Shown: one piece after another, positions 1 through 53,144 of the stretch
Layout: each line of letters opens with the position of its first letter
How positions within the stretch are numbered: the first letter of the stretch is position 1
From: a virus
Taxonomy: Duplodnaviria > Caudoviricetes
Reading direction: 5' to 3' (one strand)
IMG/VR virus record: IMGVR_UViG_3300019875_000001
Span: 1 to 53,144 of that record
Length of the DNA: 53,144 nucleotides
The notes under the pieces: generated by a model
What the model was told of the DNA's origin: nothing
What the model saw: the letters and a program-made list of their open reading frames with translations, nothing else
The model's database searches: none
Program-made: the position numbers and the translations under genes

Positions 1-1260
1 GAGAGCTTTAGCAAACTGCTCACCAGTGCCCTGAGCAATCGAGTCCGCCTTGATCAACAGATCAGAGATGTGCTCAATGGACTGACCGCTGCCCTTGAGA
101 GCATTAAACACACTGGTCAAAGTCTCAGCCGCAGTGCTAATCTTCATCACACCATCAGCACTGGCAGTGAAAGCAAATTTCACAACAGCGGGCATGTCTT
201 TCAACGCGTCTTCAGTGTCGCGGCCAGCTGAGGCCAGAGTGTAGAAGCCGTGAGCAATCTCGGTTGCAGAGATGCCGTACTGGACAGCCAAGTCTTTGGC
301 TACCCTAGTCATCTCACTTTTCTGGAACTCTGTGACATCCTTCATGATGGACAACGATTTATTCATCGCGTCATCAAATGCGGCAAACTGCTTGATTGCT
401 TCATACCCCGCAATAACAGCAACACCACCCGCAATCAGACCGCTTGCACCAGAGCCCACAGTAGGCGACACACCACCAGGGCCAGCGCGTAGGCCCAAAC
501 GCACGGGAATGGAGTCAGCAGCTTCAGCTTCTTTGCGGATAGCCGCCGCCCTCATCTCCGCTTCAGCCTCTTGGTTGTAGCGTAGGATGCGTGCTTTCAC
601 CGCAGCGTCAACCGCTTCAGTCTGCATGGCTTCTGCACGGGCTGTGCCAGCTGCTACTTCATTTGCAAAGGCTACACGGGCATTAGCTAACTCTTCCTCA
701 ATCGCAGCGGCCCTAGCTTCCCCAGCCGCCATCTGATTAGCAGATAGTATCCTTGCATCTGCCGTAGCCTGATCAATGGCAGCCGCTTGAGCAGATGCCT
801 GGGCCTCCTGATTGAACCGTAAAATCCTAGCTTCACTGGCAGCTTTCTCAGCAATAGCCACTTCTTTCATCACGGCTAAGCGCTTAGCTTCATTGGATGA
901 GATCTGCGCCTCAATCTCATTCATTGCTGCCGCTGCCCGAGCCTCACCCTCAACCATGTCGTTGACAGCGACATTGAGGCCTAGCAGAGATGCCTTAGCG
1001 GATTGCCCACTAATCATCATCTGAGTGAGAGCCTCCGCTACGACAGTTGCACCAGTGGCAGCTTGGCCCAGACTGACTCCCATCTGGGTAGCGGTGGCGT
1101 CAATAGACTGTTGGATAGACTTGAGGCTTACAATCGCATCACCGGCAAAGCCCTGGATAAGCGCCTTGACAGATACCACCTCATCTGCAAGCGGGGAGGC
1201 ATCCAGCCCAAGAGTAGCGAAGAGATCAGCTACAGAACCAGTGGTGCTACGGTTTGGCAT
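1..1260 (-). CDS. Tape measure protein, N-terminal part (runs off the window edge)
   Basis: ATG at 1260 gives MPNRSTTGSVADLFATLGLD..., Ala-rich with RILR(F/Y)NQEA repeats; in frame where spot-checked down to base 1 (...IKADSIAQGTGEQFAKAL); follows the tail chaperones. Confidence 0.85.
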   Translation of the reverse strand, partial: MPNRSTTGSVADLFATLGLDASPLADEVVSVKALIQGFAGDAIVSLKSIQQSIDATATQMGVSLGQAATGATVVAEALTQMMISGQSAKASLLGLNVAVNDMVEGEARAAAAMNEIEAQISSNEAKRLAVMKEVAIAEKAASEARILRFNQEAQASAQAAAIDQATADARILSANQMAAGEARAAAIEEELANARVAFANEVAAGTARAEAMQTEAVDAAVKARILRYNQEAEAEMRAAAIRKEAEAADSIPVRLGLRAGPGGVSPTVGSGASGLIAGGVAVIAGYEAIKQFAAFDDAMNKSLSIMKDVTEFQKSEMTRVAKDLAVQYGISATEIAHGFYTLASAGRDTEDALKDMPAVVKFAFTASADGVMKISTAAETLTSVFNALKGSGQSIEHISDLLIKADSIAQGTGEQFAKAL

Positions 1261-1603
1261 TGTGTATCTTCCTCTTCCTTAGTTTACGGGCTTTGTTAGC
1301 ACTTACGCCCTTCAAGGCAGACTTGAGATCTTTCCAATCTCCACCTGCCCCGCGATCGGGATCAAGTGTAATTATTACGCTTTTCTTCTGTGGCGGATAC
1401 TGCTGGAGGAGTAAGTCATCAGCATTGAACGCCTTATCTGTTGCGTTCTGCCTAGCCTTATTTAACTGGTAGGAAGCAAGCTGAGCCGGAAAGAAGTCAC
1501 GACGGCGGTCCCACTGATTGATACGCACATCATAAAGGGCTGTGACCTTGGCTAGGGATGACTTCCAGAACTCTTCAGAAGACAGCCCCAAACACCGAGC
1601 CAC
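1247..1603 (-). CDS. Tail assembly chaperone, downstream (T-like) segment
   Basis: Lies between chaperone G and TMP; in the -1 frame relative to 1636..2085 and open across its stop codon. Confidence 0.65.
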   Translation of the reverse strand: MARCLGLSSEEFWKSSLAKVTALYDVRINQWDRRRDFFPAQLASYQLNKARQNATDKAFNADDLLLQQYPPQKKSVIITLDPDRGAGGDWKDLKSALKGVSANKARKLRKRKIHNAKP

Positions 1604-1635
1604 AGCCCAGTACTGTAACCACGACTTGTTTGAGG

Positions 1636-2085
1636 CTAGAGAGGGTCCTCTCCCTCTCTTACTTCCTGCTTCTCCCGCACACCCTCAATCTGTACGTCCG
1701 ACATGTCGGGCAGGAATAAGTCAAGCGCGACCTTGAGACACTCAAGGACGTAAGCGTAATGACGATAGCCGAACAGCTTATCTACGGCCTCTTGCGTCAG
1801 ATCAGGCTGGTGTTCAATCAAGGACCAGTACAGCAAAGCCCCAAGTATCTCGGGGTCCTGCACCTCCTTAATCCCGAACCCAGCCGATAACAGGTTGTAA
1901 CCAGTGTCCTTGAGGATTCCCTTAACCGCGAAGTTGTTAAGCTCCATGGTATAGATCTTGCCCTTCAGGTTAATGGTCGTGAGCGGATCGAGTTGAAACG
2001 TCTCTGCAATCCGCTCCTTCCGCAGTGCCGCCGCTTCTTTGCTGCTAACAACTCTTACCGTCTCTCCGTCAATAGCCCTCACCAT
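1636..2085 (-). CDS. Tail assembly chaperone (G-like)
   Basis: Directly after the tail tube gene; ends EDPL*. Confidence 0.7.
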   Translation of the reverse strand: MVRAIDGETVRVVSSKEAAALRKERIAETFQLDPLTTINLKGKIYTMELNNFAVKGILKDTGYNLLSAGFGIKEVQDPEILGALLYWSLIEHQPDLTQEAVDKLFGYRHYAYVLECLKVALDLFLPDMSDVQIEGVREKQEVREGEDPL

Positions 2086-2097
2086 ACACTCTCCTTT

Positions 2098-2523
2098 TTA
2101 CGACCAGTTAGGCTGGCCAGTGACCTTGAGTGTACCAGATGCCATCAGGATGGTTCCGATGTCAGCCTTAGGGCTGATCGTTTGCACGTAGGTGGCATAG
2201 TCCACCGTGTTGTCGGAGTCATCCGGAAAGATGGTCTGGAAGTTGGTAAGCGTACGAGCATAGCTGTTAGTCCGCAACTCGATATGAATCTCGTTGGACG
2301 GCCTCCAGTTACAATCGAACGCCACGTTATCCCCGTCAGCCAAGCCGGGGATGAACTCCCGAAAGAAGCCTACGGAATCGTGACTGGTCGCATCCAGCAA
2401 GTCAAACTTGATGGACGGGCCAGACAGTTTGGTCACTTCGGGGACTGTGGTGAATTGCTCCGGTGAAGTGCCATCACCAATCTTTAGAAGTGTGCCGTTT
2501 GCGATAATCGCGATTGTTGCCAT
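2098..2523 (-). CDS. Major tail tube protein
   Basis: GTLLKIGDG...DLLDATSHDS.GFFREFIPGLADG resembles siphoviral tail tube proteins; AAGGAG SD before ATG 2523. Confidence 0.85.
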   Translation of the reverse strand: MATIAIIANGTLLKIGDGTSPEQFTTVPEVTKLSGPSIKFDLLDATSHDSVGFFREFIPGLADGDNVAFDCNWRPSNEIHIELRTNSYARTLTNFQTIFPDDSDNTVDYATYVQTISPKADIGTILMASGTLKVTGQPNWS

Positions 2524-2533
2524 TGTCTGCTCC

Positions 2534-2773
2534 TTAGTAGTCGGGCTCGTCGTACTCACGAGCTTCCCCTACTGGTTTTGGATTCTGACCTGGGAAGGCC
2601 CAGGGGTGACTATCCTCCGCTTGATGCTTGGTCATCTTTGACATCCACAAAGTGGAATACTGGCAGTAGATGCACATGTAATGCTTGCGATCCTTCCACT
2701 TGCCAATCTTGTAGCCCCGGAGCTTCTCCAGGTCTTCCTCAGTCGGCGTTATGATTAAGTTTGGGCTTGACAT
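2534..2773 (-). CDS. Small C2H2-type zinc-finger protein
   Basis: YMCIYCQYSTLWMSKMTKHQAEDSH. Confidence 0.6.
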   Translation of the reverse strand: MSSPNLIITPTEEDLEKLRGYKIGKWKDRKHYMCIYCQYSTLWMSKMTKHQAEDSHPWAFPGQNPKPVGEAREYDEPDY

Positions 2774-3809
2774 ACCATTCTGCCTTAGGTAACTGCTGTC
2801 CTTCCAACAACTTAAGTATAACAGGGTCCAGTCCTAGCTTCCGCCACTTCTGTACCAAATAGGACTTTCGAGTAACAAACATCCTATCCAAGTTGATACC
2901 CTGGGCCTCAAGCTCAGGCCAAGAGGAGTGTAGTGCACGATGTAGATAGCGCATCCCTCCGAAATAGCGATTCTTATAACCAGCTGCCCTAATCTGGTAG
3001 TGGAGATCATCATCCTCATACCCCCAGCCTGGGCCGCCAAAGGGACCGCCCTCATCGAACCTCACACCCTTATGGAACAGCTCAGTGCGGAACAGGCCGT
3101 ATTGAGTCCAGGCGCACCGGATATCATCACGGGTACGAGACTCAGGTATCTCTATCAGATTGGTGGCGCATTCGTGCCGCTTGTCCGAGAAGTTAGCCGA
3201 GTAGGCACCGATCACCCCTAGATCAGAGTGACACTCCAGATACCGCATCATCGTGTAAGACGATAGCGGAACTATCTCAATGTCACCATCCATGAATAGG
3301 GTGTACTTGGAACCCTGTATCTTGGCAAAGTCGATGATTACATTGCGGGCTGTGCAGTTGCCCATATTGCGCGGCAAGTCGCACAGATGTAGATAGTGGG
3401 GCAGCTTGCCATTGAAGGATGCGCGTATGGCCTCCATAGTGCCGTCAGTTGACCCATTGTCAACCACACAGATCATGGGGAAGTTACCAAGCTGGATAAG
3501 CCTCTCAGCCTCAGCAACCAGGGCTTGCACACCCTCCACACTGATATCGCGGGTGTTCCAGCAAAGGTACCCAAGTGTAATTATTACGCTTTTGGTGCCC
3601 TCCCCATTGACTCTGGAGATGTACTCCTGGATCTCACCCTTATACTCTGTGGGTATGCCATGGCCCTTAGCCTGACAGTGAGCCCTCATCTTGACACCTG
3701 CACCAGCGCCCAGAGTGTCATAGGGACAGTCAATGCACTGACAGTGATTGAGGCCCTTACGATTGCGGGTATTCCAGGTATAGTCTAATGTGCTCTGCAT
3801 TATCCCCAT
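2739..3809 (-). CDS. GT2-family glycosyltransferase with N-terminal C2H2-like finger
   Basis: VVDNGSTDGT, N.G...ARN, FMDGD (DxD), GWGYEDDDL; N-terminal CIDC...HCQAKGH. Confidence 0.85.
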   Translation of the reverse strand: MGIMQSTLDYTWNTRNRKGLNHCQCIDCPYDTLGAGAGVKMRAHCQAKGHGIPTEYKGEIQEYISRVNGEGTKSVIITLGYLCWNTRDISVEGVQALVAEAERLIQLGNFPMICVVDNGSTDGTMEAIRASFNGKLPHYLHLCDLPRNMGNCTARNVIIDFAKIQGSKYTLFMDGDIEIVPLSSYTMMRYLECHSDLGVIGAYSANFSDKRHECATNLIEIPESRTRDDIRCAWTQYGLFRTELFHKGVRFDEGGPFGGPGWGYEDDDLHYQIRAAGYKNRYFGGMRYLHRALHSSWPELEAQGINLDRMFVTRKSYLVQKWRKLGLDPVILKLLEGQQLPKAEWYVKPKLNHNAD

Positions 3810-4180
3810 GTGACCATAACCCTTGTTACTCCCTGATGAAGAGAACGTACACCATCATGCAGCATAGAATCAACCACAGGATTAACTCCCTGGATGACCC
3901 TCGAACCCGCTGTGCCCGAGAAGCCACACAGGTAAAGCTTAGCGGAATCACGCACCGTACCAGCACTTTCAAAGTCCTTAGCCCATACATTAACTTGTAT
4001 GATTGTCTGCTGGACCCCACTGAGCCCAGTCAAATGTTCCACCTCTTTAACCGTGATCTCCTGCACGGTAACGTAGGGGAAGGTAGCGGAAGGAGGCAGG
4101 GGCACTGGCGAGATTCCACCCAGGCTAGACGTGAAGTGGCCTTTTAGGAGTTGTATCACCTCAGCTACAAAAGTGTTCAC
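3800..4180 (-). CDS. Tail terminator/completion protein
   Basis: Position in the operon; FPYVTV...IQVNVWAK pattern. Confidence 0.65.
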   Translation of the reverse strand: MNTFVAEVIQLLKGHFTSSLGGISPVPLPPSATFPYVTVQEITVKEVEHLTGLSGVQQTIIQVNVWAKDFESAGTVRDSAKLYLCGFSGTAGSRVIQGVNPVVDSMLHDGVRSLHQGVTRVMVTWG

Positions 4181-4632
4181 GCCAGTAGCCCCCTGATCAA
4201 AGCTGCTATCCCCGCATGGACATCAGCCCTGATTTGTCGATCATTACCGAAGATAGCGTTACTGATAGCCCCTTGACCCTTGCCTGTGGGAGAGCCATTG
4301 AATTCGATGAATGGGGCATAATCTTTCTTGGATTCATTGTCAGGGTGAGCTATCAGCTTCTCACCGCCAACCTGAAGCACAGCGCGGGCATGAGTAGGGC
4401 CTATCTCCGAGATGGCCACCTCCATAGTAGACAAGCTAGCACCTGTAAGCACCGGCCACTCTGCACGGGCATCCTGTAGAGCGGGTTGTAGCGCCTCATA
4501 CAGAATGTTGGCAATGGCCTCTCCATTGATCCCAGCAGCAAGCTTAGTCAGGCCAAACGTATTGACCTGGAGTCCAACCTGATCCCCAGCAGCCCTTGAA
4601 CGCCGACCTGTAGTAACGCGAACACTAGCCAT
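4177..4632 (-). CDS. HK97 gp10-like neck protein
   Basis: PVLTGAS and YAPFIEF motifs; position. Confidence 0.6.
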   Translation of the reverse strand: MASVRVTTGRRSRAAGDQVGLQVNTFGLTKLAAGINGEAIANILYEALQPALQDARAEWPVLTGASLSTMEVAISEIGPTHARAVLQVGGEKLIAHPDNESKKDYAPFIEFNGSPTGKGQGAISNAIFGNDRQIRADVHAGIAALIRGLLA

Positions 4633-5012
4633 TAGGGTGTGATTAACTCCAGGTGTAGGCGAGTGCTGAAGTGGCAGCTGTCAGGCTCCACGCCCACAAT
4701 CTTGTAGTTGGTGCCGTCAATCAAGGCGTACATGTCATTGACGATAGTCGGCTGGTAGCTATTCAGCTTGCAGTTACGCCGCTTGAGATCCTGTGTCACA
4801 GCCTGTTCACGTATCTGAGTGTCATCGGGCCTCAGCACAATGAAGGGTGCCATACGAGCCTCAAGATCGATCATTCCAGCCACAGAAGTAAAACCTGTGA
4901 TGACCGGCTGGTTCGCAGCATTGACAGAGACTGTGGCCGTACGAATAGTAACCCGTGACGGCCACATCTCAGGTATCGCTATGCGCAAGCGAGAGTCAAG
5001 GATCTGTCTCAC
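4632..5012 (-). CDS. Head closure / head-tail adaptor
   Basis: Position; C-terminal IDGTNYKIVGVEPD. Confidence 0.6.
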   Translation of the reverse strand: MRQILDSRLRIAIPEMWPSRVTIRTATVSVNAANQPVITGFTSVAGMIDLEARMAPFIVLRPDDTQIREQAVTQDLKRRNCKLNSYQPTIVNDMYALIDGTNYKIVGVEPDSCHFSTRLHLELITP

Positions 5013-5572
5013 AGGTCAGCCCTCTCCCAGTCCTTGAACACTTTCTCACACCAGCTGGGCGTATCGTAGACAAGCTCAGCCATATCAAATACAGACTCGT
5101 CAAGCACCAGATCACGCATAGCCTTGGCAGCTGCGCGCATCTCTTTAGCCATCGCTGGACCATCCGTCTGCAAGTCCAGGATCTTGATCTTTTTGAGGAT
5201 CAGGATCATATTGACCGCCATAGCATCTAGACAGTCAGCAGCAATAAGCTTGGTGTCACCAATGTTGCCGTCCACATCAGTGTTGGCATCGATGATGTCT
5301 TGAATCGTGGAGTCAAGCAGAATAACCTGATCGTACCGGAATACGTAAATACCCGCTGAGGCACCACTGCCAAAGAGGATACGGCCATTCTGCGCATCGG
5401 TGAGGGTAAATGATGGAGCCGAGCCGCTTGGAGGTGTAATTATTACGCTTCCAGCGACCACGGGGAAGTACGTGGTTTGGAACGTCAGCTGCCCCGCAAC
5501 CGCAGTGATATTACTCGTTTGGAAGAGGGGCTGATCCTGTATTAAGGAGCGTATCTGAGTGATGAGAGACAT
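5009..5572 (-). CDS. Head-tail connector protein
   Basis: Position after capsid; QIRSLIQD...AADCLDAMA...DLQTDG. Confidence 0.6.
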   Translation of the reverse strand: MSLITQIRSLIQDQPLFQTSNITAVAGQLTFQTTYFPVVAGSVIITPPSGSAPSFTLTDAQNGRILFGSGASAGIYVFRYDQVILLDSTIQDIIDANTDVDGNIGDTKLIAADCLDAMAVNMILILKKIKILDLQTDGPAMAKEMRAAAKAMRDLVLDESVFDMAELVYDTPSWCEKVFKDWERADL

Positions 5573-5775
5573 TAGCGCTTCCGATTGATCACTGGTTCTT
5601 TGACGCGGGTTTCCTCAAACGATCGAAGGTCAGGTGTCTTGGGTTGCGTGCTGCTGATCATCACATCCTTTATCTCGTTAAGGATCTTGACTACAGCACG
5701 CAATTCCTCAACAGCTGCCGCCATGAAGTGGTCTGAAGTCGTTTCCGGCCTCAGACCCTGGTCAGGTGCAGCCAT
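5572..5775 (-). CDS. Hypothetical protein
   Basis: Tightly packed ORF between capsid and connector genes. Confidence 0.5.
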   Translation of the reverse strand: MAAPDQGLRPETTSDHFMAAAVEELRAVVKILNEIKDVMISSTQPKTPDLRSFEETRVKEPVINRKR

Positions 5776-5778
5776 AGA

Positions 5779-6981
5779 CTAGGCACCGATGGAGGCTACA
5801 GCCATCTTGGGATCAACCTGAGTTGCCCCAAAGATGTGCCGCATCTTGTAGTTGATATCGTCGTTGTCGAAGTTGCCTTCAAGAGGAGACGATGCGCCGC
5901 CGCCGATCATCATTGCGTCGGGGTCCTTAACAAACAGCTGAGGCGAACGCCGTCCACGCATGAAAGCGAAGACGAAAGCGGGCCTCTGGGTTGCATCATT
6001 GGGATTAGCAATGAGAAACCAAGGGTTGGAGGCGCAAGAGCTAGCCACGTACGGGATATACGGGTTAACTGCCAGCGACACACGGCCCTTCATCCAGTTC
6101 TCCGTATACAGGAACTGGTCCGTATCTCCACCACCACCAGCCGCATTGACGCGGATCTGAGTAGCGTTGAGAATGTTGCGGGCGGTGATCTCGTCGTTGG
6201 GGGTGACCAACAGAGTAACCGCAGTGATCATGATCGGCTGGCCGTCCACGTCAGTCTGAGCCGCCAGAAGCTTGTAAGCTGCCTGGAGATTCTTGATCGT
6301 GAGAGCGCCACTCGCCAAATTGCCGTTACCACTGGAGAAGAATGTGGCATCCGGACCGTTCACATCACAGAGCTTGGAGGTAGCCAAGTACTCCTCAGAA
6401 CGGCGGGCACCAGTGGCCATCAGGACTGGACGCTGGTTGAAGGCGTTCAAGTCGTCCTGGATAACCATCTCAAAGGAGATCCCATAGCGCTGGCCATACT
6501 TGAGTACGGATACGCTGTAATGACCTTCCTGGAAGGTGATCTCCGAATAGGGCTCGTGCTCCTTCACCTGAGGGAGGATACCCTGACCACCGTCGATGGT
6601 GTAGAGGTTCAAGGCGCGGAAGTCCTTGACATCCACAACACGCATCCACGAGGGGTACGTCACCGGCCAAGGCGTGTAATTGCCCAGGAGTTGACGATAC
6701 AGAAGATCCCCGAACAACAGAGGGAAATCATCCGTGCCCATCGCTTCTTGCAAATGCCATTCGGGGATGTTGCCCTGTTTGACACCGGCGATGATGTTGG
6801 CGAGAAGTGCGGTGCTCCGCATTCCTTCCCTTGAGCGCAGACGGATTGCACGTTCCGAGCGCGATATCCCCTCGTGCGCGTTGACGGAGGGATTGTTTCC
6901 GGTGGCCTTGACAACCTGGAACGATTTCTTCAGGTTGGCTACGTCAGAGGCCACGACTTTCATACGGTCAGCTAATAGCAT
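5779..6981 (-). CDS. Major capsid protein (Mu gpT-like, HK97 fold)
   Basis: EAMGTDDFPLL, DFRA, KYG..YGISFEMVIQDDL, F..DDINYKMRHIFG. Confidence 0.9.
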   Translation of the reverse strand: MLLADRMKVVASDVANLKKSFQVVKATGNNPSVNAHEGISRSERAIRLRSREGMRSTALLANIIAGVKQGNIPEWHLQEAMGTDDFPLLFGDLLYRQLLGNYTPWPVTYPSWMRVVDVKDFRALNLYTIDGGQGILPQVKEHEPYSEITFQEGHYSVSVLKYGQRYGISFEMVIQDDLNAFNQRPVLMATGARRSEEYLATSKLCDVNGPDATFFSSGNGNLASGALTIKNLQAAYKLLAAQTDVDGQPIMITAVTLLVTPNDEITARNILNATQIRVNAAGGGGDTDQFLYTENWMKGRVSLAVNPYIPYVASSCASNPWFLIANPNDATQRPAFVFAFMRGRRSPQLFVKDPDAMMIGGGASSPLEGNFDNDDINYKMRHIFGATQVDPKMAVASIGA

Positions 6982-6990
6982 GATGGCTCC

Positions 6991-7404
6991 TTAGTACCCC
7001 ACCTGGACGTTAATACGGGTTGTGGTGGCACCCGACGCGACCATCTGCACTCCCGAATCACCAGCAGCGTAGCCGAAGCGTACGCCACCAGCCCGCTTAC
7101 TCACCGGGGGTGTTTTGGCTTGGTCGAAGTAGAGGATATCTCCACCGTTTACGGCCACGTTGGCATCTGCGCCCGACGTGCCGCTGGAATCAACGCCGCC
7201 AACGAGCAGCTCAAAGATTCCGTCAACTTGCATCCGAGTCTTGCCGCCAGTGTCTGCGTCATCGAGAGCAACTCCAGGTTTGGAGCCGCAGACTACGGGA
7301 TCACCGGAAATCGCGTGATTGCTGGTGCGGCTGGCGGTTTGCGCAATGACCTTCACGTTAGGCCATACGTTGTTGGTGCCAGCGTATTTTCGATTCGTTG
7401 CCAT
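6991..7404 (-). CDS. Capsid cement/decoration protein (DUF2190-like)
   Basis: SGDPVVCG..PGVAL, GD.LYFD, FGYA; immediately upstream of the capsid gene. Confidence 0.7.
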   Translation of the reverse strand: MATNRKYAGTNNVWPNVKVIAQTASRTSNHAISGDPVVCGSKPGVALDDADTGGKTRMQVDGIFELLVGGVDSSGTSGADANVAVNGGDILYFDQAKTPPVSKRAGGVRFGYAAGDSGVQMVASGATTTRINVQVGY

Positions 7405-7445
7405 TCGTTTGTGCCTCCAAAAGCGTAATTATTACACTTCGGGGC

Positions 7446-8909
7446 TTAGTACTGCCCCGTTGCGTACTTCAAACCAGCTTCCGAGACACCCAGCGCTTTC
7501 AAGTCATTCTCGAAACGCTTGTCCTCTTCAGCTTCCTTGGCCTTGTTGCGACCGCCCTCGTGAACCCCAAGGTGCTGTTCACCCATCCCAGTTACCGCAC
7601 CGGCAGACTCGCCAACATCCACGAGATCATCCGCCACTGCTTTGGCCCACACCAGATCGACTTTGCCATCGACCATTTTGGGGGACTCGCACACCCGCTC
7701 AAGCAATGAGGGCTTGATGGTGAAACCAGCCTCCCGCACAATTGCACCCACAGCCGCCATCCCAAGGATGCGGTTCTGAGTGGATTCATAGACCCGATTA
7801 CGCGCTTCTGATGCTGCCAGACTATCGCGCAGGGTCTGAATTTCCTGGTCCGTCAATGCTGCCATCGTCGTGTTCTCCTTTACTACCGTCGTTGGGGCAC
7901 TGCCCCGCTGCGATTCTGTAACCGGGACAATTGGGGCACCGCCCGCTCCTGCCTTGGTCACATAGTCTACTGAGTAAGCCCGTGTGAAAGCTTCCGCAAT
8001 AAGTCCTGTACGGCCTCCCACACTGCCCTCATTGGCCTTAATGGCGGCATTGATAGACACGCCAATGTAAGGACCTTTTTCCTTGATCTGCTCCGAGTGG
8101 TCAGAGAACAGCAGGGCATCCCCATAGAGCCCCGCACCCTTGGGACCGTTCTCATTCCAGTAGGCATCACCATTCAAGACACTGGCGAGCGAGTTGAGAT
8201 CACCCTCAGGCCGATCAGCCTCCTCCGCTTCAGTAGCATGATTGATAAACATCTGGGTGCCCTTCTTGAACGCCTTAGGCCCCGTGTTCATGATCATCTC
8301 TTTGGAGTAGTAGGCGCAAGAGCCCCACCCAGGCTTGATGATGCAGACAGGGATAGTGGTCTTGCCAGCCTCATAGACGCGGAATCCGCCCTTGGCCTGG
8401 GCTTCACCAGTCTCCGTAACGGGCCAGCAGAATTCAACGCTCTCCCTGACCACTTTGGACCCATCGTCAAGCGTAATTATTACACTTTCCTGCCCGCCAA
8501 GAGCTTTATACCAGCCCTCATTCTCTTCCAGACTTGAGTCAGGCGCATCCATAAGAACGCGCATAGACTCCTTTTCACTGGCGGAGGAGACATAGGCAAC
8601 GTGAACCTTCTTAGCATCCCCAACTGTGACGGCTGGGTCACTTCCAGCAGCACCTTGAGTAACTGTATATTTTCTCTTGTAGTTTTGGCCCCCGTGACTG
8701 TACACCACATGCTGCGGAAACACGTCACTAACCCATGGACCAGAGCTATCATAAGTGTTGCTCACCCCGTGAGCGGACATGAGGGCCGTGCGTAAGTGGC
8801 CTCTGAGCGCATCGTGCGATTGATTCATGGGCAAAGCCGCTTCAGCCGTCTTGTAGATCTTTCGGCTTATATCAGCCACGTCCACCTTTGCTTTGTAAAA
8901 GGGAAGCAT
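7446..8909 (-). CDS. Prohead protease/scaffold
   Basis: IIKPGWGS..YY, MFINH, IGVSINA, SVDYVTKAGAGG followed by a helical tail; between portal and capsid. Confidence 0.75.
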   Translation of the reverse strand: MLPFYKAKVDVADISRKIYKTAEAALPMNQSHDALRGHLRTALMSAHGVSNTYDSSGPWVSDVFPQHVVYSHGGQNYKRKYTVTQGAAGSDPAVTVGDAKKVHVAYVSSASEKESMRVLMDAPDSSLEENEGWYKALGGQESVIITLDDGSKVVRESVEFCWPVTETGEAQAKGGFRVYEAGKTTIPVCIIKPGWGSCAYYSKEMIMNTGPKAFKKGTQMFINHATEAEEADRPEGDLNSLASVLNGDAYWNENGPKGAGLYGDALLFSDHSEQIKEKGPYIGVSINAAIKANEGSVGGRTGLIAEAFTRAYSVDYVTKAGAGGAPIVPVTESQRGSAPTTVVKENTTMAALTDQEIQTLRDSLAASEARNRVYESTQNRILGMAAVGAIVREAGFTIKPSLLERVCESPKMVDGKVDLVWAKAVADDLVDVGESAGAVTGMGEQHLGVHEGGRNKAKEAEEDKRFENDLKALGVSEAGLKYATGQY

Positions 8910-8932
8910 ACAATCCTTTGTACCACGCGGGA

Positions 8933-10756
8933 CTATCGTTTAGCCCCGGCTAATGGACTTCCAGAAGGCTTAGGAGTCACCTTGGGAACAGGTTTAGATG
9001 CTGTTTTCATTGCAGCATCCGCAGATTTGAGAGCCGCATCGCCAATATCCGCCTTGCCCTGAGCCACTAAATGCTCGTCATCAACTCTGTCGGCAGGATC
9101 AGCAAAGCCCTGCAATACAGGCTCAGGATACATCAAATCGGTGATTCTCTCCGCATTCTCTTGTCCGAGGGCCTCAAGCAAAAGCTGGCAAACTACCTTC
9201 CTATCAGGGAAGATACCCTCTGCTGGACTGCCTCCCATGGTAACGGCCTGAACCAGAGAGCGAACTCGATCAGTGACATCCCGCTCTAGGATGTTGGGGA
9301 ACTCGATCTCCACATTTGTTGTCTCTTCCCCAGGCGGAATAACCGTAATAATTACAGTTCCGTCGAACTCATCGCGGGACTTTTCCACCCTAAAGCCAGC
9401 CTTGTTCAGCTTACCTCCTGGTGCCTCAGCACTCCATTCAATCAGCCGCGTGCAGAACGCCTGGATGACGCCCGCCCATAGATCTTGGCGAGAAACCATC
9501 TTAAGCTCAGTAGGGCGGTCAAGAGTGGTGGATGTGGCAAAGTTACCGATATCAGAGTCACCGAGGAAGTGTTCAGGCGTATCTGATCCTGCAGCGACCA
9601 TTGACCGTAAGGCCCTCGCCTCATCAGGCCCTGTGGTAGATCCCGCTGTCTTAATCGGCTGGACATTAGCAGCACCTGACATTAACGCCCAACTTGCTGT
9701 ATTCGTGGGCGGATTGGTATCCCTCAACTGGCCATTATTCACGCCAGTCTTAAGCTTGTTCTTGCTGGCAGCTACGCCAGCTTTACCCGGTAATCCAGAG
9801 ATTTGATAGGCCAGCCGCGCATATGCGGCCAGAATGGTGGCGAAGTTCTCCAAGATGCGCTTATACCCTGTAGCCCAGTTCAGAGCTGAGAATAGCTCAG
9901 GAAGGCCAAAACGCATCATATCCAGCCCACCAGTTCTCAAATGGTAGGTACAGGTGGTCCAGTCAATCCGTGTGCCGTCTGGTGCCTTATTCGGGCGAGT
10001 AGTGGGGTAGTAATCCCAATCAGGGTAGAGAGTATTCTGCTTTACTACATCCGTGGCTATTTCATCCTGGAGTATGAAGCCTGAAGACATGGCTCCAATG
10101 TTAGAAGTGCGGGCATAGAAGCGGGGCTCTTTCGCGTCTTCGGGGTTGTAAACGATCCCCTGTATCTGATCGAACGGTAGGAGACGGACACGAGCGGCCC
10201 CGTTTTGCTTGTTGCGGTAAAAGACAAAGAACTGGTTACCGTCAACCCTCTGTTGTCTTTCCCTTTCTGGCCAAGCGTCCCCAATAACACGCTGATTCTT
10301 GCGATTCTTAAAGAAGTCATCGAGAACCTCCTGAACTACCCCATTCTCAGCCGTGATCTTGACGCCACGGCCCCAGACATATAACTCCTGTACCGTGACT
10401 ACCCTCTTGATAAGAGGGTTGATCAGATACATCACGCGGGAGAGACTAACGATTCTGCGCAGTGTAGTGCGGTTAAAGTTGAATGTGGTGCTGGGATCAC
10501 CACCAATCCAGCCCCTATCCTCACTGGCAAAGGATGCTTCAAGCTCAGAGAAGGCGCTTTCAAAGACTTGGGTGAACTGCTTGGTCAGGCCATCCTGAGA
10601 GCCAATCTCAGGCATACCGGCACCACTTGAACCCCCGCCGCCCTGGATTAGAGCCTCCTCAGCCAGATCAGCCGTCGCCCGCATGTGATTAGCGCCAAGA
10701 GAGGCACCAGTTAGCCCGCCCACGAGCCTATCGCGCAATCCACTGAAAAATCGCAT
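8933..10756 (-). CDS. Portal protein
   Basis: 607 aa just downstream of TerL; NPLIKR, DGNQF, RFGLPE, P.HFLGD...NFAT. Confidence 0.8.
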   Translation of the reverse strand: MRFFSGLRDRLVGGLTGASLGANHMRATADLAEEALIQGGGGSSGAGMPEIGSQDGLTKQFTQVFESAFSELEASFASEDRGWIGGDPSTTFNFNRTTLRRIVSLSRVMYLINPLIKRVVTVQELYVWGRGVKITAENGVVQEVLDDFFKNRKNQRVIGDAWPERERQQRVDGNQFFVFYRNKQNGAARVRLLPFDQIQGIVYNPEDAKEPRFYARTSNIGAMSSGFILQDEIATDVVKQNTLYPDWDYYPTTRPNKAPDGTRIDWTTCTYHLRTGGLDMMRFGLPELFSALNWATGYKRILENFATILAAYARLAYQISGLPGKAGVAASKNKLKTGVNNGQLRDTNPPTNTASWALMSGAANVQPIKTAGSTTGPDEARALRSMVAAGSDTPEHFLGDSDIGNFATSTTLDRPTELKMVSRQDLWAGVIQAFCTRLIEWSAEAPGGKLNKAGFRVEKSRDEFDGTVIITVIPPGEETTNVEIEFPNILERDVTDRVRSLVQAVTMGGSPAEGIFPDRKVVCQLLLEALGQENAERITDLMYPEPVLQGFADPADRVDDEHLVAQGKADIGDAALKSADAAMKTASKPVPKVTPKPSGSPLAGAKR

Positions 10757-10782
10757 ACTGTAATAATTACACTTTCGTGGAC

Positions 10783-11172
10783 CTATGATCTGTGGTTGGT
10801 TTGGTTATTCAGTCCGTGTATCATACCCCTAAGCTCTGCAATTGAAGACCCTTGGTTTTCTACCTTCTGGGTCAGTGAATCTAGCATTTTAGTGCTCACA
10901 GTATTGACAACACCCTGAGATTGAGCGGTAGCCTGTATAGCCGCAGCCGCTGTGATCAATTCCCGAGCAGCAGTCTTCATATCAGCTGCAATCTCGGCAA
11001 TTGCCTCATTGGTGTTGCGTTTGAACTCAGTAAAGCTGGACTCAGTAGCTATTAGCTTGCTTTCAAGCACTGCTAGCTTAGTGTCCATCTCATGAGAACT
11101 GCGAACAGAAGCGATAAAACCTGCAATAGCGGCTGAAAGGAGAGCCGCCGCAACCATGCGAAGCCAGTCCAT
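10783..11172 (-). CDS. Membrane-anchored coiled-coil protein
   Basis: N-terminal hydrophobic helix then heptad-rich region; extended -10 six nt before ATG 11172. Confidence 0.55.
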   Translation of the reverse strand: MDWLRMVAAALLSAAIAGFIASVRSSHEMDTKLAVLESKLIATESSFTEFKRNTNEAIAEIAADMKTAARELITAAAAIQATAQSQGVVNTVSTKMLDSLTQKVENQGSSIAELRGMIHGLNNQTNHRS

Positions 11173-11265
11173 GTACCAAGCGTACCATAGGGAAAGTACC
11201 TTATTGTGCAATTTCGTACATTATGGTACTAGGGTAGATCCCCCATAAGCGTAATAATTACAGTT

Positions 11266-12666
11266 TTAGAAGGGTGATATGTCTATCCCACCTGTGTACA
11301 CCATCACATCCTCAAACTCTTCCGGATCATCCGCAAGACTGTCAATAAAGGCGACGATATACCGCAGAGCGTCCATACCGTGATTATCCTTGTCAAGCGG
11401 GATCTCATCTTTCTTGCTATTCGTCTCCTTATTGGTTCTCTCATCCCAGACATAGCCATCGAATTCCCCCTCTGTGCTGTATGGTGATCCTGCGTCTTTT
11501 AGCTCTTCATCCACTGAAATAAGGGCATCCCGCAGGATAATGATACCTGGGCGACCGTCCCAATCGGGTAAAAGCCGCTTTTGGACCGCTTGAATACCCG
11601 GTTGGATGCTTTTAAAGGCCGCAAAGGTTGGATATCCAGTATGGCGCTGAAATACGGCCCTTCCCTCCGCGTCATGGTCGCAGATGATGGCCTGGGGTGG
11701 TGGGAGGCCCTTTGTGATGCTCATTATCTCTGCGGCAGCATCCTCAACGAGCATTTGAGTGCGGTAGATCTCCCGATTCAGGTAAAGCTGACCGTTTGGA
11801 GCCTCCATCCAGTCTTGCCACACAAAAGGATGCGTAAAACCAAAGTCGATAGACCAGTAGTGAGTCCATTCCTCCCATCCAGACGGTAGTTCATTGCGAG
11901 ATATAAGGTGGACATGGGTATCCCAGGTGTCATAGACTATGCCCTCCGCAGCCGCCCATTCACCTTTATATAAGCGCTTGAAACGCACACCCGAGAGCCG
12001 TTGCAGTTTCCCCATGTAGCGGGCACCCTCCGGCGTCCACGTTTGGCTACTCTGATCGAAGAATTTGGGGTTGTCCTGGTGAAAAGACAGGTACATCTTG
12101 GTCAAACCCTTGTCACAGCGGACTTTCAGCCAGTGTGTAGGCTTGTCAGGGTTGCAATCGCCCATCATCTGCTGATACGGCACCAGTCCATGACGAATAC
12201 AGGCCGTGCAGATTTCCCAGTCATTCTCAGTCGCCTCAGTCGCCTCCTGCATGTATCCGATATCCCATTCAGACGAGTTTAGGCGGTCTACGTTGTCCAA
12301 CCCGATGACAGCAAGCATGGAATCGTTAGGATAGTTGAAAACTTGATCCTGTTTGAGGAAATGGACCTTATCCTGAGGCTTCAGGATCATTTTCTGGTAC
12401 ATGTCCAGGCATGAGTTGGTCATACTCGTGCGAGTCTTGCGCGACATGAACCCTTTAGCCCCTGGATATTTGCTCAGGACAAGGTGAAGCTTATGTAAAA
12501 GTCCCAGAGATTTGCCAGTACCCTTTGGACCCGCAACCAGAATCTCATCACTCTTGTCCGTGAATACTTCTTTGGATGCGCCATATGGGGAGTACTTGAT
12601 CTTGTAGCCGGATGCCTTGACGAGAAGATCCTGCTCTTGGGCCGAAAGGGTAGGTCTTCGCGGCAT
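11266..12666 (-). CDS. terL: Terminase large subunit (PBSX-like)
   Basis: Walker A GPKGTGKS, QEATE, CNP coupling motif, IDFGF nuclease start, NHGMDALRY. Confidence 0.95.
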   Translation of the reverse strand: MPRRPTLSAQEQDLLVKASGYKIKYSPYGASKEVFTDKSDEILVAGPKGTGKSLGLLHKLHLVLSKYPGAKGFMSRKTRTSMTNSCLDMYQKMILKPQDKVHFLKQDQVFNYPNDSMLAVIGLDNVDRLNSSEWDIGYMQEATEATENDWEICTACIRHGLVPYQQMMGDCNPDKPTHWLKVRCDKGLTKMYLSFHQDNPKFFDQSSQTWTPEGARYMGKLQRLSGVRFKRLYKGEWAAAEGIVYDTWDTHVHLISRNELPSGWEEWTHYWSIDFGFTHPFVWQDWMEAPNGQLYLNREIYRTQMLVEDAAAEIMSITKGLPPPQAIICDHDAEGRAVFQRHTGYPTFAAFKSIQPGIQAVQKRLLPDWDGRPGIIILRDALISVDEELKDAGSPYSTEGEFDGYVWDERTNKETNSKKDEIPLDKDNHGMDALRYIVAFIDSLADDPEEFEDVMVYTGGIDISPF

Positions 12667-12668
12667 AT

Positions 12669-13136
12669 TTACACCGCGTCAACGTCAATGCCTACATACA
12701 CCCTGATGGCAGTTTCTTGCTGGTTCTTTTCTTCGGGCTTGTCCAGAGCACAAAGCTTACGACGGCTAGCAGATATGGACAGAACAAGGCCAGCCGCAGC
12801 CAGATTTCCAGCTTCTGCCAGTGGTTGATAAAAACGCAAGAGAGCATCATAGCGTTCGATCTCCATTTGGCGCATCTCATCCGTATTCTCGGAGAGATCC
12901 TTCATGGTCATGTTCAGGACTGACTTGAGATCCTCACTGACAGTGGTAGCGGTGCAGCCCAGAGACTCTGCAATCTGCTGCATACTGAAGCCGTGACGCC
13001 TCATCTCCACTATCTTGTACCGCCGTTCCATCTGGCGGATAGTCTGTACTGAATTTATGACGTTTGGACCCTTAGTATTAGCCTGTGTCCTCAGGGCCTT
13101 CACGGGTATGGGTGTAAAGTGTGCTTTTTTAGGCAT
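12669..13136 (-). CDS. terS: Terminase small subunit
   Basis: HTH (GFSMQQIAESLGCTATTVSEDL) directly upstream of terL. Confidence 0.75.
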   Translation of the reverse strand: MPKKAHFTPIPVKALRTQANTKGPNVINSVQTIRQMERRYKIVEMRRHGFSMQQIAESLGCTATTVSEDLKSVLNMTMKDLSENTDEMRQMEIERYDALLRFYQPLAEAGNLAAAGLVLSISASRRKLCALDKPEEKNQQETAIRVYVGIDVDAV

Positions 13137-13242
13137 AAAAGTGTAATCATTACAGTTTGGTAGACTAAATTAAGGCTACCGGAAGCCGGGGCAGTTCTCT
13201 CTTTCTGCCCTTTCGATTAGGGGGGAGGTGCGGGCCTTCCCC

Positions 13243-13518
13243 TTAGTCGTTATCGTATGTGATCGACAGAGTTGTCCCAATCGGTATGTACACATAGATT
13301 GCTGAAAGCTGATAGGTCCCCTGTGCGAACGGCTTAGGCGGTAATGTAAAGATGCGGCTAGCTTCAATGGACGCTCCACGAGAAGCACCCACATTAGCAT
13401 CCCCCACCCGTGCTGGACCGCCAGTTGCACCCAAGTACACAGCAGTAGCATAAATGTCTGCATTAGATGTCAGCTGGTGTGCTGCATTGTTGCCCGCGAT
13501 GTCGGCTATAGTCTTCAT
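13243..13518 (-). CDS. Hypothetical protein
   Basis: ORF continuing the operon. Confidence 0.5.
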   Translation of the reverse strand: MKTIADIAGNNAAHQLTSNADIYATAVYLGATGGPARVGDANVGASRGASIEASRIFTLPPKPFAQGTYQLSAIYVYIPIGTTLSITYDND

Positions 13519-13520
13519 AT

Positions 13521-13886
13521 TCAGATTGTATCCTTTAATGATTCTCGCAACTCACTCAAAACTGACCCGCCCCACATAATAGCAGCCGCGTCATCATCCC
13601 CGTCATCTGGCAGTAGACCCTGCAACTTGCGCTGGTACTTAAGTGCATGATAAATCACGTGGTTAGCGCGTTCTAGTGCATATTCTATCTCGGGGCTTGG
13701 GACAGGAGGCAGGGCAGGACGGCCAACTAAACCGCGCATCCAGCCGAATGGCTCATGTTTCTTGGCGCCATCGGCAAAGCGCTTACACATCTTAAGGATG
13801 GCGTTGAGGGGGAGGTATTGGAACTGCGGGGCTACTGAAGCGGTAGCGCCACAAGCAAGGGTGATTATCTTTGCGGGCTCACTCAT
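13521..13886 (-). CDS. DUF5664-like dATP/dGTP diphosphohydrolase domain
   Basis: YLP..A....RF..GAKK....W.RG...H...H.......DD.AA..W pattern, from recall of the family. Confidence 0.55.
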   Translation of the reverse strand: MSEPAKIITLACGATASVAPQFQYLPLNAILKMCKRFADGAKKHEPFGWMRGLVGRPALPPVPSPEIEYALERANHVIYHALKYQRKLQGLLPDDGDDDAAAIMWGGSVLSELRESLKDTI

Positions 13887-13952
13887 TCCGCTAGTTTAGC
13901 AGTACGGGAGGCTGGCAGGAACTCACGGCTGAGTAGCAACCTCCCGCTTGCG

Positions 13953-14348
13953 TTAGGGAGTTGACATCATCTTATCACGATTGTGTGACCACCACACAGC
14001 CGCCGCCGTTCGATTAGGGAATCCAGTCTTAGCCAGCACCTCACTGACGTACACTTTGATAGTTCCCTCATCTAATTTGAGCTTGTGGGCTATTTCTTTG
14101 TTGAGCATTCCCTCAACTAAATAGTTGAGTATCTGGAAATTGCGCACTGATAGCGGTTGGCCTAGCAGCTCTGACTTAGTACGCCGCGTCCAACCTCTGC
14201 GCTCTTGCTCTGGTGTCCTACGACACCCATGGCAGATCTTAGCATCTGCATTTCTGTGTATATAGCTGTGGAAATCGTTGCCGCATCTTGCGCAGTTCTT
14301 CATTTCCAACTGTGGTACATCATCTCTGATGACACCGTTAAAAGCCAT
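13953..14348 (-). CDS. Zn-ribbon plus LuxR-type HTH regulator
   Basis: CARC...CHGC; LSVR..QIL..L.EG..NKEIA.KL.L.EGTIK.YV..VLAK.G..NRT. Confidence 0.85.
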   Translation of the reverse strand: MAFNGVIRDDVPQLEMKNCARCGNDFHSYIHRNADAKICHGCRRTPEQERRGWTRRTKSELLGQPLSVRNFQILNYLVEGMLNKEIAHKLKLDEGTIKVYVSEVLAKTGFPNRTAAAVWWSHNRDKMMSTP

Positions 14349-14385
14349 TTAGGGACCTAACTGTAATTATTACAGTTTTAGACGT

Positions 14386-14427
14386 AAAAATGGGGCTGGA
14401 GGTGCCACCTACACCTTGCCAGCCCCG
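14386..14427 (-). terminator. Probable intrinsic terminator
   Basis: GGGGCTGG...CCAGCCCC followed by ATTTTT on the minus strand. Confidence 0.5.
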
Positions 14428-14442
14428 ACACAGCGAGTGCTC

Positions 14443-14697
14443 CTAGTATCCGGCGAAGCACATAAACACGTCCCAGGGAGACGAGCAGCCACAACCAATC
14501 GTGTCCACCCCACCCTTCTGGGTAGTCTTGTTCTTGTCCGAGGGTCGTTTATGCCCTGGGCAAGACGCCTGAGGATTATGTTTGTTCTTCGGGCACGCAT
14601 GGTTAATGTGGTCATGAGCGTACACGGGTAGAACACCCAAGGACCCGTAAGCGATAAAGAGCGCGGCTGCGACTTTCAGGACGACTTTGCGTTTCAT
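14443..14697 (-). CDS. Small exported Cys/His-rich protein
   Basis: GGAGG SD; MKRK plus hydrophobic helix and VYA-like cleavage site; HDHINHAC...CGC...C. Confidence 0.6.
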   Translation of the reverse strand: MKRKVVLKVAAALFIAYGSLGVLPVYAHDHINHACPKNKHNPQASCPGHKRPSDKNKTTQKGGVDTIGCGCSSPWDVFMCFAGY

Positions 14698-14866
14698 GTA
14701 ATGCCTCCTAGACAAATGTACCATAAAATACAAGGAGATGCAACTTGAATACCGCTCGGATAGCCCGCTGACGCGGTCAATCCTCGCTCCGCTCTCCTCC
14801 ATTCAGCGTTGCGCATAAATCTCCTCCCCCTCTTCTCTATAACTCATCTCCCCCGCCTCTGGTCTT

Positions 14867-14895
14867 ATTATATCATGTGAATCAACATCTGTCAA
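14867..14895 (-). promoter_or_regulatory. Consensus sigma70 promoter (leftward)
   Basis: TTGACA-17 nt-TATAAT with an AT-rich upstream tract. Confidence 0.85.
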
Positions 14896-14983
14896 TATAT
14901 TTGTTTTATTTGGGTCAAAAGTGTAATTATTACGCTTTTGGGCTATTTCGCACTGCACTTTTAGTATTTCTGGTCGATTTTTC

Positions 14984-15012
14984 TTGACTCGTGCTAGTTT
15001 TCACCGTATTCT
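14984..15012 (+). promoter_or_regulatory. Sigma70-like promoter (rightward, divergent)
   Basis: TTGACT-17 nt-TATTCT before the GGAGG SD of ORF 15032. Confidence 0.6.
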
Positions 15013-15031
15013 GTGATCGGAGGTTATCCCA

Positions 15032-15376
15032 ATGCTTCGCGTACAGACCACTCTCTGCCCTTCCTGCAATCGGAACGTACCCGTCTCCGATGGCGTTTGC
15101 TACAACTGCGGTAGCCCCACCTCCACCAGCACTTTTGTTGAGACTGATGGGACTCTTGGGACTCCAGTCAGCCCTATTACGGTGCTATCCCAATGGCCTA
15201 AGGCCAAATGGGCCATAGATCTCGACAAGACTCTCAGCGCCATGCAGATGCAAGCCAGCTGTGATAAGGTTCTTGATCTAATCGAGAAGCAGGCTCGCCG
15301 GGATATGAAGAGTATGCAGGATATGGTTGATCACGGCACTCGCTTTCAGGATATGTCGGGTAGTTATTACCGCTAG
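15032..15376 (+). CDS. Zn-ribbon protein
   Basis: CPSC...CYNC; SD GGAGG. Confidence 0.65.
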   Translation: MLRVQTTLCPSCNRNVPVSDGVCYNCGSPTSTSTFVETDGTLGTPVSPITVLSQWPKAKWAIDLDKTLSAMQMQASCDKVLDLIEKQARRDMKSMQDMVDHGTRFQDMSGSYYR

Positions 15377-15529
15377 TAGGCTCACTGGTACGGTTTATCA
15401 GGACCACTGCCCCGAGGGAGAGAGATAGAGAGCGCTTGTCGCCGATAGGTCATGAGCGAGGGGAACGCCGAATAACGAAATAGGTCAGTTCCCCTTCCCA
15501 TCTTCAGTTTATTCCTCCTATCTGATTGC

Positions 15530-15673
15530 TTATCTGATCATCTGACTCAATACCAGGAAGAATACTCCTAGCCATCCCAGGCTTAACCTCGATGGGGGAG
15601 CGGTTGGTACTCCTGCCGCTGCGCATAGCAGGCAGACCAGGGCTAGTAGCTGTAGGATAATCGTTGGATTCAT
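15530..15673 (-). CDS. 47-aa two-helix membrane protein (below the ORF-track cutoff)
   Basis: GAGGTG SD; MNPTIILQLLALVCLLCAAAGVPTAPPSRLSLGWLGVFFLVLSQMIR. Confidence 0.6.
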   Translation of the reverse strand: MNPTIILQLLALVCLLCAAAGVPTAPPSRLSLGWLGVFFLVLSQMIR

Positions 15674-16166
15674 ACATCACCTCAACTGTAATTATTACAC
15701 TTTTGCTTATTCCTCTTTTGGCCTTGGCTCCCTGAGTAACCTCGTCTTTTCTGCTCGGCTGCCTATGTAACCTCCCCCCGATCGCCTGTGCGCAGGAGTC
15801 ACATTCGCTCGTTTGTGACTCCCATCTTTCCTATTAGCGCCATCGGGTGAATTCCCGCTATCCGTACTACTATCTACTCAATGTAATAATTACACTCCTA
15901 GCGAGCATTGCGCTTTAGCGCAATGCGAGCGGCTCAGGGCGCACGCTAGGCCAGTGCACCCGCAAGTACCGGACACATGCGGTCAATCGATCCTAGAGCC
16001 TGCTAGGCACAAGTACGGCACCCTGTACAATCGCTCAGTGAGTGCATCGCGGCGGGTCAAATCGACCAATCGATCTAGTGCGCCACTATGGGACTAACTC
16101 CTATGCCGAATGGACCATAGACTAACGCCTAGAAAAATCAGAAACATACACCACTTGAAAGTGTGC

Positions 16167-16247
16167 TGTGGAAAACTCTGTAACTTTTTACTCTTTCTGT
16201 GGAAAACGCAATCTTTCCTGTGGATAACCGCGATATTCTGTGGATAA
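16167..16247 (-). promoter_or_regulatory. Four co-oriented DnaA boxes (candidate origin)
   Basis: TGTGGAAAA at 16167 and 16198, TGTGGATAA at 16219 and 16239; all match TTWTNCACA on the minus strand. Confidence 0.7.
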
Positions 16248-16280
16248 AAAAGGCGAAATTGAGGCGAATAGACCAGTATA

Positions 16281-17040
16281 GTCGTGTGATGGCACGACCA
16301 AACACGCATAGTATGAGAGACAAAATAAAAATCGAATGTGGCGAACGAGACACCACACTACGGAATGGCTCAGGGACTAGACCTGAGAACGCGCTAACCG
16401 ACAAAGGGAACAGTTACAGATCTACATTACGGCGAGATCCTAACACCTGAACTCATAGCCCCGTGATAAGCGGATAGTATGAGCACTCCTCGCATGATGT
16501 ACCCTGCGCGATACATACACTACTACGCCTAGAGGTGCTGTAACCCGAACGGGACCTAGGCGTACGGTGTCAAATAAGGTCATAAGAGAACCGCGATAGC
16601 TTGAACAGCGGTATGGATCTACACTAAGAGCCTAATGACTAGCGCCTGAGTGCGCGATAGGCTATGGATACGTAAGGCGGGAGTTTAGCTTACGTGTAAG
16701 CCCCGGTGATGAATCGGGCAGACAGAGAACCCAGGGCGAAAGCTTAATTAGCTGGGCCTCACTGAATCCAGAGATTGTAGAAGGTCTAGACCAATAGACT
16801 GAAAAGTGCTTAGGGCGGACGGCCCTAGACATGAACATGGATTGGGTAGTGGAAAGAGTAAACGGAGTAAGTGAATCGGTTGTATTGAACGCCACGTTAT
16901 ACGGTGATTGTCCACGGACAAGAGTACAGCGCGGGTAGTAGACAGACTGATATCGAATAGCTCTAGGTAACTGGCCACGATAAAGATAACCGTAAATATT
17001 ACACTTTAAGCGGACGGTGCTGGTATAGGCCGTCCGCTTG
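16281..17040 (+). ncRNA. Candidate large structured RNA (family not identified)
   Basis: No credible plus-strand ORF; more than ten local stems and nested long-range pairings. Confidence 0.4.
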
Positions 17041-17103
17041 TATTTATTCCCAACACAGTAGACTACTCGCCATCAGTGAGTAGCCTATAGGGGGAGTAAA
17101 CGT

Positions 17104-17289
17104 ATGTACTTGGTATGCGACATAGGAACCAATGAGAACATTAGCTCACACAGAGTGCTTAGCAGAGCCGTAGCTAAGTGCAGGCAGTTGATTAGCACTT
17201 GCATTCTATGGGAATGCGCCCACTGCTATGCAATCTATGACTTACACCTTAACCAGTGTCCATCTTGCAAGACTAAGAGGGAGAAATAG
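17104..17289 (+). CDS. Small Zn-ribbon protein
   Basis: CAHC...CPSC; GGAG SD. Confidence 0.55.
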   Translation: MYLVCDIGTNENISSHRVLSRAVAKCRQLISTCILWECAHCYAIYDLHLNQCPSCKTKREK

Positions 17290-17478
17290 ACATGAACTTA
17301 ACGCCGGTCGATTCAATCGCAGTATTCGCAGTGCTCATAGCCGTATACGCGATAGGCAGAGCCTACAAAGTAGCCTGCCCGAGTAAAGCTAAGCTGTACC
17401 GTAAACGCTGAATACCTCAGGTGCTATCACTCAATGCCAGAGTGATAGCTCTTGTCTATTCAGACACACAGGAGGAAT

Positions 17479-17946
17479 ATGAATAACATGCAGTTAGCTC
17501 TGATTCACTCCAGCGCTAACCCTAAGCCTGGAGAGAACAACCAAAGACTAGAGTTCCTGGGAGATGCAATCTTAGAGTTGATAGTCTCCGAGTATCTCTA
17601 CGCTAATCACCCCAATATGAATGAGGGTATGCTGTCAATCGCAAGGTCTAACTTTGTGTGTAAGGCTAATCTTGCGGCTGTAGCTTGCCGAATGGGACTA
17701 GGAGATAGGCTGATTCTGGGTAAGGCTGAACTTGGCCAGCAAGGTAAACATAAGCCTAGTATCTTAGCTGACGCAGTAGAGGCGCAGATTGGAGCTATCT
17801 ATCTGGAGTATGGGATGGAGACAGCTAAGAAGTTTGTTTATCAGTGGGTGCTGGGGTGTTCAACACCCAAGGTAGACATTGAGAACTGTGATCACTGCTG
17901 GAGAGTACTAGCTAGGCAACAAAGCTGTTGCCCATTCCACTTCTAA
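17479..17946 (+). CDS. rnc: Ribonuclease III catalytic domain without dsRBD
   Basis: ALIHSS, NQRLEFLGDAIL signature, EG.LS..RS, LADAVEA.IGAIYL; start may be 17488. Confidence 0.92.
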   Translation: MNNMQLALIHSSANPKPGENNQRLEFLGDAILELIVSEYLYANHPNMNEGMLSIARSNFVCKANLAAVACRMGLGDRLILGKAELGQQGKHKPSILADAVEAQIGAIYLEYGMETAKKFVYQWVLGCSTPKVDIENCDHCWRVLARQQSCCPFHF

Positions 17947-17974
17947 CCGTAATTATTACGCTTTTGGAGGATAA

Positions 17975-18259
17975 ATGCAGACAATCGAATTAGAGGTAGG
18001 TTACGGACATAAGAGCAAACATGAGCTTAAACAGTTCCGCAACCCTGTAGGCTTAGCCGAGATGATACGCCACTGTGATAGTAACTCTCACATCTGGTTT
18101 AAGTCTCTTGACGGCACAGCTAGGAGGGCCAAAGTGAACGGCAAGGTTCGCACGTGGAAGAGAGATCCAGGGCGAATAGAGATACCAGTCAAGTACGGAA
18201 TGTATGAGTACGGCGTATTCAGTGCTTCAGATATTGACCGTATCTTGATCGAGATTTAG
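17975..18259 (+). CDS. Hypothetical early protein
   Basis: GGAGG SD; ORF. Confidence 0.65.
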   Translation: MQTIELEVGYGHKSKHELKQFRNPVGLAEMIRHCDSNSHIWFKSLDGTARRAKVNGKVRTWKRDPGRIEIPVKYGMYEYGVFSASDIDRILIEI

Positions 18260-18307
18260 TTAACTACTAGGCTGGACTGAGAAGTCCAGCCAATGGAGGA
18301 TAACTTA

Positions 18308-18676
18308 ATGAAAGCATCATTCGACCCAGAGTATGCGTATCATCTGGGTTACCATGACGGGTTAGAAGACGGACACAAAGACCCTAAGAGGGATTTCACC
18401 ACAGCTAACAAAGACGCGCGTACTGTGGCCTACTTTGCAGGGCTGAAAGTGGGCATGGCCCAAGCTCAGAAAGAAGGGCTTGATATGAGGTGTCTAGTGC
18501 GGTGGGATAACCCAGGATTCGACACACCCCCGTGTGAGAGTAAGTCTCACTATCTGGCCTTTGCGTATGGGCATGTGATACCCCTTTGCATACGGCACGC
18601 ATTCAAGATATTCCTTGACACTGAGGGCAAGCCTGACGCTACCCAGTGGACAATTATCCCCAAGGATTGGATTTAG
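18308..18676 (+). CDS. Hypothetical early protein
   Basis: SD supplied by the upstream hairpin element. Confidence 0.6.
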   Translation: MKASFDPEYAYHLGYHDGLEDGHKDPKRDFTTANKDARTVAYFAGLKVGMAQAQKEGLDMRCLVRWDNPGFDTPPCESKSHYLAFAYGHVIPLCIRHAFKIFLDTEGKPDATQWTIIPKDWI

Positions 18677-18758
18677 GAGGTGTCAATGAAACTGTAAGAG
18701 CCGCTGAGGGCTAGCTAGTGGTTATGAACGCTCCCTAGTTAGCCCCATGAGGTAACTT

Positions 18759-19070
18759 ATGAATTTACCAAGTGTGAAGACGTTGGAGCCTATCACCCGA
18801 GATAGGGAAGCCGCTAAGAAAGTGCGGCGATTGTTGGAGGGTGTACGGCTAGGTCCAGTAACTACAGCCTTGATGAGGATTGATCAGGAAGACTTGATAC
18901 CACGGGGTTATGGGGTTGAGACTATACGCCGAGGTGAGGGCAAGAAGTCGCCGGGGATTCACTATATCAATCGGGGTGATCCGTATGTCTCAACTCTGAT
19001 GTATATCGAAGGGCTAGGGTTTAGGGTAGGGTGCTGGGGTGACATTGTGGAGCGGGGCAAGTACAAGTAA
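18759..19070 (+). CDS. Hypothetical early protein
   Basis: GAGGT SD; YINRGDPYVSTL...WGDIVE. Confidence 0.65.
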   Translation: MNLPSVKTLEPITRDREAAKKVRRLLEGVRLGPVTTALMRIDQEDLIPRGYGVETIRRGEGKKSPGIHYINRGDPYVSTLMYIEGLGFRVGCWGDIVERGKYK

Positions 19071-19106
19071 CTCACTAGGCTACGGTGAAAGCGTAGCCAA
19101 TGGGAG

Positions 19107-19295
19107 ATGCTTATGACTTTAGATGACGCAGTATGTGAGGCTCACAAAATTGCCAATAGCAGTGGGGTTAGTGTCCTGGTGTACAAGGCTACCCACAATG
19201 ATTTGGGTGAGTATGGCGTAGCCTACACTTTGCCCATGTGGGGTGAGAGGGTTGGAGACAGGATTTATCCTGGTGGAGATACTCATGAGCTTTGA
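19107..19295 (+). CDS. Hypothetical early protein
   Basis: ORF after a hairpin element. Confidence 0.5.
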   Translation: MLMTLDDAVCEAHKIANSSGVSVLVYKATHNDLGEYGVAYTLPMWGERVGDRIYPGGDTHEL

Positions 19296-19515
19296 CAAGA
19301 TTGCAGCGGTTTACGTGTGGTGCTCTGATAATCACAGTGGCCAGTGGTCACGAGGTTACCGGATCATGTCACGCATAGCCAAGATGAGAATCAATCTCAC
19401 TGATAATGCCTGGGAGGCTATACAGTGCGGCACAGGCCGAGGTAAAGATGAATGGGCTGAAGCTAGAGAGATGTATCTCAGGTTGAGTCTAATGAAGTTG
19501 AGACGGCCAGTTTAA
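19285..19515 (+). CDS. Hypothetical early protein
   Basis: GGAG SD; HSGQWSRGY motif. Confidence 0.55.
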   Translation: MSFDKIAAVYVWCSDNHSGQWSRGYRIMSRIAKMRINLTDNAWEAIQCGTGRGKDEWAEAREMYLRLSLMKLRRPV

Positions 19516-19691
19516 TCACTAGGCTAGGCTTGCGAGTCTAGCCAATGAGGTGAAACTATGGACAGGATAACGGTGATTATGACTGGTGACCCTCCCCCAG
19601 GCGAGTATGAAGAGTGGAAGAATGGGCAGTGGGTAGCCTGCAAGTAATCCGCTAGAAAGCGTAATTATTACGCTTTCGCTGAGGTTTGCTT

Positions 19692-19850
19692 ATGTTTGAA
19701 AGTTTGAAGGGAACAGTATTACCATTCGCTCTTGTGTTCGCTATTGTCATGTATCTGACTGTAGCCTTAACCGACAAGTTCATGAAGTGGCTGGATAGGC
19801 GCAAGTGGAACAGGATCTTGCGTACCATTGATTGGCCTAAAGAGAACTAA
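19692..19850 (+). CDS. Small membrane protein
   Basis: GAGG SD; one hydrophobic helix. Confidence 0.45.
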   Translation: MFESLKGTVLPFALVFAIVMYLTVALTDKFMKWLDRRKWNRILRTIDWPKEN

Positions 19851-20069
19851 ATGGTATACAGCTATATCATTTCCTATTCAAAGGGCACAGGTTTTGCCTT
19901 TGACGGTATACAGCTGGATAGGTACGTAACCCAGCTGCTAGTAACTGGGATTCCAGCTGAGGAGATAGAGATCAAGGTAAATACAGCAAACACATCTAGA
20001 AAGTAACTCACTAGGTCTAGCCGTGAGGTTAGACCAATGGGGGCTACTGCCCACCAGGAGATTAAACGT

Positions 20070-20321
20070 ATGGCTGATATGACATTCGCAGATTTGAAGA
20101 AAGAGTATGCCCGTATACAGGCCGAGAATGCTTCCTTGAAAGCACGCTCACAACGGGCTATAACCATGAAGGTGAGTGAGAAGGGAGGGCTGTCCCTGTA
20201 TGGTCTGGGCAGGTTCCCAGTCACGCTCTACCATGAGCAGTGGACTAAGCTGCTAGCCATGGCAGAGGATATCAAGTCCTTCATCGAAGAGAACAAGGAC
20301 TCGCTCAAGTCCAAGGAGTAA
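20070..20321 (+). CDS. Conserved hypothetical protein
   Basis: KVSEKGGLSLYGLGRFPVTLY..QW, recalled as a recurrent small-protein family; AGGAG SD. Confidence 0.7.
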   Translation: MADMTFADLKKEYARIQAENASLKARSQRAITMKVSEKGGLSLYGLGRFPVTLYHEQWTKLLAMAEDIKSFIEENKDSLKSKE

Positions 20322-20323
20322 TC

Positions 20324-20569
20324 ATGGAGGACTTAGAGAAGCAACTCAAGGCATCTCTGGGTAAGCTGCTGGCTCCTCTCCGTAAAGAGCATGATAAGGC
20401 TGTGAGGCTACATGCTGAGCATAAGCTCAAGGCTGAACAGTATTACGCCCAGTCAAGATCCATCGGGGCTAAGATCCGGGAGATTGAAAAGGCTGTAGGT
20501 ATCAAGACTTGGACTCAGCGTAAGATGGCTAAATTTGAGGAGCGGAGCGACGTTACCCCGAAGGGGTGA
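20324..20569 (+). CDS. Hypothetical coiled-coil protein
   Basis: AGGAG SD; coupled to the upstream gene. Confidence 0.55.
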   Translation: MEDLEKQLKASLGKLLAPLRKEHDKAVRLHAEHKLKAEQYYAQSRSIGAKIREIEKAVGIKTWTQRKMAKFEERSDVTPKG

Positions 20570-20657
20570 CGGAGCGGGTCCAGAGTCACAGGCTAGAGGG
20601 TGCTGAGAAGTGCCCTCAATGACTGTAATTATTACGGTCAGAACGAATGGAGAGTGT

Positions 20658-21839
20658 ATGAATAAACGACAGACGGCACGAGTAAACCTTGTGACGGCCA
20701 GCAGAGAATGGGCTTCACGCCCAGCAGACCAGCGATTCTGGACCCTGAGAGAGTTATTCGACAGGTCCAAGAAGTATGCAGAGGAGAGCTATATCCACAA
20801 GGTAGAGCTATCCGGTACCACTGCTGTAGCTCAAGGTGGTGATCTGGTCCTAGACATTGGGACATCAGATCCCGCGACATTCCAGCATTACAGCTTCGGA
20901 CAGCTTTGCAACATTGCCGGGGCTCCTGCTGGATATCTGCGAGGGTTACCAGCTGGATTGGCTGCTGAGAATCTCAATCACGGCCTATCCCACACTGACG
21001 GCGAACAGGTTCTCATGCTTCACAAGAATGGGGATCATGTGCTGAGGTGTGTAACCTCTAACGAGTACAGCCGAATCTGGAACTATGAAGTTGCAGAGAT
21101 GGCATTGGCTCTTGAGGAGGGTGAAGGCTGGATGACACCGCCAGCAAGACCCTGTGGCATCCAGGGGATTCCATCTCGCCGCGCAACCGCTGATGATGTA
21201 CTCCGCAAGAGTGCTCATCCAACTCTGGGTATCGAGATTGGTGATGAGATCTCACCGGCTGGGCTGTACGCTTCGGATCATGATTGCTTTATCTTCCAAG
21301 TCAATGAGGATCACCCGATTGACGCGGGAGGTGGAGAGATGCTCTACCGTGGCGTGTTTTGGAAGAACTCTGAGGTTGGTGATGCGCGATTCACTGGGAC
21401 TATGTTCCTCTATGACACGATATGCGGTAATCATATCGTCTGGGGGGCTAAGATCATTGCAGAGATCAGCATACCTCACCGGGGCAATGCTAAAGAGATC
21501 TTCCGTGAGGCCATGGCGATAGCAACTCATAACGCTTTAGCACCGGCAAGTGAGGATGAGAATCGTATTCAAAAGGCCAAGATGTATGAGATCGGCCCAG
21601 GTCAGCCTGAAGTAATCAAGGCTGTGTTTACCAAATTCTCCGGTTACATCAGCAAGCGTGAGTGTGAAGACGCTTACGTCATGGCCACTCGCCACGCTGA
21701 GGATCACAACACTGAGCCCAACACGGCATGGGGTTATGCCTCTGGGATCACTCGCTTATCACAGGGTCAGCACGCGGACAGCAGAGATAGGCTGGACCGT
21801 GTAGCTGGTCGGGTTTTGGAGATGGCTCTAGTTCGCTGA
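20658..21839 (+). CDS. DUF932-family protein
   Basis: W.SRP.D.RF..L, SFGQLC..AGAP.GY, LYASD.D.FIF.V, RG.F..NSEVG, C.NHIVWG. Confidence 0.8.
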   Translation: MNKRQTARVNLVTASREWASRPADQRFWTLRELFDRSKKYAEESYIHKVELSGTTAVAQGGDLVLDIGTSDPATFQHYSFGQLCNIAGAPAGYLRGLPAGLAAENLNHGLSHTDGEQVLMLHKNGDHVLRCVTSNEYSRIWNYEVAEMALALEEGEGWMTPPARPCGIQGIPSRRATADDVLRKSAHPTLGIEIGDEISPAGLYASDHDCFIFQVNEDHPIDAGGGEMLYRGVFWKNSEVGDARFTGTMFLYDTICGNHIVWGAKIIAEISIPHRGNAKEIFREAMAIATHNALAPASEDENRIQKAKMYEIGPGQPEVIKAVFTKFSGYISKRECEDAYVMATRHAEDHNTEPNTAWGYASGITRLSQGQHADSRDRLDRVAGRVLEMALVR

Positions 21840-21894
21840 GCCACTTCATCAGGGCATCCTGGGGAGGGTGTCCGAATGGAGTAAGGAGGTAGTC

Positions 21895-22092
21895 ATGCGA
21901 GATAAAGAGAATAGTGTTCCTTTGAGTGCGGCTGAGTTCATCAAAGTGATAGATGAGCTTACTCTACCTGGAGCGTATCCCAAGGTGCGAGAGATTGCCA
22001 CGGTGTTACGGACTGCTAAAGACGGCAGACTAACCCAGAATGCAGTTTACAAAAAGCTGGGCCTCATTACAGGGGAGAGAAAAAAGCCGTGA
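21895..22092 (+). CDS. Stand-alone paralog of the ParB-like protein C-terminal domain
   Basis: AAGGAGGT SD; 19/56 ungapped identities to the C-terminus of 23195..24496. Confidence 0.75.
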   Translation: MRDKENSVPLSAAEFIKVIDELTLPGAYPKVREIATVLRTAKDGRLTQNAVYKKLGLITGERKKP

Positions 22093-22261
22093 TCAAGGGG
22101 TGCCCTAATGGAGGAAGCATGGGATTTACAGACCTAGTGAGGAATCAGGTTATCCCTGCTGTGAGAAACCTGTACCTCAGATCTATAGCAGAGAGTAACC
22201 CAAAACAGGCACGTAGACATGGGGATCTATACAGTGCTCTGCTGAAATGGCTGGAGGATAG

Positions 22262-22438
22262 ATGATCAAGGTAGCTGGATTGCTGTATTTGACTGGGTTT
22301 ATCACCCTGTTGATACCCAGCTTATTCAACTGGCTCAACGAGTCTCACCCGCTCAATCTGCTGGTGTTTTGGTTGGTGGTGGTGATACTTGTTATCGCCA
22401 CAGTCATGATCATGTTAGTGGGGAGGCCAAGACGATGA
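22262..22438 (+). CDS. Small two-helix membrane protein
   Basis: GGAGG SD; two hydrophobic stretches. Confidence 0.45.
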   Translation: MIKVAGLLYLTGFITLLIPSLFNWLNESHPLNLLVFWLVVVILVIATVMIMLVGRPRR

Positions 22439-22599
22439 AGTGCAAGTGTGGGCATACGCTCGGGGATCATATCATTGAGGACGACTATTCGGCATGTGTG
22501 GGTGACATACCTAACGGTGCCTTGTACGTCACATCCTATACCGCAACCTGTGACTGTAAGCGATTCGCGCTAAAGGAAGAGCCTGTATTAGTTCAGTGA
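22435..22599 (+). CDS. Small Cys/His protein
   Basis: ATGA overlap; CKCGH...H...C...CDCKRF. Confidence 0.5.
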   Translation: MKCKCGHTLGDHIIEDDYSACVGDIPNGALYVTSYTATCDCKRFALKEEPVLVQ

Positions 22600-22917
22600 G
22601 GCTTGAGTCAAACTGTAATAATTACACTTTGGCTCTGGCACCGCTCAGGTATCAATACACTATACCTTAAGTGGCTTGGCTTTACGCGTTCAAGGAACGC
22701 TCTAAAACCATTATACCAAGCTGTGTCAAGCTTTGTCTAGGGGGAATATGCACAATTTACAAATCTTTACAAAGGGGGTACGCTATGGCAGTGTGGCTAG
22801 TGTCTATACGGCGTGAGGGCTATGAGGCTCTGCCTTTTACAGGCTCTGAGCTTAAAGAGGCTCTGACGTTCAATGCTGAGAACGGTAGTATACTCATCCA
22901 GGTAGAAGGGAGTCAGT

Positions 22918-23052
22918 ATGAAGTTCTTGGAATCATACGCAAATACACTCTCTAGGCTGTGGTGCCGCATGTTTCACCGGCATATCACAAGAGCGGTCAA
23001 CGGGCACTACACTTGCTTGTCCTGCTTCAGGCGCTATCCCTGCAACTTCTGA
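22918..23052 (+). CDS. Small Cys/His protein
   Basis: GGAG SD; LWCRMFH.HI...VNGHYTCLSCFRRY. Confidence 0.5.
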   Translation: MKFLESYANTLSRLWCRMFHRHITRAVNGHYTCLSCFRRYPCNF

Positions 23053-23118
23053 CATTCAGACACAGGCGTAATAATTACACTTTTTGCTAAAGTGTTGATA
23101 ACGCTCTGTCGATTTCTG

Positions 23119-23147
23119 TTGACTCCAGGTCACCATGCGGCTAGACT
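23119..23147 (+). promoter_or_regulatory. Sigma70-like promoter of the ParB-like gene
   Basis: TTGACT-17 nt-TAGACT. Confidence 0.65.
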
Positions 23148-23194
23148 GGTTTCAACGGCAACAAACTAGCCGATCAAAGAGAGGAAAAAAGAGA

Positions 23195-24496
23195 ATGACA
23201 CCTGGATTGAACGATACGATCATGCTTACCCCAGCTAACCTGCTGGTCACCAAGAATACCCGCTTCGGGCTGTTGCCCGTGAAGGTGAAAGATCTGGCAG
23301 AACAGATCAAAGACGCCGGGCAGGTTAACACCTACCTGACGGTTGAAGAACTGGCAGAGCCGGGTCCTAGTGGAGAGACTCACTGGTTACGCGAGGGCCA
23401 TTACCGTAAGGCAGCTGTCGAACTGCTGGCCAAAGAAGGGTTGGAGATTCCTCTACCCTGCACGGTCGTGGAACCTCTGGAGGGTGTAAGCCGCACCAAG
23501 CACCAGATCTCGGAGAACTGGCACCGCACCGATTTGACGCCCATGGACATGGCCGTTGCAATCGATGAACTGCTCCACCCTGTGGACGGTAGCGAGGGCA
23601 TGAAGAAAAAGCGGGTGTGCGAACTCTTCTCCCGCGCTGGTGGTCGTAAGGGTCTGGCCATGGCCCCGTTGAGTAACTCAATGCTCAACATCTACCTCAG
23701 CTTCCTCCTGTTCCCCAAAAAGATTCAGCAACTCATCCACGAGGGCAAGATCGGGGTCCTCAAGGCTCACTTCCTCAGCAAGAAGGACAAGAGCGAATGG
23801 GATGTGGAACTGAAAAAGGCAGAGGATGCGCGTGAGGCTGAGATCAAGCAGTTTGAGGACTTGGAAGCTTCCTTTGTCGCCGACGAGTTGAAGGCGGTAG
23901 AGGACGACAAGAAAGCCAAAGAAGCCGCTGAGGCTCTCATCAATGCGGAGAAGATTGCAGCTGACGCTAAGGCCACTGCCGCCGACAAGCTGAATGCTGC
24001 CGCTGATGCCCTTAAAGCTGCTGGTGCCGTACCCGCCGCTGACAAGGAAAAGAAGAAAGTGGCTCAGGAGCAGTTCAAGGCTCGTGAAGCTGAGGCCAAG
24101 CAGGCTGAGAAGGAAGCCACTGAGAAGCAAGCCGCTGCCGACAAGCTCAAGCAGAAAGCAGAGAAGAACTTGCTGCTGGCTAAAGAGCGGGCTGAGAAGC
24201 TGGACAAGGCTCGCAAGGATGCCCAGGCCAAGCTTGCTGGTAAGAAGCTGGATATCGGCGGGGCTGAACCCTCTGCCCCTGGTGATGGTAAGGTCAAGCT
24301 CAAGGGGCCTGAGATCATCAAGCTTGCGGAACAGATGGCTCTTGCCGGGTCCTTCCCCAAGGTCGAAAAGATCTTCAAGGCCTTCCTCCGCTGCATTAAC
24401 TCGGAGATCACTGATGCTCAACTCACCAGCGAATGCGGTTGGATCACGGGAGAGCGTAAGGACCGCCCGAAGCACCTTCCTAAAGAAGTCAAATAG
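23195..24496 (+). CDS. ParB/Srx-family protein with HTH region, long K/A/E coiled coil and C-terminal domain
   Basis: LAEQIKDAGQV..L.V, EGHYRKAA (GxxR-like), SENWHRTDLTPMD, PKKIQQLIHEGKI. Confidence 0.8.
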   Translation: MTPGLNDTIMLTPANLLVTKNTRFGLLPVKVKDLAEQIKDAGQVNTYLTVEELAEPGPSGETHWLREGHYRKAAVELLAKEGLEIPLPCTVVEPLEGVSRTKHQISENWHRTDLTPMDMAVAIDELLHPVDGSEGMKKKRVCELFSRAGGRKGLAMAPLSNSMLNIYLSFLLFPKKIQQLIHEGKIGVLKAHFLSKKDKSEWDVELKKAEDAREAEIKQFEDLEASFVADELKAVEDDKKAKEAAEALINAEKIAADAKATAADKLNAAADALKAAGAVPAADKEKKKVAQEQFKAREAEAKQAEKEATEKQAAADKLKQKAEKNLLLAKERAEKLDKARKDAQAKLAGKKLDIGGAEPSAPGDGKVKLKGPEIIKLAEQMALAGSFPKVEKIFKAFLRCINSEITDAQLTSECGWITGERKDRPKHLPKEVK

Positions 24497-24921
24497 ACTT
24501 CCTCTACAGGGGGCTCTTGCGAGAGTCCCCGATAGGGTTAACGCTTTTGAGGGATTAGACACCCCTCCCTCTACGCCCAGACTGGTAGGTGTGTGGCTCT
24601 TTCTCTGGGAGGCCGCACAGGCGTTAACCCGTAATTATTACACTTGGTGGTCTGCCCCATAGCCGTAAGGATGGGGCTAGGCTGAAAATCAGCTGTAACG
24701 AGGACGCCCAGCGACTTTCACGCTGCAAGCGTAAAGCCTTACAGCGGGCCACCCGAATTTAAATGGAGGGATCATGCTTAACATTGCTGTGGCCGTGCTG
24801 ATGACTCTTGCTTTCTTGGGGACGCTGTACGATCTGCTAAAGCCTTGGCGGGATAAGAGGTTTGAGGCACGCTGGAAACGAAAGAGGGGGCTCTGAGGGG
24901 AGGGGGCTCTAAGCCCCCATC

Positions 24922-25140
24922 CTACCGTGGTCCTAGTCCTCCCTTCCTCTTCCCAGCCAGCTTCACATGCTCATCCAAGTCGGTTAACAGGGTGTCCAAT
25001 AGATCCACACTGCGCCTGACCCTCTTACGGATGAAGTTCCTTTCCAGTTGACCCCCAACATTCATGAAGTGCCGTTTAACTCTGGGGTCTACTGCGTCTA
25101 TCTCAGCTTTCGTTAGTGGTTTCATTTTCCTCTCCTTCAA
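24922..25140 (-). CDS. Hypothetical basic protein
   Basis: Last ORF of the leftward block; start may be 25125. Confidence 0.5.
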   Translation of the reverse strand: MKERKMKPLTKAEIDAVDPRVKRHFMNVGGQLERNFIRKRVRRSVDLLDTLLTDLDEHVKLAGKRKGGLGPR

Positions 25141-25167
25141 GTGTAATTATTACGGTTATCTTGACAC

Positions 25168-25196
25168 AAAAAAGCGGGAGGCACTGAGCCCCCCGC
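25168..25196 (-). terminator. Intrinsic terminator
   Basis: GCGGGGGGC...GCCTCCCGC followed by T6. Confidence 0.65.
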
Positions 25197-25217
25197 ATAA
25201 GTGTTAGGGAAGGTTAT

Positions 25218-26225
25218 CTATTCGGCCACGAACAAGCAGTCCAGATGCACGATGGGGATTGTTAGCCACCTGTTCTGCATGTCTCTGTAGTCGGTAAACG
25301 GGAAGCCGTTCTGGGGGTTAAACTTCCCGAATCTGCACCCGCTTCCAATTACGGATGCCTTGAATGCCAGCCACACATCCAGGGCCTCTTGAGTAGTTCC
25401 TCCTACTCTTTGTGCCACTGTTGTAGCGGGGTTTTCAATGTCCCACCCAAAACCGTACTGGTGAGTCTCCGAGGTAGACAGAACACCCCACGAGGGTAAG
25501 GCGTAGCCTAATCCCCCTTCAGCGAAACGGTTGTCACCCCACCCTCCGTTAGGCAGTGTTCCTGTCATTACGCGCGGAATGATGCCGTGCGAGTTTCCTG
25601 CATATATGGCGAAATTGTACATCATGACTTTTATCATGTGTACAGATACGGCCTTGCCATACCTGGAGTATCCAGGCTGACCATTTTGGTCCCAGTGTCT
25701 GGTATCCACGGGAGAGTCTAACGGCCCCGTATAAGCGTTTGCTGTCAGTGGGACGAAAGGATGGGGGTTGCCGCTGTAGTCATAATCCGACACCTTGAGC
25801 CGATTGAACCATGTAACGGTGGGCAGATTGTCGGTGATGTGGCTACCCTGCATTGTGGTGTCAATGATCCCGCTGAAGTTTGCATTCCTGTATGCGAAGT
25901 CTGGCGTACATGCTTCTGTGCCAGCTGCATTTAGAACCGTGGTCATTGTGATAGGGCTTTGGTACGAGCCAACAGGCCGCGCCACCGAATCAAAGAACTG
26001 GTGAGTGTGCCAGTCCGTTCCAGCACGCATCTGGGTGTATACATCAATTTGTTTCCCAGGCAGTGGGGTTTGAGTGAAAGGTGGTGTTAGTGAACGTCGT
26101 GCGGCGCAGTACGAGTGATACATAGTCTTCCACGGCAGCACGTTCTCGCCTTCGGTAGGTTCTTGAGCCATTGCCGAGAACAGGCAGAGTAGAAAGCAGA
26201 TAAGTAGAAGTGTTGAGGTTTTCAT
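25218..26225 (-). CDS. Exported protein
   Basis: MKTSTLLLICFLLCLFSAMA-QE signal peptide. Confidence 0.7.
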   Translation of the reverse strand: MKTSTLLLICFLLCLFSAMAQEPTEGENVLPWKTMYHSYCAARRSLTPPFTQTPLPGKQIDVYTQMRAGTDWHTHQFFDSVARPVGSYQSPITMTTVLNAAGTEACTPDFAYRNANFSGIIDTTMQGSHITDNLPTVTWFNRLKVSDYDYSGNPHPFVPLTANAYTGPLDSPVDTRHWDQNGQPGYSRYGKAVSVHMIKVMMYNFAIYAGNSHGIIPRVMTGTLPNGGWGDNRFAEGGLGYALPSWGVLSTSETHQYGFGWDIENPATTVAQRVGGTTQEALDVWLAFKASVIGSGCRFGKFNPQNGFPFTDYRDMQNRWLTIPIVHLDCLFVAE

Positions 26226-26266
26226 GGTTGTCGTTTTCCTTTCTTGTGTAATTATTACGGTTTGCA

Positions 26267-27766
26267 CTACCATACGGGAGGCTGAGGGAACCCGCTAACC
26301 CCAATAACGAAATAGACCAATGCTCCGATGTAATTGTCATCATTCATTGGGCCGTACGTCGTCGTGGGGTAAGCCGGATCTGGGGTTTGGCTGCCTAGAT
26401 AGAACTGAACAGTAGTCATGCCTATGAGGCTGTTGAGGATTTGACTGTTCCACTCAAAGAAGCCTGTGGCGTCCGTATACCCCAGTAGGCACCCGCCATC
26501 TACTTCATGACCGCTTATCCCTACGGTGGGGCTACACAACACTTCTTCAATCCATGCACCATCAGTGAATCGCATCGCCCGACGCTGTACCCAAACCTGC
26601 TGGTTTGGCCTACCGAATCTGATTCGGAATGTAACAGGGTCACCGACTTGGTAAACGCGCAACGCCATAGTATCCAGGTTTTGCCCAGCCTGCGATAAGG
26701 TGACTCTCGACATGTTCACCTCCCCAGGGTTCAAGGTTGCCGGGGATTCTTTTACATACCCTATGATTTGGTATTGCGGGACTGATATCGTCAAAGCCCC
26801 GAATAGGACAGGAGCGTTAGCCTGATTTTGAGCATTAGCCGCATACCCCCATATATAGCGAGTTCCCGAGAATGAGGGTTTAAAGGTGAGTGTGATAGTG
26901 TGCGTCTTATTTGTGCTGGAGCCAGTCTGGGAGAAGTTCACCTCATCACACTGTGAGTTACCCTGTAGCCCTGTGCTGTAAGGCGCACTCCACCCATTTC
27001 CGGCATCATTAAGCAAAACACCGTCTGGGTTGTCTTGAGGCGCATAAGACCAGCACCCGCCGTTTCCGTTAAACGAATTGGAAGCCGTTATCCCAAATTG
27101 GCTGGAGCCGCCCGTCGCGCCTTGGTAGTTGGTATAGAACGTGAAAGTCTGAGTTGCGCTGTCACCGCCTGGGGTTGGACCCGCCATGGTGATTACTGGA
27201 AGAGGAGGCGCTCCTACAGTAAATGTGCCTACCACAGTCCATGGGTATAATGCCTCGTAGGGAGTCTCGGACATGGTTCCAACATAAGCCCAAATGTATT
27301 TCAGGCCAGTGTTTGACGATGGGAAAGTCACTCCGCTCATCTGAAAAGTAACAAGTCCACCCGATACGGAAGCCTGAACAGCACCAGAATTAAAGGTGCA
27401 AGAGCCGCTACTAGGGGTGATGGATGTCGGCGGGGTGTGGTGAAGCCACGCAGTTGCGCCGCCATGTCCGCCAGTGCTAAGCATGTCGTCATACCCGCCA
27501 TTGTCTTGAGGCAGGCTGTACTTCATGATGCAACTGGAGCCTAGCTGTCCTTGCGGGTTGGTGTTGGAGTTACCAAACATCACGTACAGATGAGCCATGT
27601 GTGCTGTAGTGCCCGTGTTGGACTGTGCATACATGACGAAGCCCATACTCATTGCAGGCTGTGATGTCGGGTTGACTGACACATTGGATATTGTGGCAAA
27701 GCCCTGAACTGCAAACATGCAGCACAGAGCGAATGTAAGTAGAAGTGTCTTTATTTCCGTTTTCAT
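26267..27766 (-). CDS. Exported beta-rich protein with two related domains
   Basis: Signal peptide; two TF.....G..YIW.Y segments; NSQC. Confidence 0.75.
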   Translation of the reverse strand: MKTEIKTLLLTFALCCMFAVQGFATISNVSVNPTSQPAMSMGFVMYAQSNTGTTAHMAHLYVMFGNSNTNPQGQLGSSCIMKYSLPQDNGGYDDMLSTGGHGGATAWLHHTPPTSITPSSGSCTFNSGAVQASVSGGLVTFQMSGVTFPSSNTGLKYIWAYVGTMSETPYEALYPWTVVGTFTVGAPPLPVITMAGPTPGGDSATQTFTFYTNYQGATGGSSQFGITASNSFNGNGGCWSYAPQDNPDGVLLNDAGNGWSAPYSTGLQGNSQCDEVNFSQTGSSTNKTHTITLTFKPSFSGTRYIWGYAANAQNQANAPVLFGALTISVPQYQIIGYVKESPATLNPGEVNMSRVTLSQAGQNLDTMALRVYQVGDPVTFRIRFGRPNQQVWVQRRAMRFTDGAWIEEVLCSPTVGISGHEVDGGCLLGYTDATGFFEWNSQILNSLIGMTTVQFYLGSQTPDPAYPTTTYGPMNDDNYIGALVYFVIGVSGFPQPPVW

Positions 27767-27841
27767 GTGGGTTTCTCTCTTTCCAAACCGTAATAATTAC
27801 ACTGGGGAACCCGTTAGAGTCCCCCAGCACGGGACTACCTA

Positions 27842-28384
27842 CTAAACAACGGGGTTGGGAACGAATTCTCCGAATGAGATCTCGCCCAGTACTGCGCCCT
27901 GATCCGGGTCATACACATCCAGCAAGCCGGTCAGAACGATGTCCTTCTTGCCGTCGCCAAGATCGCTGTCAGCATCGACAGAGATAATGACAGACTGCAC
28001 CGGGGTGTCTTCCGGTACGGCGGCGGTCACGATGCTGCATGTGAGGCCGTCTGATGCGGGTGTCAGGGTTGCGAATTCCGGCGGGTCTGCTGTCCAGACG
28101 GGAGGGCCGTCAGTCCGCCCCTTTCCACCGTTTTTCTTGGTATAGGACACCGTGCCGATGCCCGTTGCGTTCATTGGTACTTTCATTTTGAAGTTATCTC
28201 CTTCTTTCGTGGTGCTGCCAAAGGTTATCCGCAGTGTTCCCTTTTCTGCGGGGGGTAATGTGACAGCTAACAGAATCTCTTCAATCTTTGCGCCTTGATC
28301 TGCTAGGATTGTCTCTAGCTTGTCAAACCGCGCCATTATCCGAGCTTCTGTTCTCTGCATTTCTTCTAGCAACTCAGCGAACAT
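27842..28384 (-). CDS. Coiled-coil plus Ig-like protein
   Basis: N-terminal heptads; DGPPVW...ISVDADSDLGDG. Confidence 0.6.
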   Translation of the reverse strand: MFAELLEEMQRTEARIMARFDKLETILADQGAKIEEILLAVTLPPAEKGTLRITFGSTTKEGDNFKMKVPMNATGIGTVSYTKKNGGKGRTDGPPVWTADPPEFATLTPASDGLTCSIVTAAVPEDTPVQSVIISVDADSDLGDGKKDIVLTGLLDVYDPDQGAVLGEISFGEFVPNPVV

Positions 28385-28404
28385 TCTAATTCACCGCTCC
28401 TATT

Positions 28405-28674
28405 TTACATCACCTTATCAGTCTTACTGCTAACATCGTGTACAGCGTACTTGTCTGCTATACACTGGTCTATATAGTCCGCTAAGGACTTGTCACGGAC
28501 TACAAAGATGTCAAACTCGTGTACGGGTCCAGGCTCTCTCCCCATGGTTATGTTGCGGCGGGCATAAGACACACCCTGTGAAGGCAGAGACATCACCTCG
28601 TGAATGATGCGGTACACCTCTCTACCTAAGTGGGTCAGAGCAGCTAGGGCGTTAGCCTGTTTGGGTGTAATCAT
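28405..28674 (-). CDS. Hypothetical protein
   Basis: Start probably the TAATG overlap inside the palindrome at 28667. Confidence 0.5.
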   Translation of the reverse strand: MITPKQANALAALTHLGREVYRIIHEVMSLPSQGVSYARRNITMGREPGPVHEFDIFVVRDKSLADYIDQCIADKYAVHDVSSKTDKVM

Positions 28675-28898
28675 TACGCTTTTCTCCCCGTGCAGCGTTT
28701 CAGCCGTGAAGCCTCCAGCCAAGCATGACGGGCATTGTCAACCTCTGCCTTACCTGACTTGCCCCAACTGTACTCAACTCTGCGAATGGCGTACTGCTTA
28801 TCCAGTCTCGCCACCTCCAAGCAGTTCTCACACTCCCCGCAATCAGGCTCATGAACCATCTGGAACCGAGCCGCCTTTGCTGCCAGAGAATCGTACAT
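28674..28898 (-). CDS. Hypothetical Cys-containing protein
   Basis: HEPDCGECENC; stop codon inside the palindrome. Confidence 0.5.
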   Translation of the reverse strand: MYDSLAAKAARFQMVHEPDCGECENCLEVARLDKQYAIRRVEYSWGKSGKAEVDNARHAWLEASRLKRCTGRKA

Positions 28899-28899
28899 A

Positions 28900-29277
28900 C
28901 TACCTCCAAATTGATCCGTTAAGCCTCACCAGCCGACTAATGCTATCCCATTTCCTAATTAGCAGCTGTGTGTTGCTGAGGTTGAAGACGTAGGTGTACA
29001 TGTCCCCATCATCCACGGGTCCAGTATGCACCAGTAAGTTATGGGTCACCATCACTAAAGGGTCAGGCACGATAGCCACCAAGCTGTGTGTGATGTCAGT
29101 TATCTCTCCGCTCTGAGCCGTGTAGGAGGATTCTAGCAGCACTCCATGAGGTATCCTGCCCTGACACAGAGCCGGGATGATGACGGAGTGCGGGGTGTAT
29201 AGCTTGAAGGGGAGATGCTCAAGCCAGACTACCTCTTTGTTGCCTTCTCTGTCCATGCTGGATAGTTTATGTAGCAT
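28900..29277 (-). CDS. Degenerate dUTPase-fold protein
   Basis: LYTPHSVIIP...PHGV and VFNLS....IRKWDSISRLV resemble the trimeric dUTPase scaffold; catalytic motifs not seen. Confidence 0.4.
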   Translation of the reverse strand: MLHKLSSMDREGNKEVVWLEHLPFKLYTPHSVIIPALCQGRIPHGVLLESSYTAQSGEITDITHSLVAIVPDPLVMVTHNLLVHTGPVDDGDMYTYVFNLSNTQLLIRKWDSISRLVRLNGSIWR

Positions 29278-29290
29278 AAAAGTGTAATGA

Positions 29291-29977
29291 TTACGGTTTG
29301 TAGAGGCCGACGTTGAAGTGTTTGCCACCAGGGGATACGGATTCAGTCCAACCGACCACGTTGAGTCCGATAAAGTTGAACAGGGAGCGCAGTTCATAGT
29401 CCGAGTAGTGCCAGATGTGCTCATCGTGCCACGGAGCATTAGCGTGTTTGGCCTCATCGTAGGAGGGCATTGCACCAATCTCTTTGTAGCGGTGGGTGAT
29501 CGCGCCCCAGCTATCCCGATTGGGAGTAGACAGGTACATGATTCCACCATGCCGTAGAGATGCGGCAATCTTTGTCAAGGTCTGGAGCGGGTGAAAGTTG
29601 AGGTGTTCCAGTACCTCAGTCATGATTACCGTGTCATAGGTGTCAGGTGCTAGTGTTGGGCAGTTACGCTCAATATCACCCTCTAGCGCAATCAGGTGGA
29701 AAGTGTCAATCACCTCCAGACTCATGAAGGGCACGCGGTCTAGTGTGGTCACCGACTTTGCATTCAGCGAGGATGCCAAGCACGCCAGAGTACCGTAGGC
29801 GGGGCCAATATCCAGCACGTCTCCCAGCTTGTGGGATTGCTTCCACATCCACCACGGGATAGCCCCCACGTACCCAGCCTCCTCACCAGAGTATCTAGTG
29901 GTGTAGTAGTTATCTGGGCCGTAGAGGGCGACTAGCTTCTGTTGCACTGGTGCCAAGATCGAATGGGTCTTACTCAT
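29291..29977 (-). CDS. Class I SAM-dependent methyltransferase
   Basis: VLDIGPAYG, YDTVIMTEVLEHL, L..GG..YLSTPN. Confidence 0.85.
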   Translation of the reverse strand: MSKTHSILAPVQQKLVALYGPDNYYTTRYSGEEAGYVGAIPWWMWKQSHKLGDVLDIGPAYGTLACLASSLNAKSVTTLDRVPFMSLEVIDTFHLIALEGDIERNCPTLAPDTYDTVIMTEVLEHLNFHPLQTLTKIAASLRHGGIMYLSTPNRDSWGAITHRYKEIGAMPSYDEAKHANAPWHDEHIWHYSDYELRSLFNFIGLNVVGWTESVSPGGKHFNVGLYKP

Positions 29978-30171
29978 TGCAAGTCGAGTGTCCTTTGATT
30001 GGGGTCTACAGTGGGCATGTTCACCACTGTGATACTACTGATCTCGGCATCCGTGATTGGTCCTGTAACGCGGGTGTGAATAGCCTGCTTGATGTAGTCA
30101 TCCGTCCAGTAGTCTGGGATGGACAACTCGTAACTAACTGTCACTTTTCGGTTCTGTTGTGGTTCCGACAT
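29974..30171 (-). CDS. Hypothetical protein
   Basis: Overlapping ORF in the operon. Confidence 0.45.
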   Translation of the reverse strand: MSEPQQNRKVTVSYELSIPDYWTDDYIKQAIHTRVTGPITDAEISSITVVNMPTVDPNQRTLDLQ

Positions 30172-30430
30172 AGCTTGTATCCTTTGGTTGGAGAACGTCT
30201 GGCAGTGTTGGGGCCAATCCAGCCCGTTGGAGTAGCAGATAGTTCACATCAATGACGTGAGCCCTGCAAGACCTTAGAGTTAGTGTGGGCGAGGAGAATG
30301 TCTCTCTGCCCATGTGACCCACTGGCCCTGGTTCGGCTGGATCGTTGTAAGTGAGCCAAAACTCTACCGGAGCCTCACACAGGGTGCATTTGCTTGGGGT
30401 AGCTTTCCGAATCTTGATTGATTTCTCCAT
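30134..30430 (-). CDS. Hypothetical Zn-binding protein
   Basis: CTLC...CRAH. Confidence 0.5.
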   Translation of the reverse strand: MEKSIKIRKATPSKCTLCEAPVEFWLTYNDPAEPGPVGHMGRETFSSPTLTLRSCRAHVIDVNYLLLQRAGLAPTLPDVLQPKDTSYVGTTTEPKSDS

Positions 30431-30475
30431 AAGTGTAATTATTACGCTCAGTCCAGAATGGGTGTCACCTCTCCG

Positions 30476-30976
30476 CTAAGTGGTGGACTCATCATCCGGT
30501 GCATCCTCCTTGGTGATGCGCAGAGTGTAGGATGCCGCTTCGGTGTAGCAAGCATTAATGGTCGTGATGGGCACACCAGCCGCTAGGAGTTTGGCGGGGT
30601 CCAGGACCTTGCGAGGGGCATTGTAGTAGTTAATGCGGTAGTCACCCAGCAGAGCCTTACCGATCTTGTACTTGCCGATAACGACCTTGATGGACTCAGT
30701 GAGCTTTTTCTTCTCCTTGTCCAAGGGCCGTATGATCTCGCCAATCTCACCGTGGCGGGTTACCATGCGGGCAAGCTCAAAGCGTTTCTTGGCGTCAGGT
30801 ATCACCGTGGCGTCAATGACTGGGATAACCTCCTCCTCTTTCTCTGGCGGGGCCTCAGGGGCCTCAGCCGCTTGAGGAATCATGGAAGGTGCCTCAATAT
30901 TAGCAATCGCCTGAATTCTCTCCCGTATGCTCAGTACTTTCGGCTTCTCAGCCAAGTGTTTGTTAAAGTCCACCAT
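30476..30976 (-). CDS. Hypothetical protein
   Basis: GGAGG SD downstream of a strong promoter. Confidence 0.65.
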   Translation of the reverse strand: MVDFNKHLAEKPKVLSIRERIQAIANIEAPSMIPQAAEAPEAPPEKEEEVIPVIDATVIPDAKKRFELARMVTRHGEIGEIIRPLDKEKKKLTESIKVVIGKYKIGKALLGDYRINYYNAPRKVLDPAKLLAAGVPITTINACYTEAASYTLRITKEDAPDDESTT

Positions 30977-30997
30977 AACGTAAATGCCTCCATTACA

Positions 30998-31026
30998 AGT
31001 ATAGCAACCTTGTGTCTGATTGTCAA
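30998..31026 (-). promoter_or_regulatory. Sigma70 promoter
   Basis: TTGACA-17 nt-TATACT. Confidence 0.8.
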
Positions 31027-31209
31027 TAGGTACCCAAAATAGTGTTCTGGGGTTTTTCAGAACGGGCTACTTGGATTTCTCGGATTTAGAATCCGATTTA
31101 GTTTCGGTATTAGGTGCCAGAGCCTTCTGCAATGCATAATAGAGATCTAGCAGATACCGGATGTCGTGCGGGCCTTCCTGATTGTTTGGTGTGCTCATAA
31201 CTGTAATTA

Positions 31210-31491
31210 TTACGCTTCCTCTATAGTGATATCAAAGCAGCTGAGATCCACGGATGGCCGCACCCAGTAGAACATTTCATACTGCCCTATAGGTGTACGC
31301 CTGTAGTAATTTCTACGCTTGGGTGACACTTGGGCACAGGCCTTAAATGGCTTGGTCCGGTTGAGCACAAAGATATAGGTCAGTCCTGCCAGTTTCCATT
31401 CCTTCCTGTACCATCCCCAGGGAGGCTCACAACCCTCAGGAATGGTAGGTAGATGCATAAGTTCCATTGTCATTTTGGTAGATCCCCCCAC
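31210..31491 (-). CDS. Hypothetical protein
   Basis: Overlaps the polymerase stop; its own stop lies in the palindrome. Confidence 0.5.
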   Translation of the reverse strand: MGGSTKMTMELMHLPTIPEGCEPPWGWYRKEWKLAGLTYIFVLNRTKPFKACAQVSPKRRNYYRRTPIGQYEMFYWVRPSVDLSCFDITIEEA

Positions 31492-32963
31492 GTGTCAGCA
31501 GTAACACCAGATGCTACAAGCGGCACGCCCTCATTCAACCGACATACGTTCTCCATGCGGTACACCATCATTGCGGTCACCTCTTCCACATACTCATCTC
31601 TAACCTCGAACAGTAGCTCATCGTGAATCTGTAACTCAGGGTTGCAGATGTCGCCGTACAGCCCAGCCATCACAAAGTCATCGTCAATAGCTGCCATGGC
31701 CAGCTTGATCACGCCTTGTGCCCCACCCTGCATTGGCAGGTTAGACCCCTCACGCAGAGCCCCCATCACTACCCACTCCAGCACTGATCGTGCCGCAGTA
31801 ATGTGTTGTCCACGTCCCCAGCTATCGCACATGGTAGCCGTGCGCCGCATATAGCGGTGATCCTCCATCCGCATTTTCAGGAGTTCTGAGTAGCGTATGT
31901 AAAAAGCGTTAATGATGTCTTGGCACTTGTTCTCTATCCAGAGCGGTCGGAACTTAACACAATTGTGGGCAAAGCAATCTTCCGGTACATTATGGGCCTT
32001 GCCCTCATCGCATTTGCTACACACTGCTGGCCTATTGCAGCCAGCGCAGATGACAGGCATTTGCTCTTGTAGTCCACTGGCCGTAACATCGTAGATAGAA
32101 GCAAGAACGCATGTTTTGGCGGGCCTTCTGTGGTCAGTCTTAGAGACTCCAGGGTAGTGCCAACCCTCAGAATCACGATAGCGTTTATCGGGGATCTTGA
32201 ATGCCGAGGTTGCGAAGTCACTGTAAATATCCTCCTGGTTAATGTAAACATTACACAAATTGGTATCACGGCTACGGTGCGCTGCCCAGCGTGGCTCAAT
32301 CTGGGATAGATCAACTGATACCTTCTTGTATCCCTTAGCCGCAGGGAATCCACATCTCACTTGACGCCCGCGCTCTGTACGAGACGGCATAGCAAGTAGG
32401 TTAGGGTCCACACAGGATAGACGTCCAGAGGGCACCCTAGTGTTCCTGAAGTTAGGGAACATGCGCCATACCCCATTGACCTTGCGGGCCAGTTTGGGCA
32501 TGGGATCTACGTAGGTGCCTTTAAGCTTCTCGTACTCTTTGTATTCCAGACACTTGCCCACTACTGGATGCTCATGCTGGATAGCAGTGAGCACCTCATC
32601 CTCAACGCTCTCACGTGAGCCTGAGTCAGTGAACTTAATCTTGGCTTGCTTGAGGCCCATCTTTTTGAATAGGAGATCGGCCACCTGATCCCCTGAACCG
32701 GGGTTAATATGGCACCCGCTGAGAGTGTAGATCTCTTCTGTCACCCTCTCCATGTCGCGGCCAAGTGTCACACCCATTGAGGCAAAATGACTCAGGTCTA
32801 TTTCCAGGCCACGCTGAGCCATGCGCTTGATCATGGGCATAGCACCGGCGTCTATCTTGTACACGTTCTTAGGGAATAGACCACTACGCTCAGGCAGTAG
32901 GCGCACGCCGTTATAGCATCTCTGGAATTTGGGTCCTGATGACTTCGAGATAAGCGTAATCAT
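31470..32963 (-). CDS. polA: Family A DNA polymerase, polymerase domain only
   Basis: SGRLS..PNL..P; motif A VDLSQIEPR; motif B RRPAKTCVLASIY; NLPMQG; motif C QIHDELLFE. Confidence 0.92.
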   Translation of the reverse strand: MITLISKSSGPKFQRCYNGVRLLPERSGLFPKNVYKIDAGAMPMIKRMAQRGLEIDLSHFASMGVTLGRDMERVTEEIYTLSGCHINPGSGDQVADLLFKKMGLKQAKIKFTDSGSRESVEDEVLTAIQHEHPVVGKCLEYKEYEKLKGTYVDPMPKLARKVNGVWRMFPNFRNTRVPSGRLSCVDPNLLAMPSRTERGRQVRCGFPAAKGYKKVSVDLSQIEPRWAAHRSRDTNLCNVYINQEDIYSDFATSAFKIPDKRYRDSEGWHYPGVSKTDHRRPAKTCVLASIYDVTASGLQEQMPVICAGCNRPAVCSKCDEGKAHNVPEDCFAHNCVKFRPLWIENKCQDIINAFYIRYSELLKMRMEDHRYMRRTATMCDSWGRGQHITAARSVLEWVVMGALREGSNLPMQGGAQGVIKLAMAAIDDDFVMAGLYGDICNPELQIHDELLFEVRDEYVEEVTAMMVYRMENVCRLNEGVPLVASGVTADTWGDLPK

Positions 32964-33157
32964 TACGGTTCTAGATCCGCCAGAATTTGCACCATCAGCT
33001 TCTCTGGGTGAGCAGATAGGAACCTGCCGCAGTGTAGTTTCCCACAGTCATGGCAGGTGTACTCGATTCTGAACATGTGACCATGTATGGCAGCTAAACG
33101 CTGGGCAGTGATCATACCTAGCCAAGCCTCATGAGGTACCAGGATTCGCATTATCAT
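32963..33157 (-). CDS. Small hypothetical protein
   Basis: CHDC..HC; TAATG-coupled to polA. Confidence 0.5.
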   Translation of the reverse strand: MIMRILVPHEAWLGMITAQRLAAIHGHMFRIEYTCHDCGKLHCGRFLSAHPEKLMVQILADLEP

Positions 33158-33591
33158 CTCTCTATCTCCAGGTAGCCCATCCCAGGACTCCAGTTAAGTG
33201 GACGCCAGTGAATGGTAAGCAAGAGGGGCTCAGGCACATGTACACCCTTCTGACGACCAGCCTCTTGGATTAGACGCCAGTCCTTAGGCTGGAACCAGTC
33301 AGTGAACTTGTATCTCTTTTGGTGGTCAACGCACAGGCCATTACCGATAAGATAAGTGGGCTTGTTAGTCTGGACGAGGTTGTTCACGCACGCTTTGTAC
33401 TCTGCTGTCATCGTCTCGTAAGCTGCAATCACCTTGCTGCGGTCAAGCTGTGCCCGCGTCATATAATCCGGGTTGTTGATCAACTCACGCACGATGCTAG
33501 GCTGGTGCAGTCCCACAGTGCGGTATGTGGGAACACAGATAACAGGGACTACGCTAGCTTGTAGTCGGCAGAGCGGGTAGGTGCAAAGCAT
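33154..33591 (-). CDS. Hypothetical protein
   Basis: GGAG SD; CTYPLC...CVDH. Confidence 0.55.
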   Translation of the reverse strand: MLCTYPLCRLQASVVPVICVPTYRTVGLHQPSIVRELINNPDYMTRAQLDRSKVIAAYETMTAEYKACVNNLVQTNKPTYLIGNGLCVDHQKRYKFTDWFQPKDWRLIQEAGRQKGVHVPEPLLLTIHWRPLNWSPGMGYLEIER

Positions 33592-33717
33592 TAGCTCTCC
33601 TTCACATCACGCTCAAGCTGTTTAATAAACACATCAGCCTGGGTATAGCACTGAGTTGTATCCCAAGTGCTGAATCTGATCTTGAATACGACCGCTAGAA
33701 TACTGCGGATGTAGGGT

Positions 33718-34029
33718 CTACCCTGCTTTAACGTTTCCAAGTCCACTTCTTTGTTCGTAGGCACTTTGTGGCTCCTTCTTAACCGTAATAATTACGCTTT
33801 CTGCTGCTTTTACATCAGCCTCTAGCTTCTCCCAGCTAAGAGACTCCTTACCATCCCACCCGAGAGGGCCAAGAGTGTATAGGTTGAAGCCTGTAGTGTG
33901 GATGATGGGATATAGTAGGCCCATCTTGCGCAGACGATACCAACGGCTGATGATGTCGATCTCATCCTTGCCCCACTCCCCAGTTAAGATGTGTCCTGGT
34001 GTGTGCTTCATCATGCTGCGTCCCTCCAT
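33718..34029 (-). CDS. Hypothetical protein
   Basis: ORF in the operon; true start probably near 34014. Confidence 0.5.
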   Translation of the reverse strand: MEGRSMMKHTPGHILTGEWGKDEIDIISRWYRLRKMGLLYPIIHTTGFNLYTLGPLGWDGKESLSWEKLEADVKAAESVIITVKKEPQSAYEQRSGLGNVKAG

Positions 34030-35384
34030 TCCTCCTGTGGTTTACGCCTTACAACTCGCTCCATCCCCCTGATGATAGGTACCAGACGCAGAGTAGCGTC
34101 CGCGTCACGGCACGCATAGTAAAGCGCCTCAGAGTGCGGGGCATGGGTGATACACTTCCCAGGCCAAGGCCCCTGCACAGCCTGTACTTCCTCTTGGTGC
34201 TCTGTCCAGTTCTTAGTCCACTGCTCAAATACTTCCTTGTCGGGATTCTTACTGTAGTTGGTCCAGAATGTCTTGAGCTTGGTCTTGAAGCCATGTGGCT
34301 TGTACAGCTTCCAGCCTCCCTTGTCAGTCCTCAATAACTGCTCATCTGGCTTACTCCAGTCTTCACACATGGCATTGCGGTAATAGTCCAGTACGATCGG
34401 ACGGCTATAGGGAGTCACTAGATCATCAAAGTCCTGCATTTTCATGCCAAGCTCACGCCATGCCAGAGCCTTCAGCCCTTGGGGGAGATTACCCAGATGA
34501 AACACTTTAACCATAGTGTCAACAATCCGGCGATAATCGAACCTAAGCCCCATCTCTTCAACCACCTCCCCATCAAAGAGCCAGTTGTGGAAGTAGATGT
34601 CTCCTTTCCAGACGTCAAGCCACTCTTGATATCTATCCAGAGCCACACGATTCTCCACACGTATAAGACGCCCAGTACCAGGACGGACAGAGAAAGTAAT
34701 GCAATGAGGAGCGCCGCCGCGACGAGTCTCGGTATCATCTGCCATAGGACCGAGAGAGTATCCTCCCAAATAATCATCGACATCTTGAGCACTTTCACAC
34801 TCCTGGTAATCTGGGTTAGGGTACTGATCGGTGGGCAGAGTCAGGGTGCCCGCCATCATCTTGCGCAGCTTAGCCCAATCAGTACGGATCTGTAGCATTT
34901 TCTTGGGCTCGTGGATACCACCAGCTGGGTGCCACATAGGGTAGGCCATTCCAAATTGAGTCTGGTAGGGCTGACCATGATGCATATCAAGGTTTATGTC
35001 CTTGTCTAGAGCTAGACATGCAAATGCGCCCATGGGCACAAGTAGCTTAGGCTGATTGTGCTGTATCTCAGGGTACAAGTGATGCTCAGCGCAAGAAAAT
35101 AGCAGATCCTTATGGGGCTGCTTGTCCATTTTGAGCTTGTGTTTAGGCGTGTCTGGGTAGCACTGGATAGCATTGACTACCCTCACGTTAGGCCTACGAA
35201 TGCCAGCTAAGGGCATGTAATGGCCGTCCACTTCCTTACCTGTGGGTCCTATAAACACCTGACCCTTCTGTTCCTCCCTGGGACCAGGGGCCTCCCCGAT
35301 CCATAAACCGTAATTATTACGCTCTGGGCCTGAGCCTTTGATGCATTTATACGTGCCGGGGCACATGGCGCAGCGGTCGCTCAA
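34011..35384 (-). CDS. Family-4 uracil-DNA glycosylase fused to a PolA-type 3'-5' exonuclease
   Basis: C..C, IGEAPG..E...G..FIGP.G, N...C, HP; then DTET (ExoI), HN..FD (ExoII), YAC.DAD (ExoIII). Confidence 0.85.
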   Translation of the reverse strand: MSDRCAMCPGTYKCIKGSGPERNNYGLWIGEAPGPREEQKGQVFIGPTGKEVDGHYMPLAGIRRPNVRVVNAIQCYPDTPKHKLKMDKQPHKDLLFSCAEHHLYPEIQHNQPKLLVPMGAFACLALDKDINLDMHHGQPYQTQFGMAYPMWHPAGGIHEPKKMLQIRTDWAKLRKMMAGTLTLPTDQYPNPDYQECESAQDVDDYLGGYSLGPMADDTETRRGGAPHCITFSVRPGTGRLIRVENRVALDRYQEWLDVWKGDIYFHNWLFDGEVVEEMGLRFDYRRIVDTMVKVFHLGNLPQGLKALAWRELGMKMQDFDDLVTPYSRPIVLDYYRNAMCEDWSKPDEQLLRTDKGGWKLYKPHGFKTKLKTFWTNYSKNPDKEVFEQWTKNWTEHQEEVQAVQGPWPGKCITHAPHSEALYYACRDADATLRLVPIIRGMERVVRRKPQEEWRDAA

Positions 35385-35764
35385 ACTCTTACCTCCGAGA
35401 CGTACACCTTAAGCTGTTTAGCCGTGGCCGTCTGTATCATGTGATAAGTGCCTGTACTCTTCCCATCCCACACTGCAACCAGAGCATGTGCATAAGCTGC
35501 CATCTCTGTGTTGCGTTTGACTCCAGCAGCAATCCCAAACTTTGTCCAATCAGCGGGGAACACCTTAAGGCCGTATCTGAACTCAACTGATAATCTCTCT
35601 CCCAGCCGGTCAACATTATCCACCCAGATCCCGTTGACATTGCTGCGGGCAGCGTGCCCTGATACGATCTCAGTCACCTGTAGAGCCCAGCCGGATAGTA
35701 TGAATGCACGCACTACCAGCCGGTAGTCGGTAATCGTTCTGCTGCCCGCAATGATGCACTTCAT
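35381..35764 (-). CDS. YspA/DUF2493-like SLOG-family protein
   Basis: IIAGSR, IVSG.A, D.LGE, PADW..G.AAG..RN.EMA, WDGKS.GT.HMI. Confidence 0.8.
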   Translation of the reverse strand: MKCIIAGSRTITDYRLVVRAFILSGWALQVTEIVSGHAARSNVNGIWVDNVDRLGERLSVEFRYGLKVFPADWTKFGIAAGVKRNTEMAAYAHALVAVWDGKSTGTYHMIQTATAKQLKVYVSEVRV

Positions 35765-36027
35765 TAGTCCAAACCACTTCCAGCCGGGGCTTCCCTGAAT
35801 ATCTTAGCGATGGCTTCAAACGCCTGTGCCACGGCCTCCCTGCGGTGCTGGCTCTTAGGTAGCCAGAAGGTGATAGCGCTCCTGTCATCATCTACAGGAG
35901 GGTGATGCAGCATGAGCGTAGAGTGTAGAACCAGCTGGGCTGCATGATACACCACTCCCGTGTTGCTGATCTTCTCCACGGGTATAACCTCATCTGTAAG
36001 TTCTTGGCTGTATACATTTACCTTCAC
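35764..36027 (-). CDS. Conserved hypothetical protein
   Basis: NVYSQELT...DDDRSAITFW. Confidence 0.6.
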   Translation of the reverse strand: MKVNVYSQELTDEVIPVEKISNTGVVYHAAQLVLHSTLMLHHPPVDDDRSAITFWLPKSQHRREAVAQAFEAIAKIFREAPAGSGLD

Positions 36028-36794
36028 TTGATCCCCCTTATCTCTCTTACAATCTTCTTTGCTGTTGCTGGGCCTATCCCCTCAATAGCCATCCAGTCAG
36101 ACTCATCCGAGTTGGCCAGAGCATGGCCAGTCTTGAACATTGCCGCCGCCTGGGTGCCATACACTACCCCGATATCATCCAGCGCATCAGCCCACCTACG
36201 GGCCAGACTAGGCTTGCCGCTCAGCACTGGAATCGCGGGCTTGTGAATCTCAATCATGCTGGTGTGAGTCTTCTTTTGGAAGTACTGGTACATCTCACAG
36301 ATGTTGTACGCAGTGTGGTACAGATCGTTGGATTGCGTAATTATTACACCCGCACGCTGCACGCTGATCATGTACCGGAACAGCTTGGAGTAGAGTATTC
36401 GTCTGGCACCGCCCATGCTAGTTTTGAGCGGACCCCAGGACTGACCGCTACGGTATCCCTGCATGAGGATGCCATCGTACCCATTGCCATTGCCTGGGCA
36501 CCACATACCCTCAAGGCACATGAACGCATGGCCACGGCTGTATAGCTTAGTCATCCCTATGTACTGGTGGCCAGAGAAGCGAGAGTCATCGATACAGCTG
36601 AGCATGTCATTGAGGGTCTTACGCTCAATCCCCACCGTGACTGGACCCTTAGGACCCCTGCCCTCAAAGGACACATCCCCGTAAGGAAGCTCAGTAGACT
36701 CACAGGCAATCCCCAGCTTGCGTATGATCGGCTGGAGTAGCTCTTTGCCCTTACCATCACTGCCACTGCCCCGCCGATAGTCCACGTAGATCAT
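36024..36794 (-). CDS. ERCC4/XPF-type nuclease with HhH tail
   Basis: IYVDYR, L.YGD, IERKT..D, LEG; IEGIGPATAKKI. Confidence 0.8.
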   Translation of the reverse strand: MIYVDYRRGSGSDGKGKELLQPIIRKLGIACESTELPYGDVSFEGRGPKGPVTVGIERKTLNDMLSCIDDSRFSGHQYIGMTKLYSRGHAFMCLEGMWCPGNGNGYDGILMQGYRSGQSWGPLKTSMGGARRILYSKLFRYMISVQRAGVIITQSNDLYHTAYNICEMYQYFQKKTHTSMIEIHKPAIPVLSGKPSLARRWADALDDIGVVYGTQAAAMFKTGHALANSDESDWMAIEGIGPATAKKIVREIRGIK

Positions 36795-37054
36795 GCAATC
36801 TCCTCAAGGTCCCAATGATCCATGTACCTGTTGACATGGCGAAATGACACTGACTCGCTCCTGCGATTGCGCGTACGAGTGTACTTTCTGTACACTTCAG
36901 GTCGGGTGAGCACGGGCACAGATCGGTCAATAAAATGCCCTTCACTCGTGGCGCTGTGGTGGTCTTTGGCCGCTATGTAAACCCGATCACCATTTGGCCT
37001 GACCACACACACAGTGGGTATGAATACCCCTGGATACTTATAGCCGGTTAGCAT
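36791..37054 (-). CDS. Hypothetical protein
   Basis: Overlapping ORF in the operon. Confidence 0.45.
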   Translation of the reverse strand: MLTGYKYPGVFIPTVCVVRPNGDRVYIAAKDHHSATSEGHFIDRSVPVLTRPEVYRKYTRTRNRRSESVSFRHVNRYMDHWDLEEIA

Positions 37055-37502
37055 ACGTCCACACCTCCACGTTATTGGGTAGAGGCTTCAGCAGTGGCAG
37101 CACTGCCGTATCACTCAGACGACCATTGCCAATGCCGGGGAAGTTAACAGCAAACTTGACAGAGGGCTTAGTGACTGCCCACAGAGTGAGACACCGCACA
37201 CTATTCTCAATCAGGCCTAGATCGGCCTCATCACGAAAATGGTTCTTGACCTGGAAGATTGCTAGAACAGGCTTCTCCCATTTGAAAGAGGTCAGCACGC
37301 CATACGGCTGATTAGGATTGGTTGCAGACCAGCAGCTTACCAGACGGCCAAACTCAGCCTGAGCCTCCGGGTATTTCTGAGTCAGCTGGAATGCTGCACC
37401 TCTACCCATGACAAGCCCGCCATCATTGCGGATGAAAGCATTGGTAGTCACCAGCATAACGTCAGGCTTCGATTCAAACATGTCGCCTTGGCGTAGTATC
37501 AT
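37038..37502 (-). CDS. Macrodomain (ADP-ribose) protein
   Basis: GDMF, TTN, VMGRG.A......YP, F.VK.HFR..A, PGIGNG.L. Confidence 0.8.
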   Translation of the reverse strand: MILRQGDMFESKPDVMLVTTNAFIRNDGGLVMGRGAAFQLTQKYPEAQAEFGRLVSCWSATNPNQPYGVLTSFKWEKPVLAIFQVKNHFRDEADLGLIENSVRCLTLWAVTKPSVKFAVNFPGIGNGRLSDTAVLPLLKPLPNNVEVWTYANRL

Positions 37503-38170
37503 TATTTCCTCCTTAATGCGTGCCCAGGAAATCCAGTGCCGCGCCTAGACTCATACAGAGCCTTGTCCCTAGGCCCATAGATGTTGTATAGGTCATCAGC
37601 GAATAGGGGCTTGGGGTTGCCCATGCGTGACCAGTGCTTGTGCTCCTGTTTGATATCGGGACGCTGCCCAAACACTCCCAGCTTGGTAGCCACTTGCTGT
37701 AGCTCAGTGTCGGCGTAGAGGTGAAAGTACTCATCCCTGAATGGGCCGTGCCCGCTGTAGGACCGCTCAGCAAACTCCCTGCCTATCCAAGGGGAGGCAG
37801 CAGCCGTGTCAATGTAGCCGTCACCATAGCGATCCCCTGTGGGCTGCATAACACCAAGAGTGCCTTTGAAGTACTCTCTGCACTGATTAGCCACCAGATG
37901 AGAATCAAAGTGCTCATCAGGCCAGTAGTCATCCCCCCCACACACAAACCAATCAACGTGCATATCAATTGAGAGTACTGTTTTAATCAAGTGATTGTTG
38001 CTAACTGCCCAGCCAGCGTAGAAGTCCACAGGGTATTGGTATATGGGTAAGACCAGGGGCTCTCCCTGCCTGATAATCATCACGCGGCAGCCGAAGTCCA
38101 GCCACGCTTGCAGGCAAGACTCAGCTTCGCGTCTTGGTCGGGCTGATGGACATAGATACCAAACTGACAT
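37502..38170 (-). CDS. GT-A fold glycosyltransferase-like protein
   Basis: GW..SNN, GDDYWPD, HLYADTEL, EHKHW. Confidence 0.65.
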   Translation of the reverse strand: MSVWYLCPSARPRREAESCLQAWLDFGCRVMIIRQGEPLVLPIYQYPVDFYAGWAVSNNHLIKTVLSIDMHVDWFVCGGDDYWPDEHFDSHLVANQCREYFKGTLGVMQPTGDRYGDGYIDTAAASPWIGREFAERSYSGHGPFRDEYFHLYADTELQQVATKLGVFGQRPDIKQEHKHWSRMGNPKPLFADDLYNIYGPRDKALYESRRGTGFPGHALRRK

Positions 38171-38194
38171 AAGATCCTCCTTAAACCGTAATAA

Positions 38195-38371
38195 TTACGC
38201 TTTTACTCTCAGGTCTTCTGCTCTCATGATGGCCATCTCAGCCTGTGCCAAGTCGCGGGTGATTGGTAGGGGGAATACTTTAGCCTCCTTGCGCCACTGC
38301 TGTATGAGAGCAACTACGGCAGCCGCTTGTTCCATGGTCAGAACTACTGTCAGTTTTCGAGTGTCGTTCAT
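38195..38371 (-). CDS. Small hypothetical protein (below the ORF-track cutoff)
   Basis: ATGA overlap with the ATPase gene; stop inside the palindrome. Confidence 0.45.
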   Translation of the reverse strand: MNDTRKLTVVLTMEQAAAVVALIQQWRKEAKVFPLPITRDLAQAEMAIMRAEDLRVKA

Positions 38372-39261
38372 AACTTAAACCCCCACCTCTCTAATGGAAC
38401 CTCAGGGTACACGAGATCCACCAACCCACGAAAGTTACAGTTCTCTCCCCAAAGCTCAGCCCCTACCTTTTCCATATCATGCTTGCATTTGAGAATCTTA
38501 ACTCCCCACTCCATGGGCACTTGAATTGTGCGGCTGCCCATTTTCTGAGTGCGTGCTGGTCTGAACATGTGACTGATTTGCATGTCCCACAGGTAGTCTT
38601 GATCCTTGAATCCCTGACGTTCCTTGCCGCCAGTCTTACGCCGCATGTCCTCACCATTCACAGGGTCTTTCTCTGGAGTGCCATCAGCCTTGTAGACAGT
38701 CTCATAAGAGTCCTTGACCTTGTTGGAGAAGAACACAATCTTGCCCGAGTCCCAAGCCTTGGCAATCTGAGCCCGCTTGTCAGCGTATGGTGCGGCATAG
38801 CGAGTCTGTGGGTAGATCTGGGTTGTCTTGCCGAAGTAGCCCAGGATGTGAATCTCCCAGAAATCAGAGTCACCGTCAAGAAACACACAGGTGGAGTCTT
38901 TACTCTCCAAGGCCTCATAGAAGCTGGCCCGTATAAGCTTGTAATACTCGCCATAGTCTGCTGTCTTGGCTTGCCCCTGCAATGGTGGCTGGATAACTTT
39001 GATGCCTATGTTGGGATTGCGGTGAGCCGGTGGATGAGGATTGTCGAACACTCCCTGAAAGTTGCGATCCACTGAGAGCATCTGGATGACTCCTGGGATT
39101 GACAGGGCGAACTCAGTCTTGCCACAGTCGGTCATGCCCTCTTGTCCCACCAGCAGAGGCTTAAGCCAGATAGGTTTCTGCACAGTGCCCAGATTGATCT
39201 TATGGCGTGTCATGAAAGGCGACACAAAGCCCTGTCTCTCAAATGATGCCGGTAAAGCCAT
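38368..39261 (-). CDS. P-loop ATPase (Sak4/AAA-like)
   Basis: GMTDCGKT Walker A, VFLDG Walker B; beside a nuclease and an SSB-like gene. Confidence 0.65.
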   Translation of the reverse strand: MALPASFERQGFVSPFMTRHKINLGTVQKPIWLKPLLVGQEGMTDCGKTEFALSIPGVIQMLSVDRNFQGVFDNPHPPAHRNPNIGIKVIQPPLQGQAKTADYGEYYKLIRASFYEALESKDSTCVFLDGDSDFWEIHILGYFGKTTQIYPQTRYAAPYADKRAQIAKAWDSGKIVFFSNKVKDSYETVYKADGTPEKDPVNGEDMRRKTGGKERQGFKDQDYLWDMQISHMFRPARTQKMGSRTIQVPMEWGVKILKCKHDMEKVGAELWGENCNFRGLVDLVYPEVPLERWGFKL

Positions 39262-39947
39262 TATTCAAATCTCCCATGGTTGATCCTGTGAGCCTCTTCA
39301 AGCTGAAGCATTGCCTCAAACTCTCTCTTGTAGTCCGCTAGCAGATTCCAGTTATTGTCTAGCTCATCCTGGGTGAACTCAATCTCCCAGACAATGCGCT
39401 GAGGGGTGATGGGGAACTTGTAGTTGCCGCAGAGGAACCAGCAGTGCATTACAGCAAAGCGGGTGCCCACTGCGATGCAGTAAGCTTTCATCTGGGCCAA
39501 CCACATCCATTGGTTCTCCAGATTGCCTACTGTCTTGGTGCTCTTATAAGTGGCCTTGACTTCATGAACCCGTTTGGTCAGGCTCATGCTCTTTTTGAGA
39601 TGCTCGTTGAGCGTAATTATTACGCTTTCGTCTTGGCCGTCGTGCGTCATGTAGACGCCATCGTACAGAAGCTCTTGCGGGTGATCCTCAACGCCGTACA
39701 TGCTGAGGATCTCTGGTATGTAGTACTGCTCAATAGCCAGCCCTATACTGATACGTAGTATTGCTGTTGGATCGGTAATGGTGCGGACATCCACAAGGGA
39801 TAATTCCTCAGCCCATTCGGCTTTAAGGATGCCCGCTTCAGTTGCAATGCACCTGATGATAGATGAGACATGCGTGCCGACAGAGCGCGGAGTCTTAGGC
39901 GCAGGCAGAAACAGCGGATAGTTATCGGTGCTGACGTTTACGATCAT
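39261..39947 (-). CDS. PD-(D/E)XK exonuclease-like protein
   Basis: HVSSI, G.A.E, DG...HEVKAT, QMKAY. Confidence 0.7.
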   Translation of the reverse strand: MIVNVSTDNYPLFLPAPKTPRSVGTHVSSIIRCIATEAGILKAEWAEELSLVDVRTITDPTAILRISIGLAIEQYYIPEILSMYGVEDHPQELLYDGVYMTHDGQDESVIITLNEHLKKSMSLTKRVHEVKATYKSTKTVGNLENQWMWLAQMKAYCIAVGTRFAVMHCWFLCGNYKFPITPQRIVWEIEFTQDELDNNWNLLADYKREFEAMLQLEEAHRINHGRFE

Positions 39948-40185
39948 AAATCCTCGACTCGTCGTTAGCTGCTAATTCCCGCAAGAACTCTGACACTCTG
40001 GCCAGTTCAGCCTCAGTGAAAAGAACGCACAGGTCATCTGTGCTGTCCTTCATTCTCAGCCGCTCTAGCCTTTCAGCTGTTATAACCCTGAGGCCGTCTC
40101 TGTCCTTTTTGGGAACCCAGAGACGGCTAAGATTGTCCAGCCGGTAAGCCTCATTGAACAGCTTGGTACGATCCTCTTGAACCAT
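39922..40185 (-). CDS. Hypothetical protein
   Basis: GGAGG SD. Confidence 0.5.
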   Translation of the reverse strand: MVQEDRTKLFNEAYRLDNLSRLWVPKKDRDGLRVITAERLERLRMKDSTDDLCVLFTEAELARVSEFLRELAANDESRIYDRKRQHR

Positions 40186-40194
40186 GCTGCCTCC

Positions 40195-40224
40195 AAAGAA
40201 AAGGGGCACCTCCGAGATGCCCCG
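40195..40224 (-). terminator. Intrinsic terminator
   Basis: GGGGCATCTCGGAGGTGCCCC followed by TTTTCTTT. Confidence 0.65.
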
Positions 40225-40230
40225 CAGTCT

Positions 40231-41265
40231 TTACGCGGCGGGCACGACCGCAGGACCCTGAACTGTGTAGTTCAGTTCTCCGAGGGCGATGAGGAGGTTA
40301 TCCTCAATCTCAAAGATATTGGAGATCACCAGACCGGCCATGTCATTACCAGCCTGCTTCTCCAGGTACTTGAAGACGTTATTGCGAAGAATCGTGCGGG
40401 GCAATCCGTTGAGATTCTTGGTTAAAACGTCGTTGATTGCTGCGCTGGCCCAAGCTTTGATATCCTCGAAATCGGACGCAGGAGCAGCCGCAGCAACGGG
40501 CGCTGGAGGAGCCGGTGCCGCCACAGGCCTAGGAGCGGTGACGGGGCGAGGAGCAACGGCAGCTGGACGCGCAACAGCCACGGGACGCGGTGCAGCCGCC
40601 GCAGCTGGACGCGCAACTGGAGGCCGAGCAGCCACAGGGCGAGCCGCAACGGGGGCTGCAACAGGAGTAGCCGCAGGAAATCCGCCGCCACCTTCCCAGG
40701 GCTTGCCTCCCTCCAGGATCTCAGACACAACAGCCACCTTCATGGGCTTGCGGTTGGCGTCCTGTTCCACTTCCTGCATGTTGTTCTTCATGGACTTGCG
40801 CGATTCAGGCTCATCCTGATTCACCACGTAAATCCAAACGCCATCAATTGCGCTCACGTCATTGACGAAAACACCTTCAGGCATAGAGGATTGATACAGA
40901 GACTGGAGGTATAGACTCCAGTTAGTACCCTCGAACATTCCACCCTTGCCGCCCTTGCTGCCGCCGCCGGGAATCCGAACGATGCCCTTACCCGTCTCTG
41001 GATTCGGGGCAAAGGATTCAGCCGCCTTGGTGCCCATGGAGTAGAACTGTTGAATCTTGTTCTCTTCTGTGGGATTGGCCAAGGGGTAGAAGTCGATCAT
41101 AACTCCTAGACGGGCAATGCCCTTGTTCTGTCCCGTCGTCTTGTCTGTGGCCTGATGCATGACCACGTTATGGATTGCGATGTACTGACCATCCGGAATG
41201 AATGTAGTCCCCGAATAGAAAGACAGTTCGCCGAAATTCAGTGCTCCGTTGTCTTGAGGCGTCAT
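40231..41265 (-). CDS. Possible ssDNA-binding protein with Pro/Ala/Arg linker
   Basis: Beta-rich N-domain, (A)ARPV repeats, small C-domain; context only. Confidence 0.45.
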   Translation of the reverse strand: MTPQDNGALNFGELSFYSGTTFIPDGQYIAIHNVVMHQATDKTTGQNKGIARLGVMIDFYPLANPTEENKIQQFYSMGTKAAESFAPNPETGKGIVRIPGGGSKGGKGGMFEGTNWSLYLQSLYQSSMPEGVFVNDVSAIDGVWIYVVNQDEPESRKSMKNNMQEVEQDANRKPMKVAVVSEILEGGKPWEGGGGFPAATPVAAPVAARPVAARPPVARPAAAAAPRPVAVARPAAVAPRPVTAPRPVAAPAPPAPVAAAAPASDFEDIKAWASAAINDVLTKNLNGLPRTILRNNVFKYLEKQAGNDMAGLVISNIFEIEDNLLIALGELNYTVQGPAVVPAA

Positions 41266-41269
41266 ACGT

Positions 41270-41443
41270 TTACTTACTCTCCTGTTTGAGTTGTTTCCTT
41301 AACATGCTTACTTCTACTTCACAATCGGTAATGTGATTCTCGATTGCATCATTGGGAGGGCAATTGCGTTCAATCGTCTCCCTCAGAAGTTTGATGGCTC
41401 GTTCTACTTTTTCAAGCCTGAAAATTGTGAATTCGCTAGCCAT
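41270..41443 (-). CDS. Small hypothetical protein
   Basis: ATG just downstream of the palindrome that ends the helicase gene. Confidence 0.45.
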   Translation of the reverse strand: MASEFTIFRLEKVERAIKLLRETIERNCPPNDAIENHITDCEVEVSMLRKQLKQESK

Positions 41444-41456
41444 AAAAGTGTAATAA

Positions 41457-43019
41457 TTACGCTGCCCACTGCATTGGCGCGGGTAAAATGCTAATGGTGC
41501 GCATGAAAGCATTGAAGCTATCAGGGGCCAAGTGCTTAAAACGTGGATAGAACCAGTCCATATGCTCATCACATATGAAGTTCTCGCACCAGTCTGTTCT
41601 ATCCCTCATGCCCCTGCCAATAGCCTGCACCAGAGCTTGCATGGCCTGATAGGGGCGGTACTCCTTATCCACAGCCTCACGAGCCTTCACGATCTTGCTT
41701 GGTGGCTCAAATGGGATCTTGCACAGGAACTGCCAGCGTGCCCGATCATGCTTGAAGTCAAAGCCCTCGAATACACTAGGGCTAACTAGGATAGAACCTG
41801 CACCGGCTTGAAAGAACTCATTAACTGATCTGTCAATGGGCTCACCTTTCTTATTCAGGATCATAGACGGCGCGAATCTAGATCTCTCTTTGATCTCTCC
41901 CTGCCGATCATACGACGTGCTATGGATGACGCCCTTTCTATCCCGCCGTCTACAAGCCACTCGGTCAAGTACAGCCCAAAGTAAACCAAGGTCATTAGCT
42001 TTCGAGTCCACTCGCATGGTAGGCAGATAATAAATAGGAGAACGGCGAGGATCAAAATCACTGGGCAACTCCTTGAAGGTGTAGGCCTCTTTTGGGATGT
42101 GGCACATCTGAACGGTCTTGTGCCGGATAGTAGCAGACACCCAAGTAACATCAGGAACCTGAAGTAGTAGAGTAGCTTCAGTGTACCGACCAGGACGGAT
42201 AGGATCGAACTTGTATCCAAGCTCAGTCTGATCAACAATCCAGTCCACAGGCTTAGCCAGACAGAGGATACCCAGACGGCGGCACAAGTTACGCATATGG
42301 GTGTAGTGCCTGACCCATGCGGGCTTAGGGTCACGGGCATTCTCCAGCTTGTTGTAAGCTGCCTTAAGCTCAGAGTCTGCATACTGCTTGGCATTACCAG
42401 CCCAGGCACGCCATACGTTCATGTCATCCGAGTCATAGCCACGGGGGAAGGGAATACCCAGAGTATCCTCAATCTCCTTGTGATTGAGAACCACTTGCAT
42501 AGCATCAGCTACAGCTTGAGGAGCGTGATGAGCCTCATCAAAGATCACCCTCTTGACGTGCGAGAGGCCCATACCGAAGCGTTTGTTTGCAGTCCACTTG
42601 CTGTAGTTGGTGACGATGAGACTGGAGGTTGAGGCCCTCATCTCAGCCTTACTCGAAGGGCAGGCAACCGTACCCTTGTAGCCACACTTAGCGGCATACC
42701 CGTCTTCACAGGTATAGCCCGCTTTCATCTCACAAGTGTAATTATTACGGCCACGCAGATCTACCATCCCTATGGATGAGAAGTCAGTCATGTACTGATC
42801 CTGTAGACCACGGGTAGCCGTAACAATGGCCGTAGGCTCACCACTTTCCAGGGCATCAGCTACAACAAGGGCAGACTTACCAGAGCCGGTAGGAGCACAC
42901 AAGACCTTACTCCTGGTCTTTGTGGTTCTGAGGAATTCAAAGCCCGTCTCCTGATTGGGACGCCAGCTATCAAACTTCTCAGGTAGCCCGATATCTTGAG
43001 GTGTACGTATCTTCTCCAC
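41457..43019 (-). CDS. DinG/XPD-family SF2 helicase
   Basis: RPNQ, APTGSGKS, LQDQY, four-Cys cluster, DEAH, SAT, EGFDF, QAIGRGMR..D. Confidence 0.9.
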   Translation of the reverse strand: MEKIRTPQDIGLPEKFDSWRPNQETGFEFLRTTKTRSKVLCAPTGSGKSALVVADALESGEPTAIVTATRGLQDQYMTDFSSIGMVDLRGRNNYTCEMKAGYTCEDGYAAKCGYKGTVACPSSKAEMRASTSSLIVTNYSKWTANKRFGMGLSHVKRVIFDEAHHAPQAVADAMQVVLNHKEIEDTLGIPFPRGYDSDDMNVWRAWAGNAKQYADSELKAAYNKLENARDPKPAWVRHYTHMRNLCRRLGILCLAKPVDWIVDQTELGYKFDPIRPGRYTEATLLLQVPDVTWVSATIRHKTVQMCHIPKEAYTFKELPSDFDPRRSPIYYLPTMRVDSKANDLGLLWAVLDRVACRRRDRKGVIHSTSYDRQGEIKERSRFAPSMILNKKGEPIDRSVNEFFQAGAGSILVSPSVFEGFDFKHDRARWQFLCKIPFEPPSKIVKAREAVDKEYRPYQAMQALVQAIGRGMRDRTDWCENFICDEHMDWFYPRFKHLAPDSFNAFMRTISILPAPMQWAA

Positions 43020-43027
43020 GCAATACT

Positions 43028-43056
43028 ATGGTATCTAACCTTTGCCTAGTTGTCAA
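43028..43056 (-). promoter_or_regulatory. Sigma70 promoter of the replication operon
   Basis: TTGACA-17 nt-TACCAT, 8 nt before the GTG start. Confidence 0.75.
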
Positions 43057-43085
43057 GAGGTGTGGGAAAATACTTTGAGATTTGT

Positions 43086-43472
43086 TTATGCGCGCTTAAG
43101 CACGGGCCTAAACGCTGGCAGACGTGGGGCAGGTACTCCACCACGTTTGAAGGTGTCGATGTCAGAGCTATCCTCTTTGGCGATGCGCTGATTGTGCATC
43201 TGTAGTACATCTGTATTGCTCTTGGCAATCTCTTCAGCACGGTCCTGTAGACCTTGCACAAAGTCGTCCAATGTCATGCCTAGGATGGCCGAGATCTTCA
43301 TGCAGTGCTTGAGAGAAGGCGTACGCTGTGCCCTGAAGATACGTGACAGATAGGACACGTCCAGATGTTGTGCACGCGCAATAGCCGACAGATTAATGAA
43401 CTGTCCCCTGAATCGAATTGTTTGAGCATTAGGCGACTTCTCAACTACGCCGCTCTTACCAGCTTTTGCCAT
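43086..43472 (-). CDS. XRE/Cro-CI family HTH regulator
   Basis: LSAIARAQHLDVSYLSRIFRAQRTPSL....KIS.ILGMTLDDF. Confidence 0.85.
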   Translation of the reverse strand: MAKAGKSGVVEKSPNAQTIRFRGQFINLSAIARAQHLDVSYLSRIFRAQRTPSLKHCMKISAILGMTLDDFVQGLQDRAEEIAKSNTDVLQMHNQRIAKEDSSDIDTFKRGGVPAPRLPAFRPVLKRA

Positions 43473-43544
43473 GTAGACATAGTAACACAGAAAACTGTAA
43501 TCATTACACTTTCAGGTATGCAGTACTTTGGTACTATGTAGCAC

Positions 43545-43931
43545 ATGAACACTATTGCGCCAAATGGATCGGCACTCTTTCGGATCGCTGGCAAGGATGA
43601 CTCTGACACTTACAGGGGCATCACTGGCACGATCAGCACGAGTGATACCGTTCACTCATACATTGCAAAGGTGGTAGGAACTGATGACCGTTACTGCCTC
43701 AAATCCCGTCCCGATAGCATCGCTGCCGGGGCTACTGTCTCGGTGGATGTCACTGTGAACGCCTTGGATGCTCAAGGTGGGGTGCTTCCGCCATTCGTGA
43801 TTAACTTCCAACTACAGGGACCGCCGCCACCTCCCAATGCCACACACGTGGTAATGTACGAGGGTCCTTTCGGCGTGGACGGTGGGTACTCCGCTCCAGC
43901 TGACCCTGGAAGTGGTACAATTAGCTTGTAG
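43545..43931 (+). CDS. Hypothetical protein, lone plus-strand gene
   Basis: Own extended -10 and terminator. Confidence 0.6.
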   Translation: MNTIAPNGSALFRIAGKDDSDTYRGITGTISTSDTVHSYIAKVVGTDDRYCLKSRPDSIAAGATVSVDVTVNALDAQGGVLPPFVINFQLQGPPPPPNATHVVMYEGPFGVDGGYSAPADPGSGTISL

Positions 43932-43946
43932 TCCTCGCGTCACTGG

Positions 43947-43979
43947 CCGCATCCCTTCCTCCGTGGGGTGCGGCTTTTT
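43947..43979 (+). terminator. Intrinsic terminator
   Basis: GCCGCATCCC...GGGGTGCGGC followed by TTTTT. Confidence 0.65.
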
Positions 43980-45369
43980 AGTGTCCCGAGTTACCGAAAG
44001 CGCCTTCTCCAGGATTACCAGGGGCAGAAGCGCACCGGCTACTCTGTCCAATTGGAGGTAAGCTAGATCTCCCAGGGAGGCCACAGGCCATTAGGAAAGT
44101 GGTAACGGTTTGGCCATCCGTGCCTCCCCCATAACCCAATACAAGAAACTGCTTGGCATCTAACACACACCCATCTAATCCAATAAAGTCACTGACCACG
44201 GCACAATCCCACAGCTTGCCCACCACAAATGCATGATCAGTTTCCTCTCCCAAGTTGCCAAATTGCACGTAGGCGCAGCCGTAGATAGGTACGCTGTAAA
44301 TAGTTTGGAGAGGTAAAGTGGGCGACCTGTAAGCCAGCACTCGCGGCATTGGATTGAAGCCGTCAGTTTGAAACAGCCCATCTCCCAGAGTCCAAGATGA
44401 GGGTGCCATGTTGGGATTGTTCCAGCATGGCGCATCCCCAATATTGTTAGGCCCTACTATGAACACTGCATATGTGGGTACAAACACCTCCGAGTCAGGC
44501 ACATCTACCCCAGCCACAGGGAAATATGGGGCCATGCAGAATAGGGATATAGCTCTAAACTGATGCGTGGTGGCATCACGAGGTGCATCTACCACGCTAA
44601 AGCCATGCGGGTTGGCAATAACAATGTACTCACTGACCGCTCCAACTCCTAGAGCGCCCATGAATCCCTTAGTGCCCTGGTCATCATTGAGTAGCTGATA
44701 GACTACGTGGTCCCCATTAAGCGAGAAATCAAACTTGAGAATGCCTGCTAGGTAATTATCCCCAGCACCCTCACGGTCGGCAGATGTCATAGAGCAGTCA
44801 TACACAGCCGTGAAGTCCGCAGAGGATGATCGCATCGTGTACCCGCCGCCACTGGACACGGCTGAGCCGGATAGAAAGCCAGCAGATGTTACAAGGATCT
44901 CATTGAACTCAGGCCCATCAGGAACGGCCACCAGATCAAGTGTAAAGTTTACGCTTGTGTTCTGTGTGACGGTGGCGAACCAGCCTGATACGTCATTGAT
45001 AGCCGCCACAAGATTGTCCAGTGTGCCTCCATACGTGGTGTCCATAGCCACGAATACACAAGCCAGACTGGTTCCAGGCACCTGCTTATATGGATCGAAC
45101 AGAGTGTACTGAACTGCGCCTATGGTTATGAACCCAGGAGGAGCACTGCACCCGATAACTGTCTTGGGCAGCACCTCGATCCCATCTGTTACAGGTGTGC
45201 CAAGAGGGAAGGTGACAGATACAGAAGCGTGCAAGCCCGCTGTCTTAGTCCAGCCAACAGACTGTAGCAGTGTCTTCCACTCGTTAATGAACTTGATCTG
45301 ATTGGGTCCGCCGATTCTCTTATTGCGGACGTTACCGCTGAACTTGATATCTAGGCTGTCGATAAGCAT
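43978..45369 (-). CDS. Putative tail-associated virion protein
   Basis: End of the tail operon; GKLWD motif shared with its neighbour. Confidence 0.55.
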   Translation of the reverse strand: MLIDSLDIKFSGNVRNKRIGGPNQIKFINEWKTLLQSVGWTKTAGLHASVSVTFPLGTPVTDGIEVLPKTVIGCSAPPGFITIGAVQYTLFDPYKQVPGTSLACVFVAMDTTYGGTLDNLVAAINDVSGWFATVTQNTSVNFTLDLVAVPDGPEFNEILVTSAGFLSGSAVSSGGGYTMRSSSADFTAVYDCSMTSADREGAGDNYLAGILKFDFSLNGDHVVYQLLNDDQGTKGFMGALGVGAVSEYIVIANPHGFSVVDAPRDATTHQFRAISLFCMAPYFPVAGVDVPDSEVFVPTYAVFIVGPNNIGDAPCWNNPNMAPSSWTLGDGLFQTDGFNPMPRVLAYRSPTLPLQTIYSVPIYGCAYVQFGNLGEETDHAFVVGKLWDCAVVSDFIGLDGCVLDAKQFLVLGYGGGTDGQTVTTFLMACGLPGRSSLPPIGQSSRCASAPGNPGEGAFGNSGH

Positions 45370-46310
45370 TAGTAGGCCACGTTCCCCGATCCTAACCCAG
45401 TAACCTCATAGATCAGCATCAGACTTGAATAGAATTGCGCGTGCCACGTAGTAGCCCGCACGTTGAAGAAGTTACCGGCGTACTCATCTGTGTAGGAGGT
45501 GAGTGAGTCTAGCGTACCAGCCGCAGTGAGTAGGAAGGCGTCCCACAGCTGCCCACGTATCTTCCACTCCCAACTAACAAAGGCGTCAATGACCAACGGG
45601 TTATTGGTGTTATAGATCCGAGTAGGCCAAGGTATCTGATTGTGGCTGATGGTGTTGGTAGCTGTCAGTGGCAGCACCCGGAGCAAGCCATCAAGAGGCC
45701 GTATGTTGTTGTTGTCTGCTGCAACCACCACAGCATCATTGAGACAGTAGGACATGCACGCATAGCAATCACTCTGCTCTCTGAAGCTGAAGGGGAACTG
45801 AGAGCCTCCACAGGACCACCAGATATTGCCAATCGTTGGGGGTGTAAGCCCTTCAGAGCACACGCCACCAACGATTGGGACATACGGGATACCGCCGCCT
45901 ACAGAACTCCACGCCCCGTTAGCCTCCCCAGGCACAGAGAGGAAGCCTTGGCACCGGCCAAACAATCCCTGGAACGTTGGGAAGGTGTTATTAGTCTTGA
46001 CTTGGTGTGGGAAGCCTAGTGCATCCTCAGCCTGATTCATGAACTGCCAGACGACACTACGGAAATTATACAGGTCAGATGTGGGATTGTCTATCTTATA
46101 GCTGAGATCATCTTGGATTAGTACACGGGCCTTATACAGTGCAGGCTGAAGGGAGGTGATCTCATAGACCTTACCACCTCCTGTCACATCTCTGACCACC
46201 TGCCACCCAACAAGGGGTAGCCTGATGGCCAGATCCTCAATCATGTCAGCGGGCGAGGTTCCGCGTATTGCATCGAATATGATCCGCTTGCCGGAATAAG
46301 CCACGGGCAT
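45369..46310 (-). CDS. Putative tail-associated virion protein
   Basis: Tail operon; VGW near the N-terminus and GQLWD, as in its neighbour. Confidence 0.55.
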   Translation of the reverse strand: MPVAYSGKRIIFDAIRGTSPADMIEDLAIRLPLVGWQVVRDVTGGGKVYEITSLQPALYKARVLIQDDLSYKIDNPTSDLYNFRSVVWQFMNQAEDALGFPHQVKTNNTFPTFQGLFGRCQGFLSVPGEANGAWSSVGGGIPYVPIVGGVCSEGLTPPTIGNIWWSCGGSQFPFSFREQSDCYACMSYCLNDAVVVAADNNNIRPLDGLLRVLPLTATNTISHNQIPWPTRIYNTNNPLVIDAFVSWEWKIRGQLWDAFLLTAAGTLDSLTSYTDEYAGNFFNVRATTWHAQFYSSLMLIYEVTGLGSGNVAY

Positions 46311-46328
46311 ACCGTAATAATTACACTT

Positions 46329-47243
46329 TTACGGATTCATTACAACAGTAAAACAGCGATCTTGCGCACCCGTGGCGGTCATGCGGAAAGCGATAACTGC
46401 TCCGTTAAGATCACTACCAGCCAAGTCAATCTTGTACCAGCCGTTAGTCATCTCTGTAGCTGCATTGGCACACGATGAGAAAGCTGCACCATCTATGCTG
46501 CGGAATCCTGTAACTGTCAATCCTGTGCGGGGTACACCAGCAGCATCCAACATGAGGAAGGGGAACCCACTGATGCCAGCATTGGTGACAGTATTACTCT
46601 GCACCTTAACTCTGCCACTTGATAAGCTTACCTGACCTGTGCCTGTGCCTGGACTAAGCAATACACTAGCGCCAAGATCTCTACCTGTTTGAGACGTACC
46701 TGCTACCTTGGTGACATTAACATTAGCAACACCGCTAGTGATATCCAGCTGTCCCGCGCCAGTGCCAGACGACAACAGGACACTAGCTGATACGTCGCGT
46801 GCAGTCTGAGCAGTAGCCGCTCCGGTAGGCCCAATCTTGACCGTGGTCGAATCTACCAGACCAGCAGCATCTACCACAACCGTCCTACCCGCAGTAGCGG
46901 GCTTGAGAGCTGAGTTACGCCTGATAGTGAAAGTGGCCACTACCGCACCAGTCACGCTCACCCCATCGATAGTCCCAGTCGTGATGACCACACTGAAGAA
47001 CGATCCAGCAGAATAGAAGCTGCCGTCAGAGCTAAGGTCAATAGTGAAGTGGTTCAGCCCAGTCACCGAGTCAAAGTCAGCTGTGATACTCACGCCAGAG
47101 GTGCTCTGTGTGGTGCTGTTGTCTTTGTACACAGACAGCGCGGGAGAACCGGCCAGCGTGAATGTGCCACCAGTTGACGGCTTGTATGAGGCAAACTTGC
47201 CATAGATCGTGATACCTGCATCAAAGTCGCCAAGTGTGTTCAT
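46329..47243 (-). CDS. Tail fibre/baseplate-like protein
   Basis: S/T/G-rich; repeat RD..ASVLLS.GTG.GQ....SG occurs twice. Confidence 0.6.
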   Translation of the reverse strand: MNTLGDFDAGITIYGKFASYKPSTGGTFTLAGSPALSVYKDNSTTQSTSGVSITADFDSVTGLNHFTIDLSSDGSFYSAGSFFSVVITTGTIDGVSVTGAVVATFTIRRNSALKPATAGRTVVVDAAGLVDSTTVKIGPTGAATAQTARDVSASVLLSSGTGAGQLDITSGVANVNVTKVAGTSQTGRDLGASVLLSPGTGTGQVSLSSGRVKVQSNTVTNAGISGFPFLMLDAAGVPRTGLTVTGFRSIDGAAFSSCANAATEMTNGWYKIDLAGSDLNGAVIAFRMTATGAQDRCFTVVMNP

Positions 47244-48274
47244 GCTACAAATCCTCTAATTGGATTGACCCCTATAAGACCACTGCCGAGAGCGCCACCG
47301 GGAGGAGCCGTACCCGTGGCAATGCGGAAAGCTACTTCAAATAAGAATGGGTTGAGGCTGGCACTGCCAGATACACCAGCTATGCGGTAGTACTGATAGG
47401 CTGTGGTGTTCCCATTAGGGCCATCAAAGAACGAGTACCCATAGGCTGAGTCGAACCCGCCACCTATAGCCCCACTGCTGCCTATGTTAGTGAAGGATGA
47501 GCCGTCATTGCTGCCTTGCAGCTGCCACACAGCATACGAGTCAAGCGTGTCCTGGAACCATCGGATCTGATCGATTACATACGCCTGGGAGAATAGGAAC
47601 TGAATCCACTTGCCAGAGACGGCTAAGTGTGCACTTTCAAACTCTAGTGCTCCTGTGCCGCTGCCGTCAACTCTGTTGAGATTGTCAACAAAGAGAGACA
47701 TGATGGGGCTAGCTACACCCGAGCGGCCATAGATCAGATTGCCTGATCCTGATGTCAGGCTCTGAGTAACTGTGATAATAGCCGTGCGATCTCCCGCACC
47801 TTCAGGGTTACCGTAATCAGGCACAGAGGCAGAGATGGCGTTTATCTGGAACTGTATTCCGCGCAGAAACGGGCTACTCGATGCGCTGCCACTGACACCC
47901 GCCATGCGATAGAACCGATAAGGCGTAGTGTTGCCATTGAGAGTTGTCTGAGTCTGAAGCGTAGAGCCGCCCAATGTGAACGAGCTTCCAATGTCTGTGT
48001 AGCTTGAATCGTCATTGCTGCCCTGCCACTTCCAGGTACCATGACTAGTGCTGTTGTCCTGACTCCATTTGGCCTCATCCACTATTCGAGGAGAGCCGAA
48101 ATCAAAGGTAAGAGAGGTGCCAGAGTTGGCCTGACCATTCCACCAAGTGGTACCAGAGGTGTCCTGCTCAACAATGAAACGCAAGGCTCCACCAAAGGTG
48201 ATACCAGCTGCCTTCACTAGCACCAGATAGCGCCTGAATCCCTGCCCGCCCGAATTGGTGTAAGCCTGTGCCAT
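47240..48274 (-). CDS. Tandem discoidin/F5-8 type C-like domain protein (candidate receptor binding)
   Basis: Two copies of W..QGSND.SS.T.IGS...NGNTT.Y..YR.AGVSGSAS..PFL. Confidence 0.7.
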   Translation of the reverse strand: MAQAYTNSGGQGFRRYLVLVKAAGITFGGALRFIVEQDTSGTTWWNGQANSGTSLTFDFGSPRIVDEAKWSQDNSTSHGTWKWQGSNDDSSYTDIGSSFTLGGSTLQTQTTLNGNTTPYRFYRMAGVSGSASSSPFLRGIQFQINAISASVPDYGNPEGAGDRTAIITVTQSLTSGSGNLIYGRSGVASPIMSLFVDNLNRVDGSGTGALEFESAHLAVSGKWIQFLFSQAYVIDQIRWFQDTLDSYAVWQLQGSNDGSSFTNIGSSGAIGGGFDSAYGYSFFDGPNGNTTAYQYYRIAGVSGSASLNPFLFEVAFRIATGTAPPGGALGSGLIGVNPIRGFVA

Positions 48275-48286
48275 AAAGCGTAATAA

Positions 48287-50872
48287 TTACATTCCTATGA
48301 TGTTGCCAAAGTTGATAACATTCCAACCCTGACCAGTGGCACCGCCGCCACTTGAGCCAGTCCCAATGTATATGTTGACACGGTTATTGTCTGGATCGTC
48401 TATGACAGTTATAACCATTCCACCCTGCCCAATGAAGTTAAGGGTGTGCCGAGTAGAGATAGAGATACCATCAGACTGAACCTCAATCTTAGTGGGCTGC
48501 CAACTAACACCAGCATCAGCCCCGCTGTCCGCTGTCAGTACATCGTCATCATCCCCCACAGGGAGACGAGTAACATCACCGTCATACACCACCAGATCAC
48601 CGACAGTAGTCAGTGGCGTGAGATCAGGTAGATCCTCCCAGTCAGCGTCAAAGTCAGCATCAGACAGCTTAGTCAGGACTTGGCCAGTAGTGCCGCCAGT
48701 TGGGAAGCCTGCACCATCGTCGCCTTTAAGTGCGAGTAGATCCCAGAAGTCTGTACCTTCTACCAGAGGCTCATTTGCAATGTTGTCATCCTGCAAGCTG
48801 ATGTAGCTAGAGCCTAAGTGCTGTACAGCATCCCCCAGGTCGTAGGTAGACCCGCCATTCCATGGACCCTTCCACTGTCCGGTAACCGTCACCTGATTGA
48901 CGATGCCCCATAGCACAGTGATAGTCGCTACGCCATTGGCGTCGAATTGCCCATCGGAGTTGGTGATATCCCAAGTGATTGCTTGGCCTTTGACAAGCTT
49001 CTTAGTCTTGATAGAGACTGATACCTCTGTCTCAATGGCTGTGCCCTCTGGAATAGTGATAGTCTCCAGCAGCACACCACCGACATTAACGTCTACAGTG
49101 AGATCCTCTGTGATAGTCCGACGCAGTACACCCAGGATTCTCAGTCCTGGGCCAGTCTCCTGCACTGTCAGCACAGGACCCTTGTTAGTGCCCTCTGCCA
49201 GATTGTGCATGTCGAATACTCGCCAGAATGCCTGAGGCCCCGGTGCCCCTCCACCACCACCCCCAGTGTCATCACCAGGGCGTAAGCGGGCAAGAGTAGC
49301 CCTCCAATCCCAATCAATGAGAGGAGAGCCCAGCGCGGTCACTTCCCAAAACACCCAGGCCCCGTCTGTGGCGACCGTAATTGAGTCAATCACAAAACGT
49401 GAGTTGACTCCCCAGCGAGCCTTGTTGACCAGAATGTTCTGACCAATGCGCAACCCATTCTTGAATGTCTTGATGCTCAGCTTCTTGGGGATGACGCCGA
49501 ACTGCTGGCCAATGGCCCGAGCGTATGTCTCACCATCCACCAGAGAGTTAGGGCCGTCCTGTTGCTGGACGCTCTCATGGTAGCCAGTGCCACCCTGCCT
49601 AGCTGACGCGAAATCAATAGCATCCTCATTGTAGTAAGTGGCAAAGCCAGCCTCAAACATTGAAGCAGTGATGACAATCACAGCCCCTAAGATAGGAGCC
49701 GTGCCCGATGCATCCTGACTAATACCAGTGGAGTTGAGATTCCAGTAGTAATCCTTGCCGGTGTTGACTCCACCTACACCCACAGTCTTGGGGTCACCAT
49801 CCACTGTGATAGTGGGCTCTCCTGCCGCTGGACTTGGCAGACTCCAGTTCTTAGTACTACCATCTCCCGTGAATGAGATAGCTTGAGGCGTTGACGCCTG
49901 ATTGCCCTCACGCACGATCACGCGATTAACAAAGGTGTCGCCATCCTCATCGATCTCGGTACCCACTGTGTAATCTTCAGGGTCCGCGTCATCTGTGATG
50001 TCGAAAGGTGCGGCTGGTCCCACAGTGTCATCAGATATGACAATCTTCTTGTCAGGCGAGATATACCAGTGCATCCACTGTGGCGGATCACCCTGAGTAG
50101 CGGAGGTTATGATGTTGTCAAATGCATTGCCGCATGGTGCATAGCTCACCTTGAAAGATGGGATAGCTACACCTTCAGCCTCTGGCACAAAGTCAAAGCC
50201 CTCACTGCTCAGAGCATTGACAACCAGATACTTCATGATTGCCGAGGGTAGAGTGTTGTCGAACTGACCAAATACAGGGTTGGCAATGGGAGAGTCAGGG
50301 TCAGTAGGCTCTCCAGTGGTGCGACCGTAGGCCAAGACTTCCCAGCCTACAGCGTCCACCTGCCATTTCATGTAGTCTTCATTGCCCTCCACCTCGATGG
50401 CTTTGACGCGCATGATCAAGCCGCCAAAGTACTTATCACCATCCACGATGCCCAAGATAGGTTGAAGGGTCAGAGGAGGAGTCAGCGTATCCATGAATGT
50501 GAATGACGCTGTGTCGTGTGTAGTCAACGAGTTGTTGATATGGAACGTGTTTACCTGAGGTGATCCACGCTTACGAAACACGGTGCAATTGGACAGGGCA
50601 TCCGGTGTCTGAGTAGCCGGGTCCTCAACCTCACACACATCATCACTGGTGACTGAGACAATTACCGTACGCAGCATCCCATTGTCAGTGGTGCTCACGT
50701 CAATAGGATCAGATGCCCCGATGATCCAGATAGGCGCACCTATATCAGCGTCAGTGAAGTGCGCTCTACCTGAGATGTCCGTAACTGTGGTGCCAGAGAT
50801 AGTCATCTGGCCCGTAAATACTTGGCCTACGCGGATTTCAGCGAGATCGACAGGCGTTTTGACTAGGCTCAT
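48287..50872 (-). CDS. Tail tip/hub protein
   Basis: Follows TMP; WYISPDKKI, FVNRVIV; W....TY..GD.V...GSSY carbohydrate-binding-like segment. Confidence 0.7.
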   Translation of the reverse strand: MSLVKTPVDLAEIRVGQVFTGQMTISGTTVTDISGRAHFTDADIGAPIWIIGASDPIDVSTTDNGMLRTVIVSVTSDDVCEVEDPATQTPDALSNCTVFRKRGSPQVNTFHINNSLTTHDTASFTFMDTLTPPLTLQPILGIVDGDKYFGGLIMRVKAIEVEGNEDYMKWQVDAVGWEVLAYGRTTGEPTDPDSPIANPVFGQFDNTLPSAIMKYLVVNALSSEGFDFVPEAEGVAIPSFKVSYAPCGNAFDNIITSATQGDPPQWMHWYISPDKKIVISDDTVGPAAPFDITDDADPEDYTVGTEIDEDGDTFVNRVIVREGNQASTPQAISFTGDGSTKNWSLPSPAAGEPTITVDGDPKTVGVGGVNTGKDYYWNLNSTGISQDASGTAPILGAVIVITASMFEAGFATYYNEDAIDFASARQGGTGYHESVQQQDGPNSLVDGETYARAIGQQFGVIPKKLSIKTFKNGLRIGQNILVNKARWGVNSRFVIDSITVATDGAWVFWEVTALGSPLIDWDWRATLARLRPGDDTGGGGGGAPGPQAFWRVFDMHNLAEGTNKGPVLTVQETGPGLRILGVLRRTITEDLTVDVNVGGVLLETITIPEGTAIETEVSVSIKTKKLVKGQAITWDITNSDGQFDANGVATITVLWGIVNQVTVTGQWKGPWNGGSTYDLGDAVQHLGSSYISLQDDNIANEPLVEGTDFWDLLALKGDDGAGFPTGGTTGQVLTKLSDADFDADWEDLPDLTPLTTVGDLVVYDGDVTRLPVGDDDDVLTADSGADAGVSWQPTKIEVQSDGISISTRHTLNFIGQGGMVITVIDDPDNNRVNIYIGTGSSGGGATGQGWNVINFGNIIGM

Positions 50873-50901
50873 AAGCGCTCATAAAGCGTAATAATTACAG
50901 T

Positions 50902-53144
50902 TTAGCGCGGCCAAGTCCCGGGTCTGAAGGCCCCTGCACGCTTAGCCTTGTCCACACCCCTTTGGAATACAGCATCTACCTGCTTGTCTGACACCTCAGC
51001 TTCAAAGTGAGAACCGCTAAGGTCAATAGTCACGCTGTTGTCACTGCCTACCATCTCGCCTGAAGCAGTGTATATGTCATCAGTAACCCCTCCGCCCCCA
51101 GCCATAGCCATCTGAGGTTTCATAGTCACACCAGGGACGCCACCACCCCCAATGAGAGCGTCAAGCTTCTCACAGATCTGCTGGTAGTAGCTGGTGGCAA
51201 CTCCCCAGTTCCAGGCCATGAAGTCAGTCAGGGTATTGCGGATTACATGGCTGTCATTCAGGAGAGAGTCTCCCTGTTCCACCAGTCCAATCTTCAGGTA
51301 GCGAGTGTAGTTCTCAATCAAGTCTAAGCTCTTGTTCATGCCCGCCATTTGGAAGTTGCCAATCACAGAAGAGACAGCAGTGATAGCCCCTGTGACCATG
51401 CCGACGATAGCCCCTACACCTTGACTAGCCGCAGCACCAGCAACGCCGCTTGCTATACCTCCCGCCGCGCTAGCACCTGAAGCAATAGCGTCTTCAGCAG
51501 CCGCGCCAGTTGTAGCCGCAGTGTCAGCAGTTACCGCAGCAGTCAACCCCAGCATGACCCCTGTTTGTGTGGTGATCAGAGCATTCTGGGCCACGGCCAG
51601 AAGATTAGACTGTATATCAATGGCATTAGTGATGAGACGGCTGGACACCTGAGTAGCCGTAGTGCCTATCATGGCCGCAGTGTTCGCGTTAGTGCTGAGC
51701 ACATCTACCGTGGTCACGATAGCATTAGCCGTAGTAGCTGCCGCATTAGCCACTGTAGCCGCCGCGTTAACATCTGTGCTGGCTGCATTCACATCAGTCG
51801 AAGTAGCATCAGCGATAGTGGCAGTAGTGTTAGTGCCCAGAGCGGCCACCTGTGCGGCAGTAGCTTCAGGTGGCCCCATGGCCTCACCCATGCTAATCTT
51901 GCCGCCGCCCAAACCAAGAGCACCAAACACTTTGCCAATGCTGCTGGACACACCAGGGAGAGCAAGGATGTTGTCCTTGAGAGTCTTGAGCACCCCATTG
52001 ACCAGGGTTTTCATGATCTCATGCTCAAAATCCTTAATGATGACTTTCCAGAATGCCCAGAATTTACCACCGGCTAGGATGGCAGTAGATACACCCTCCC
52101 CGAAATCAGCCCAGAGCTTGCCAACATCTTTCTGAGTCTCTTTGAACATGATGCCAAGCTCATGCTGCCTATCGCGCAGAGCATCCGTCTTGACAATCTG
52201 CATCTGAAGGTCAATCATCTGCTGGCTATTGGACTTGCCGCGCAGAGTGTCAAACTCCATCTGAGCAGCCATCAGCCGCTCATTGCGCTGGGCCACAGAG
52301 ACAATGCCGTCGCCGTATTCCTGTTCAAACTTGATCTTGTTCTGAAGCTGCCGTATCTCATCCTCACCGGCCTTGAGGATCTGAATCTGAACCTTAAGCT
52401 GACGTGCTGCCCTTCGGTCAGCCAACTCAATTAGCTCATTCTCAAGTGCAACCTTCTTAGACGCGTACTGGAGATCACGAGAGCCCCTCTCATTTACAAG
52501 AGCAAGCTCACGCTCAGCCGCAGCCCTTTGAATATCCTCAACTCTCTGGTCAAGAGCGGACTCAATCTGTATGCGTTGATTGGCGCTAATCTGGCCTGTG
52601 CTCTCCTCATACGCTGCCTGTTGACGAACTAGTTCAAGCTGCTGAGTCTGGTGCCTAGCCAGACCCGCTGTGCGCTCCTGTAGGGCTTTGTTAGCGTCAT
52701 TGGTTAGAGCAGTCTGACGTTTTACATCATCAGCATCGAAGGCTTTATCATCCTTCTCCATGATGTCAAGAATGTACTTGTGATAGTGGGCAATGGCGTC
52801 TTCCTTCTTACGAGCCCGTATCTCGGCATCATCTGTAACCTTCTGGTCATTGGCAGCTTTTCGAGAAGCCGCCGCAGAAGCCTGAGCCTCAACAGTGGCT
52901 TCATACACCCCAGACTTCTTAGTCGTCTCAAGTGACAGCTTCTTAAGTTCATATTTCTCTTGTATCTGTAACAGCTTCTCATTCTGATCTAGCAGCTGCC
53001 TCTCAGCTTCAGAGTCATTGATATTGCGTAGAGCTTGCTGGTGCTTGATTGAGTCAATCTCCAACGCAACCATAGCTTCCTCTGCCTTCTGAGCAGAGGT
53101 AAGCCGAATGTTCTGTATGCGATTGCGCTCCTGTGCGGCACGCT
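50902..53144 (-). CDS. Tape measure protein, C-terminal part (5' truncated)
   Basis: Open to the window edge; coiled coil then T/A-rich repeats; directly upstream of the tail tip gene. Confidence 0.85.
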   Translation of the reverse strand, partial: RAAQERNRIQNIRLTSAQKAEEAMVALEIDSIKHQQALRNINDSEAERQLLDQNEKLLQIQEKYELKKLSLETTKKSGVYEATVEAQASAAASRKAANDQKVTDDAEIRARKKEDAIAHYHKYILDIMEKDDKAFDADDVKRQTALTNDANKALQERTAGLARHQTQQLELVRQQAAYEESTGQISANQRIQIESALDQRVEDIQRAAAERELALVNERGSRDLQYASKKVALENELIELADRRAARQLKVQIQILKAGEDEIRQLQNKIKFEQEYGDGIVSVAQRNERLMAAQMEFDTLRGKSNSQQMIDLQMQIVKTDALRDRQHELGIMFKETQKDVGKLWADFGEGVSTAILAGGKFWAFWKVIIKDFEHEIMKTLVNGVLKTLKDNILALPGVSSSIGKVFGALGLGGGKISMGEAMGPPEATAAQVAALGTNTTATIADATSTDVNAASTDVNAAATVANAAATTANAIVTTVDVLSTNANTAAMIGTTATQVSSRLITNAIDIQSNLLAVAQNALITTQTGVMLGLTAAVTADTAATTGAAAEDAIASGASAAGGIASGVAGAAASQGVGAIVGMVTGAITAVSSVIGNFQMAGMNKSLDLIENYTRYLKIGLVEQGDSLLNDSHVIRNTLTDFMAWNWGVATSYYQQICEKLDALIGGGGVPGVTMKPQMAMAGGGGVTDDIYTASGEMVGSDNSVTIDLSGSHFEAEVSDKQVDAVFQRGVDKAKRAGAFRPGTWPR

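What the first reader, a model, noticed from the sequence alone, without database searches (positions are those of the whole stretch)
1368..50898. Whole phage genome tiled with 38 copies of one palindromic site
Seen: 38 exact GTAATNATTAC cores (counted by eye), with conserved flanks giving AASYGTAATNATTACRSTT. About 0.05 copies are expected by chance (53144/4^10). They occur in every module, about one per 1.4 kb, with no internal gap above ~2.8 kb. Known: dispersed site arrays include RK2 KorB operators, B. subtilis Noc sites, E. coli matS and the asymmetric mycobacteriophage stoperators. Inference: a dimeric protein coats the whole genome for global silencing, compaction/segregation or shielding from host nucleases. 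The density and symmetry do not look like an ordinary operator set.
Basis: partly seen in the sequence, partly recalled or inferred. Interest (0 to 1): 0.92.

Follow-up and report, generated by a model that had tools for sequence, protein, structure and literature searches.

The report
Phage-wide docking sites for orphan ParB
A soil phage carries one exact 13-letter DNA palindrome about every 1.4 kb, and comparison with its relatives suggests this is the docking site of the phage's own partner-less ParB/KorB-type DNA-binding protein, a plasmid-style system for controlling or marking a whole genome.

Summary
There are 38 exact GTAATNATTAC cores (0.02 expected). The full site is the dyad AASY-GTAAT-N-ATTAC-RSTT. 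Only 4 one-mismatch copies exist. Sites are evenly spaced, about two thirds lie at gene junctions, and the rest are written into proteins as V-I-I-T.

The array is a clade trait. Related soil-phage contigs that share only a replication module carry 25-59 copies per genome. Some lineages have changed both half-sites together (GTAAC, GTAAA, GTAGT, GTAYT, GTAKC). More distant relatives have none. The two flanks vary independently, so this is a double-strand site for a symmetric dimer, not a hairpin.

The most likely reader is the phage's own ParA-less ParB/Noc/KorB-family protein (23135-24496):
- It is present in 8 of 8 fetched genomes.
- Its profile matches Noc, Spo0J and KorB.
- Its C-terminal domain is predicted to dimerise.
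- A site lies at its gene in 7 of 8 genomes.
- One recognition-helix residue tracks the motif variant in 15 of 15 genomes.

Binding, CTP use and purpose (genome-wide silencing or marking) are untested. The rivals are the XRE regulator and a host Zur-like protein, since the site is a near Zur box. This scan has found similar arrays in other phages. Verdict: a new variant of a known kind.

The parts
1368..1378 (.). site; inside the ORF frame 1247-1684(-), read as V-I-I-T
3577..3587 (.). site; inside the glycosyltransferase gene 2739-3809(-), V-I-I-T
5436..5446 (.). site; inside ORF 5009-5572(-), V-I-I-T
7425..7435 (.). site; between the stop of 7446-8909(-) and the SD and start of 6991-7404(-)
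8473..8483 (.). site; inside 7446-8909(-) at residue 143, the same codon position in G008 and G003
9345..9355 (.). site; inside 8933-10756(-) at residue 468 (G008 has one at 470)
10760..10770 (.). site; 3 nt upstream of the ATG of 8933-10756(-)
11251..11261 (.). site; just after the stop of the large terminase gene 11266-12666(-)
13143..13153 (.). site; 6 nt upstream of the ATG of 12669-13136(-)
14363..14373 (.). site; gene junction upstream of 13953-14348(-)
14923..14933 (.). site; near a strand switch
15688..15698 (.). site; upstream of the SD and start of 15504-15680(-)
15883..15893 (.). site; in the sparsely coding region before the early operon
17949..17959 (.). site; between the RNase III-like gene (stop at 17946) and the SD and start at 17975
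19661..19671 (.). site; upstream of an early (+) gene start
20625..20635 (.). site; upstream of the SD and ATG of the DUF932-like gene
22615..22625 (.). site; gene junction in the early operon
23068..23078 (.). site; 57 nt upstream of the ParB-like gene start
24631..24641 (.). site; 135 nt downstream of the ParB-like gene stop
25143..25153 (.). site; upstream of the SD and start of 24922-25140(-)
26248..26258 (.). site; gene junction after the stop of 26267-27766(-)
27790..27800 (.). site; gene junction upstream of 26267-27766(-)
28667..28677 (.). site; context unclear because ORFs overlap here
29284..29294 (.). site; overlaps the stop of the methyltransferase gene 29291-29977(-), with an ATG 6 nt downstream
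30435..30445 (.). site; 4 nt upstream of the ATG of 30134-30430(-)
31203..31213 (.). site; 4 nt upstream of an ATG
32956..32966 (.). site; contains the listed ATG (32963) of the family A DNA polymerase gene
33785..33795 (.). site; upstream of the SD and GTG of 33591-33764(-)
35310..35320 (.). site; 5 nt upstream of an ATG of the UDG-exonuclease gene
36337..36347 (.). site; inside the ERCC4-HhH nuclease gene at residue 150, the same codon position in G002, G007 and G008
38188..38198 (.). site; upstream of the SD and start of 37502-38170(-)
39613..39623 (.). site; inside 39261-39947(-) at residue 109, the same codon position in G002, G007 and G008
41450..41460 (.). site; just after the helicase stop (41457), with an ATG 6 nt downstream
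42738..42748 (.). site; inside the helicase gene at residue 91, read as R-N-N-Y
43497..43507 (.). site; 25 nt upstream of the XRE gene start, between divergent genes
46314..46324 (.). site; between the stop at 46329 and the ATG at 46310
48280..48290 (.). site; between the stop at 48287 and the ATG at 48274
50888..50898 (.). site; between the stop at 50902 and the next ATG
23135..24496 (+). orphan ParB/Noc/KorB-family gene (453 aa), the proposed reader. It has an N-terminal ParB fold (GHYR, ENxxRxDLxPMD), an HTH, a long helical hairpin and a C-terminal dimer domain.
23675..23704 (+). predicted recognition helix (residues 181-190). Residue M183 (23681-23683) is the position that tracks the motif variant across genomes.
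21868..22092 (+). free-standing 74-aa copy related to the ParB-like C-terminal part. It clusters with the ParB-like family. Its role is unknown.
43086..43472 (-). XRE-family HTH regulator at the head of the replication operon. It is the rival reader, or possibly a partner.

Best explanation
The 38 sites are double-strand DNA docking sites for a symmetric dimer of the phage's own ParA-less ParB/Noc/KorB-family protein (gene 23135-24496). Each monomer reads one half-site, AASYGTAAT, through its helix-turn-helix. The C-terminal domain holds the dimer together.

The array is kept at roughly one site per 1.2-2.7 kb over the whole genome. Sites are placed where they cost least: at gene junctions, or at hydrophobic V-I-I-T stretches inside proteins.

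By analogy with KorB on plasmid RK2 and with Noc, the bound protein, possibly a CTP-dependent clamp that spreads from its loading sites, would control or mark the entire phage genome. Lineages change specificity by changing a recognition-helix residue and both half-sites together.

Shown here: the array, its symmetry, its spread through a clade, the universality and family membership of the ParB-like gene, and the residue-motif association. Inferred: binding, nucleotide use, spreading and purpose.
For: DNA site, not hairpin:
- Flank pairs +-1 and +-2 form Watson-Crick partners in 14 of 38 and 16 of 38 sites, against 18.9 and 19.4 expected if independent.
- In gene orientation the asymmetric +-1 pairs are C.A in 14 sites and U.G in 10, counted by eye.

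Clade trait with concerted half-site change:
- Genomes carry 25-59 copies.
- Variant lineages use GTAAC, GTAGT, GTAYT, GTAAA and GTAKC.
- 14 outgroup loci of 10-21 kb, with helicase 30-36% identical, have no array.

Selection on the DNA itself:
- Sites sit at the same codon in several genomes.
- The Thr codon after a site is ACA or ACG in 19 of 19 site-bearing rows.

Even spacing: gap CV is 0.48-0.64 in 5 of 6 genomes, against about 0.97 in a null anchored on gene starts, with P<=0.0034. The sixth genome gives P=0.085.

- The ParB-like family is present in 8 of 8 fetched genomes.
- Profile A7 matches Noc 7NG0 (E 1.9e-10), Spo0J 6SDK, ParB 4UMK and KorB 8QA8 (E 2.4e-6) over the N-domain and HTH.
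- G88, R91, Q124, N128 and R131 are invariant.
- The modelled recognition helix spans residues 181-190.
- Residue 183 is M, F or L in the 11 genomes whose main half-site is GTAAT. It is H in the 2 genomes with GTAAA half-sites. It is W in the 3 genomes with position-4 variants. That is 15 of 15 (motif types).
- The C-terminal domain modelled as a homodimer scores ipSAE 0.57, against 0.00 for the best of 3 controls. The mark was reached by 20 of 30 solved homodimers and 1 of 23 single chains. The runs agree in at least 88% of contacts and pLDDT is at least 68. ParB-family C-terminal dimers are solved, so this pass may reflect likeness to them.
- A lineage-specific site lies 39-246 nt upstream of the ParB-like start in 6 of 8 genomes, and at the start in a seventh.
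- No ParA was found in 5 genomes.
Against: - Nothing shows binding.
- The protein does not reach Pfam's ParB_N threshold. One search gave no family. In one search the window gave no match and the best relative scored 17 bits against a cut-off of 26.3.
- The GERR arginine patch reads GHYR, GAYR or GNYR, so CTP binding is uncertain.
- I found the residue-motif association after inspecting the helix. It rests on perhaps 3-4 independent switches, and the trees are poorly resolved.
- No ParB-like sequence from a strict GTAAC lineage could be obtained.
- The ParB-like gene was found in only 2 of 8 partial records searched, which are 26-59% complete. Fragments cannot settle this.
- The outgroup loci cover only the helicase neighbourhood, so I do not know whether they lack the ParB-like gene.
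- Half of the sites lie within -45..+60 nt of a gene start. A pure loading-site model does not require this.
- The XRE regulator is also nearly universal and often has a site upstream.
Confidence: 0.58

Rival explanations
1. The reader is the XRE-family HTH regulator (43086-43472) at the head of the replication operon. It would act like the cluster A mycobacteriophage repressor on stoperators, as a dimer blocking or tuning transcription at many gene junctions.
For: - It is a canonical XRE fold. Profile A5 matches SinR, C.BclI, DdrO, an immunity repressor and lambda cI.
- A strong profile hit lies next to the helicase in nearly all clade loci. It is only weak or distant in the outgroup.
- A lineage-specific site lies within 220 nt upstream in 14 of 23 loci, and also in the window.
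- Arg50 is conserved in GTAAT lineages and changed in 3 of 5 variants.
Against: - It is absent from G010 (67 kb, 78% complete), which has 41 GTAAANTTTAC sites. A ribbon-helix-helix-looking ORF sits in its place.
- It is absent from the two fragments L149 and L197.
- Recognition-helix residues are not conserved among phages that share the identical GTAAT site, and they do not separate the variants.
Confidence: 0.12
2. The sites are boxes for a host Fur-family metalloregulator such as Zur. The phage would use them to sense or soak up this regulator.
For: - The Bacillus-group Zur consensus is TAAATCGTAATNATTACGATTTA (passages in PMC545781 and PMC2706843). The phage consensus AAASYGTAATNATTACRSTTT has the same 7-1-7 layout and the same core when Y is C.
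- No Fur-family gene was found in 5 phage genomes, so any such reader would have to be the host's.
Against: - Position -2 is never T (0 of 76), whereas Zur has T there.
- Position -1 is C in only half of the half-sites and mostly T in relatives. A B. subtilis study names positions 4, 5, 15 and 16 of its 20-nt motif as most critical (PMC4324032 passage). Mapping those positions to the CG before TAAT is my inference, because I did not see the figure.
- Variant lineages change the AAT-N-ATT centre, which the Fur, PerR and Zur boxes quoted in those papers share.
- An 18-base version of the site gave only 22 scattered single hits in 185,579 species genomes.
Confidence: 0.07
3. Another protein of the shared module reads the sites for replication or recombination rather than transcription. 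Examples are the OB-fold plus winged-helix protein 40231-41265 or the unknown 166-aa protein 30476-30976. The sites might serve, for instance, as priming or loading sites spaced like Okazaki fragments.
For: - Both families are present in 8 of 8 genomes.
- The replication module is the only module shared by all genomes.
- The 40231 family was detected in all clade loci and in none of 14 outgroup loci. Its model has a C-terminal winged-helix-like domain.
- No primase or initiator gene was recognised.
- Spacing is even.
Against: - The OB-linker-winged-helix layout looks like an SSB or RPA32-type protein, and the fold matches are weak (E 0.1-1).
- Columns that track the motif are no more frequent than in other families.
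- There is no evidence that either protein binds double-strand DNA specifically.
Confidence: 0.1
4. The palindrome acts as an RNA or single-strand DNA hairpin: a terminator, a processing site for the phage RNase III-like enzyme, or a translational operator.
For: - The sites lie at gene junctions.
- T-rich and A-rich flanks surround them.
- The phage encodes an RNase III-domain protein.
Against: - There is no covariation beyond the invariant core.
- There is no bias toward U.G over C.A on the transcribed strand (14 C.A against 10 U.G, counted).
- Only 4 base pairs plus a 3-nt loop are guaranteed.
- One third of the sites lie deep inside genes.
- The sequence is invariant rather than structure-conserving.
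Confidence: 0.03

Closest known systems
KorB and its OB operators on IncP plasmid RK2 (PMC11790492; I read passages and the introduction)
   Same: - It is a ParB-family protein that acts outside segregation.
- Its palindromic operator has an unconstrained or S centre. The OB core was seen in that paper's oligo, TTTAGCGGCTAAA.
- Its sites are scattered over a mobile genome, some next to promoters and some far away.
- It acts as a dimer through a C-terminal domain.
   Different: - RK2 has about 12 OB sites (recalled, not seen in the passages). This phage has 38.
- KorB has a ParA partner (IncC; recalled) and a clamp-locking partner, KorA. No ParA was found here.
- The GERR motif is altered here.
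- This is a phage with no integrase, not a plasmid.
- CTP binding and sliding are untested.
Noc and its binding sites on the B. subtilis chromosome
   Same: - It is the best sequence match: 7NG0, E 1.9e-10.
- It is an orphan ParB with no ParA.
- It has many dispersed palindromic sites over a whole replicon.
   Different: - Noc is a host cell-division factor that tethers DNA to the membrane (recalled).
- Its site sequence is different.
- I did not look for a membrane-targeting N-terminus in the phage protein.
17-bp dyad repeat of Cluster O mycobacteriophages (PMC4351075; section 8 read in full)
   Same: - There are more than 30 copies per siphovirus genome, 34 in Corndog.
- The arms are invariant, with only 3 one-change copies.
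- The centre is variable.
- 14 sites are intergenic, 10 lie at gene 5' ends and 10 are internal.
- The site is absent from the host genomes.
- The authors suggested a dimeric binder, and the function is unknown.
   Different: - The sequence differs (TGTTCGGNNNCCGAACA) and has a 3-bp centre.
- The five genomes are close relatives, so no concerted specificity changes were seen.
- No reader was proposed beyond three DNA-binding candidates.
Stoperators of Cluster A mycobacteriophages (PMC6550527 passages; PMC9283540 abstract only)
   Same: - There are 20-30 sites throughout the genome, mostly not at promoters.
- The motifs form a lineage-specific spectrum that co-varies with the phage's own binder.
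   Different: - Stoperators are asymmetric, oriented with transcription, and read by a monomeric repressor of temperate phages.
- The sites here are symmetric and unoriented.
- No integrase was found here.
Zur box of the Bacillus group (PMC545781 and PMC2706843 passages)
   Same: It has the same 7-1-7 layout, the same GTAATNATTAC core and A/T flanks.
   Different: - Position -2 is S here, never T.
- Position -1 is C or T here.
- Variant lineages alter the AT-rich centre.
- There are dozens of copies in a phage, rather than a few at zinc-uptake promoters.

Membership tests
ParB/Noc/KorB family (ParB-CTPase fold plus HTH) | N-terminal ParB fold with the conserved boxes (GERR-type patch; ENxQRxDLxPxE) | tested here: inconclusive
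   - The profile alignment to Noc, Spo0J and KorB covers this domain.
- G88, R91, Q124, N128 and R131 are invariant in 8 sequences.
- However, GERR reads GHYR, GAYR, GNYR or GEYR.
- Pfam ParB_N is not reached: no family, and a best score of 17 bits against a cut-off of 26.3.
ParB/Noc/KorB family (ParB-CTPase fold plus HTH) | Helix-turn-helix DNA-binding domain after the N-domain | tested here: met
   The segment SNSxxNxxLSFLDLPKxIQxKIHEG aligns to QSTIANKLRLLKLPQEVQ of Noc. The model has helices at 158-164 and 181-190.
ParB/Noc/KorB family (ParB-CTPase fold plus HTH) | C-terminal dimerisation domain | tested here: met
   Residues 372-453 modelled as a homodimer score 0.57, against 0.00 for the best of 3 controls. 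This is a model, not a measurement.
ParB/Noc/KorB family (ParB-CTPase fold plus HTH) | Specific binding to a palindromic site (parS, NBS or OB) | not testable with these tools
   There is only indirect support: residue 183 tracks the motif in 15 of 15 genomes.
ParB/Noc/KorB family (ParB-CTPase fold plus HTH) | CTP binding, clamp closure and sliding | not testable with these tools
   The altered arginine patch leaves this open.
Canonical ParABS partition system | Adjacent ParA ATPase | tested here: not met
   PF13614 and PF01656 were found in 0 of 5 genomes and in 14 of 14 control genomes. This is therefore an orphan ParB, not a ParABS system.
Stoperator/immunity-repressor system of Cluster A phages | Asymmetric sites oriented with transcription | tested here: not met
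   The sites are palindromic. The central base shows no orientation with gene direction.
Stoperator/immunity-repressor system of Cluster A phages | Temperate lifestyle (integrase or partition cassette) | tested here: not met
   PF00589 and PF00239 were found in 0 of 5 genomes. No prophage relative was found by helicase patterns in the species genomes.
Fur-family (Zur) box | 7-1-7 inverted repeat with TCGTAAT arms | tested here: inconclusive
   The layout and the GTAAT core match. Position -2 is T in 0 of 76 half-sites and position -1 is C in 38 of 76. The consensus comes from PMC545781 and PMC2706843.
Cluster O-type dispersed dyad repeats | More than 30 invariant dyad sites, split among intergenic, gene 5'-end and internal places, and absent from host genomes | tested here: met
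   The sequence and the phage group are different, so this is an analogue, not a relative.

The most novel reading that the evidence does not exclude
A clade of non-integrating soil siphoviruses uses an orphan ParB-type switch protein as a genome-wide self-marking or silencing system. Loading sites are kept at a spacing that matches how far such a clamp can travel, even at the cost of fixing V-I-I-T peptides in essential proteins. Specificity is re-set by a single recognition-helix residue (M/F to H to W) together with about 40 sites. This would create incompatibility or immunity groups among phages that otherwise swap modules freely.
Probability: 0.3. Interest if true: 0.8.

Novelty: new variant of a known kind. 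Interest (0 to 1): 0.6.

Why it matters
Orphan ParB-fold proteins are common on phages and other mobile elements, but their jobs are mostly unknown (PMC12704722 passages). Dispersed invariant palindromes in phage genomes, such as those of Cluster O mycobacteriophages, have had no assigned reader.

This clade links the two. It offers a simple, testable specificity code: one helix residue against two bases of the half-site. It also offers natural variants for swap experiments.

If the protein is a CTP-type clamp, this would extend KorB-style long-range control from plasmids to lytic-looking phages. It would also explain why site spacing, and not only site position, is conserved.

In my literature searches I found no paper describing this motif array or a phage-wide ParB site array.

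Tried and rejected
- My own error, later corrected: after I concluded that the ParB-like gene was not universal. One search kept only hits whose single best piece covered half the query, and Pfam ParB_N is too distant a model for this protein. All-against-all clustering found the gene in 8 of 8 genomes.
- HIP1 cyanobacterial palindrome: 0 copies.
- tRNAs: none.
- Nucleotide search of known phages: no match.
- The capsid protein's best named relative is Methanoculleus virus Blf4 at 38% identity. This gave no host clue that I could use.
- Host or prophage search: helicase patterns found no relative in the species genomes. The 18-base site pattern gave 22 single hits in unrelated taxa, and at most 2 cores in any 8-kb locus.
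- Promoter reading: no conserved -35 box lies at a fixed distance. The variant motifs do not keep a -10-like hexamer (my reasoning, not a tool result).
- XRE covariation: no clean pattern.
- Column scans in seven core families found only scattered columns.
- Protein 40231-41265: no Pfam family in 25 members, no PDB sequence match, and weak fold matches to the OB-fold protein PrgE and to winged-helix domains.
- Proteins 39261-39947 and 30476-30976: no useful PDB sequence match.
- RNase III atlas look-up: no host signal.
- Trees are too poorly resolved to show whether the motif type follows the ParB-like gene rather than the replication module.
- Sequencing runs: the stretch is held by soil-metagenome DNA runs of 19 studies, and no RNA holder is listed.
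- Laid contigs showed about 90 differences in 20 kb. None of the 40 listed falls in a site, but only about 1 would be expected.
- Six loose ends in run X3 sit exactly at sites, and their letters are the flanks of other sites in this genome. I read these as short local matches of contigs from elsewhere in the phage, not as recombinants, but I could not exclude recombination.
- Spare fold searches were not used on the ParB-like model, because the sequence profile already placed it.

Full report
**The observation**

The window is one IMG/VR virus record of 53,144 bases, estimated 96% complete. Shuffled sequence gives 0.02.

Pooling both halves of every site gives the half-site AASY-GTAAT. The base before the core is always C or T (38 and 38 of 76). 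The one before that is G or C in 74 of 76 and never T. Then comes A in 68 of 76 and A in 59 of 76.

The core is all-or-none. There are 38 exact copies, 4 with one mismatch, and 14 with two mismatches, which is about the chance level. The same holds in relatives, counting exact, one-mismatch and two-mismatch copies: 44/4/13, 26/1/15, 25/4/29 and 41/7/22.

Gaps between sites average 1338 bases with a CV of 0.48 and a maximum of 2817. Random placement gives a CV of 0.98, and no simulation of 20,000 was as even.

**Where the sites lie**

I used a simple longest-ORF gene model. Under it, 13 of 38 sites lie deep inside genes, although 85% of the genome does. In addition, 21 of 38 lie within -45 to +60 nt of a predicted gene start, against 15% of random positions. 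Six relatives behave the same way.

Many junction sites fill the whole gap between a stop codon and the next start. Eleven are followed by an ATG 3-6 nt later with no Shine-Dalgarno sequence. Others are followed by a clear GGAGG-type sequence. In relatives with a central G, the ATG inside the motif is often the predicted start.

Eight of nine clearly internal sites are read GTA-ATN-ATT-ACN, which is V-I-I-T. Gene anchoring does not explain the even spacing. Against a null that puts 62% of sites on gene starts, the observed CV is lower than all or nearly all of 5000 simulations in five of six genomes. The sixth gives P=0.085.

**Hairpin or double-strand site**

If the palindrome worked as an RNA or DNA hairpin, the variable flank positions should pair. 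They do not. Watson-Crick pairs at +-1 and +-2 number 14 of 38 and 16 of 38, slightly below the 18.9 and 19.4 expected from independent halves.

On the transcribed strand, the asymmetric +-1 pairs are C.A 14 times and U.G 10 times (counted). The two halves are therefore read independently, as a symmetric dimer on duplex DNA would read them.

**A clade trait with concerted changes**

A pattern scan of viral contigs and three protein-guided scans gave about 28 viral and 78 metagenome loci around a shared helicase. All loci of 4 kb or more whose helicase is at least about 43% identical carry the motif family.

Whole records hold the following counts:
- Window: 38 copies.
- G001: 37 copies, plus 22 with one variant half.
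- G007: 44 copies.
- G008: 26 copies.
- G009: 25 copies.
- G005: 19+7 copies.
- G006: 13+16 copies.
- G010: 41 copies.

G+C content runs from 0.41 to 0.63. Several lineages have changed both halves together:
- GTAACNGTTAC
- GTAGTNACTAC
- GTAYTWARTAC
- GTAAANTTTAC
- GTAKCNGMTAC

Intermediates mix GTAAT with GTAAC or GTAAA halves. Fourteen more distant loci of 10-21 kb, with helicase 30-36% identical, show no such array and no other repeated palindrome that I could detect.

The window shares its structural genes only with G008 and G003. All genomes share only a replication module. Even so, the array covers every module.

**Selection on the DNA inside genes**

Mapping sites through protein alignments shows several at the same codon in different genomes:
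- ERCC4 residue 150 in the window, G002, G007 and G008.
- Protein 39261-39947 residue 109 in the same four genomes.
- Protein 7446-8909 residue 143 in the window, G008 and G003.
- Helicase residue 29 in G002, G007 and G008.

Other positions have turned over.

Genomes without the site at these places have a similar hydrophobic peptide written with other codons. In all 19 site-bearing rows the Thr codon is ACA or ACG, which keeps the purine after the core.

**Who reads it**

I first favoured the XRE-family regulator beside the helicase. It is a canonical XRE fold and lies next to the helicase in nearly all clade loci. It often has a lineage-specific site upstream, in 14 of 23 loci plus the window.

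Three facts count against it. It is missing from G010, a 67-kb record that is 78% complete and has 41 sites. A ribbon-helix-helix-looking ORF takes its place there. Its recognition-helix residues vary among phages with the identical site. They also do not separate the variants.

I had wrongly set aside the ParB-like gene because of a coverage filter and a weak Pfam result. All-against-all clustering of eight records shows which families are universal:
- The ParB-like protein, 424-466 aa.
- The helicase.
- Four replication or repair proteins.
- An OB-plus-winged-helix protein.
- A 166-aa unknown protein.

The ParB-like gene is also present in G014, G016 and five further loci. Six other partial records, 26-59% complete, gave no match.

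A profile of the eight ParB-like proteins matches Noc (7NG0, E 1.9e-10), Spo0J, ParB and KorB (8QA8, E 2.4e-6) across the N-domain and the helix-turn-helix. G88, R91, Q124, N128 and R131 are invariant, but the GERR patch reads GHYR or similar.

The model shows four parts: the ParB N-domain, a recognition helix at residues 181-190, a helical hairpin of about 150 residues, and a three-helix C-terminal domain. Two copies of that C-terminal domain score 0.57 as a dimer, against 0.00 for the best of three controls. The mark was reached by 20 of 30 solved homodimers and 1 of 23 single chains. The runs agree in at least 88% of contacts, and pLDDT is at least 68. ParB-family dimers are solved, so the pass may partly reflect likeness to them.

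No ParA gene, no integrase or resolvase gene and no Fur-family gene was found in the five genomes searched in each case.

**The residue-motif association**

In the conserved helix start S-N-S-x, residue x (M183 in the window) behaves as follows (motif types):
- It is M, F or L in all 11 genomes whose main half-site is GTAAT.
- It is H in the two genomes with GTAAA halves. G010 is strict GTAAA, and G014 mixes GTAAA with GTAAT.
- It is W in the three genomes where half-site position 4 has changed: G005 (GTAGT), G016 (GTAKC) and G006 (GTAYT).

That is 15 of 15. However, G005 and G016 are sisters in the ParB-like tree and the trees are otherwise unresolved. The number of independent changes is therefore perhaps three or four. 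I also found the column by inspecting the helix where specificity was expected.

A lineage-specific site lies 39-246 nt upstream of the ParB-like start in six of eight genomes, and at the start in a seventh.

**Mechanism, and what is inferred**

The following is shown:
- An invariant, symmetric, evenly spaced site array.
- Its maintenance by selection, even inside genes.
- Its concerted diversification within a clade.
- A universal orphan ParB/Noc/KorB-family gene whose recognition helix tracks the variants.

The following is inferred:
- This protein binds the sites as a dimer.
- It may load there and spread as KorB and ParB do with CTP.
- The result is genome-wide transcriptional control or marking of phage DNA.

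The enrichment at gene starts suggests an effect on expression. KorB likewise works both next to promoters and at a distance (PMC11790492, introduction). The XRE protein could be a partner rather than a rival, as KorA is for KorB, but that is speculation.

**Comparison with what is known**

The closest functional model is KorB with its OB operators. The closest sequence relative among solved proteins is Noc. The closest phage precedent for the DNA pattern is the 17-bp dyad repeat of Cluster O mycobacteriophages. It has 34 invariant copies with the same intergenic, 5'-end and internal split, and its function is unknown (PMC4351075, section 8).

Stoperators of Cluster A phages share the idea of a lineage-specific motif spectrum co-varying with a phage binder, but they are asymmetric and oriented (PMC6550527 passages).

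The core also equals the Bacillus-group Zur box core (PMC545781 and PMC2706843 passages). The systematic differences at -1 and -2, and the variants that change the AT-rich centre, make a host Zur an unlikely reader.

Earlier notes of this scan describe similar dispersed palindromes in other phages. One describes a 13-bp palindrome paired with an orphan ParB (e1-5916946). The kind is therefore recurrent in this scan's own unchecked notes.

**Verdict**

This is a new variant of a known kind, with a concrete and testable reader hypothesis. Interest is 0.6.

Noticed in passing
window 17452-17946 (+): This is a phage-encoded RNase III-domain protein of 164 aa without a double-strand RNA-binding domain (Pfam Ribonucleas_3_3, E 1.6e-33). 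A first-reader note links it to repeated hairpins in the early operon.
   Followed up: partly
window 40231-41265 (-): This protein has a confident OB-fold N-domain, a Pro/Ala-rich linker and a C-terminal winged-helix-like domain, resembling an SSB or RPA32-type layout. It has no Pfam family. It was detected in all clade loci and in none of 14 outgroup loci.
   Followed up: partly
L149 8091-10523: The helicase of this relative is 810 aa, with a roughly 290-residue insert splitting the conserved sequence. It looks like an intein or homing element.
   Followed up: no
L199 9757-9996 (record G010): A 79-aa ORF that looks like a ribbon-helix-helix protein by eye sits where the XRE gene lies in all other relatives. 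This genome keeps a 41-site array.
   Followed up: partly
L141 9176-9400 (-) and homologues in L140, L150, L042, L197: A second small HTH protein is transcribed divergently from the XRE gene, with a motif site between the two genes in a cI/cro-like layout. The window has no such gene.
   Followed up: partly
window 43472-43545: On either side of site 43497 lie mirrored TGnTACTAT extended -10-like elements, each 7-9 nt before an ATG. This suggests divergent promoters with leaderless or very short-leader transcripts.
   Followed up: no
window 25137-31213, run X3: Six loose ends of laid contigs sit exactly at motif sites and continue into the flanks of other sites of this genome. They are probably short local matches, but recombination between sites was not excluded.
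   Followed up: partly
window 33555-33766, run X3: One contig replaces 210 bases, the small ORF 33591-33764, with 38 other letters. This is a strain variant ending 19 nt before site 33785.
   Followed up: no
window 21868-22092 (+); G001 19618-19884: Free-standing short ORFs related to part of the ParB-like protein occur in the window and in G001.
   Followed up: partly
window 34011-35384 and 31470-32963 (-): The DNA polymerase is split. A UDG-like domain fused to a 3'-5' exonuclease is encoded separately from the family A polymerase domain. An ERCC4-HhH nuclease and a Sak4-like Walker-A protein lie in the same module.
   Followed up: no
whole records W, G001, G006-G010: The preferred central base of the site differs by lineage. 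It is A/T in the window and G006, and G/C in G001, G005 and G007-G010. This is unexplained.
   Followed up: partly

Follow-up and report, generated by a model that had tools for sequence, protein, structure and literature searches.

Processing of early mRNA is known in phages: T7 relies on the RNase III of its host, and T4 on an unrelated nuclease of its own, RegB. In bacterial operons, REP-like and other intercistronic hairpins can obstruct 3′ exonucleases and stabilise mRNA segment by segment. Three published sources describe the closest systems. [quoted passage not shown] RegB of T4 cuts in early intergenic initiation regions (PMC3014915). It belongs to the Barnase type, recognises sequence in single-stranded RNA at GGAG sites, and is inhibited by secondary structure. 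The promoter-early stem-loops (PeSLs) of T4-type phages are elements of ~100 bp with a strong sigma-70-like promoter (PMC2839356).

The DNA studied here is a stretch of 53,144 nucleotides (the window) from an uncultured soil phage, in which hairpins separate small early genes; the label "early" we infer from gene content. A sequence-only reading had listed six such hairpins and proposed that they process, stabilise or gate the translation of the mRNA. We report that the operon containing them opens with the gene for an RNase III catalytic domain without a dsRBD. In the full-text literature searched, which comprised one library, no paper was found on an RNase III encoded by a phage together with cognate hairpins between cistrons.

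Hairpins in the spacers of the operon

The coordinates, stems and loops of the six hairpins (W1 to W6) read exactly as first listed (Table 1). [quoted passage not shown] The gap from stop codon to stem is 6–7 nt in most copies of three genomes, and the SD starts 3–4 nt past the stem in most window copies. The frame CTA-[stem-loop]-AATG is exact in five of the six, and the sixth (21852) instead has TCA...GAATG. An SD directly after the hairpin likewise holds for five; 3′ of W5 (20617) stands a GTAATTATTAC palindrome, a genome-wide element, and the SD lies beyond it. Neither W5 nor its orthologue in a relative (L004, with one bulge) has an SD next to it, and both lie 26 nt from the stop codon. 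Both retain the AAUG flank, which is therefore part of the hairpin unit.

Table 1. The RNase III gene and the hairpins of the window, with fold z-scores and covariance-model scores.
Feature	Coordinates	Stem-loop	Strand	Sequence and context	Fold z	Bits
RNase III catalytic domain	17479..17946		+	155 aa; Pfam; heads hairpin operon		
W1	18267..18295	18270-18291	+	CTA-GGCTGGACT-gaga-AGTCCAGCC-AATG; GGAGG, ATG 18308 next	-5.1	51
Variant hairpin between two small ORFs	18708..18745		+	11-bp stem, 16-nt loop; then CATGAGG (CATGAGGTAAC), ATG 18759	-2.7	8.6
W2	19075..19102	19078-19098	+	CTA-GGCTACG-gtgaaag-CGTAGCC-AATG; GGGAG, ATG 19113 next	-4.2	41
W3	19519..19547	19522-19543	+	CTA-GGCTAGGCT-tgcg-AGTCTAGCC-AATG; GAGGTG next		46.7
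Hybrid hairpin	19652..19680	19655-19677	+	CTA frame, 9-10 bp, top = GTAATTATTAC; GAGG, ATG 19693 next	-3.3	14.4
W4	20011..20039	20014-20035	+	CTA-GGTCTAGCC-gtga-GGTTAGACC-AATG		52.9
W5	20593..20621	20596-20617	+	CTA-GAGGGTGCT-gaga-AGTGCCCTC-AATG; palindrome at 20625 next		44.3
W6	21849..21878	21852-21873	+	TCA-GGGCATCCT-gggg-AGGGTGTCC-GAATG; predicted 7-bp lower stem ACUUCAU/AUGGAGU	-4.2	38.3
W7, weak relative after ParB-like gene	24509..24530		+	GGGGGCTCT-tgcg-AGAGTCCCC; 2x2 loop, 5-bp lower stem	-2.1	18.2 (E 0.009)

Three further hairpins, at 18708-18745, 19655-19677 and 24509-24530, were absent from the earlier list. The 3′ flank of the first resembles the frame of the L006 type. W6 has an orthologue in locus L009 (8193-8244, 22.4 bits), and W7 an orthologous weak match there (10709-10755).

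The loops had been described as mostly GNRA, and this broadly holds: three (GAGA, GUGA and GAGA) fit GNRA strictly and the 7-nt loop at 19085 includes GAAA, but the other two, UGCG and GGGG, are not of this type. G-U pairs, also named in that description, are present in four of the six window hairpins. U-tails had been said to be lacking, and direct reading indeed found no T-run after any hairpin. A rho-independent terminator was rejected, since the hairpin is there but the 3′ flanks read AATGGAGG or similar, and none of the 12 terminator-like sites falls at a hairpin.

Both strands of the window were scanned for hairpins with a stem of at least 7 bp (G-U included), a loop of 4–7 nt, TA before and AAT after. 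Five were found on the + strand, all within 18270-20617, and none on the − strand; 30 dinucleotide-preserving shuffles gave a mean of 0.43 and a maximum of 2 for both strands together. Covariation was scored in 12 copies, six from the window and six from a 70%-related phage. The proposal of a covarying RNA hairpin of fixed length in a fixed frame was borne out: 99.1% of stem cells pair, seven of nine pairs change on both sides, and the covariation score is 0.79 (0.24 in shuffles, with 0 of 500 shuffles reaching 0.79), falling to 0.08–0.13 when the partners are slid. G-U pairs make up 36 of 206 stem pairs and occur in 19 of 22 measurable copies (23 listed). All 20 copies compared fold more stably as sense than as antisense RNA (mean −13.7 versus −8.2 kcal/mol), which identifies the hairpin as an RNA-level element. 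These data show that the hairpin structure is under selection and strand-specific.

The common form is a 9–10-bp stem of free sequence with a stable loop; at its base, the 5′-CUA/NNUG-3′ frame makes either an internal loop of asymmetric shape or a bulge of 2 nt. In all 13 copies tabulated from the window and L009, C-G occupies the second position below the loop, and the third is often a wobble. The helices are short (9–13 contiguous bp); compared with the up to ~20 bp of cellular substrates (PMC3867540), this counts against cleavage by RNase III. A lower stem is clear only in W6 and W7. Over 21 copies, the extra energy of lower-stem pairing (−8.45 kcal/mol) was no better than with shuffled 5′ flanks (−7.14 kcal/mol). 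Of a two-turn, T7-like duplex, the upper stem and the conserved asymmetric loop are thus seen, and the lower stem stays at the level of shuffled flanks.

A covariance model (R1), the building of which had been suggested together with an Rfam search, scores the six window hairpins at 38–53 bits, and an exhaustive scan of the window with filters off gave nothing besides these six above 18.2 bits. In relative G001 it gave eight matches, all in one 3.5-kb stretch, two of them outside the training set. No match was obtained in 688 kb of unrelated viral DNA (80 listed flank-pattern loci, used as a negative control). Pattern scans of viral contigs for the flanks and for the palindrome gave isolated chance matches among those listed. 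The Rfam search gave no match at gathering over the window; at E ≤ 5, Rfam 15 gave four matches in 15500-25500, all far below gathering and none at the hairpins. Natural compensatory stem variants were sought in contigs of four soil DNA runs, of which the pieces listed were identical to the window apart from one X8 contig that fitted in part. A look for RNA runs containing 17400-22100 returned none.

The phage RNase III gene and its distribution

The protein encoded at the head of the operon matches the RNase III families PF14622 (E 1.6e-33, 116 bits, cut-off 35) and PF00636 (E 4e-25, 89 bits), and no dsrm match was found in it with Pfam. Beyond the catalytic domain lies only a Cys/His-rich tail of ~30 aa, and the L004 and L006 homologues stop sooner still. 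The window protein shows the signature LEFLGD and ADAVEA, and E25, D29, D98 and E101 are invariant across the three phage homologues; we take these residues to be equivalent to E. coli E41, D45, D114 and E117. In the PDB, the window protein matches canonical RNase III and Drosha domains, with no chain named Mini-III among the 42 matched sequences. After four short proteins, the nearest relatives are full-length bacterial RNase III with PF00035 (~50% identity). A Mini-III lineage was rejected on this basis, and the phage protein looks like a truncated classical RNase III. The leader of its gene contains a 21-bp irregular hairpin.

RNase III is rare in sequenced phages, with 13 of 50,697 records matching, several of them fragments. 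Among viral contigs, the protein alone as query gave no match, and an RNase III alignment retrieved only G001, a near-identical contig and G003. A metagenome scan with the alignment gave 80 loci, mostly cellular-looking as judged from long contigs and dsRBD matches, and none of the 80 had more than one CTA-framed hairpin. The DNA of 17900-22400, used as a query against a phage collection, gave two weak matches of 156 nt and nothing else. The window yielded no tRNA or tmRNA, and a PHROGs scan found no RNA polymerase among the large ORFs of unknown function.

Relatives G001 and G003 both carry RNase III homologues. Hairpins framed as CTA-[hairpin]-NN(N)TG number six in the window, five in L009 and eight in L012, all on the operon strand; the other loci of the 1.2-Mb frame scan, in which L048 to L050 duplicate G001/G003 or near-identical DNA, have at most three each, both strands counted. 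The CUA...NNUG hairpin frame is thus limited to three phage lineages with the RNase III gene. The gene is absent from all 36 further relatives, from G002 and from five terminase relatives, and R1 gave no match in G002, G004 and G041, three complete genomes that lack it. G003 copies score only ~12 bits with the window-type model, and MAFFT aligned three of seven G003-type copies sensibly.

Two complete close relatives without RNase III (G004/L010 and G002/L011) have the arrangement stop-hairpin-SD with other flanks, so that the basic role of a hairpin in this place does not depend on the phage enzyme. No other nuclease was found among the early ORFs of RNase III-less L005. The identity of an anchor protein is 70% and 66% for the RNase III-positive relatives and 61% and 57% for others. 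The three RNase III-positive genomes are also the closest by this protein, and the co-occurrence may therefore reflect a single gain or loss; the link between gene and hairpin amounts to one phylogenetic event.

Possible roles of the hairpins

The position of the RNase III gene at the operon head, and the restriction of the frame to phages that bear it, give a concrete lead towards an RNase III role. We tentatively propose, at somewhat below an even chance, that the hairpins are processing and stability punctuation cut at the conserved stem-base loop by the phage RNase III. The hairpins would punctuate a polycistronic mRNA of small genes on the sense strand, and the CUA/NNUG frame at the helix base would be the recognition and cleavage site of the dsRBD-less enzyme. 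If the cut fell on the 3′ side of this base, a protective hairpin would cap the 3′ end of the upstream cistron; the downstream cistron would be freed with a new 5′ end a few nucleotides before its SD. The logic would be that of the T7 early RNase III signals, with an enzyme supplied by the phage, as T4 supplies RegB.

A broader version, a shade more doubtful, is a self-contained punctuation system in which the phage pairs its own dsRBD-less RNase III with minimal intercistronic hairpin substrates of ~10 bp. Recognition would lie in the CUA/NNUG base loop and in the wobble pair near the apical loop, and the operon could be processed without the host enzyme by a signal portable with each gene cassette.

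Alternatively, the hairpins could be passive RNA punctuation that involves no phage RNase III, acting as 3′-exonuclease barriers, stabilising 5′ ends once the host has cleaved, or shielding each SD context from the upstream gene, while the enzyme targets host RNA, defence RNAs or its own leader. We consider this rather unlikely. The analogous hairpins at the same positions in RNase III-less relatives fit it, as do stable stems (−10 to −17 kcal/mol), several with GNRA or UNCG-type loops, and helices shorter than typical RNase III substrates (PMC3867540); the irregular leader hairpin could be the real target of the enzyme. Passive punctuation accounts neither for the constancy of CUA/NNUG in each genome, next to stems of free sequence, nor for the change of frame in just those genomes that lack the enzyme.

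Three other readings are each improbable. The first is translational coupling or gating: ~22 nt would be looped out to bring the stop codon beside the next SD for re-initiation, or a lower stem would hide the SD until the upstream ribosome arrives. The short distances from stop to helix base (6–7 nt in most copies of three genomes) and from stem to SD (3–4 nt) suit coupling, and in individual folds of W1, W2 and W6 the 5′ flank base-pairs with the SD. Coupling is at odds with W5 and its orthologue, with their distant stop and no adjacent SD, and with the strong SD that every downstream gene has of its own. The probability that the SD is paired was 0.73 versus 0.61 with shuffled flanks, and occlusion and flank pairing were not above controls overall; a lower stem that hides the SD was accordingly rejected as a feature of the hairpins in general.

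We give a similarly small chance to cassette-junction elements acting at the DNA level, whose repeated flanks and folding core would be favoured sites of recombination when small ORFan genes are shuffled. The same has been proposed for T4-type PeSLs, with integron attC sites as a more distant parallel. Where the window and G001 are homologous, the homology begins or ends at hairpins; G001 has one extra gene between two hairpins, and a hairpin between two conserved genes where the window has none. The W4 stem is identical in L004, where the element matches at 88% over 49 nt, and both neighbouring genes differ. Against this reading, the repeat flanks are only ~8–10 bp, compared with ~100 bp for PeSLs (PMC2839356), strand-asymmetric G-U pairs and GNRA loops point to RNA, and any viable recombinant would have intergenic joints. 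No recombinase is linked to the hairpins, none being found with Pfam and PHROGs among the selected ORFs scanned. Cassette junctions would also be compatible with an RNA role.

Finally, attenuators or terminators without a U-tract, setting an expression gradient along the operon or closing a unit before the next promoter-like palindrome, are quite unlikely: W5 and its orthologue stand directly before a GTAATTATTAC site, a similar pair of hairpin and palindrome lies at 27799-27830 (− strand), and termination was shown for PeSL stem-loops (PMC2839356), but no copy is followed by a T-run, and with an SD within 3–4 nt of most copies there is no room for a promoter, so that efficient termination would silence the next gene.

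If the phage RNase III cuts the hairpins, they would set the minimal substrate of an RNase III domain that lacks a dsRBD, offer a compact pair of enzyme and site for insulating or processing synthetic operons, and show gene cassettes moving between phages with their own processing signal. If it does not, the hairpins would be a clean natural case of covarying intercistronic stabilisers with fixed stop and SD spacing.

Comparison with known systems

The hairpins of the window differ from REP-like hairpins in their fixed, SD-abutting frame, their fixed stop spacing and their confinement to one phage operon. The enzyme consists of an RNase III catalytic domain alone, like Mini-III of Bacillus and relatives (PMC3867540), but is nearest, beyond the four short proteins, to full-length RNase III with a dsRBD.

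Like the T4-type PeSLs (PMC2839356), the hairpins are repeated stop-to-SD stem-loops of a small-ORFan region, located at gene indels between relatives. Unlike in PeSLs, none of the 11 promoter-like sites in 14500-25500 falls within the six hairpin spacers.

The parallel to T4 RegB is a phage early endoribonuclease acting at the intergenic initiation regions of the phage's own early mRNAs (PMC3014915), an action that is putative here. RegB differs in type from the enzyme here, which is an RNase III domain; the putative site differs too, being a structured hairpin that lies beside the SD and not inside it.

The T7 early RNase III signals (PMC3867540) are likewise intercistronic hairpins of an early operon, with an irregularity where a single-strand cut leaves a 3′ hairpin and frees the downstream initiation region. 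The helices here are much shorter than those of T7, without a demonstrable lower stem, and the putative sites number at least 6–8 per operon compared with five signals in the T7 early precursor (same source). Whereas T7 uses the RNase III of its host, the phage described here encodes its own, without a dsRBD.

Hairpins of a probable early operon

All six hairpins (W1–W6; Table) were present where the sequence-only reading had placed them and read exactly as written there; its observation was correct and even understated, because additional copies and relatives exist. Both strands were scanned for the frame (stem ≥7 bp with G-U allowed, loop of 4–7 nt, TA before and AAT after), resulting in five matches on the + strand, all within 18270–20617, and none on the − strand, versus a mean of 0.43 (both strands summed) and a maximum of 2 in 30 dinucleotide-preserving shuffles. 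The hairpins sit 3' of stop codons, as had been claimed. A following Shine-Dalgarno (SD) sequence, also claimed, was found for 5 of the 6 (GGAGG-like or GAGGT-like, within 3–4 nt) but not for W5, which is followed by the palindrome GTAATTATTAC instead. The reported absence of U-tails was borne out, with no T-run 3' of any of the six and none of them among the terminator-like sites listed. None coincides with a promoter-like site in the spacers, and the Rfam search of the window that had been proposed returned no match to the hairpins. No element of this type was found among the − strand genes (43 kb).

A relative, G001 (loci L004 and L009), with 70% identity in the neighboring 393-aa protein, contains eight copies with the same frame and different stems. 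Covariation was tested on an alignment (A2) of 12 copies, six from the window and six from L004. The stems covary as had been noted: 99.1% of stem cells pair, versus 29–44% (all 10 pairs) with the partners slid, both sides changed in 7 of 9 stem pairs, and the covariation score (0.79, versus 0.24 in shuffles) was reached by none of 500 shuffles. In orthologous spacers, stem differences between the window and L004 are compensatory; examples are G-C to A-U and A-U to G-U between W1 and its L004 counterpart, each of which precedes the same gene (90% identical). The G-U pairs described earlier account for 36 of 206 stem pairs, in 19 of 22 measurable copies from three genomes. The sense fold was more stable than the antisense fold in 20/20 copies (mean −13.7 versus −8.2 kcal/mol). 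Counted from the loop, pair 2 is C-G in all 13 tabulated copies (window and L009), and pair 3 is G-U in 3/6 window copies and 6/6 L004 copies, and U-G in 4/7 copies of the more distant L006/L012 (relative G003). R1, a covariance model of window-type hairpins, recovered two L009 copies absent from its training set, and gave no match in unrelated viral sequences (688 kb) selected because they contain the flank pattern. The element is an RNA hairpin of the sense strand whose pairing is maintained by purifying selection, and whose frame and distances to the stop codon and SD are fixed.

Features of the window, with the distance from stop codon to hairpin for W1–W6
Feature	Position	Strand	Remark
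ORF-poor region	15700-17100		~1.4 kb between divergent gene blocks
RNase III leader hairpin	17408-17463		10-bp core 17423-17449
RNase III catalytic domain ORF	17479-17946	+	5' of first hairpin; PF14622 E 1.6e-33, PF00636 E 4e-25
W1	from 18270	+	10 nt
Looser related hairpin	18708-18745	+	other spacer, same operon
W2	from 19078	+	7 nt
W3	from 19522	+	6 nt
Looser related hairpin	19655-19677	+	other spacer, same operon
W4	from 20014	+	7 nt
W5	from 20596	+	26 nt
393-aa anchor protein	20658-21839		beside hairpins
W6	from 21852	+	12 nt; differing frame, TCA...GAATG
453-aa protein	23135-24496		
Looser related hairpin	24509-24530	+	other spacer, same operon
Sigma-70-type promoter	14867-14895	-	12/12 matches
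Sigma-70-type promoter	22710-22739	-	11/12 matches

Genome setting and a repeated palindrome

The window spans an entire virus record of IMG/VR (53,144 bp, estimated completeness 96%), and the same sequence is present in DNA sequencing runs of several studies on soil metagenomes. The − strand encodes the terminase, portal, capsid protein, family-A DNA polymerase and helicase, and small ORFs, the majority without a family match, fill a + strand block at ~15,000–25,200. For the 393-aa protein the only matches were a weak one to DUF932 and one to phrog_1362, and the 453-aa protein had a match to a PHROG of ParB-like partition proteins; both are conserved, across 39 or more viral contigs or in L009. 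The ORF-poor region lacks convincing ORFs, is conserved, as seen from blocks 72–84% identical to L009, and includes the word TGTGGA(T/A)AA three times inside 55 nt (16198–16250), which we take to be DnaA-box-like. The region may serve as an origin of replication, or it may specify non-coding RNA. Both promoters are near-perfect with a TG extension; the second is aimed against the + strand operon, and could yield antisense RNA.

The near-palindrome GTAAT-N-ATTAC occurs at 39 sites with ≤1 mismatch across the window, versus 0.33 expected (e.g. 1368, 7425, 14923, 17949, 19661, 20625, 27790, 48280, 50888), and the looser GTAA-NNN-TTAC at 41. Often extended to AAAGYGTAATNATTACRCTTT, it occurs in both orientations, mainly just 5' of gene starts. 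Many of these genes have the ATG 3–5 nt downstream and no SD (e.g. TGTAATTATTACGctttATG), and others have a short leader and an SD. Because many sites offer only a 3–4-bp RNA stem, the palindrome looks like a DNA-level site, either a promoter for near-leaderless mRNAs or the operator of a dimeric regulator. The variants GTAATCATTAC and GTAACGATTAC occur in relatives (L004, L006, L005, L010, L367, L368, L370). A 14-bp hairpin at 27799–27830 (−) lies directly 5' of a GTAATTATTAC site, in the same hairpin–palindrome order as W5 (20596–20635).

The phage RNase III and its relatives

The RNase III protein has the signature acidic residues and no dsRNA-binding domain (dsRBD). Apart from four short proteins and the members of its own cluster, its closest relatives are full-length bacterial RNase III enzymes with a dsRBD (~50% identity), and the solved structures that it matches are those of classical RNase III and Drosha domains rather than of Mini-III. 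It was matched in only 13 of 50,697 phage records, several of them fragments. The C-terminal tail (17860–17946) is Cys/His-rich (CDHC...CCPFH) and is missing from the L004 and L006 homologs; a few metagenome proteins (L061–L065) align through residue 155. The tail may be a small zinc-binding module in place of a dsRBD. The leader contains a long irregular hairpin (−27.7 kcal/mol, z −3.5) with lower helices of 4 and 7 bp, followed by a T-rich run; this hairpin is kept in L004. The E. coli rnc leader is a self-regulatory RNase III target; by analogy the leader hairpin could be such a target, or it could terminate transcription of the small ORFs upstream.

RNase III homologs were found in G001, G003 and a contig near-identical to G001, and were absent from the relative G002, 36 further anchor-sharing records (including the complete G004) and five terminase relatives (including the complete G041). 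R1 matched eight times in G001, and not in G002, G004 or G041. Counted without a model, CTA-[hairpin]-NN(N)TG occurs six times in the window, eight times in L012 and five times in L009, always on the strand of the operon, and ≤3 times in each other locus (both strands summed; 1.2 Mb scanned in all, in which L048–L050 are G001/G003 again or near-identical DNA). In the RNase III-less L010 (G004) and L011 (G002), early spacers likewise carry a hairpin 3' of the stop codon and 5' of the SD, in frames of their own, and the stop–SD hairpin is therefore a trait of the clade, with only the frame following the enzyme. This link may represent a single evolutionary event, since the genomes with RNase III are at the same time the three most closely related. 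The L010 frame (5258–6455) is GACATA-[stem, conserved GUGACAG loop]-NNUGAGGUGAC, the family frame also being given as GACATA...UGAGGUGAC; that of L011 (3951–5412) is GCGAAA-[ACAC...GUGU]-CGGGAGA. A Pfam search of 10 early ORFs of the RNase III-less L005 revealed no other nuclease or hairpin-binding protein.

Possible roles of the hairpins

We tentatively propose, at somewhat less than even confidence, that the intercistronic hairpins are cut at the base frame by the phage's own RNase III. The conserved CUA/NNUG is predicted to form an asymmetric loop, or a bulge of 2 nt, at the base of the helix, where RNase III would cut one strand and a stabilizing 3' hairpin would stay. Parts of PMC3867540 describe irregularities that permit such a single-strand cut, leaving a stabilizing 3' hairpin, and RNase III enzymes without a dsRBD that can be active and site-specific. 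The AAUG flank is kept at W5 and its ortholog, both lacking a following SD, and therefore counts as a component of the hairpin rather than a mere extension of the SD. Against cleavage, the contiguous helices are just 9–13 bp, and pairing below the stem is not above that of shuffled flanks (−8.45 versus −7.14 kcal/mol).

Passive stabilizer or insulator hairpins, which we consider rather unlikely, would be consistent with the RNase III-less relatives, but leave the frame unexplained. Translational coupling or gating matches the 6–7-nt stop spacing but did not pass the occlusion test, and is improbable; the probability of the SD being paired was 0.73, versus 0.61 with shuffled flanks. An equally improbable role as U-less attenuators would suit W5, 5' of the promoter-like palindrome, but not the SD-abutting copies. 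It is also quite unlikely that the hairpins are recombination joints, a role with which an RNA function may coexist. Window–G001 homology begins and ends at hairpins, one hairpin is kept although its flanking genes are unrelated, G001 carries an extra gene between two hairpins, and two conserved genes, adjacent in the window, are separated by a hairpin in G001. The promoter-early stem-loops (PeSLs) of T4-type phages, as far as described in parts of PMC2839356, show a similar pattern of hairpins at homology edges; unlike PeSLs, the window spacers lack a promoter and the repeat is only ~10 bp.

Processing, as suggested by the sequence-only reading, is partly supported, and the phage-encoded RNase III makes this idea concrete and testable, with cleavage being putative. 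Comparable systems include the T7 early precursor, with five RNase III signals according to PMC3867540, and T4 RegB, which a section of PMC3014915 presents as the phage's own nuclease for early intergenic regions.

What the first reader, a model, noticed from the sequence alone, without database searches (positions are those of the whole stretch)
21895..22092. Free-standing copy of the ParB-like C-terminal domain: possible dominant-negative switch
Seen: VPLSAAEFIKVIDELTLPGAYPKVREIATVLRTAKDGRLTQNAVYKKLGLITGERK aligns without gaps to VKLKGPEIIKLAEQMALAGSFPKVEKIFKAFLRCINSEITDAQLTSECGWITGERK (about 24293-24460), 19/56 identical. It has a strong SD and sits in the early operon, upstream of the ParB gene's own promoter. 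Known: ParB C-domains mediate dimerisation, and truncated mimics such as SinI for SinR act as antagonists. Inference: a built-in anti-clamp or anti-repressor.
Basis: partly seen in the sequence, partly recalled or inferred. Interest (0 to 1): 0.75.

Follow-up and report, generated by a model that had tools for sequence, protein, structure and literature searches.

The report
Stand-alone copy of ParB-like C-domain
A soil phage has a small separate gene that copies only the last, three-helix domain of its own ParB-like DNA-binding protein; it may tune or block that protein, but this is untested and few related phages have such a gene.

Summary
ORF 21895-22092 (65 aa, P0001) is a significant paralogue of the last ~60 residues of the 453-aa ParB-like protein at 23135/23195-24496: BLASTP 19/59 identical, E 1e-9, and 0 of 5000 shuffles reach its score.

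The shared module is a conserved three-helix domain (LPGxxPKV ... ITGE[RK]K). It ends a phage family of ~410-460-aa ParB-like proteins with a long helical arm (59 of 81 hits). It has no Pfam family and no significant PDB or BFVD fold match. It was not shown to be the canonical ParB dimerisation domain.

P0001 looks like a real gene. It has a strong SD, the operon's usual intercistronic hairpin and a GTGA overlap with the next ORF.

The phage has no ParA. The extra copy is accessory: near-identical strains have it, but the closest distinct relative (58% ParB identity) lacks it. Only 1 of 11 other family-bearing records has one, and there it again lies just upstream of the ParB-like gene.

The dominant-negative idea remains plausible but unproven. 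Heterodimer prediction gave weak support only (0.39; best control 0.00). dN/dS and phylogeny were uninformative. No RNA cover of the ORF was found.

Verdict: a real, moderately interesting new variant with an inferred mechanism.

The parts
21852..21873 (+). Intercistronic RNA hairpin (9-bp stem, 4-nt loop) between the DUF932-like gene's stop (21839) and the P0001 SD. It is the same class of hairpin that precedes other + strand genes of this block.
Evidence: window 21838-21897 folds at -25.1 kcal/mol, z -3.51, and 0 of 200 shuffles fold as well. Five other gene junctions fold likewise (z -3.25 to -5.71).
21883..21889 (+). Shine-Dalgarno AAGGAGG, 5 nt upstream of the ATG
   Evidence: Read directly.
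21895..22092 (+). P0001: 65-aa free-standing copy of the three-helix C-domain (helices 12-22, 29-42, 48-59). It keeps LPGAYPKV and ITGERK.
   Evidence: AF2 with a 74-row alignment gave pLDDT 90.1. The exact protein was seen on 8 contigs and a T36K variant on 4.
22089..22265 (+). Downstream small ORF of unknown function: 58 aa from the GTG that overlaps the P0001 stop as GTGA, or 48 aa from ATG 22119 with its own GGAGGA. With P0001 it forms the segment that relative L003 lacks.
   Evidence: Against strain L005 it shows 3 synonymous and 0 non-synonymous changes; L005's product is one residue longer in frame (MGFTEDLV against MGFTDLV). No tblastn hit in L003. No Pfam or PHROG family.
23058..23198 (+). 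Conserved non-coding region upstream of the ParB-like gene. It contains palindrome GTAATAATTAC (23068-23078) and a promoter-like match TTGACT-17-TAGACT (23119-23147).
   Evidence: 91.7% identity to L003 over 144 columns, against 71.1% for 20501-21857. One search gives the palindrome. One search gives the promoter-like site, 9 of 12; such sites are not enriched over shuffles (11 found, 11.0 expected).
23195..24496 (+). ParB-like protein, most likely starting at M21 (ATG 23195); the longest ORF starts at 23135. It has a ParB N-domain with GHYR in place of GERR and with ENWHR, an HTH, two long helices (about 219-297 and 304-369 in P0002 numbering), then the C-domain.
   Evidence: PHROG 4715, E 1.6e-8. 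The family profile matches Spo0J 6sdk at 5.3e-13, Noc, and KorB 8qa8 at 9.5e-9. Pfam ParB_N in 5 of 28 and HTH_ParB in 4 of 28 family members, none in P0002 itself. The helices come from a low-confidence single-sequence model, pLDDT 51.6. The Atlas record starts at residue 21.
24287..24460 (+). The fused C-domain of the ParB-like protein, the paralogue of P0001
   Evidence: domain HMM E 6.5e-25.

Best explanation
P0001 is a real, translated accessory gene of a soil phage. It encodes nothing but a copy of the conserved three-helix C-terminal module of the phage's own orphan ParB-like protein. That protein has a ParB N-domain, an HTH, a long helical arm and the C-module, and the genome has no ParA.

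The most likely mode of action is homotypic. The free module pairs with, or caps, the C-module of the full-length protein, or occupies the surface that module uses. Whatever C-module-dependent assembly the ParB-like protein needs (closing a dimer or clamp, or bridging) would then be limited or switched off when the small protein accumulates.

Shown: homology, fold class, gene-like signals, co-occurrence with the target, and recurrence of the same arrangement in one distant relative.

Inferred: that the C-module self-associates, that P0001 binds it, and that the effect is negative.
For: Homology and fold.
- BLASTP E 1e-9; 0 of 5000 shuffles reach the score.
- P0001 keeps all four positions that are at least 90% conserved within the domain in the 74-row alignment (L10, V31, G60, E61) although it is only 34% identical to the resident copy. 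This argues for lasting constraint on the fold.
- The model is confident: pLDDT 90.1, three helices. They are in register with helices 391-403, 407-421 and 427-437 of P0002.

Gene-like signals.
- A clean domain-sized gene: the ATG lies 7 residues before the first conserved VPL, with AAGGAGG 5 nt upstream.
- The operon-type hairpin precedes it.
- A GTGA overlap joins it to the next ORF.

Occurrence.
- Identical DNA lies in contigs of two further soil samples (X5 record 8 and X6 records 15-16, 0 other letters).
- The sister strain L005 has it.
- A second, independent case exists. Record G009 (L061) has an 89-aa free copy (domain HMM E 8e-12; A6 profile 1.2e-24) ending about 130 nt upstream of its own ParB-like ORF.

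Complex prediction.
- P0001 against P0002 residues 378-453: weak support, score 0.39, best of 3 controls 0.00.
- The mark was reached by 58 of 80 solved complexes and 2 of 110 mismatched pairs.
- At 0.60 or under it was reached by only 7 of those 80 solved complexes and by both mismatches that passed.
- The runs agree in at least 87% of contacts, and the partner pLDDT is at least 67.

Precedent. The engineered free CTD of B. subtilis ParB inhibits and reverses ParB-DNA condensation in vitro and was tested in vivo as a dominant negative (PMC5731820, passages read).
Against: - The domain is not the canonical ParB CTD. No PDB chain reaches E <= 0.001 by Foldseek (best 0.76) and none reaches significance in BFVD (best 0.38). 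Profile matches to PDB are designed helical repeats only. Self-association is therefore assumed, not known.
- The complex score is in the range the tool calls 'more often wrong than right unless the guess was likely beforehand'. Paralogues may be laid together by likeness alone.
- The long helical arm could itself be the dimerisation element, which would leave the C-module for another partner.
- The pair is not conserved. It is absent from G001 (L003; 58% ParB identity, 77% complete) and from 9 further records plus one MAG contig. In all, 10 of 11 other records have a single, fused copy.
- Between the two strains P0001 differs by 1 synonymous and 1 non-synonymous change, so selection cannot be measured.
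- No expression evidence was obtained.
Confidence: 0.4

Rival explanations
1. Third-party ligand. The C-module is an effector or recruitment domain that binds another phage or host factor, or nucleic acid. The free copy then acts on that ligand independently of the ParB-like protein. It could titrate the ligand, or deliver the same output without DNA loading, as BisDact does with BisC.
For: - In the ICEclc ParB-like protein BisD, an all-helical C-terminal domain with no known structural homologue contacts the partner BisC. Expressed alone with BisC, it is sufficient to activate promoters (PMC12409273, passages read).
- Here too the C-module is all-helical and has no known homologue.
- A small Zn-ribbon-like ORF (22918-23052) lies immediately upstream of the ParB-like gene in the window, L003, L005, L057 and L061 (5 of 12 loci examined). 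It is a candidate conserved partner.
- P0001 is basic: 13 K/R against 8 D/E, counted from the sequence.
Against: - No partner was identified or tested.
- BisDact also dimerises, so this rival is not exclusive of homotypic binding.
- The weak heterodimer score points, if anywhere, to a homotypic contact.
Confidence: 0.25
2. Neutral passenger. A 3' piece of a ParB-like gene was captured by recombination in the variable region between the DUF932-like and ParB-like genes. It is still open and translatable but has no role.
For: - The segment 21857-22599 has no DNA counterpart in L003, which has a shorter, different stretch there.
- Sporadic distribution: 2 of 12 family-bearing records.
- L003 has an HNH-like ORF on the other strand in the same inter-gene region, so the region is mosaic.
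- In L061 the free copy has lost the PKV and ITGE motifs, as a decaying copy might.
Against: - The gene boundaries coincide with the domain boundary.
- It has a strong SD, the operon hairpin and translational coupling.
- At 34% identity to the resident copy, P0001 still keeps the family's conserved positions and folds confidently. A drifting fragment of that age would be expected to have lost them.
- The same position (upstream of, and on the same strand as, the ParB-like gene) recurs in L061.
Confidence: 0.2
3. Inter-phage weapon. The free module targets the ParB-like proteins of competing related phages rather than its own, as a poison subunit in co-infection.
For: Over the 56-residue core, P0001 is more like the C-modules of other family members than its resident partner: 27/56 to P0006 and P0022 and 26/56 to P0010, against 19/56 to the resident.
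Against: - The trees are unresolved: 59 columns, 7 of 80 inner branches starred.
- The AU test does not reject P0001 grouping with the resident clade (p-AU 0.82), so a foreign origin is not shown.
- There is no evidence on specificity.
Confidence: 0.08

Closest known systems
[quoted passage not shown] 2017, eLife, PMC5731820; passages read. Madariaga-Marcos et al. 2019, PMC6433461; abstract start in the listing only)
   Same: A C-terminal module of a ParB-type protein, supplied in trans without the N-domain and DNA-binding domain, interferes with the full-length protein's higher-order assembly. This is the mechanism proposed here.
   Different: That CTD is a laboratory construct of the canonical ParB CTD. 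Here the free module is encoded naturally by a separate gene. It is a different, all-helical domain with no detected similarity to solved structures, and no interference has been shown.
BisD of ICEclc: ParB-like clamp with a long linker and an all-helical C-terminal 'BisDact' domain (PMC12409273; passages read)
   Same: Both are orphan ParB-like regulators on a mobile element. Both have an N-terminal ParB part with an HTH, a long connector, and a C-terminal all-helical domain of unknown ancestry that can work when separated from the ParB part.
   Different: BisD keeps GxxR and binds CTP. The present family has GxYR. Its connector is predicted helical rather than unstructured. No BisC-like partner was identified. 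No sequence relation between the two C-domains was tested.
KorB with its clamp-locking partners KorA and TrbA on plasmid RK2 (PMC11790492, PMC13584720; abstract starts in the listing only)
   Same: A ParB-family regulator whose activity is switched by a small separately encoded protein. The KorB N-terminal and DNA-binding part matches the family profile (8qa8, E 9.5e-9).
   Different: As I recall, KorA and TrbA are not paralogues of a KorB domain. They lock the clamp rather than mimic its C-terminus.
SinI/SinR-type antagonism by a truncated paralogue
   Same: A small protein homologous to the interaction domain of a DNA-binding regulator and lacking the DNA-binding part.
   Different: Unrelated fold and family. 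The interaction here is only weakly predicted.
5mYOX-associated phage ParB activators (PMC13229309; abstract read)
   Same: Phage-encoded orphan ParB homologues used for something other than partition, in which both the N-domain and the CTD are required.
   Different: Those lack an obvious DNA-binding domain. The present family has an HTH and a long helical arm. I did not search the window for a dioxygenase.

Membership tests
ParB/Noc/KorB superfamily (for the full-length partner P0002) | [quoted passage not shown] | tested here: met
   The family profile (28 rows) matches Spo0J 6sdk at E 5.3e-13, Noc 7ol9 at 1.3e-12 and KorB 8qa8 at 9.5e-9. P0002 alone matches 6sdk at E 0.0089 and PHROG 4715 at 1.6e-8. 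P0002 has no Pfam hit at E <= 1; ParB_N is found in 5 of 28 and HTH_ParB in 4 of 28 relatives.
ParB/Noc/KorB superfamily (for P0002) | Arginine-rich GxxRxxA (GERRxRA) nucleotide-binding motif | tested here: not met
   P0002 reads EGHYRKAA. The family consensus is GxYRxAA, with G88 and R91 invariant. The second arginine of GERR is replaced by Y. That this motif defines CTP binding is recalled; BisD's GxxR is named.
ParB/Noc/KorB superfamily (for P0002) | ENxxR motif | tested here: met
   ENWHR in P0002. N128 and R131 are invariant in 28 rows, and the motif aligns to ENLQRE of Spo0J.
ParABS partition system | A ParA-type ATPase encoded with the ParB | tested here: not met
   No match to PF13614 or PF01656 in the 53-kb record (96% complete) at E <= 0.01. 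The same searches ring in 14 of 14 control genomes.
Canonical ParB C-terminal dimerisation domain | Sequence or fold similarity of the shared module to solved ParB or KorB C-terminal domains | tested here: not met
   Foldseek of the pLDDT-90 model against PDB gave 0 matches at E <= 0.001, best 0.76, and no ParB or KorB chain among the 50 rows listed. The A6 profile against PDB sequences gave only designed helical repeats and unrelated enzymes at E 0.007-10. No Pfam family for any of the 16 rows at E <= 0.05.
Unnamed C-module of the phage long-arm ParB-like family (for P0001) | Three-helix module with LPGxxPKV and ITGE[RK]K motifs, matched end to end by the domain profile | tested here: met
   Domain HMM E 6.8e-24 over positions 1-59. 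The motifs LPGAYPKV and ITGERK are present. Three helices.
Unnamed C-module of the phage long-arm ParB-like family (for P0001) | Located at the C-terminus of a ~410-460-aa ParB-like protein | tested here: not met
   P0001 is a 65-aa ORF. The open frame is 86 aa and starts right after the stop of the preceding gene. 59 of 81 hits are 411-459 aa with the module at the end.
Dominant-negative truncated paralogue (SinI-like logic) | Physical interaction with the homologous domain of the full-length protein | tested here: inconclusive
   Complex prediction gave weak support: 0.39 against a best control of 0.00. That mark was reached at 0.60 or under by 7 of 80 solved complexes and by both of the 2 (of 110) mismatched pairs that passed.
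Dominant-negative truncated paralogue (SinI-like logic) | Lacks the DNA-binding or effector part and is encoded with its target | tested here: met
   P0001 aligns only to residues 384-442 of P0002. Both genes are on the + strand, 1.1 kb apart.
Dominant-negative truncated paralogue (SinI-like logic) | Antagonises the target's activity | not testable with these tools
   Needs biochemistry or genetics.

The most novel reading that the evidence does not exclude
Phages of this group have at least twice evolved a natural 'micro-ParB': a separately encoded copy of the ParB-like protein's terminal module. It would cap or open the protein's C-terminal closure and so act as a built-in timer or off-switch. 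The target would be a genome-wide ParB-like reader of the 40-site GTAATWATTAC array, or the ParB-like proteins of rival phages. That would be the first natural counterpart of the engineered free-CTD dominant negative of Spo0J.
Probability: 0.15. Interest if true: 0.75.

Novelty: new variant of a known kind. Interest (0 to 1): 0.45.

Why it matters
ParB-family proteins are now seen as nucleotide-gated DNA clamps that plasmids, ICEs and phages reuse for gene control. Known modulators such as KorA, TrbA and BisC are unrelated small partners.

A naturally encoded, domain-only paralogue of the C-terminal module would be a new way to regulate such a protein. It would give a simple handle (one 65-aa protein) for asking what the uncharacterised C-module and long arm of this phage family do.

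The work also defines that family: orphan ParB-like proteins with GxYR, a long helical arm and an unannotated three-helix end domain, found almost only in uncultured phages.

If the small gene proves inert, the case is just another example of mosaic phage accessory DNA.

Tried and rejected
- The search for related loci with P0002, P0001 and P0006 in viral contigs found no relatives.
- The 28-row alignment A2 had no stretch conserved enough to scan with. Smaller alignments A3 and A5 worked.
- A degenerate DNA pattern for PKV-26 residues-ITGE gave 48 loci, of which only 1 (L039, the same record as L003) holds the domain by HMM. The other 47 are chance.
- The genome-contig scan with A5 gave 23 loci. 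Only L063 (a 45-kb contig binned with a Patescibacteria MAG) is a full-length family member. The other 22 match the N-domain only and have no C-module. No host can be named from this.
- The single-sequence AF2 model of P0002 was poor (pLDDT 51.6). I use it only for helix positions, and it spent one of two structure jobs.
- Foldseek against PDB and BFVD gave nothing significant. The ESM Atlas gave nothing for P0001 and only viral ParB_N look-alike clusters for P0002.
- dN/dS between the window and strain L005 rests on only 2 differences in P0001 and is uninformative. It is clear for the neighbours: DUF932-like 0.04, ParB-like 0.10.
- Origin of the copy. The FastTree and IQ-TREE quick trees on 59 columns are unresolved. 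The AU test does not reject P0001 plus the resident clade (p 0.82). The constrained tree even had the higher likelihood, so the quick free search was poor. I therefore dropped the claim that P0001 came from another phage.
- Short-protein search with the 16-row domain profile (30-139 aa; 1890 word-sharing candidates) gave 5 clusters. P0087 and P0088 look like 3' pieces of full-length genes. P0003 is the query's own cluster. P0089 is the L061 ORF. P0090 is a tandem double module. The contexts of P0006, P0058, P0081, P0068 and P0018 could not be seen, so I do not count them as free-standing.
- RNA. Two soil metatranscriptome runs hold only short exact contigs inside the ParB-like gene (23829-23979, 24040-24190, 24026-24268). 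None covers P0001. This shows neither absence of expression nor, given possible DNA carry-over, that the ParB-like gene is transcribed.
- Rows dropped. From the 81 hits I left 10 out of alignment A4. These were P0003 (self), P0025, P0034, P0037 and P0048 (long proteins with multiple or no clear stretch), and P0032, P0055, P0061, P0063 and P0070 (odd lengths or two stretches). A2 uses 27 of the full-length hits plus P0002.
- Literature. Searches returned no paper on a natural free-standing ParB-type C-domain gene or on this family. Supplements were closed and not seen. The survey PMC12704722 (passages only) may list this architecture in its datasets.

Full report
WHAT THE WINDOW IS. The window is a whole IMG/VR virus record of 53,144 bp, estimated 96% complete. 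PHROG matches show a tailed-phage layout. Terminase, portal, protease and major head genes lie on the minus strand at 5.8-12.7 kb. DNA polymerase and helicase genes lie on the minus strand at 31-43 kb. A plus-strand block of mostly small genes runs from 15.0 to 24.5 kb and holds the finding. Near-identical DNA occurs in many soil metagenome runs.

THE OBSERVATION. The ORF at 21895-22092 encodes 65 aa (P0001). AAGGAGG lies 5 nt before the ATG.
- BLASTP against the 453-aa product of 23135-24496 (P0002) aligns residues 5-63 with 384-442 without gaps, 19/59 identical, E 1e-9.
- The local score is 91. 5000 shuffles of P0001 gave mean 31.1, sd 4.7, maximum 70, and none reached 91.
- The next best of 431 open frames in the window scores 37.
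- A six-frame search of the record finds only these two places.

WHAT THE SHARED MODULE IS. A profile of the two copies, scored against 1.84 billion representative proteins, found 81 proteins at E <= 1e-3. Of these, 59 are 411-459 aa with the match at the extreme C-terminus. Aligned, these proteins share one architecture:
- an N-terminal ParB-type domain and an HTH;
- about 150 residues rich in K, A and E, predicted as two long helices. For P0002 these are 219-297 and 304-369, from a low-confidence single-sequence model;
- a compact end module with LPGS[FY]PKV and ITGE[RK]K.
The family profile matches solved Spo0J (5.3e-13), Noc and KorB (9.5e-9) over the N-domain and HTH only. Pfam finds ParB_N in 5 of 28 members and HTH_ParB in 4 of 28, and nothing in P0002 itself. 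The arginine motif GERRxRA reads GxYRxAA in the family (GHYR in P0002), while ENxxR is kept.

The phage has no ParA-type ATPase. PF13614 and PF01656 find nothing in the record, and both ring in 14 of 14 control genomes. This is an orphan ParB-like protein, not a partition system.

THE END MODULE HAS NO KNOWN RELATIVE. With a 74-row alignment, AF2 folds P0001 with pLDDT 90.1 as three helices, 12-22, 29-42 and 48-59.
- Foldseek finds nothing significant in PDB (best E 0.76) or BFVD (best 0.38).
- A 16-row profile finds only designed helical repeats in PDB sequences.
- It matches no Pfam family.
So 'ParB C-domain' is true only as 'C-terminal domain of a ParB-like protein'. The dimerising role of the canonical ParB CTD cannot be transferred to it by homology.

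IS P0001 A GENE? Several things say yes.
- Its start sits 7 residues before the first conserved residues of the module, so the gene is domain-sized.
- It has a strong SD.
- The 55 nt between the preceding DUF932-like gene and the SD fold into a 9-bp hairpin (21852-21873; -25.1 kcal/mol, z -3.5). Five other gene junctions of this block carry hairpins of the same kind (z -3.25 to -5.71).
- Its stop overlaps a GTG of the next ORF as GTGA.
- At only 34% identity to the resident copy, it keeps the positions that are at least 90% conserved in the family (L10, V31, G60, E61).
- The exact protein was called on 8 contigs and a T36K variant on 4.
- Contigs from two further soil samples cover it with no differences.
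I found no direct evidence of expression.

CONSERVATION OF THE PAIR. A sister strain, L005, is 85-97% identical in DNA and has both genes. There P0001 differs by one synonymous and one non-synonymous change, too few for dN/dS. The neighbours are clearly constrained: DUF932-like 0.04, ParB-like 0.10.

The closest distinct relative is L003 (record G001), with 58% ParB identity and 77% completeness. It keeps the DUF932-like gene, a Zn-finger ORF, a Zn-ribbon ORF and the ParB-like gene in the same order. It has no second copy of the module anywhere in its 42.5 kb. DNA homology stops at window 21857 and resumes at 22599. P0001 and the next ORFs therefore lie in a replaced, variable segment.

Nine more IMG/VR records with a family member and one contig from a MAG were searched whole with domain profiles. 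Their loci were also searched with a 74-row HMM. Only one, G009 (L061; 63.4 kb, 100% complete), has a second copy. It is an 89-aa ORF (9499-9768) ending about 130 nt before its own ParB-like ORF, on the same strand. It matches at E 8e-12 (HMM) and 1.2e-24 (A6 profile) and has lost the PKV and ITGE motifs.

Counting the window, 2 of 12 records carry a free copy, both upstream of the fused one. In the 5.8-billion-protein set, a word-limited search for 30-139-aa proteins gave 5 clusters. Only the window's own cluster and the L061 ORF are demonstrably free-standing.

ORIGIN. P0001 is nominally closer to other members' modules (27/56 to P0006 and P0022) than to its resident partner (19/56). It falls outside the resident clade in quick trees. 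With 59 columns, however, the trees are unresolved, and the AU test does not reject P0001 joining the resident clade (p 0.82). Whether it arose by duplication in place or by capture from another phage is open.

MECHANISM. The one direct test available was prediction of P0001 against residues 378-453 of P0002, each with its alignment. It gave weak support: 0.39, best of 3 controls 0.00.
- The mark was reached by 58 of 80 solved complexes and 2 of 110 mismatched pairs.
- At 0.60 or under, it was reached by only 7 of those 80 solved complexes and by both mismatches that passed.
- The runs agree in at least 87% of contacts, and the partner pLDDT is at least 67.
This raises the odds of a homotypic contact a little and no more.

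Two precedents frame the readings. First, the engineered free CTD of B. subtilis ParB blocks and reverses ParB-DNA condensation, and it was proposed to act by forming mixed dimers or capping (PMC5731820). Second, in BisD of ICEclc an all-helical C-terminal domain of unknown ancestry both dimerises and contacts the partner BisC, and it works when expressed alone with BisC (PMC12409273).

I rank the readings as follows:
- a homotypic modulator, probably negative: 0.40;
- a free effector or competitor for a third-party ligand: 0.25;
- an inert passenger: 0.20;
- an inter-phage weapon: 0.08.
The remainder is for explanations not considered.

CONTEXT THAT BEARS ON THE TARGET. The palindrome GTAATWATTAC occurs 40 times in the window at up to 1 mismatch, against 0.33 expected. 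It is also dense in L003 (20 in 21 kb) and L005, but is essentially absent from the loci of more distant family members. One copy lies in the 140-bp region before the ParB-like start. That region is 91.7% identical to L003, against 71% for the nearby coding DNA. This is compatible with the ParB-like protein reading the array and with its gene having its own control region. Neither point was tested here.

VERDICT. The antagonist interpretation is plausible, weakly supported and unproven. The feature is an accessory, lineage-specific variant rather than a conserved part of the system. Novelty: a new variant of a known kind (a domain-only paralogue as a possible modulator), set in an undescribed phage ParB-like family. 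Interest 0.45.

Noticed in passing
whole window, e.g. 14363, 17949, 20625, 22615, 23068, 24631; L003; L005: The 11-nt palindrome GTAATWATTAC occurs 40 times at up to 1 mismatch, against 0.33 expected. It often lies 12-25 nt upstream of an SD. It is equally dense in relative L003 (20 sites in 21 kb) and present in L005, but there is only 1 site in total in the loci of 9 more distant family members. It is a candidate operator, parS-like or promoter element. Earlier notes already cover it.
   Followed up: partly
window 23058-23198: The non-coding stretch just before the ParB-like start codon is 91.7% identical to L003, while the neighbouring DUF932-like gene is 71% identical. This is probably a conserved control region or leader.
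   Followed up: partly
window 22918-23052; L003 9679-9867; L005 5873-6037; L057 1218-1370; L061 9248-9478: A small Zn-ribbon-like ORF (LWCRxFH ... G.Y.C..C.R.YP) lies immediately upstream of the ParB-like gene in 5 of 12 loci examined, including distant ones. It is a possible conserved partner of the ParB-like protein.
   Followed up: partly
window 18257-18296, 19068-19110, 19513-19560, 20004-20040, 20566-20660, 21838-21897: Stable 9-bp hairpins followed by AAUG(G) sit at six gene junctions of the plus-strand block (z -3.25 to -5.71).
   Followed up: partly
protein P0090 (112 aa, contig 2596 bp): This protein carries two tandem, partial copies of the C-module. The module can therefore also duplicate in series.
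   Followed up: no
protein P0006 (184 aa, on a 28,070-bp contig): The family member most like P0001 (27/56) consists of only the second half of the helical arm plus the C-module, on a long contig. It may be another N-terminally truncated natural form. Its context could not be fetched.
   Followed up: partly
window 24461-24493 and relatives: A C-terminal tail (E/K)RK(D/E/A)RP(K/A)H.(P/K)(K/E) follows the module in a subset of family members: P0002, P0004, P0005, P0007, P0012, P0021, P0028, P0072, P0075 and L003. It is missing from P0001. It may be a short linear motif for a partner.
   Followed up: no
window 23829-24268: Exact 151-243-nt contigs from two soil metatranscriptome libraries lie inside the helical-arm part of the ParB-like gene. 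DNA carry-over cannot be excluded.
   Followed up: no
window 20658-21839: The gene before P0001 is a DUF932-like protein (Pfam E 0.0015, below cut-off; PHROG 1362 E 3.3e-17). It is strongly constrained between strains (pN/pS 0.04).
   Followed up: no

Follow-up and report, generated by a model that had tools for sequence, protein, structure and literature searches.

The locus described here raises the question of whether an orphan ParB-like protein of a tailed phage reads an array of palindromes that is dispersed over the phage genome. The window, i.e. the whole stretch of DNA that was analysed (53,144 nucleotides), is a soil phage genome rated 96% complete; the stretch is present in soil metagenome DNA sequencing runs, and no RNA run containing it is listed. 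Known roles of ParB-CTPase switches include the segregation of chromosomes and plasmids (ParB), nucleoid occlusion (Noc), and long-range silencing on plasmid RK2 (KorB). If the phage protein does read the array, tailed phages without ParA or signs of lysogeny would possess a genome-wide system resembling that of KorB. As the sites are short and defined, the question is directly testable.

An orphan member of the ParB-CTPase fold

The full open reading frame of the gene (23135..24496, plus strand) encodes 453 aa, while translation from the ATG at 23195 gives a protein of 433 aa (Table 1). In a family alignment with 21 rows, 17 rows begin at the methionine encoded at 23195 or a few residues from it, and this ATG is preceded by GAGG. 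A longer N-terminal extension is found in one of the rows (P0008), and the remaining three are shorter or truncated at the N-terminus.

Pfam assigns no family to the ParB-like protein at E<=1, and the gathering score of PF02195 (ParB_N) is not reached; a precomputed PF02195 match exists for one of 22 homologues. Because Pfam gives no family, the assignment as ParB rests on a match to PHROG 4715 (E 3.5e-8), on a profile search, and on the predicted fold. The profile search against the PDB retrieved Noc, Spo0J, and ParB with E values of 3e-6 to 8e-6 and KorB with an E value of 0.012. A Foldseek search with the AF2 model (overall pLDDT 83.2) resulted in 29 matches at E<=0.001, with ParB, Noc, and KorB structures on top (E 1e-7 to 3e-5, about 190-213 columns) and with PadC and sulfiredoxin among the further matches. 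The best matches in sequence and fold are 7ol9, 6sdk, 7bnk, 7nfu, and 1vz0, which are ParB/Spo0J and Noc structures; KorB (8qa9) was found by Foldseek with an E value of 7.6e-7 and a TM-score of 0.54 normalised to the target.

The first approximately 195 residues consist of an N domain of the ParB/Noc/KorB type followed by a helix-turn-helix (HTH) region. [quoted passage not shown] The canonical GERRxR sequence, which includes a glutamate required for CTP hydrolysis, is replaced by GHYRKA, so that the use of the nucleotide may differ. The nucleotide of ParB-fold proteins is predicted neither by sequence nor by AlphaFold3, as reported in PMC12704722. In box III, N108 and R111 are conserved in at least 90% of the 144 relatives. 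Positions 25-240 of the profile were aligned to residues 49-243 of Noc, and the HTH region differs from those of ParB and Noc by insertions near GGRKG and SMLNI; in this region, S160 is invariant, and N161 and N165 are conserved in at least 90% of the 144 relatives. The HTH region is followed by an arm of about 150 aa rich in K, A, and E, which in the AF2 model forms two helices (residues 199-278 and 284-347) with a pLDDT of mostly 79-92 that declines to about 62 toward the C-terminal end. Residues 348-370 form a linker modelled with low confidence. For the C domain, Foldseek gave no match to known folds at E<=0.001, and the best VIA Z was 4.7. A separate ORF encoding a stand-alone paralogue of this domain is restricted to the window and was found in none of 15 other genomes or fragments. 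A dimer prediction with two copies gave a score of 0.34 (mark 0.42) and counts neither way.

Table 1. Positions of the ParB-like gene, its domains, and associated features in the window.
Feature	Position	Strand	Basis
ParB/KorB-like orphan gene (433 aa plus stop)	23195..24496	+	ORF, PHROG, profile, fold
Possible N-terminal extension, 20 codons (alternative start)	23135..23194	+	In-frame ATG at 23135
ParB/Srx-type N domain, residues 8-135	23216..23599	+	AF2 elements, Noc/Spo0J alignments, invariant residues
GHYR, P-motif position (GxxR), residues 68-71	23396..23407	+	Opposite GERR of Noc/Spo0J
ENWHR, box III position (ENxxR), residues 107-111	23513..23527	+	Opposite ENLQR of Noc/Spo0J
HTH region (DNA-binding), residues 138-196; contains GGRKG loop and SNSMLN helix	23606..23782	+	ParB/Noc HTH alignment
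Antiparallel helical hairpin, residues 199-347, turn 279-283	23789..24235	+	AF2
Three-helix C domain, residues 371-418	24305..24448	+	AF2; pLDDT 87 modelled alone
74-aa ORF, stand-alone C-domain paralogue	21868..22092	+	E 1.1e-5, 32% identity to residues 365-423
HTH_3 protein of the Xre type, rival candidate reader	43086..43472	-	Pfam HTH_3 E 2.6e-6; array site 43497-43507, 25 nt upstream
Span of the 38 exact GTAATNATTAC sites	1368..50898	.	Extended consensus AAAGY-GTAAT-N-ATTAC-RCTTT
Array palindrome upstream of the ParB-like gene	23068..23078	.	Motif search
Array palindrome downstream of the ParB-like gene	24631..24641	.	Motif search

Searches for the ParA families CbiA and AAA_31 were empty in the 96%-complete record, with controls positive in 14 of 14 genomes. 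An N-terminal ParA-binding motif, defined in PMC12704722 as (L|F|I)G(K|R)G(L|F|I), is absent from the translated ORF. A preliminary description of the locus had proposed an orphan ParB/KorB-like protein without an adjacent ParA, and this is borne out by fold, profile, and PHROG, with the lack of ParA extending to the whole record. Its reading of the domains agrees with the results as well: GHYR in place of GxRR and ENWHR in a ParB N-domain both align to the respective motifs of Noc and Spo0J, the proposed insertion in an HTH-like region was confirmed by alignment to the ParB/Noc HTH, the K/A/E coiled coil of roughly 150 aa is modelled as an antiparallel helical hairpin, and the compact C-domain as three helices.

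At E<=1e-30, the family comprises 227 clusters (50% identity) that originate only from viral and metagenomic DNA. Among the 150 of these 227 clusters that were listed, nearly all members have a length of 411-497 aa and match from end to end. Residues R23, G68, R71, D118, and S160 are invariant in 144 relatives at a mean column identity of 27%. No match to the protein was found by tblastn in 50,697 phage records, and a locus search with the family alignment was empty for 185,579 species genomes and yielded only two new small fragments in metagenomes. In the literature searched, neither the family nor the pairing of a ParB-like protein with a palindrome is described; the supplements of PMC12704722 may list the family, and the word "coiled" does not occur in the main text of that paper. 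A literature search for dispersed inverted repeats in phages returned nothing relevant. The gene product is a partner-less member of the ParB-CTPase fold and belongs to a large, uncharacterised family that is conserved over its full length.

The palindrome array in the window and in related phages

The palindrome GTAATWATTAC occurs at 33 sites in the window versus 0.01 expected. When up to one mismatch is allowed, GTAATNATTAC has 42 matches versus 1.05 expected, 38 of which are exact and four of which contain one mismatch. The exact sites have A or T as the central base in 33 cases, C in four, and G in one. Their median spacing is 1288 bp, and 23 of the 38 are located in intergenic regions or at ORF edges; by the present reading of the sites, the central base is unrelated to gene direction. 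Both the number of 38 sites and the palindromes flanking the ParB-like gene had been given in the preliminary description and were found again by exact counting and motif search. An interpretation as RNA hairpins or terminators was rejected, since the symmetry reaches the single central base and a change adjacent to the centre is mirrored (GTAAC-N-GTTAC). These positions are unable to pair in a hairpin, which indicates a symmetric dimer acting on duplex DNA.

A full-length homologue was found in 15 relatives, namely in 13 IMG/VR contigs and in two metagenome fragments. Gene and dispersed array occur together in all 16 genomes or fragments, i.e. in the window and these 15 relatives. Such co-occurrence had been put forward earlier as a check and holds throughout, although the relatives were found via the gene itself, so that the agreement is partly built in. 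The number of copies ranges from 17 to 44 per whole record in ten related records and from 3 to 14 in fragments. In contrast, 20 control phage loci encoding other ParB-N proteins did not contain an array in any case, and their top palindrome count was at most five. A motif-first search returned fragments only, and three motif-rich ones with a completeness of 34-54% show no family gene, which says little. In 11 of the 16 genomes, the family gene is preceded by a site at a distance of no more than 125 nt. In total, 331 sites were collected, 57% of which are located in intergenic DNA or at the edge of it. Proximity to any in-frame ATG was weak (112 of 331 sites versus 14-21% of random positions per genome), and this measure was replaced by ORF-based site classes. 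The array spans structural modules of differing ancestry, whereas the replication module containing the ParB-like gene is shared; a phage-encoded reader should therefore be encoded in this module.

The half-site or the spacing is changed in three of the 15 relatives, the variants being GTAAC, GTATA, and a two-base centre. One-base and two-base centres can occur in the same genome, with 25 and 6 sites, respectively, in G006, and single two-base-centre sites are found in L028 and L188. Such a mixture would suit loosely coupled DNA-binding domains. In the sole genome with GTAAC half-sites, the ParB-like protein has an S160T exchange and lacks the GGRKG loop; this loop is also missing in G010, which retains the standard motif. 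In the genomes with variant motifs, changes at otherwise invariant positions are no more frequent in the ParB-like protein (9 of 31 columns) than in other core proteins such as orf228 (21 of 49). Covariation of residues and motif was dismissed as a test for being not discriminating, as the greater divergence of the variant genomes extends to all of their proteins.

Candidate readers of the array

The reading that is tentatively preferred here is that the ParB-like protein reads the palindrome array as a KorB-like regulator or organiser. It is plausible because conservation within the protein is highest in the HTH: in 13 genomes with the same motif, the HTH has a pairwise identity of 0.61-0.65, as opposed to 0.47 (N domain), 0.33 (arm), and 0.40 (C domain). 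According to this proposal, dimers would use their HTH to dock on both GTAAT half-sites of a palindrome, at sites that are mostly located in short gaps just before genes. As known for ParB, Noc, and KorB, nucleotide binding at the N domain would then close or switch these dimers, and the rigid arm might set the size of the ring or its reach between DNA segments. The protein would thereby regulate or organise the phage DNA on a genome-wide scale, in the manner of KorB. The earlier suggestion that the protein loads at the 38 sites is upheld in part: the common occurrence of gene and array and the conservation of the HTH speak for it, but other readers fit the palindrome as well. In particular, palindromes in a provirus (L150) and in L119 imply that other proteins can use the same sequence.

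A more far-reaching version of this proposal, which is regarded as rather doubtful, is a phage ParB-type NTP switch in which a rigid SMC-like arm replaces the linker, so that clamps with a large lumen coat or insulate the entire chromosome of a phage that seems not to be temperate. Clamps would then be loaded at a site every ~1.3-2.3 kb throughout the genome, mostly just before genes. The result could be a virus-encoded chromatin that either sets expression or marks and organises the DNA for replication, packaging, or protection.

An alternative that appears unlikely on balance is that the array consists of dispersed operators of the phage Xre-type HTH_3 protein, while the ParB-like protein has another task or site. 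The HTH_3 gene belongs to the same conserved module as the ParB-like gene. It is present in all nine genomes that cover the respective region and is as conserved with the array as the ParB-like gene, and in seven of these nine its start is preceded by an array site at a distance of 4-42 nt. Dispersed repressor sites have a precedent in the stoperators of Cluster A mycobacteriophages (PMC4351075). In addition, provirus L150 (14.9 kb, rated 100% complete) contains three extended palindromes, 68-69 bp apart, in the absence of a ParB-like gene. They are located between a gene for a 78-aa protein and an HTH_3 gene (E 4.2e-13), which corresponds to the classical layout of a switch with a triple operator; L119 has a similar switch region. 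However, the HTH_3 protein of L150 shows only a generic likeness to that of the phages (29% over 59 aa). Within the phages, the HTH_3 domain is poorly conserved at an identical motif, with a pairwise identity of 0.37-0.45, three invariant columns in seven sequences, and R, Y, M, or H at the helix-3 position. A rigid Cro-like dimer should also not tolerate mixed one-base and two-base centres, and neither an integrase nor another sign of lysogeny was found in the phage. As an addition to the reading by the ParB-like protein, the HTH_3 protein could be considered as a candidate for a clamp-locking partner of the KorA/TrbA type. The palindrome also resembles the boxes of metalloregulators, and a single central base is typical of inverted-repeat boxes of the Fur family. 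It is decidedly improbable, however, that the array is a set of Fur-family (Zur-like) boxes read by a metalloregulator of the host, with the ParB-like gene linked to it by descent only; the phage would in this case couple its expression to the metal or redox state of the host or titrate the regulator. [quoted passage not shown] The exact core is contained in a Bacillus Zur-box probe (PMC3241647), and the occurrence of the palindrome in the unrelated provirus L150 would fit a host protein as well. On the other hand, in relatives the half-sites are changed (GTAAC, GTATA) or the centre comprises two bases, and both spacings exist within single genomes. No FUR-family gene was found in any of the six phage genomes with a completeness of 96% or more, so that a Fur-family reader would have to be that of the host. 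When 185,579 species genomes were scanned for the extended motif, 102 single matches were obtained without a shared neighbour family, and the largest cluster had three members. Moreover, with about 38 boxes per genome, repression in metal-replete cells would extend to almost every gene, for which no precedent is known to us. If a host regulator of the Fur family were nevertheless the reader, the phage would have wired nearly all of its genes to the metal sensing of its host.

It is also quite unlikely that another core protein reads the array or that the ParB-like protein has a function that involves no site-specific recognition of DNA. Four conserved core proteins (orf166, orf228, orf297, and orf344) have no family assignment, and many roles outside segregation have been described for ParB-fold proteins (PMC12704722, PMC13229309), including the ParB partners of phage T-dioxygenases, which are described as enzyme activators (PMC13229309). 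The latter lack a DNA-binding domain according to PMC13229309, whereas the protein studied here is most strongly conserved in its HTH, and no dioxygenase was found among the scanned phage proteins. Two of the core proteins have features that look like those of a recombination ATPase (orf297, Walker-A-like GxxGKT) and a nuclease (orf228, D...ExK), although this is a reading of motifs in the absence of a family match. Searches of the core proteins against the PDB, with single sequences and with profiles, gave nothing useful, and in a protein atlas orf166 matched unnamed viral clusters only. A phage RNase III (17452-17946, Pfam E 1.6e-33) was rejected as reader, since it is encoded in two of 11 whole records (the window and G001). 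A separate search for a T7-like RNA polymerase gave no match, but as the control was positive nowhere either, this result is not informative.

Relation to known systems

RK2 carries about a dozen KorB operators and thus fewer sites than the 38 found here. The phage protein shares with KorB the ParB-CTPase fold and the central HTH. IncC is the ParA partner of KorB, which possesses an N-terminal peptide for this interaction, whereas no ParA is encoded by the phage, and the C domain of the phage protein has no recognisable relative. On RK2, palindromic operators at dispersed positions are bound by KorB, whose GxxR arginine is required for CTP binding (PMC11790492). Its P-motif (GARRYR) also deviates from GERRxR with the arginine of GxxR being essential (PMC11790492), while the phage protein has GHYRKA. 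In both cases, palindromic sites occur across the replicon, those of KorB being located near or far from promoters, and the OB core of KorB has a single central base as well (PMC11790492). The linker of KorB consists of 53 flexible residues (PMC11790492), in contrast to the helical hairpin of about 150 aa in the phage protein. If the latter reads the array, this hairpin in place of a linker would be a new architecture with a bearing on clamp size and DNA bridging.

With ParB/Spo0J and Noc, the phage protein has in common the ENxxR box, the GxxR arginine, and an HTH with a conserved asparagine in the recognition helix. It differs from them in having GHYR instead of GERR, in its arm and C domain, and in not reaching the Pfam ParB_N score. 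In contrast to the ParB/Spo0J-parS and Noc-NBS systems, it has no ParA-activating peptide, and the sites are distributed genome-wide instead of being clustered.

The Zur box is nearly the same 21-bp palindrome with the same single central base (PMC545781, PMC3241647). It is read by a host regulator at a few promoters of zinc genes, whereas the phages have 17-44 copies including variants and no FUR gene.

The stoperators of Cluster A mycobacteriophages, i.e. those of the L5 gp71 type, are a further point of comparison. Like the sites described here, they are short sequences that number in the dozens and are dispersed over small gaps between phage genes (PMC4351075). They are asymmetric, transcription-oriented, and found in temperate phages (PMC4351075), whereas the sites of this phage are palindromic, no lysogeny gene was found, and a test of the array for these stoperator features was negative.

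The genomes of Cluster O (Corndog) contain more than 30 copies (34) of a 17-bp dyad repeat, compared to 38 palindromes in the window (PMC4351075). These repeats are partly intergenic, near 5' ends, and inside genes, and their centres are not oriented with transcription (PMC4351075). They have another sequence and a 7-3-7 spacing, and the authors of PMC4351075 draw no link between the repeats and the ParB-like gene. Reading of the array by the phage ParB-like protein, if true, would provide a handle on such long-unexplained dispersed phage palindromes. The Cluster O phages, which are not obviously temperate, do encode a protein with a ParB-like domain, and a dimeric DNA-binding protein is predicted by the authors as reader of the repeats (PMC4351075).

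Architecture and conservation of the ParB-like protein

Two starts can be considered for the orphan ParB-like protein. The start at 23195 is the likely one and 23135 the alternative, because the rows of the family alignment mostly begin near the methionine of 23195, with a longer N-terminal extension only in P0008, and because a GAGG lies upstream of it. No Pfam family matches the protein at E<=1; its PHROGs match is 'ParB-like partition protein' (E 3.5e-8), and a profile of 21 homologues retrieves Noc, Spo0J and ParB (E 3e-6 to 8e-6) and KorB (E 0.012) from the PDB. In these alignments GERR is paired with GHYR and ENLQR with ENxxR, and the HTH is aligned to that of Noc, Spo0J and ParB with insertions near GGRKG and SMLNI. 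In the AlphaFold2 model (pLDDT 83.2), the N domain and the HTH end at about residue 195. Helices 199-278 and 284-347, both long, then form an antiparallel hairpin, and beyond a low-confidence linker lie three short helices (371-418). Foldseek returned 29 PDB matches at E<=0.001, headed by ParB, Noc, Spo0J and KorB over about 190-213 columns, with PadC, sulfiredoxin and a serine kinase further down. The ParB N domain with GHYR and ENWHR, the HTH-like region with an insertion, and the coiled coil of about 150 aa with a compact C domain, all proposed in the preliminary description, are thus borne out by alignment and model. The lack of an adjacent ParA also proved correct and extends to the whole IMG/VR record of 53,144 bp that makes up the window, rated 96% complete, in which neither ParA families nor a tyrosine integrase were matched.

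Modelled alone, the C domain (pLDDT 87.3) gave a best VIA Z of 4.7 and no Foldseek match at E<=0.001; as modelled, it is a generic three-helix bundle without recognised kin. A stand-alone paralogue of this domain (E 1.1e-5), which only the window has as an ORF of its own, resembles C domains from other genomes more closely (44% identity to that of the related record G010) than the one from its own genome (32%). It may serve as a partner of the C domain or compete for it.

A word-based search yielded 22 proteins including the window's own, mostly of 414-446 aa and 37-62% identity, one of which carries a precomputed ParB_N match. Of the 5,593 proteins that the exhaustive profile search found at E<=0.001, 405 reach E<=1e-10 and 227 reach E<=1e-30. 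Among the 150 listed of these 227, nearly all are 411-497 aa long and align with the profile over its full length, indicating that the four-part architecture is conserved. In 144 relatives with a mean column identity of 27%, R23, G68, R71, D118 and S160 are invariant, and conservation reaches at least 90% at N21, Q104, N108, R111, P116, K152, N161, N165 and H182; these are positions of the ParB nucleotide pocket and of the recognition helix in the HTH. Searches of 50,697 deposited phage records and of 185,579 species represented by one genome each gave no relative, and in the protein atlas the protein adjoins viral ParB_N clusters. With high confidence, it is a ParB/KorB-type protein of new architecture that belongs to a large uncharacterised phage family.

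Coding regions and palindrome groups (window coordinates unless a locus is named)
Feature	Position	Strand	Details
ParB-like ORF	23135..24496	+	start at 23195 gives 433 aa
C-domain paralogue	21868-22092	+	74 aa
Large upstream gene	20658-21839	+	PHROG 1362, E 2.8e-17; DUF932 weak (Pfam E 0.0014, below cut-off)
RNase III-like protein	17452-17946	+	164 aa; Pfam Ribonucleas_3_3, E 1.6e-33
Two large proteins	25218-26228, 26267-27766	-	signal-peptide-like N termini
DNA polymerase, split	31470-32963, 34011-35384	-	family A; parts about 1 kb apart
Small ORFs in polymerase gap	33154-33591, 33718-34029
HTH_3 protein	43086-43472	-	Xre-type
Large terminase	11266-12666	-	closest: Streptomyces phage Dagobah 45%, Thermobifida phage P1312 44%
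Palindromes, L150	4179-4332		three, 68-69 bp apart
Palindromes, L119	373-457		two

The palindrome array in the window and its relatives

GTAATWATTAC occurs 33 times in the window against 0.01 expected. With any central base, 38 exact and 4 one-mismatch sites are found (42 together vs 1.05 expected), and symmetry including the flanks spans about 21 bp (AAAGY-GTAAT-N-ATTAC-RCTTT). At many sites a start codon lies 2-25 nt past the palindrome; at 48280, 46314, 10760, 13143, 29284 and 30435 the gap is only 3-6 nt, leaving no room for a Shine-Dalgarno sequence. This spacing suggests leaderless or otherwise unusual initiation for part of the genes; a clear GGAGG precedes other array-linked genes (17949, 38188). 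The 331 sites of 11 whole records were classified against a simple greedy ORF set and random positions: 139 are intergenic (7.3% of random positions), 50 straddle an ORF end (1.9%), 44 fall within the opening 30% of an ORF and have a start shortly after them (16.3%) and 98 are intragenic (74.5%). Array sites strongly favour gene boundaries, and about 30% lie inside genes.

Searches with family alignments placed full-length relatives on 13 IMG/VR contigs and 2 new metagenome fragments, and ten of the related records were examined whole. In every one of these 15 contigs and fragments the top-ranking inverted repeat is a dispersed palindrome, so that gene and motif co-occur as the preliminary description had anticipated, in relatives that were found via the gene. 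GTAATNATTAC occurs 25-44 times each in G001-G003, G006-G008 and G010, and 3-14 times in fragments. Three genomes carry variants: G004 has 17 copies of GTAACNGTTAC (half-site GTAAC), G005 has 27 copies of GTATANTATAC (half-site GTATA), and all 21 copies in G009 have a two-base centre (GTAAT-NN-ATTAC). G006 mixes 25 one-base and 6 two-base sites, and L028 and L188 have one two-base site each. Twenty control loci with only ParB-N-level matches to other proteins lack such an array (top count <=5).

The window's structural genes are common only to G001, G004, G005 and G008. Near-universal are the ParB-like gene, a split PolA, an ERCC4-like nuclease, a helicase, HTH_3 and four unassigned proteins; the array therefore travels with the replication module and spreads over the rest of the genome. 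A motif scan of IMG/VR gave at least 112 stretches, among them the provirus G014/L150 described below. Motif-rich fragments without the gene were homologous to parts of ParB-family genomes at 11 of 19 loci and not so at 8, among the matches listed; in three of the records concerned the family gene was not seen, these being non-decisive fragments (34-54% complete). At least 18 further loci (L080, L082, L085 and 15 more), mostly contigs of one metagenome, carry a single extended palindrome, directly adjoining the 5' end of a conserved ORF that mostly has 163 aa; all belong to one unrelated phage family without an array.

Candidate readers of the array

The GTAAC variant shows a mirrored change adjoining the palindrome centre, which points to a symmetric dimer on duplex DNA and led to rejection of an RNA hairpin as the form of the palindrome. 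The phage RNase III was likewise rejected as reader, since of the 11 whole records only two, the window and G001, contain it.

The ParB-like protein is the best single explanation for reading of the 38-site array, although this assignment is tentative. Across the 13 genomes with the same motif, its HTH is better conserved (0.61-0.65 identity) than any other part of the protein (0.33-0.47), an array site lies at most 125 nt upstream of its gene in 11 of 16 genomes, and tolerance of a one- or two-base centre would suit loosely coupled DNA-binding domains. G004, the sole GTAAC genome, has S160T and no GGRKG loop; however, G010 also lacks this loop with an unchanged motif, which counts against the ParB-like protein. 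The earlier proposal that it loads at the 38 sites is therefore upheld in part: HTH conservation and co-occurrence speak for it, but the relatives were sampled through the gene itself, and changes at invariant positions in the variant genomes do not discriminate, being no more frequent in this protein than in other core proteins.

That the HTH_3 protein reads the array instead is unlikely, although its gene is present in all 9 genomes covering its region and in 7 of them its start follows an array site at a distance of 4-42 nt. The 14.9-kb provirus G014/L150 (rated 100% complete) carries three extended palindromes, flanked on one side by a 78-aa Cro-like gene and on the other by an HTH_3 gene (E 4.2e-13), and a second small contig, L119, has a similar switch region in which two palindromes adjoin a gene homologous to the 78-aa one. 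The ParB-like gene was not found in the L150 provirus, so proteins other than the ParB-like one can use the palindrome. Against the HTH_3 protein, identity of its HTH between genomes of the same motif reaches only 0.37-0.45, and one helix-3 position varies (R/Y/M/H). A host Fur-family regulator appears improbable. The extended consensus of the window differs from the Gram-positive Zur consensus printed in PMC545781 solely at position 7 on either side of the centre, and the exact palindrome core lies inside a Bacillus Zur-box probe (PMC3241647). Since a FUR gene was not found in any of the six near-complete phage genomes, such a reader would be the host's; yet scanning species genomes for the extended motif produced 102 single hits without a common neighbouring gene, and related phages differ in half-site and spacing, which speaks against one host factor. 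Another reader, or another role for the ParB-like protein, is rather unlikely. The L150 provirus is inovirus-like, with a Zot-family gene nearby.

Known systems and other window genes

For the ParB-like protein, the nearest working model is KorB of RK2, which is reportedly locked by small partner repressors. KorB differs in that the window record lacks ParA, a 53-aa linker takes the place of the helical arm, the C domains are unrelated, and the window has three times as many sites. PMC11790492 describes KorB as a CTPase of the ParB fold whose P-motif deviates (GARRYR) and whose GxxR arginine is essential; its palindromic operators lie near to and far from promoters. The 2025 survey of the ParB-CTPase fold reports many orphan phage homologues and varied nucleotide use, and coiled coils are absent from its main text (PMC12704722). 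Cluster O mycobacteriophages combine a 17-bp dyad repeat in 34 copies with a ParB-like domain gene, and a share of their palindromes lies inside genes much as here; the authors assign no reader (PMC4351075). The Nostoc cyanophages A-1 and N-1 have an intergenic motif in 43 and 21 copies, also with no assigned reader (PMC4916379).

The large gene upstream of the ParB-like gene is common to G001, G002, G010 and L188 only, and the RNase III-like gene, with an array site at 17949 immediately after its stop, only to the window and its closest relative G001. Downstream, the two large opposite-strand proteins lack a family match, and an array site precedes each of their genes. For the polymerase, deposited phages offer no relative above 30%, and its split is kept in the related records. 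DNA of the window is present in soil metagenome runs.
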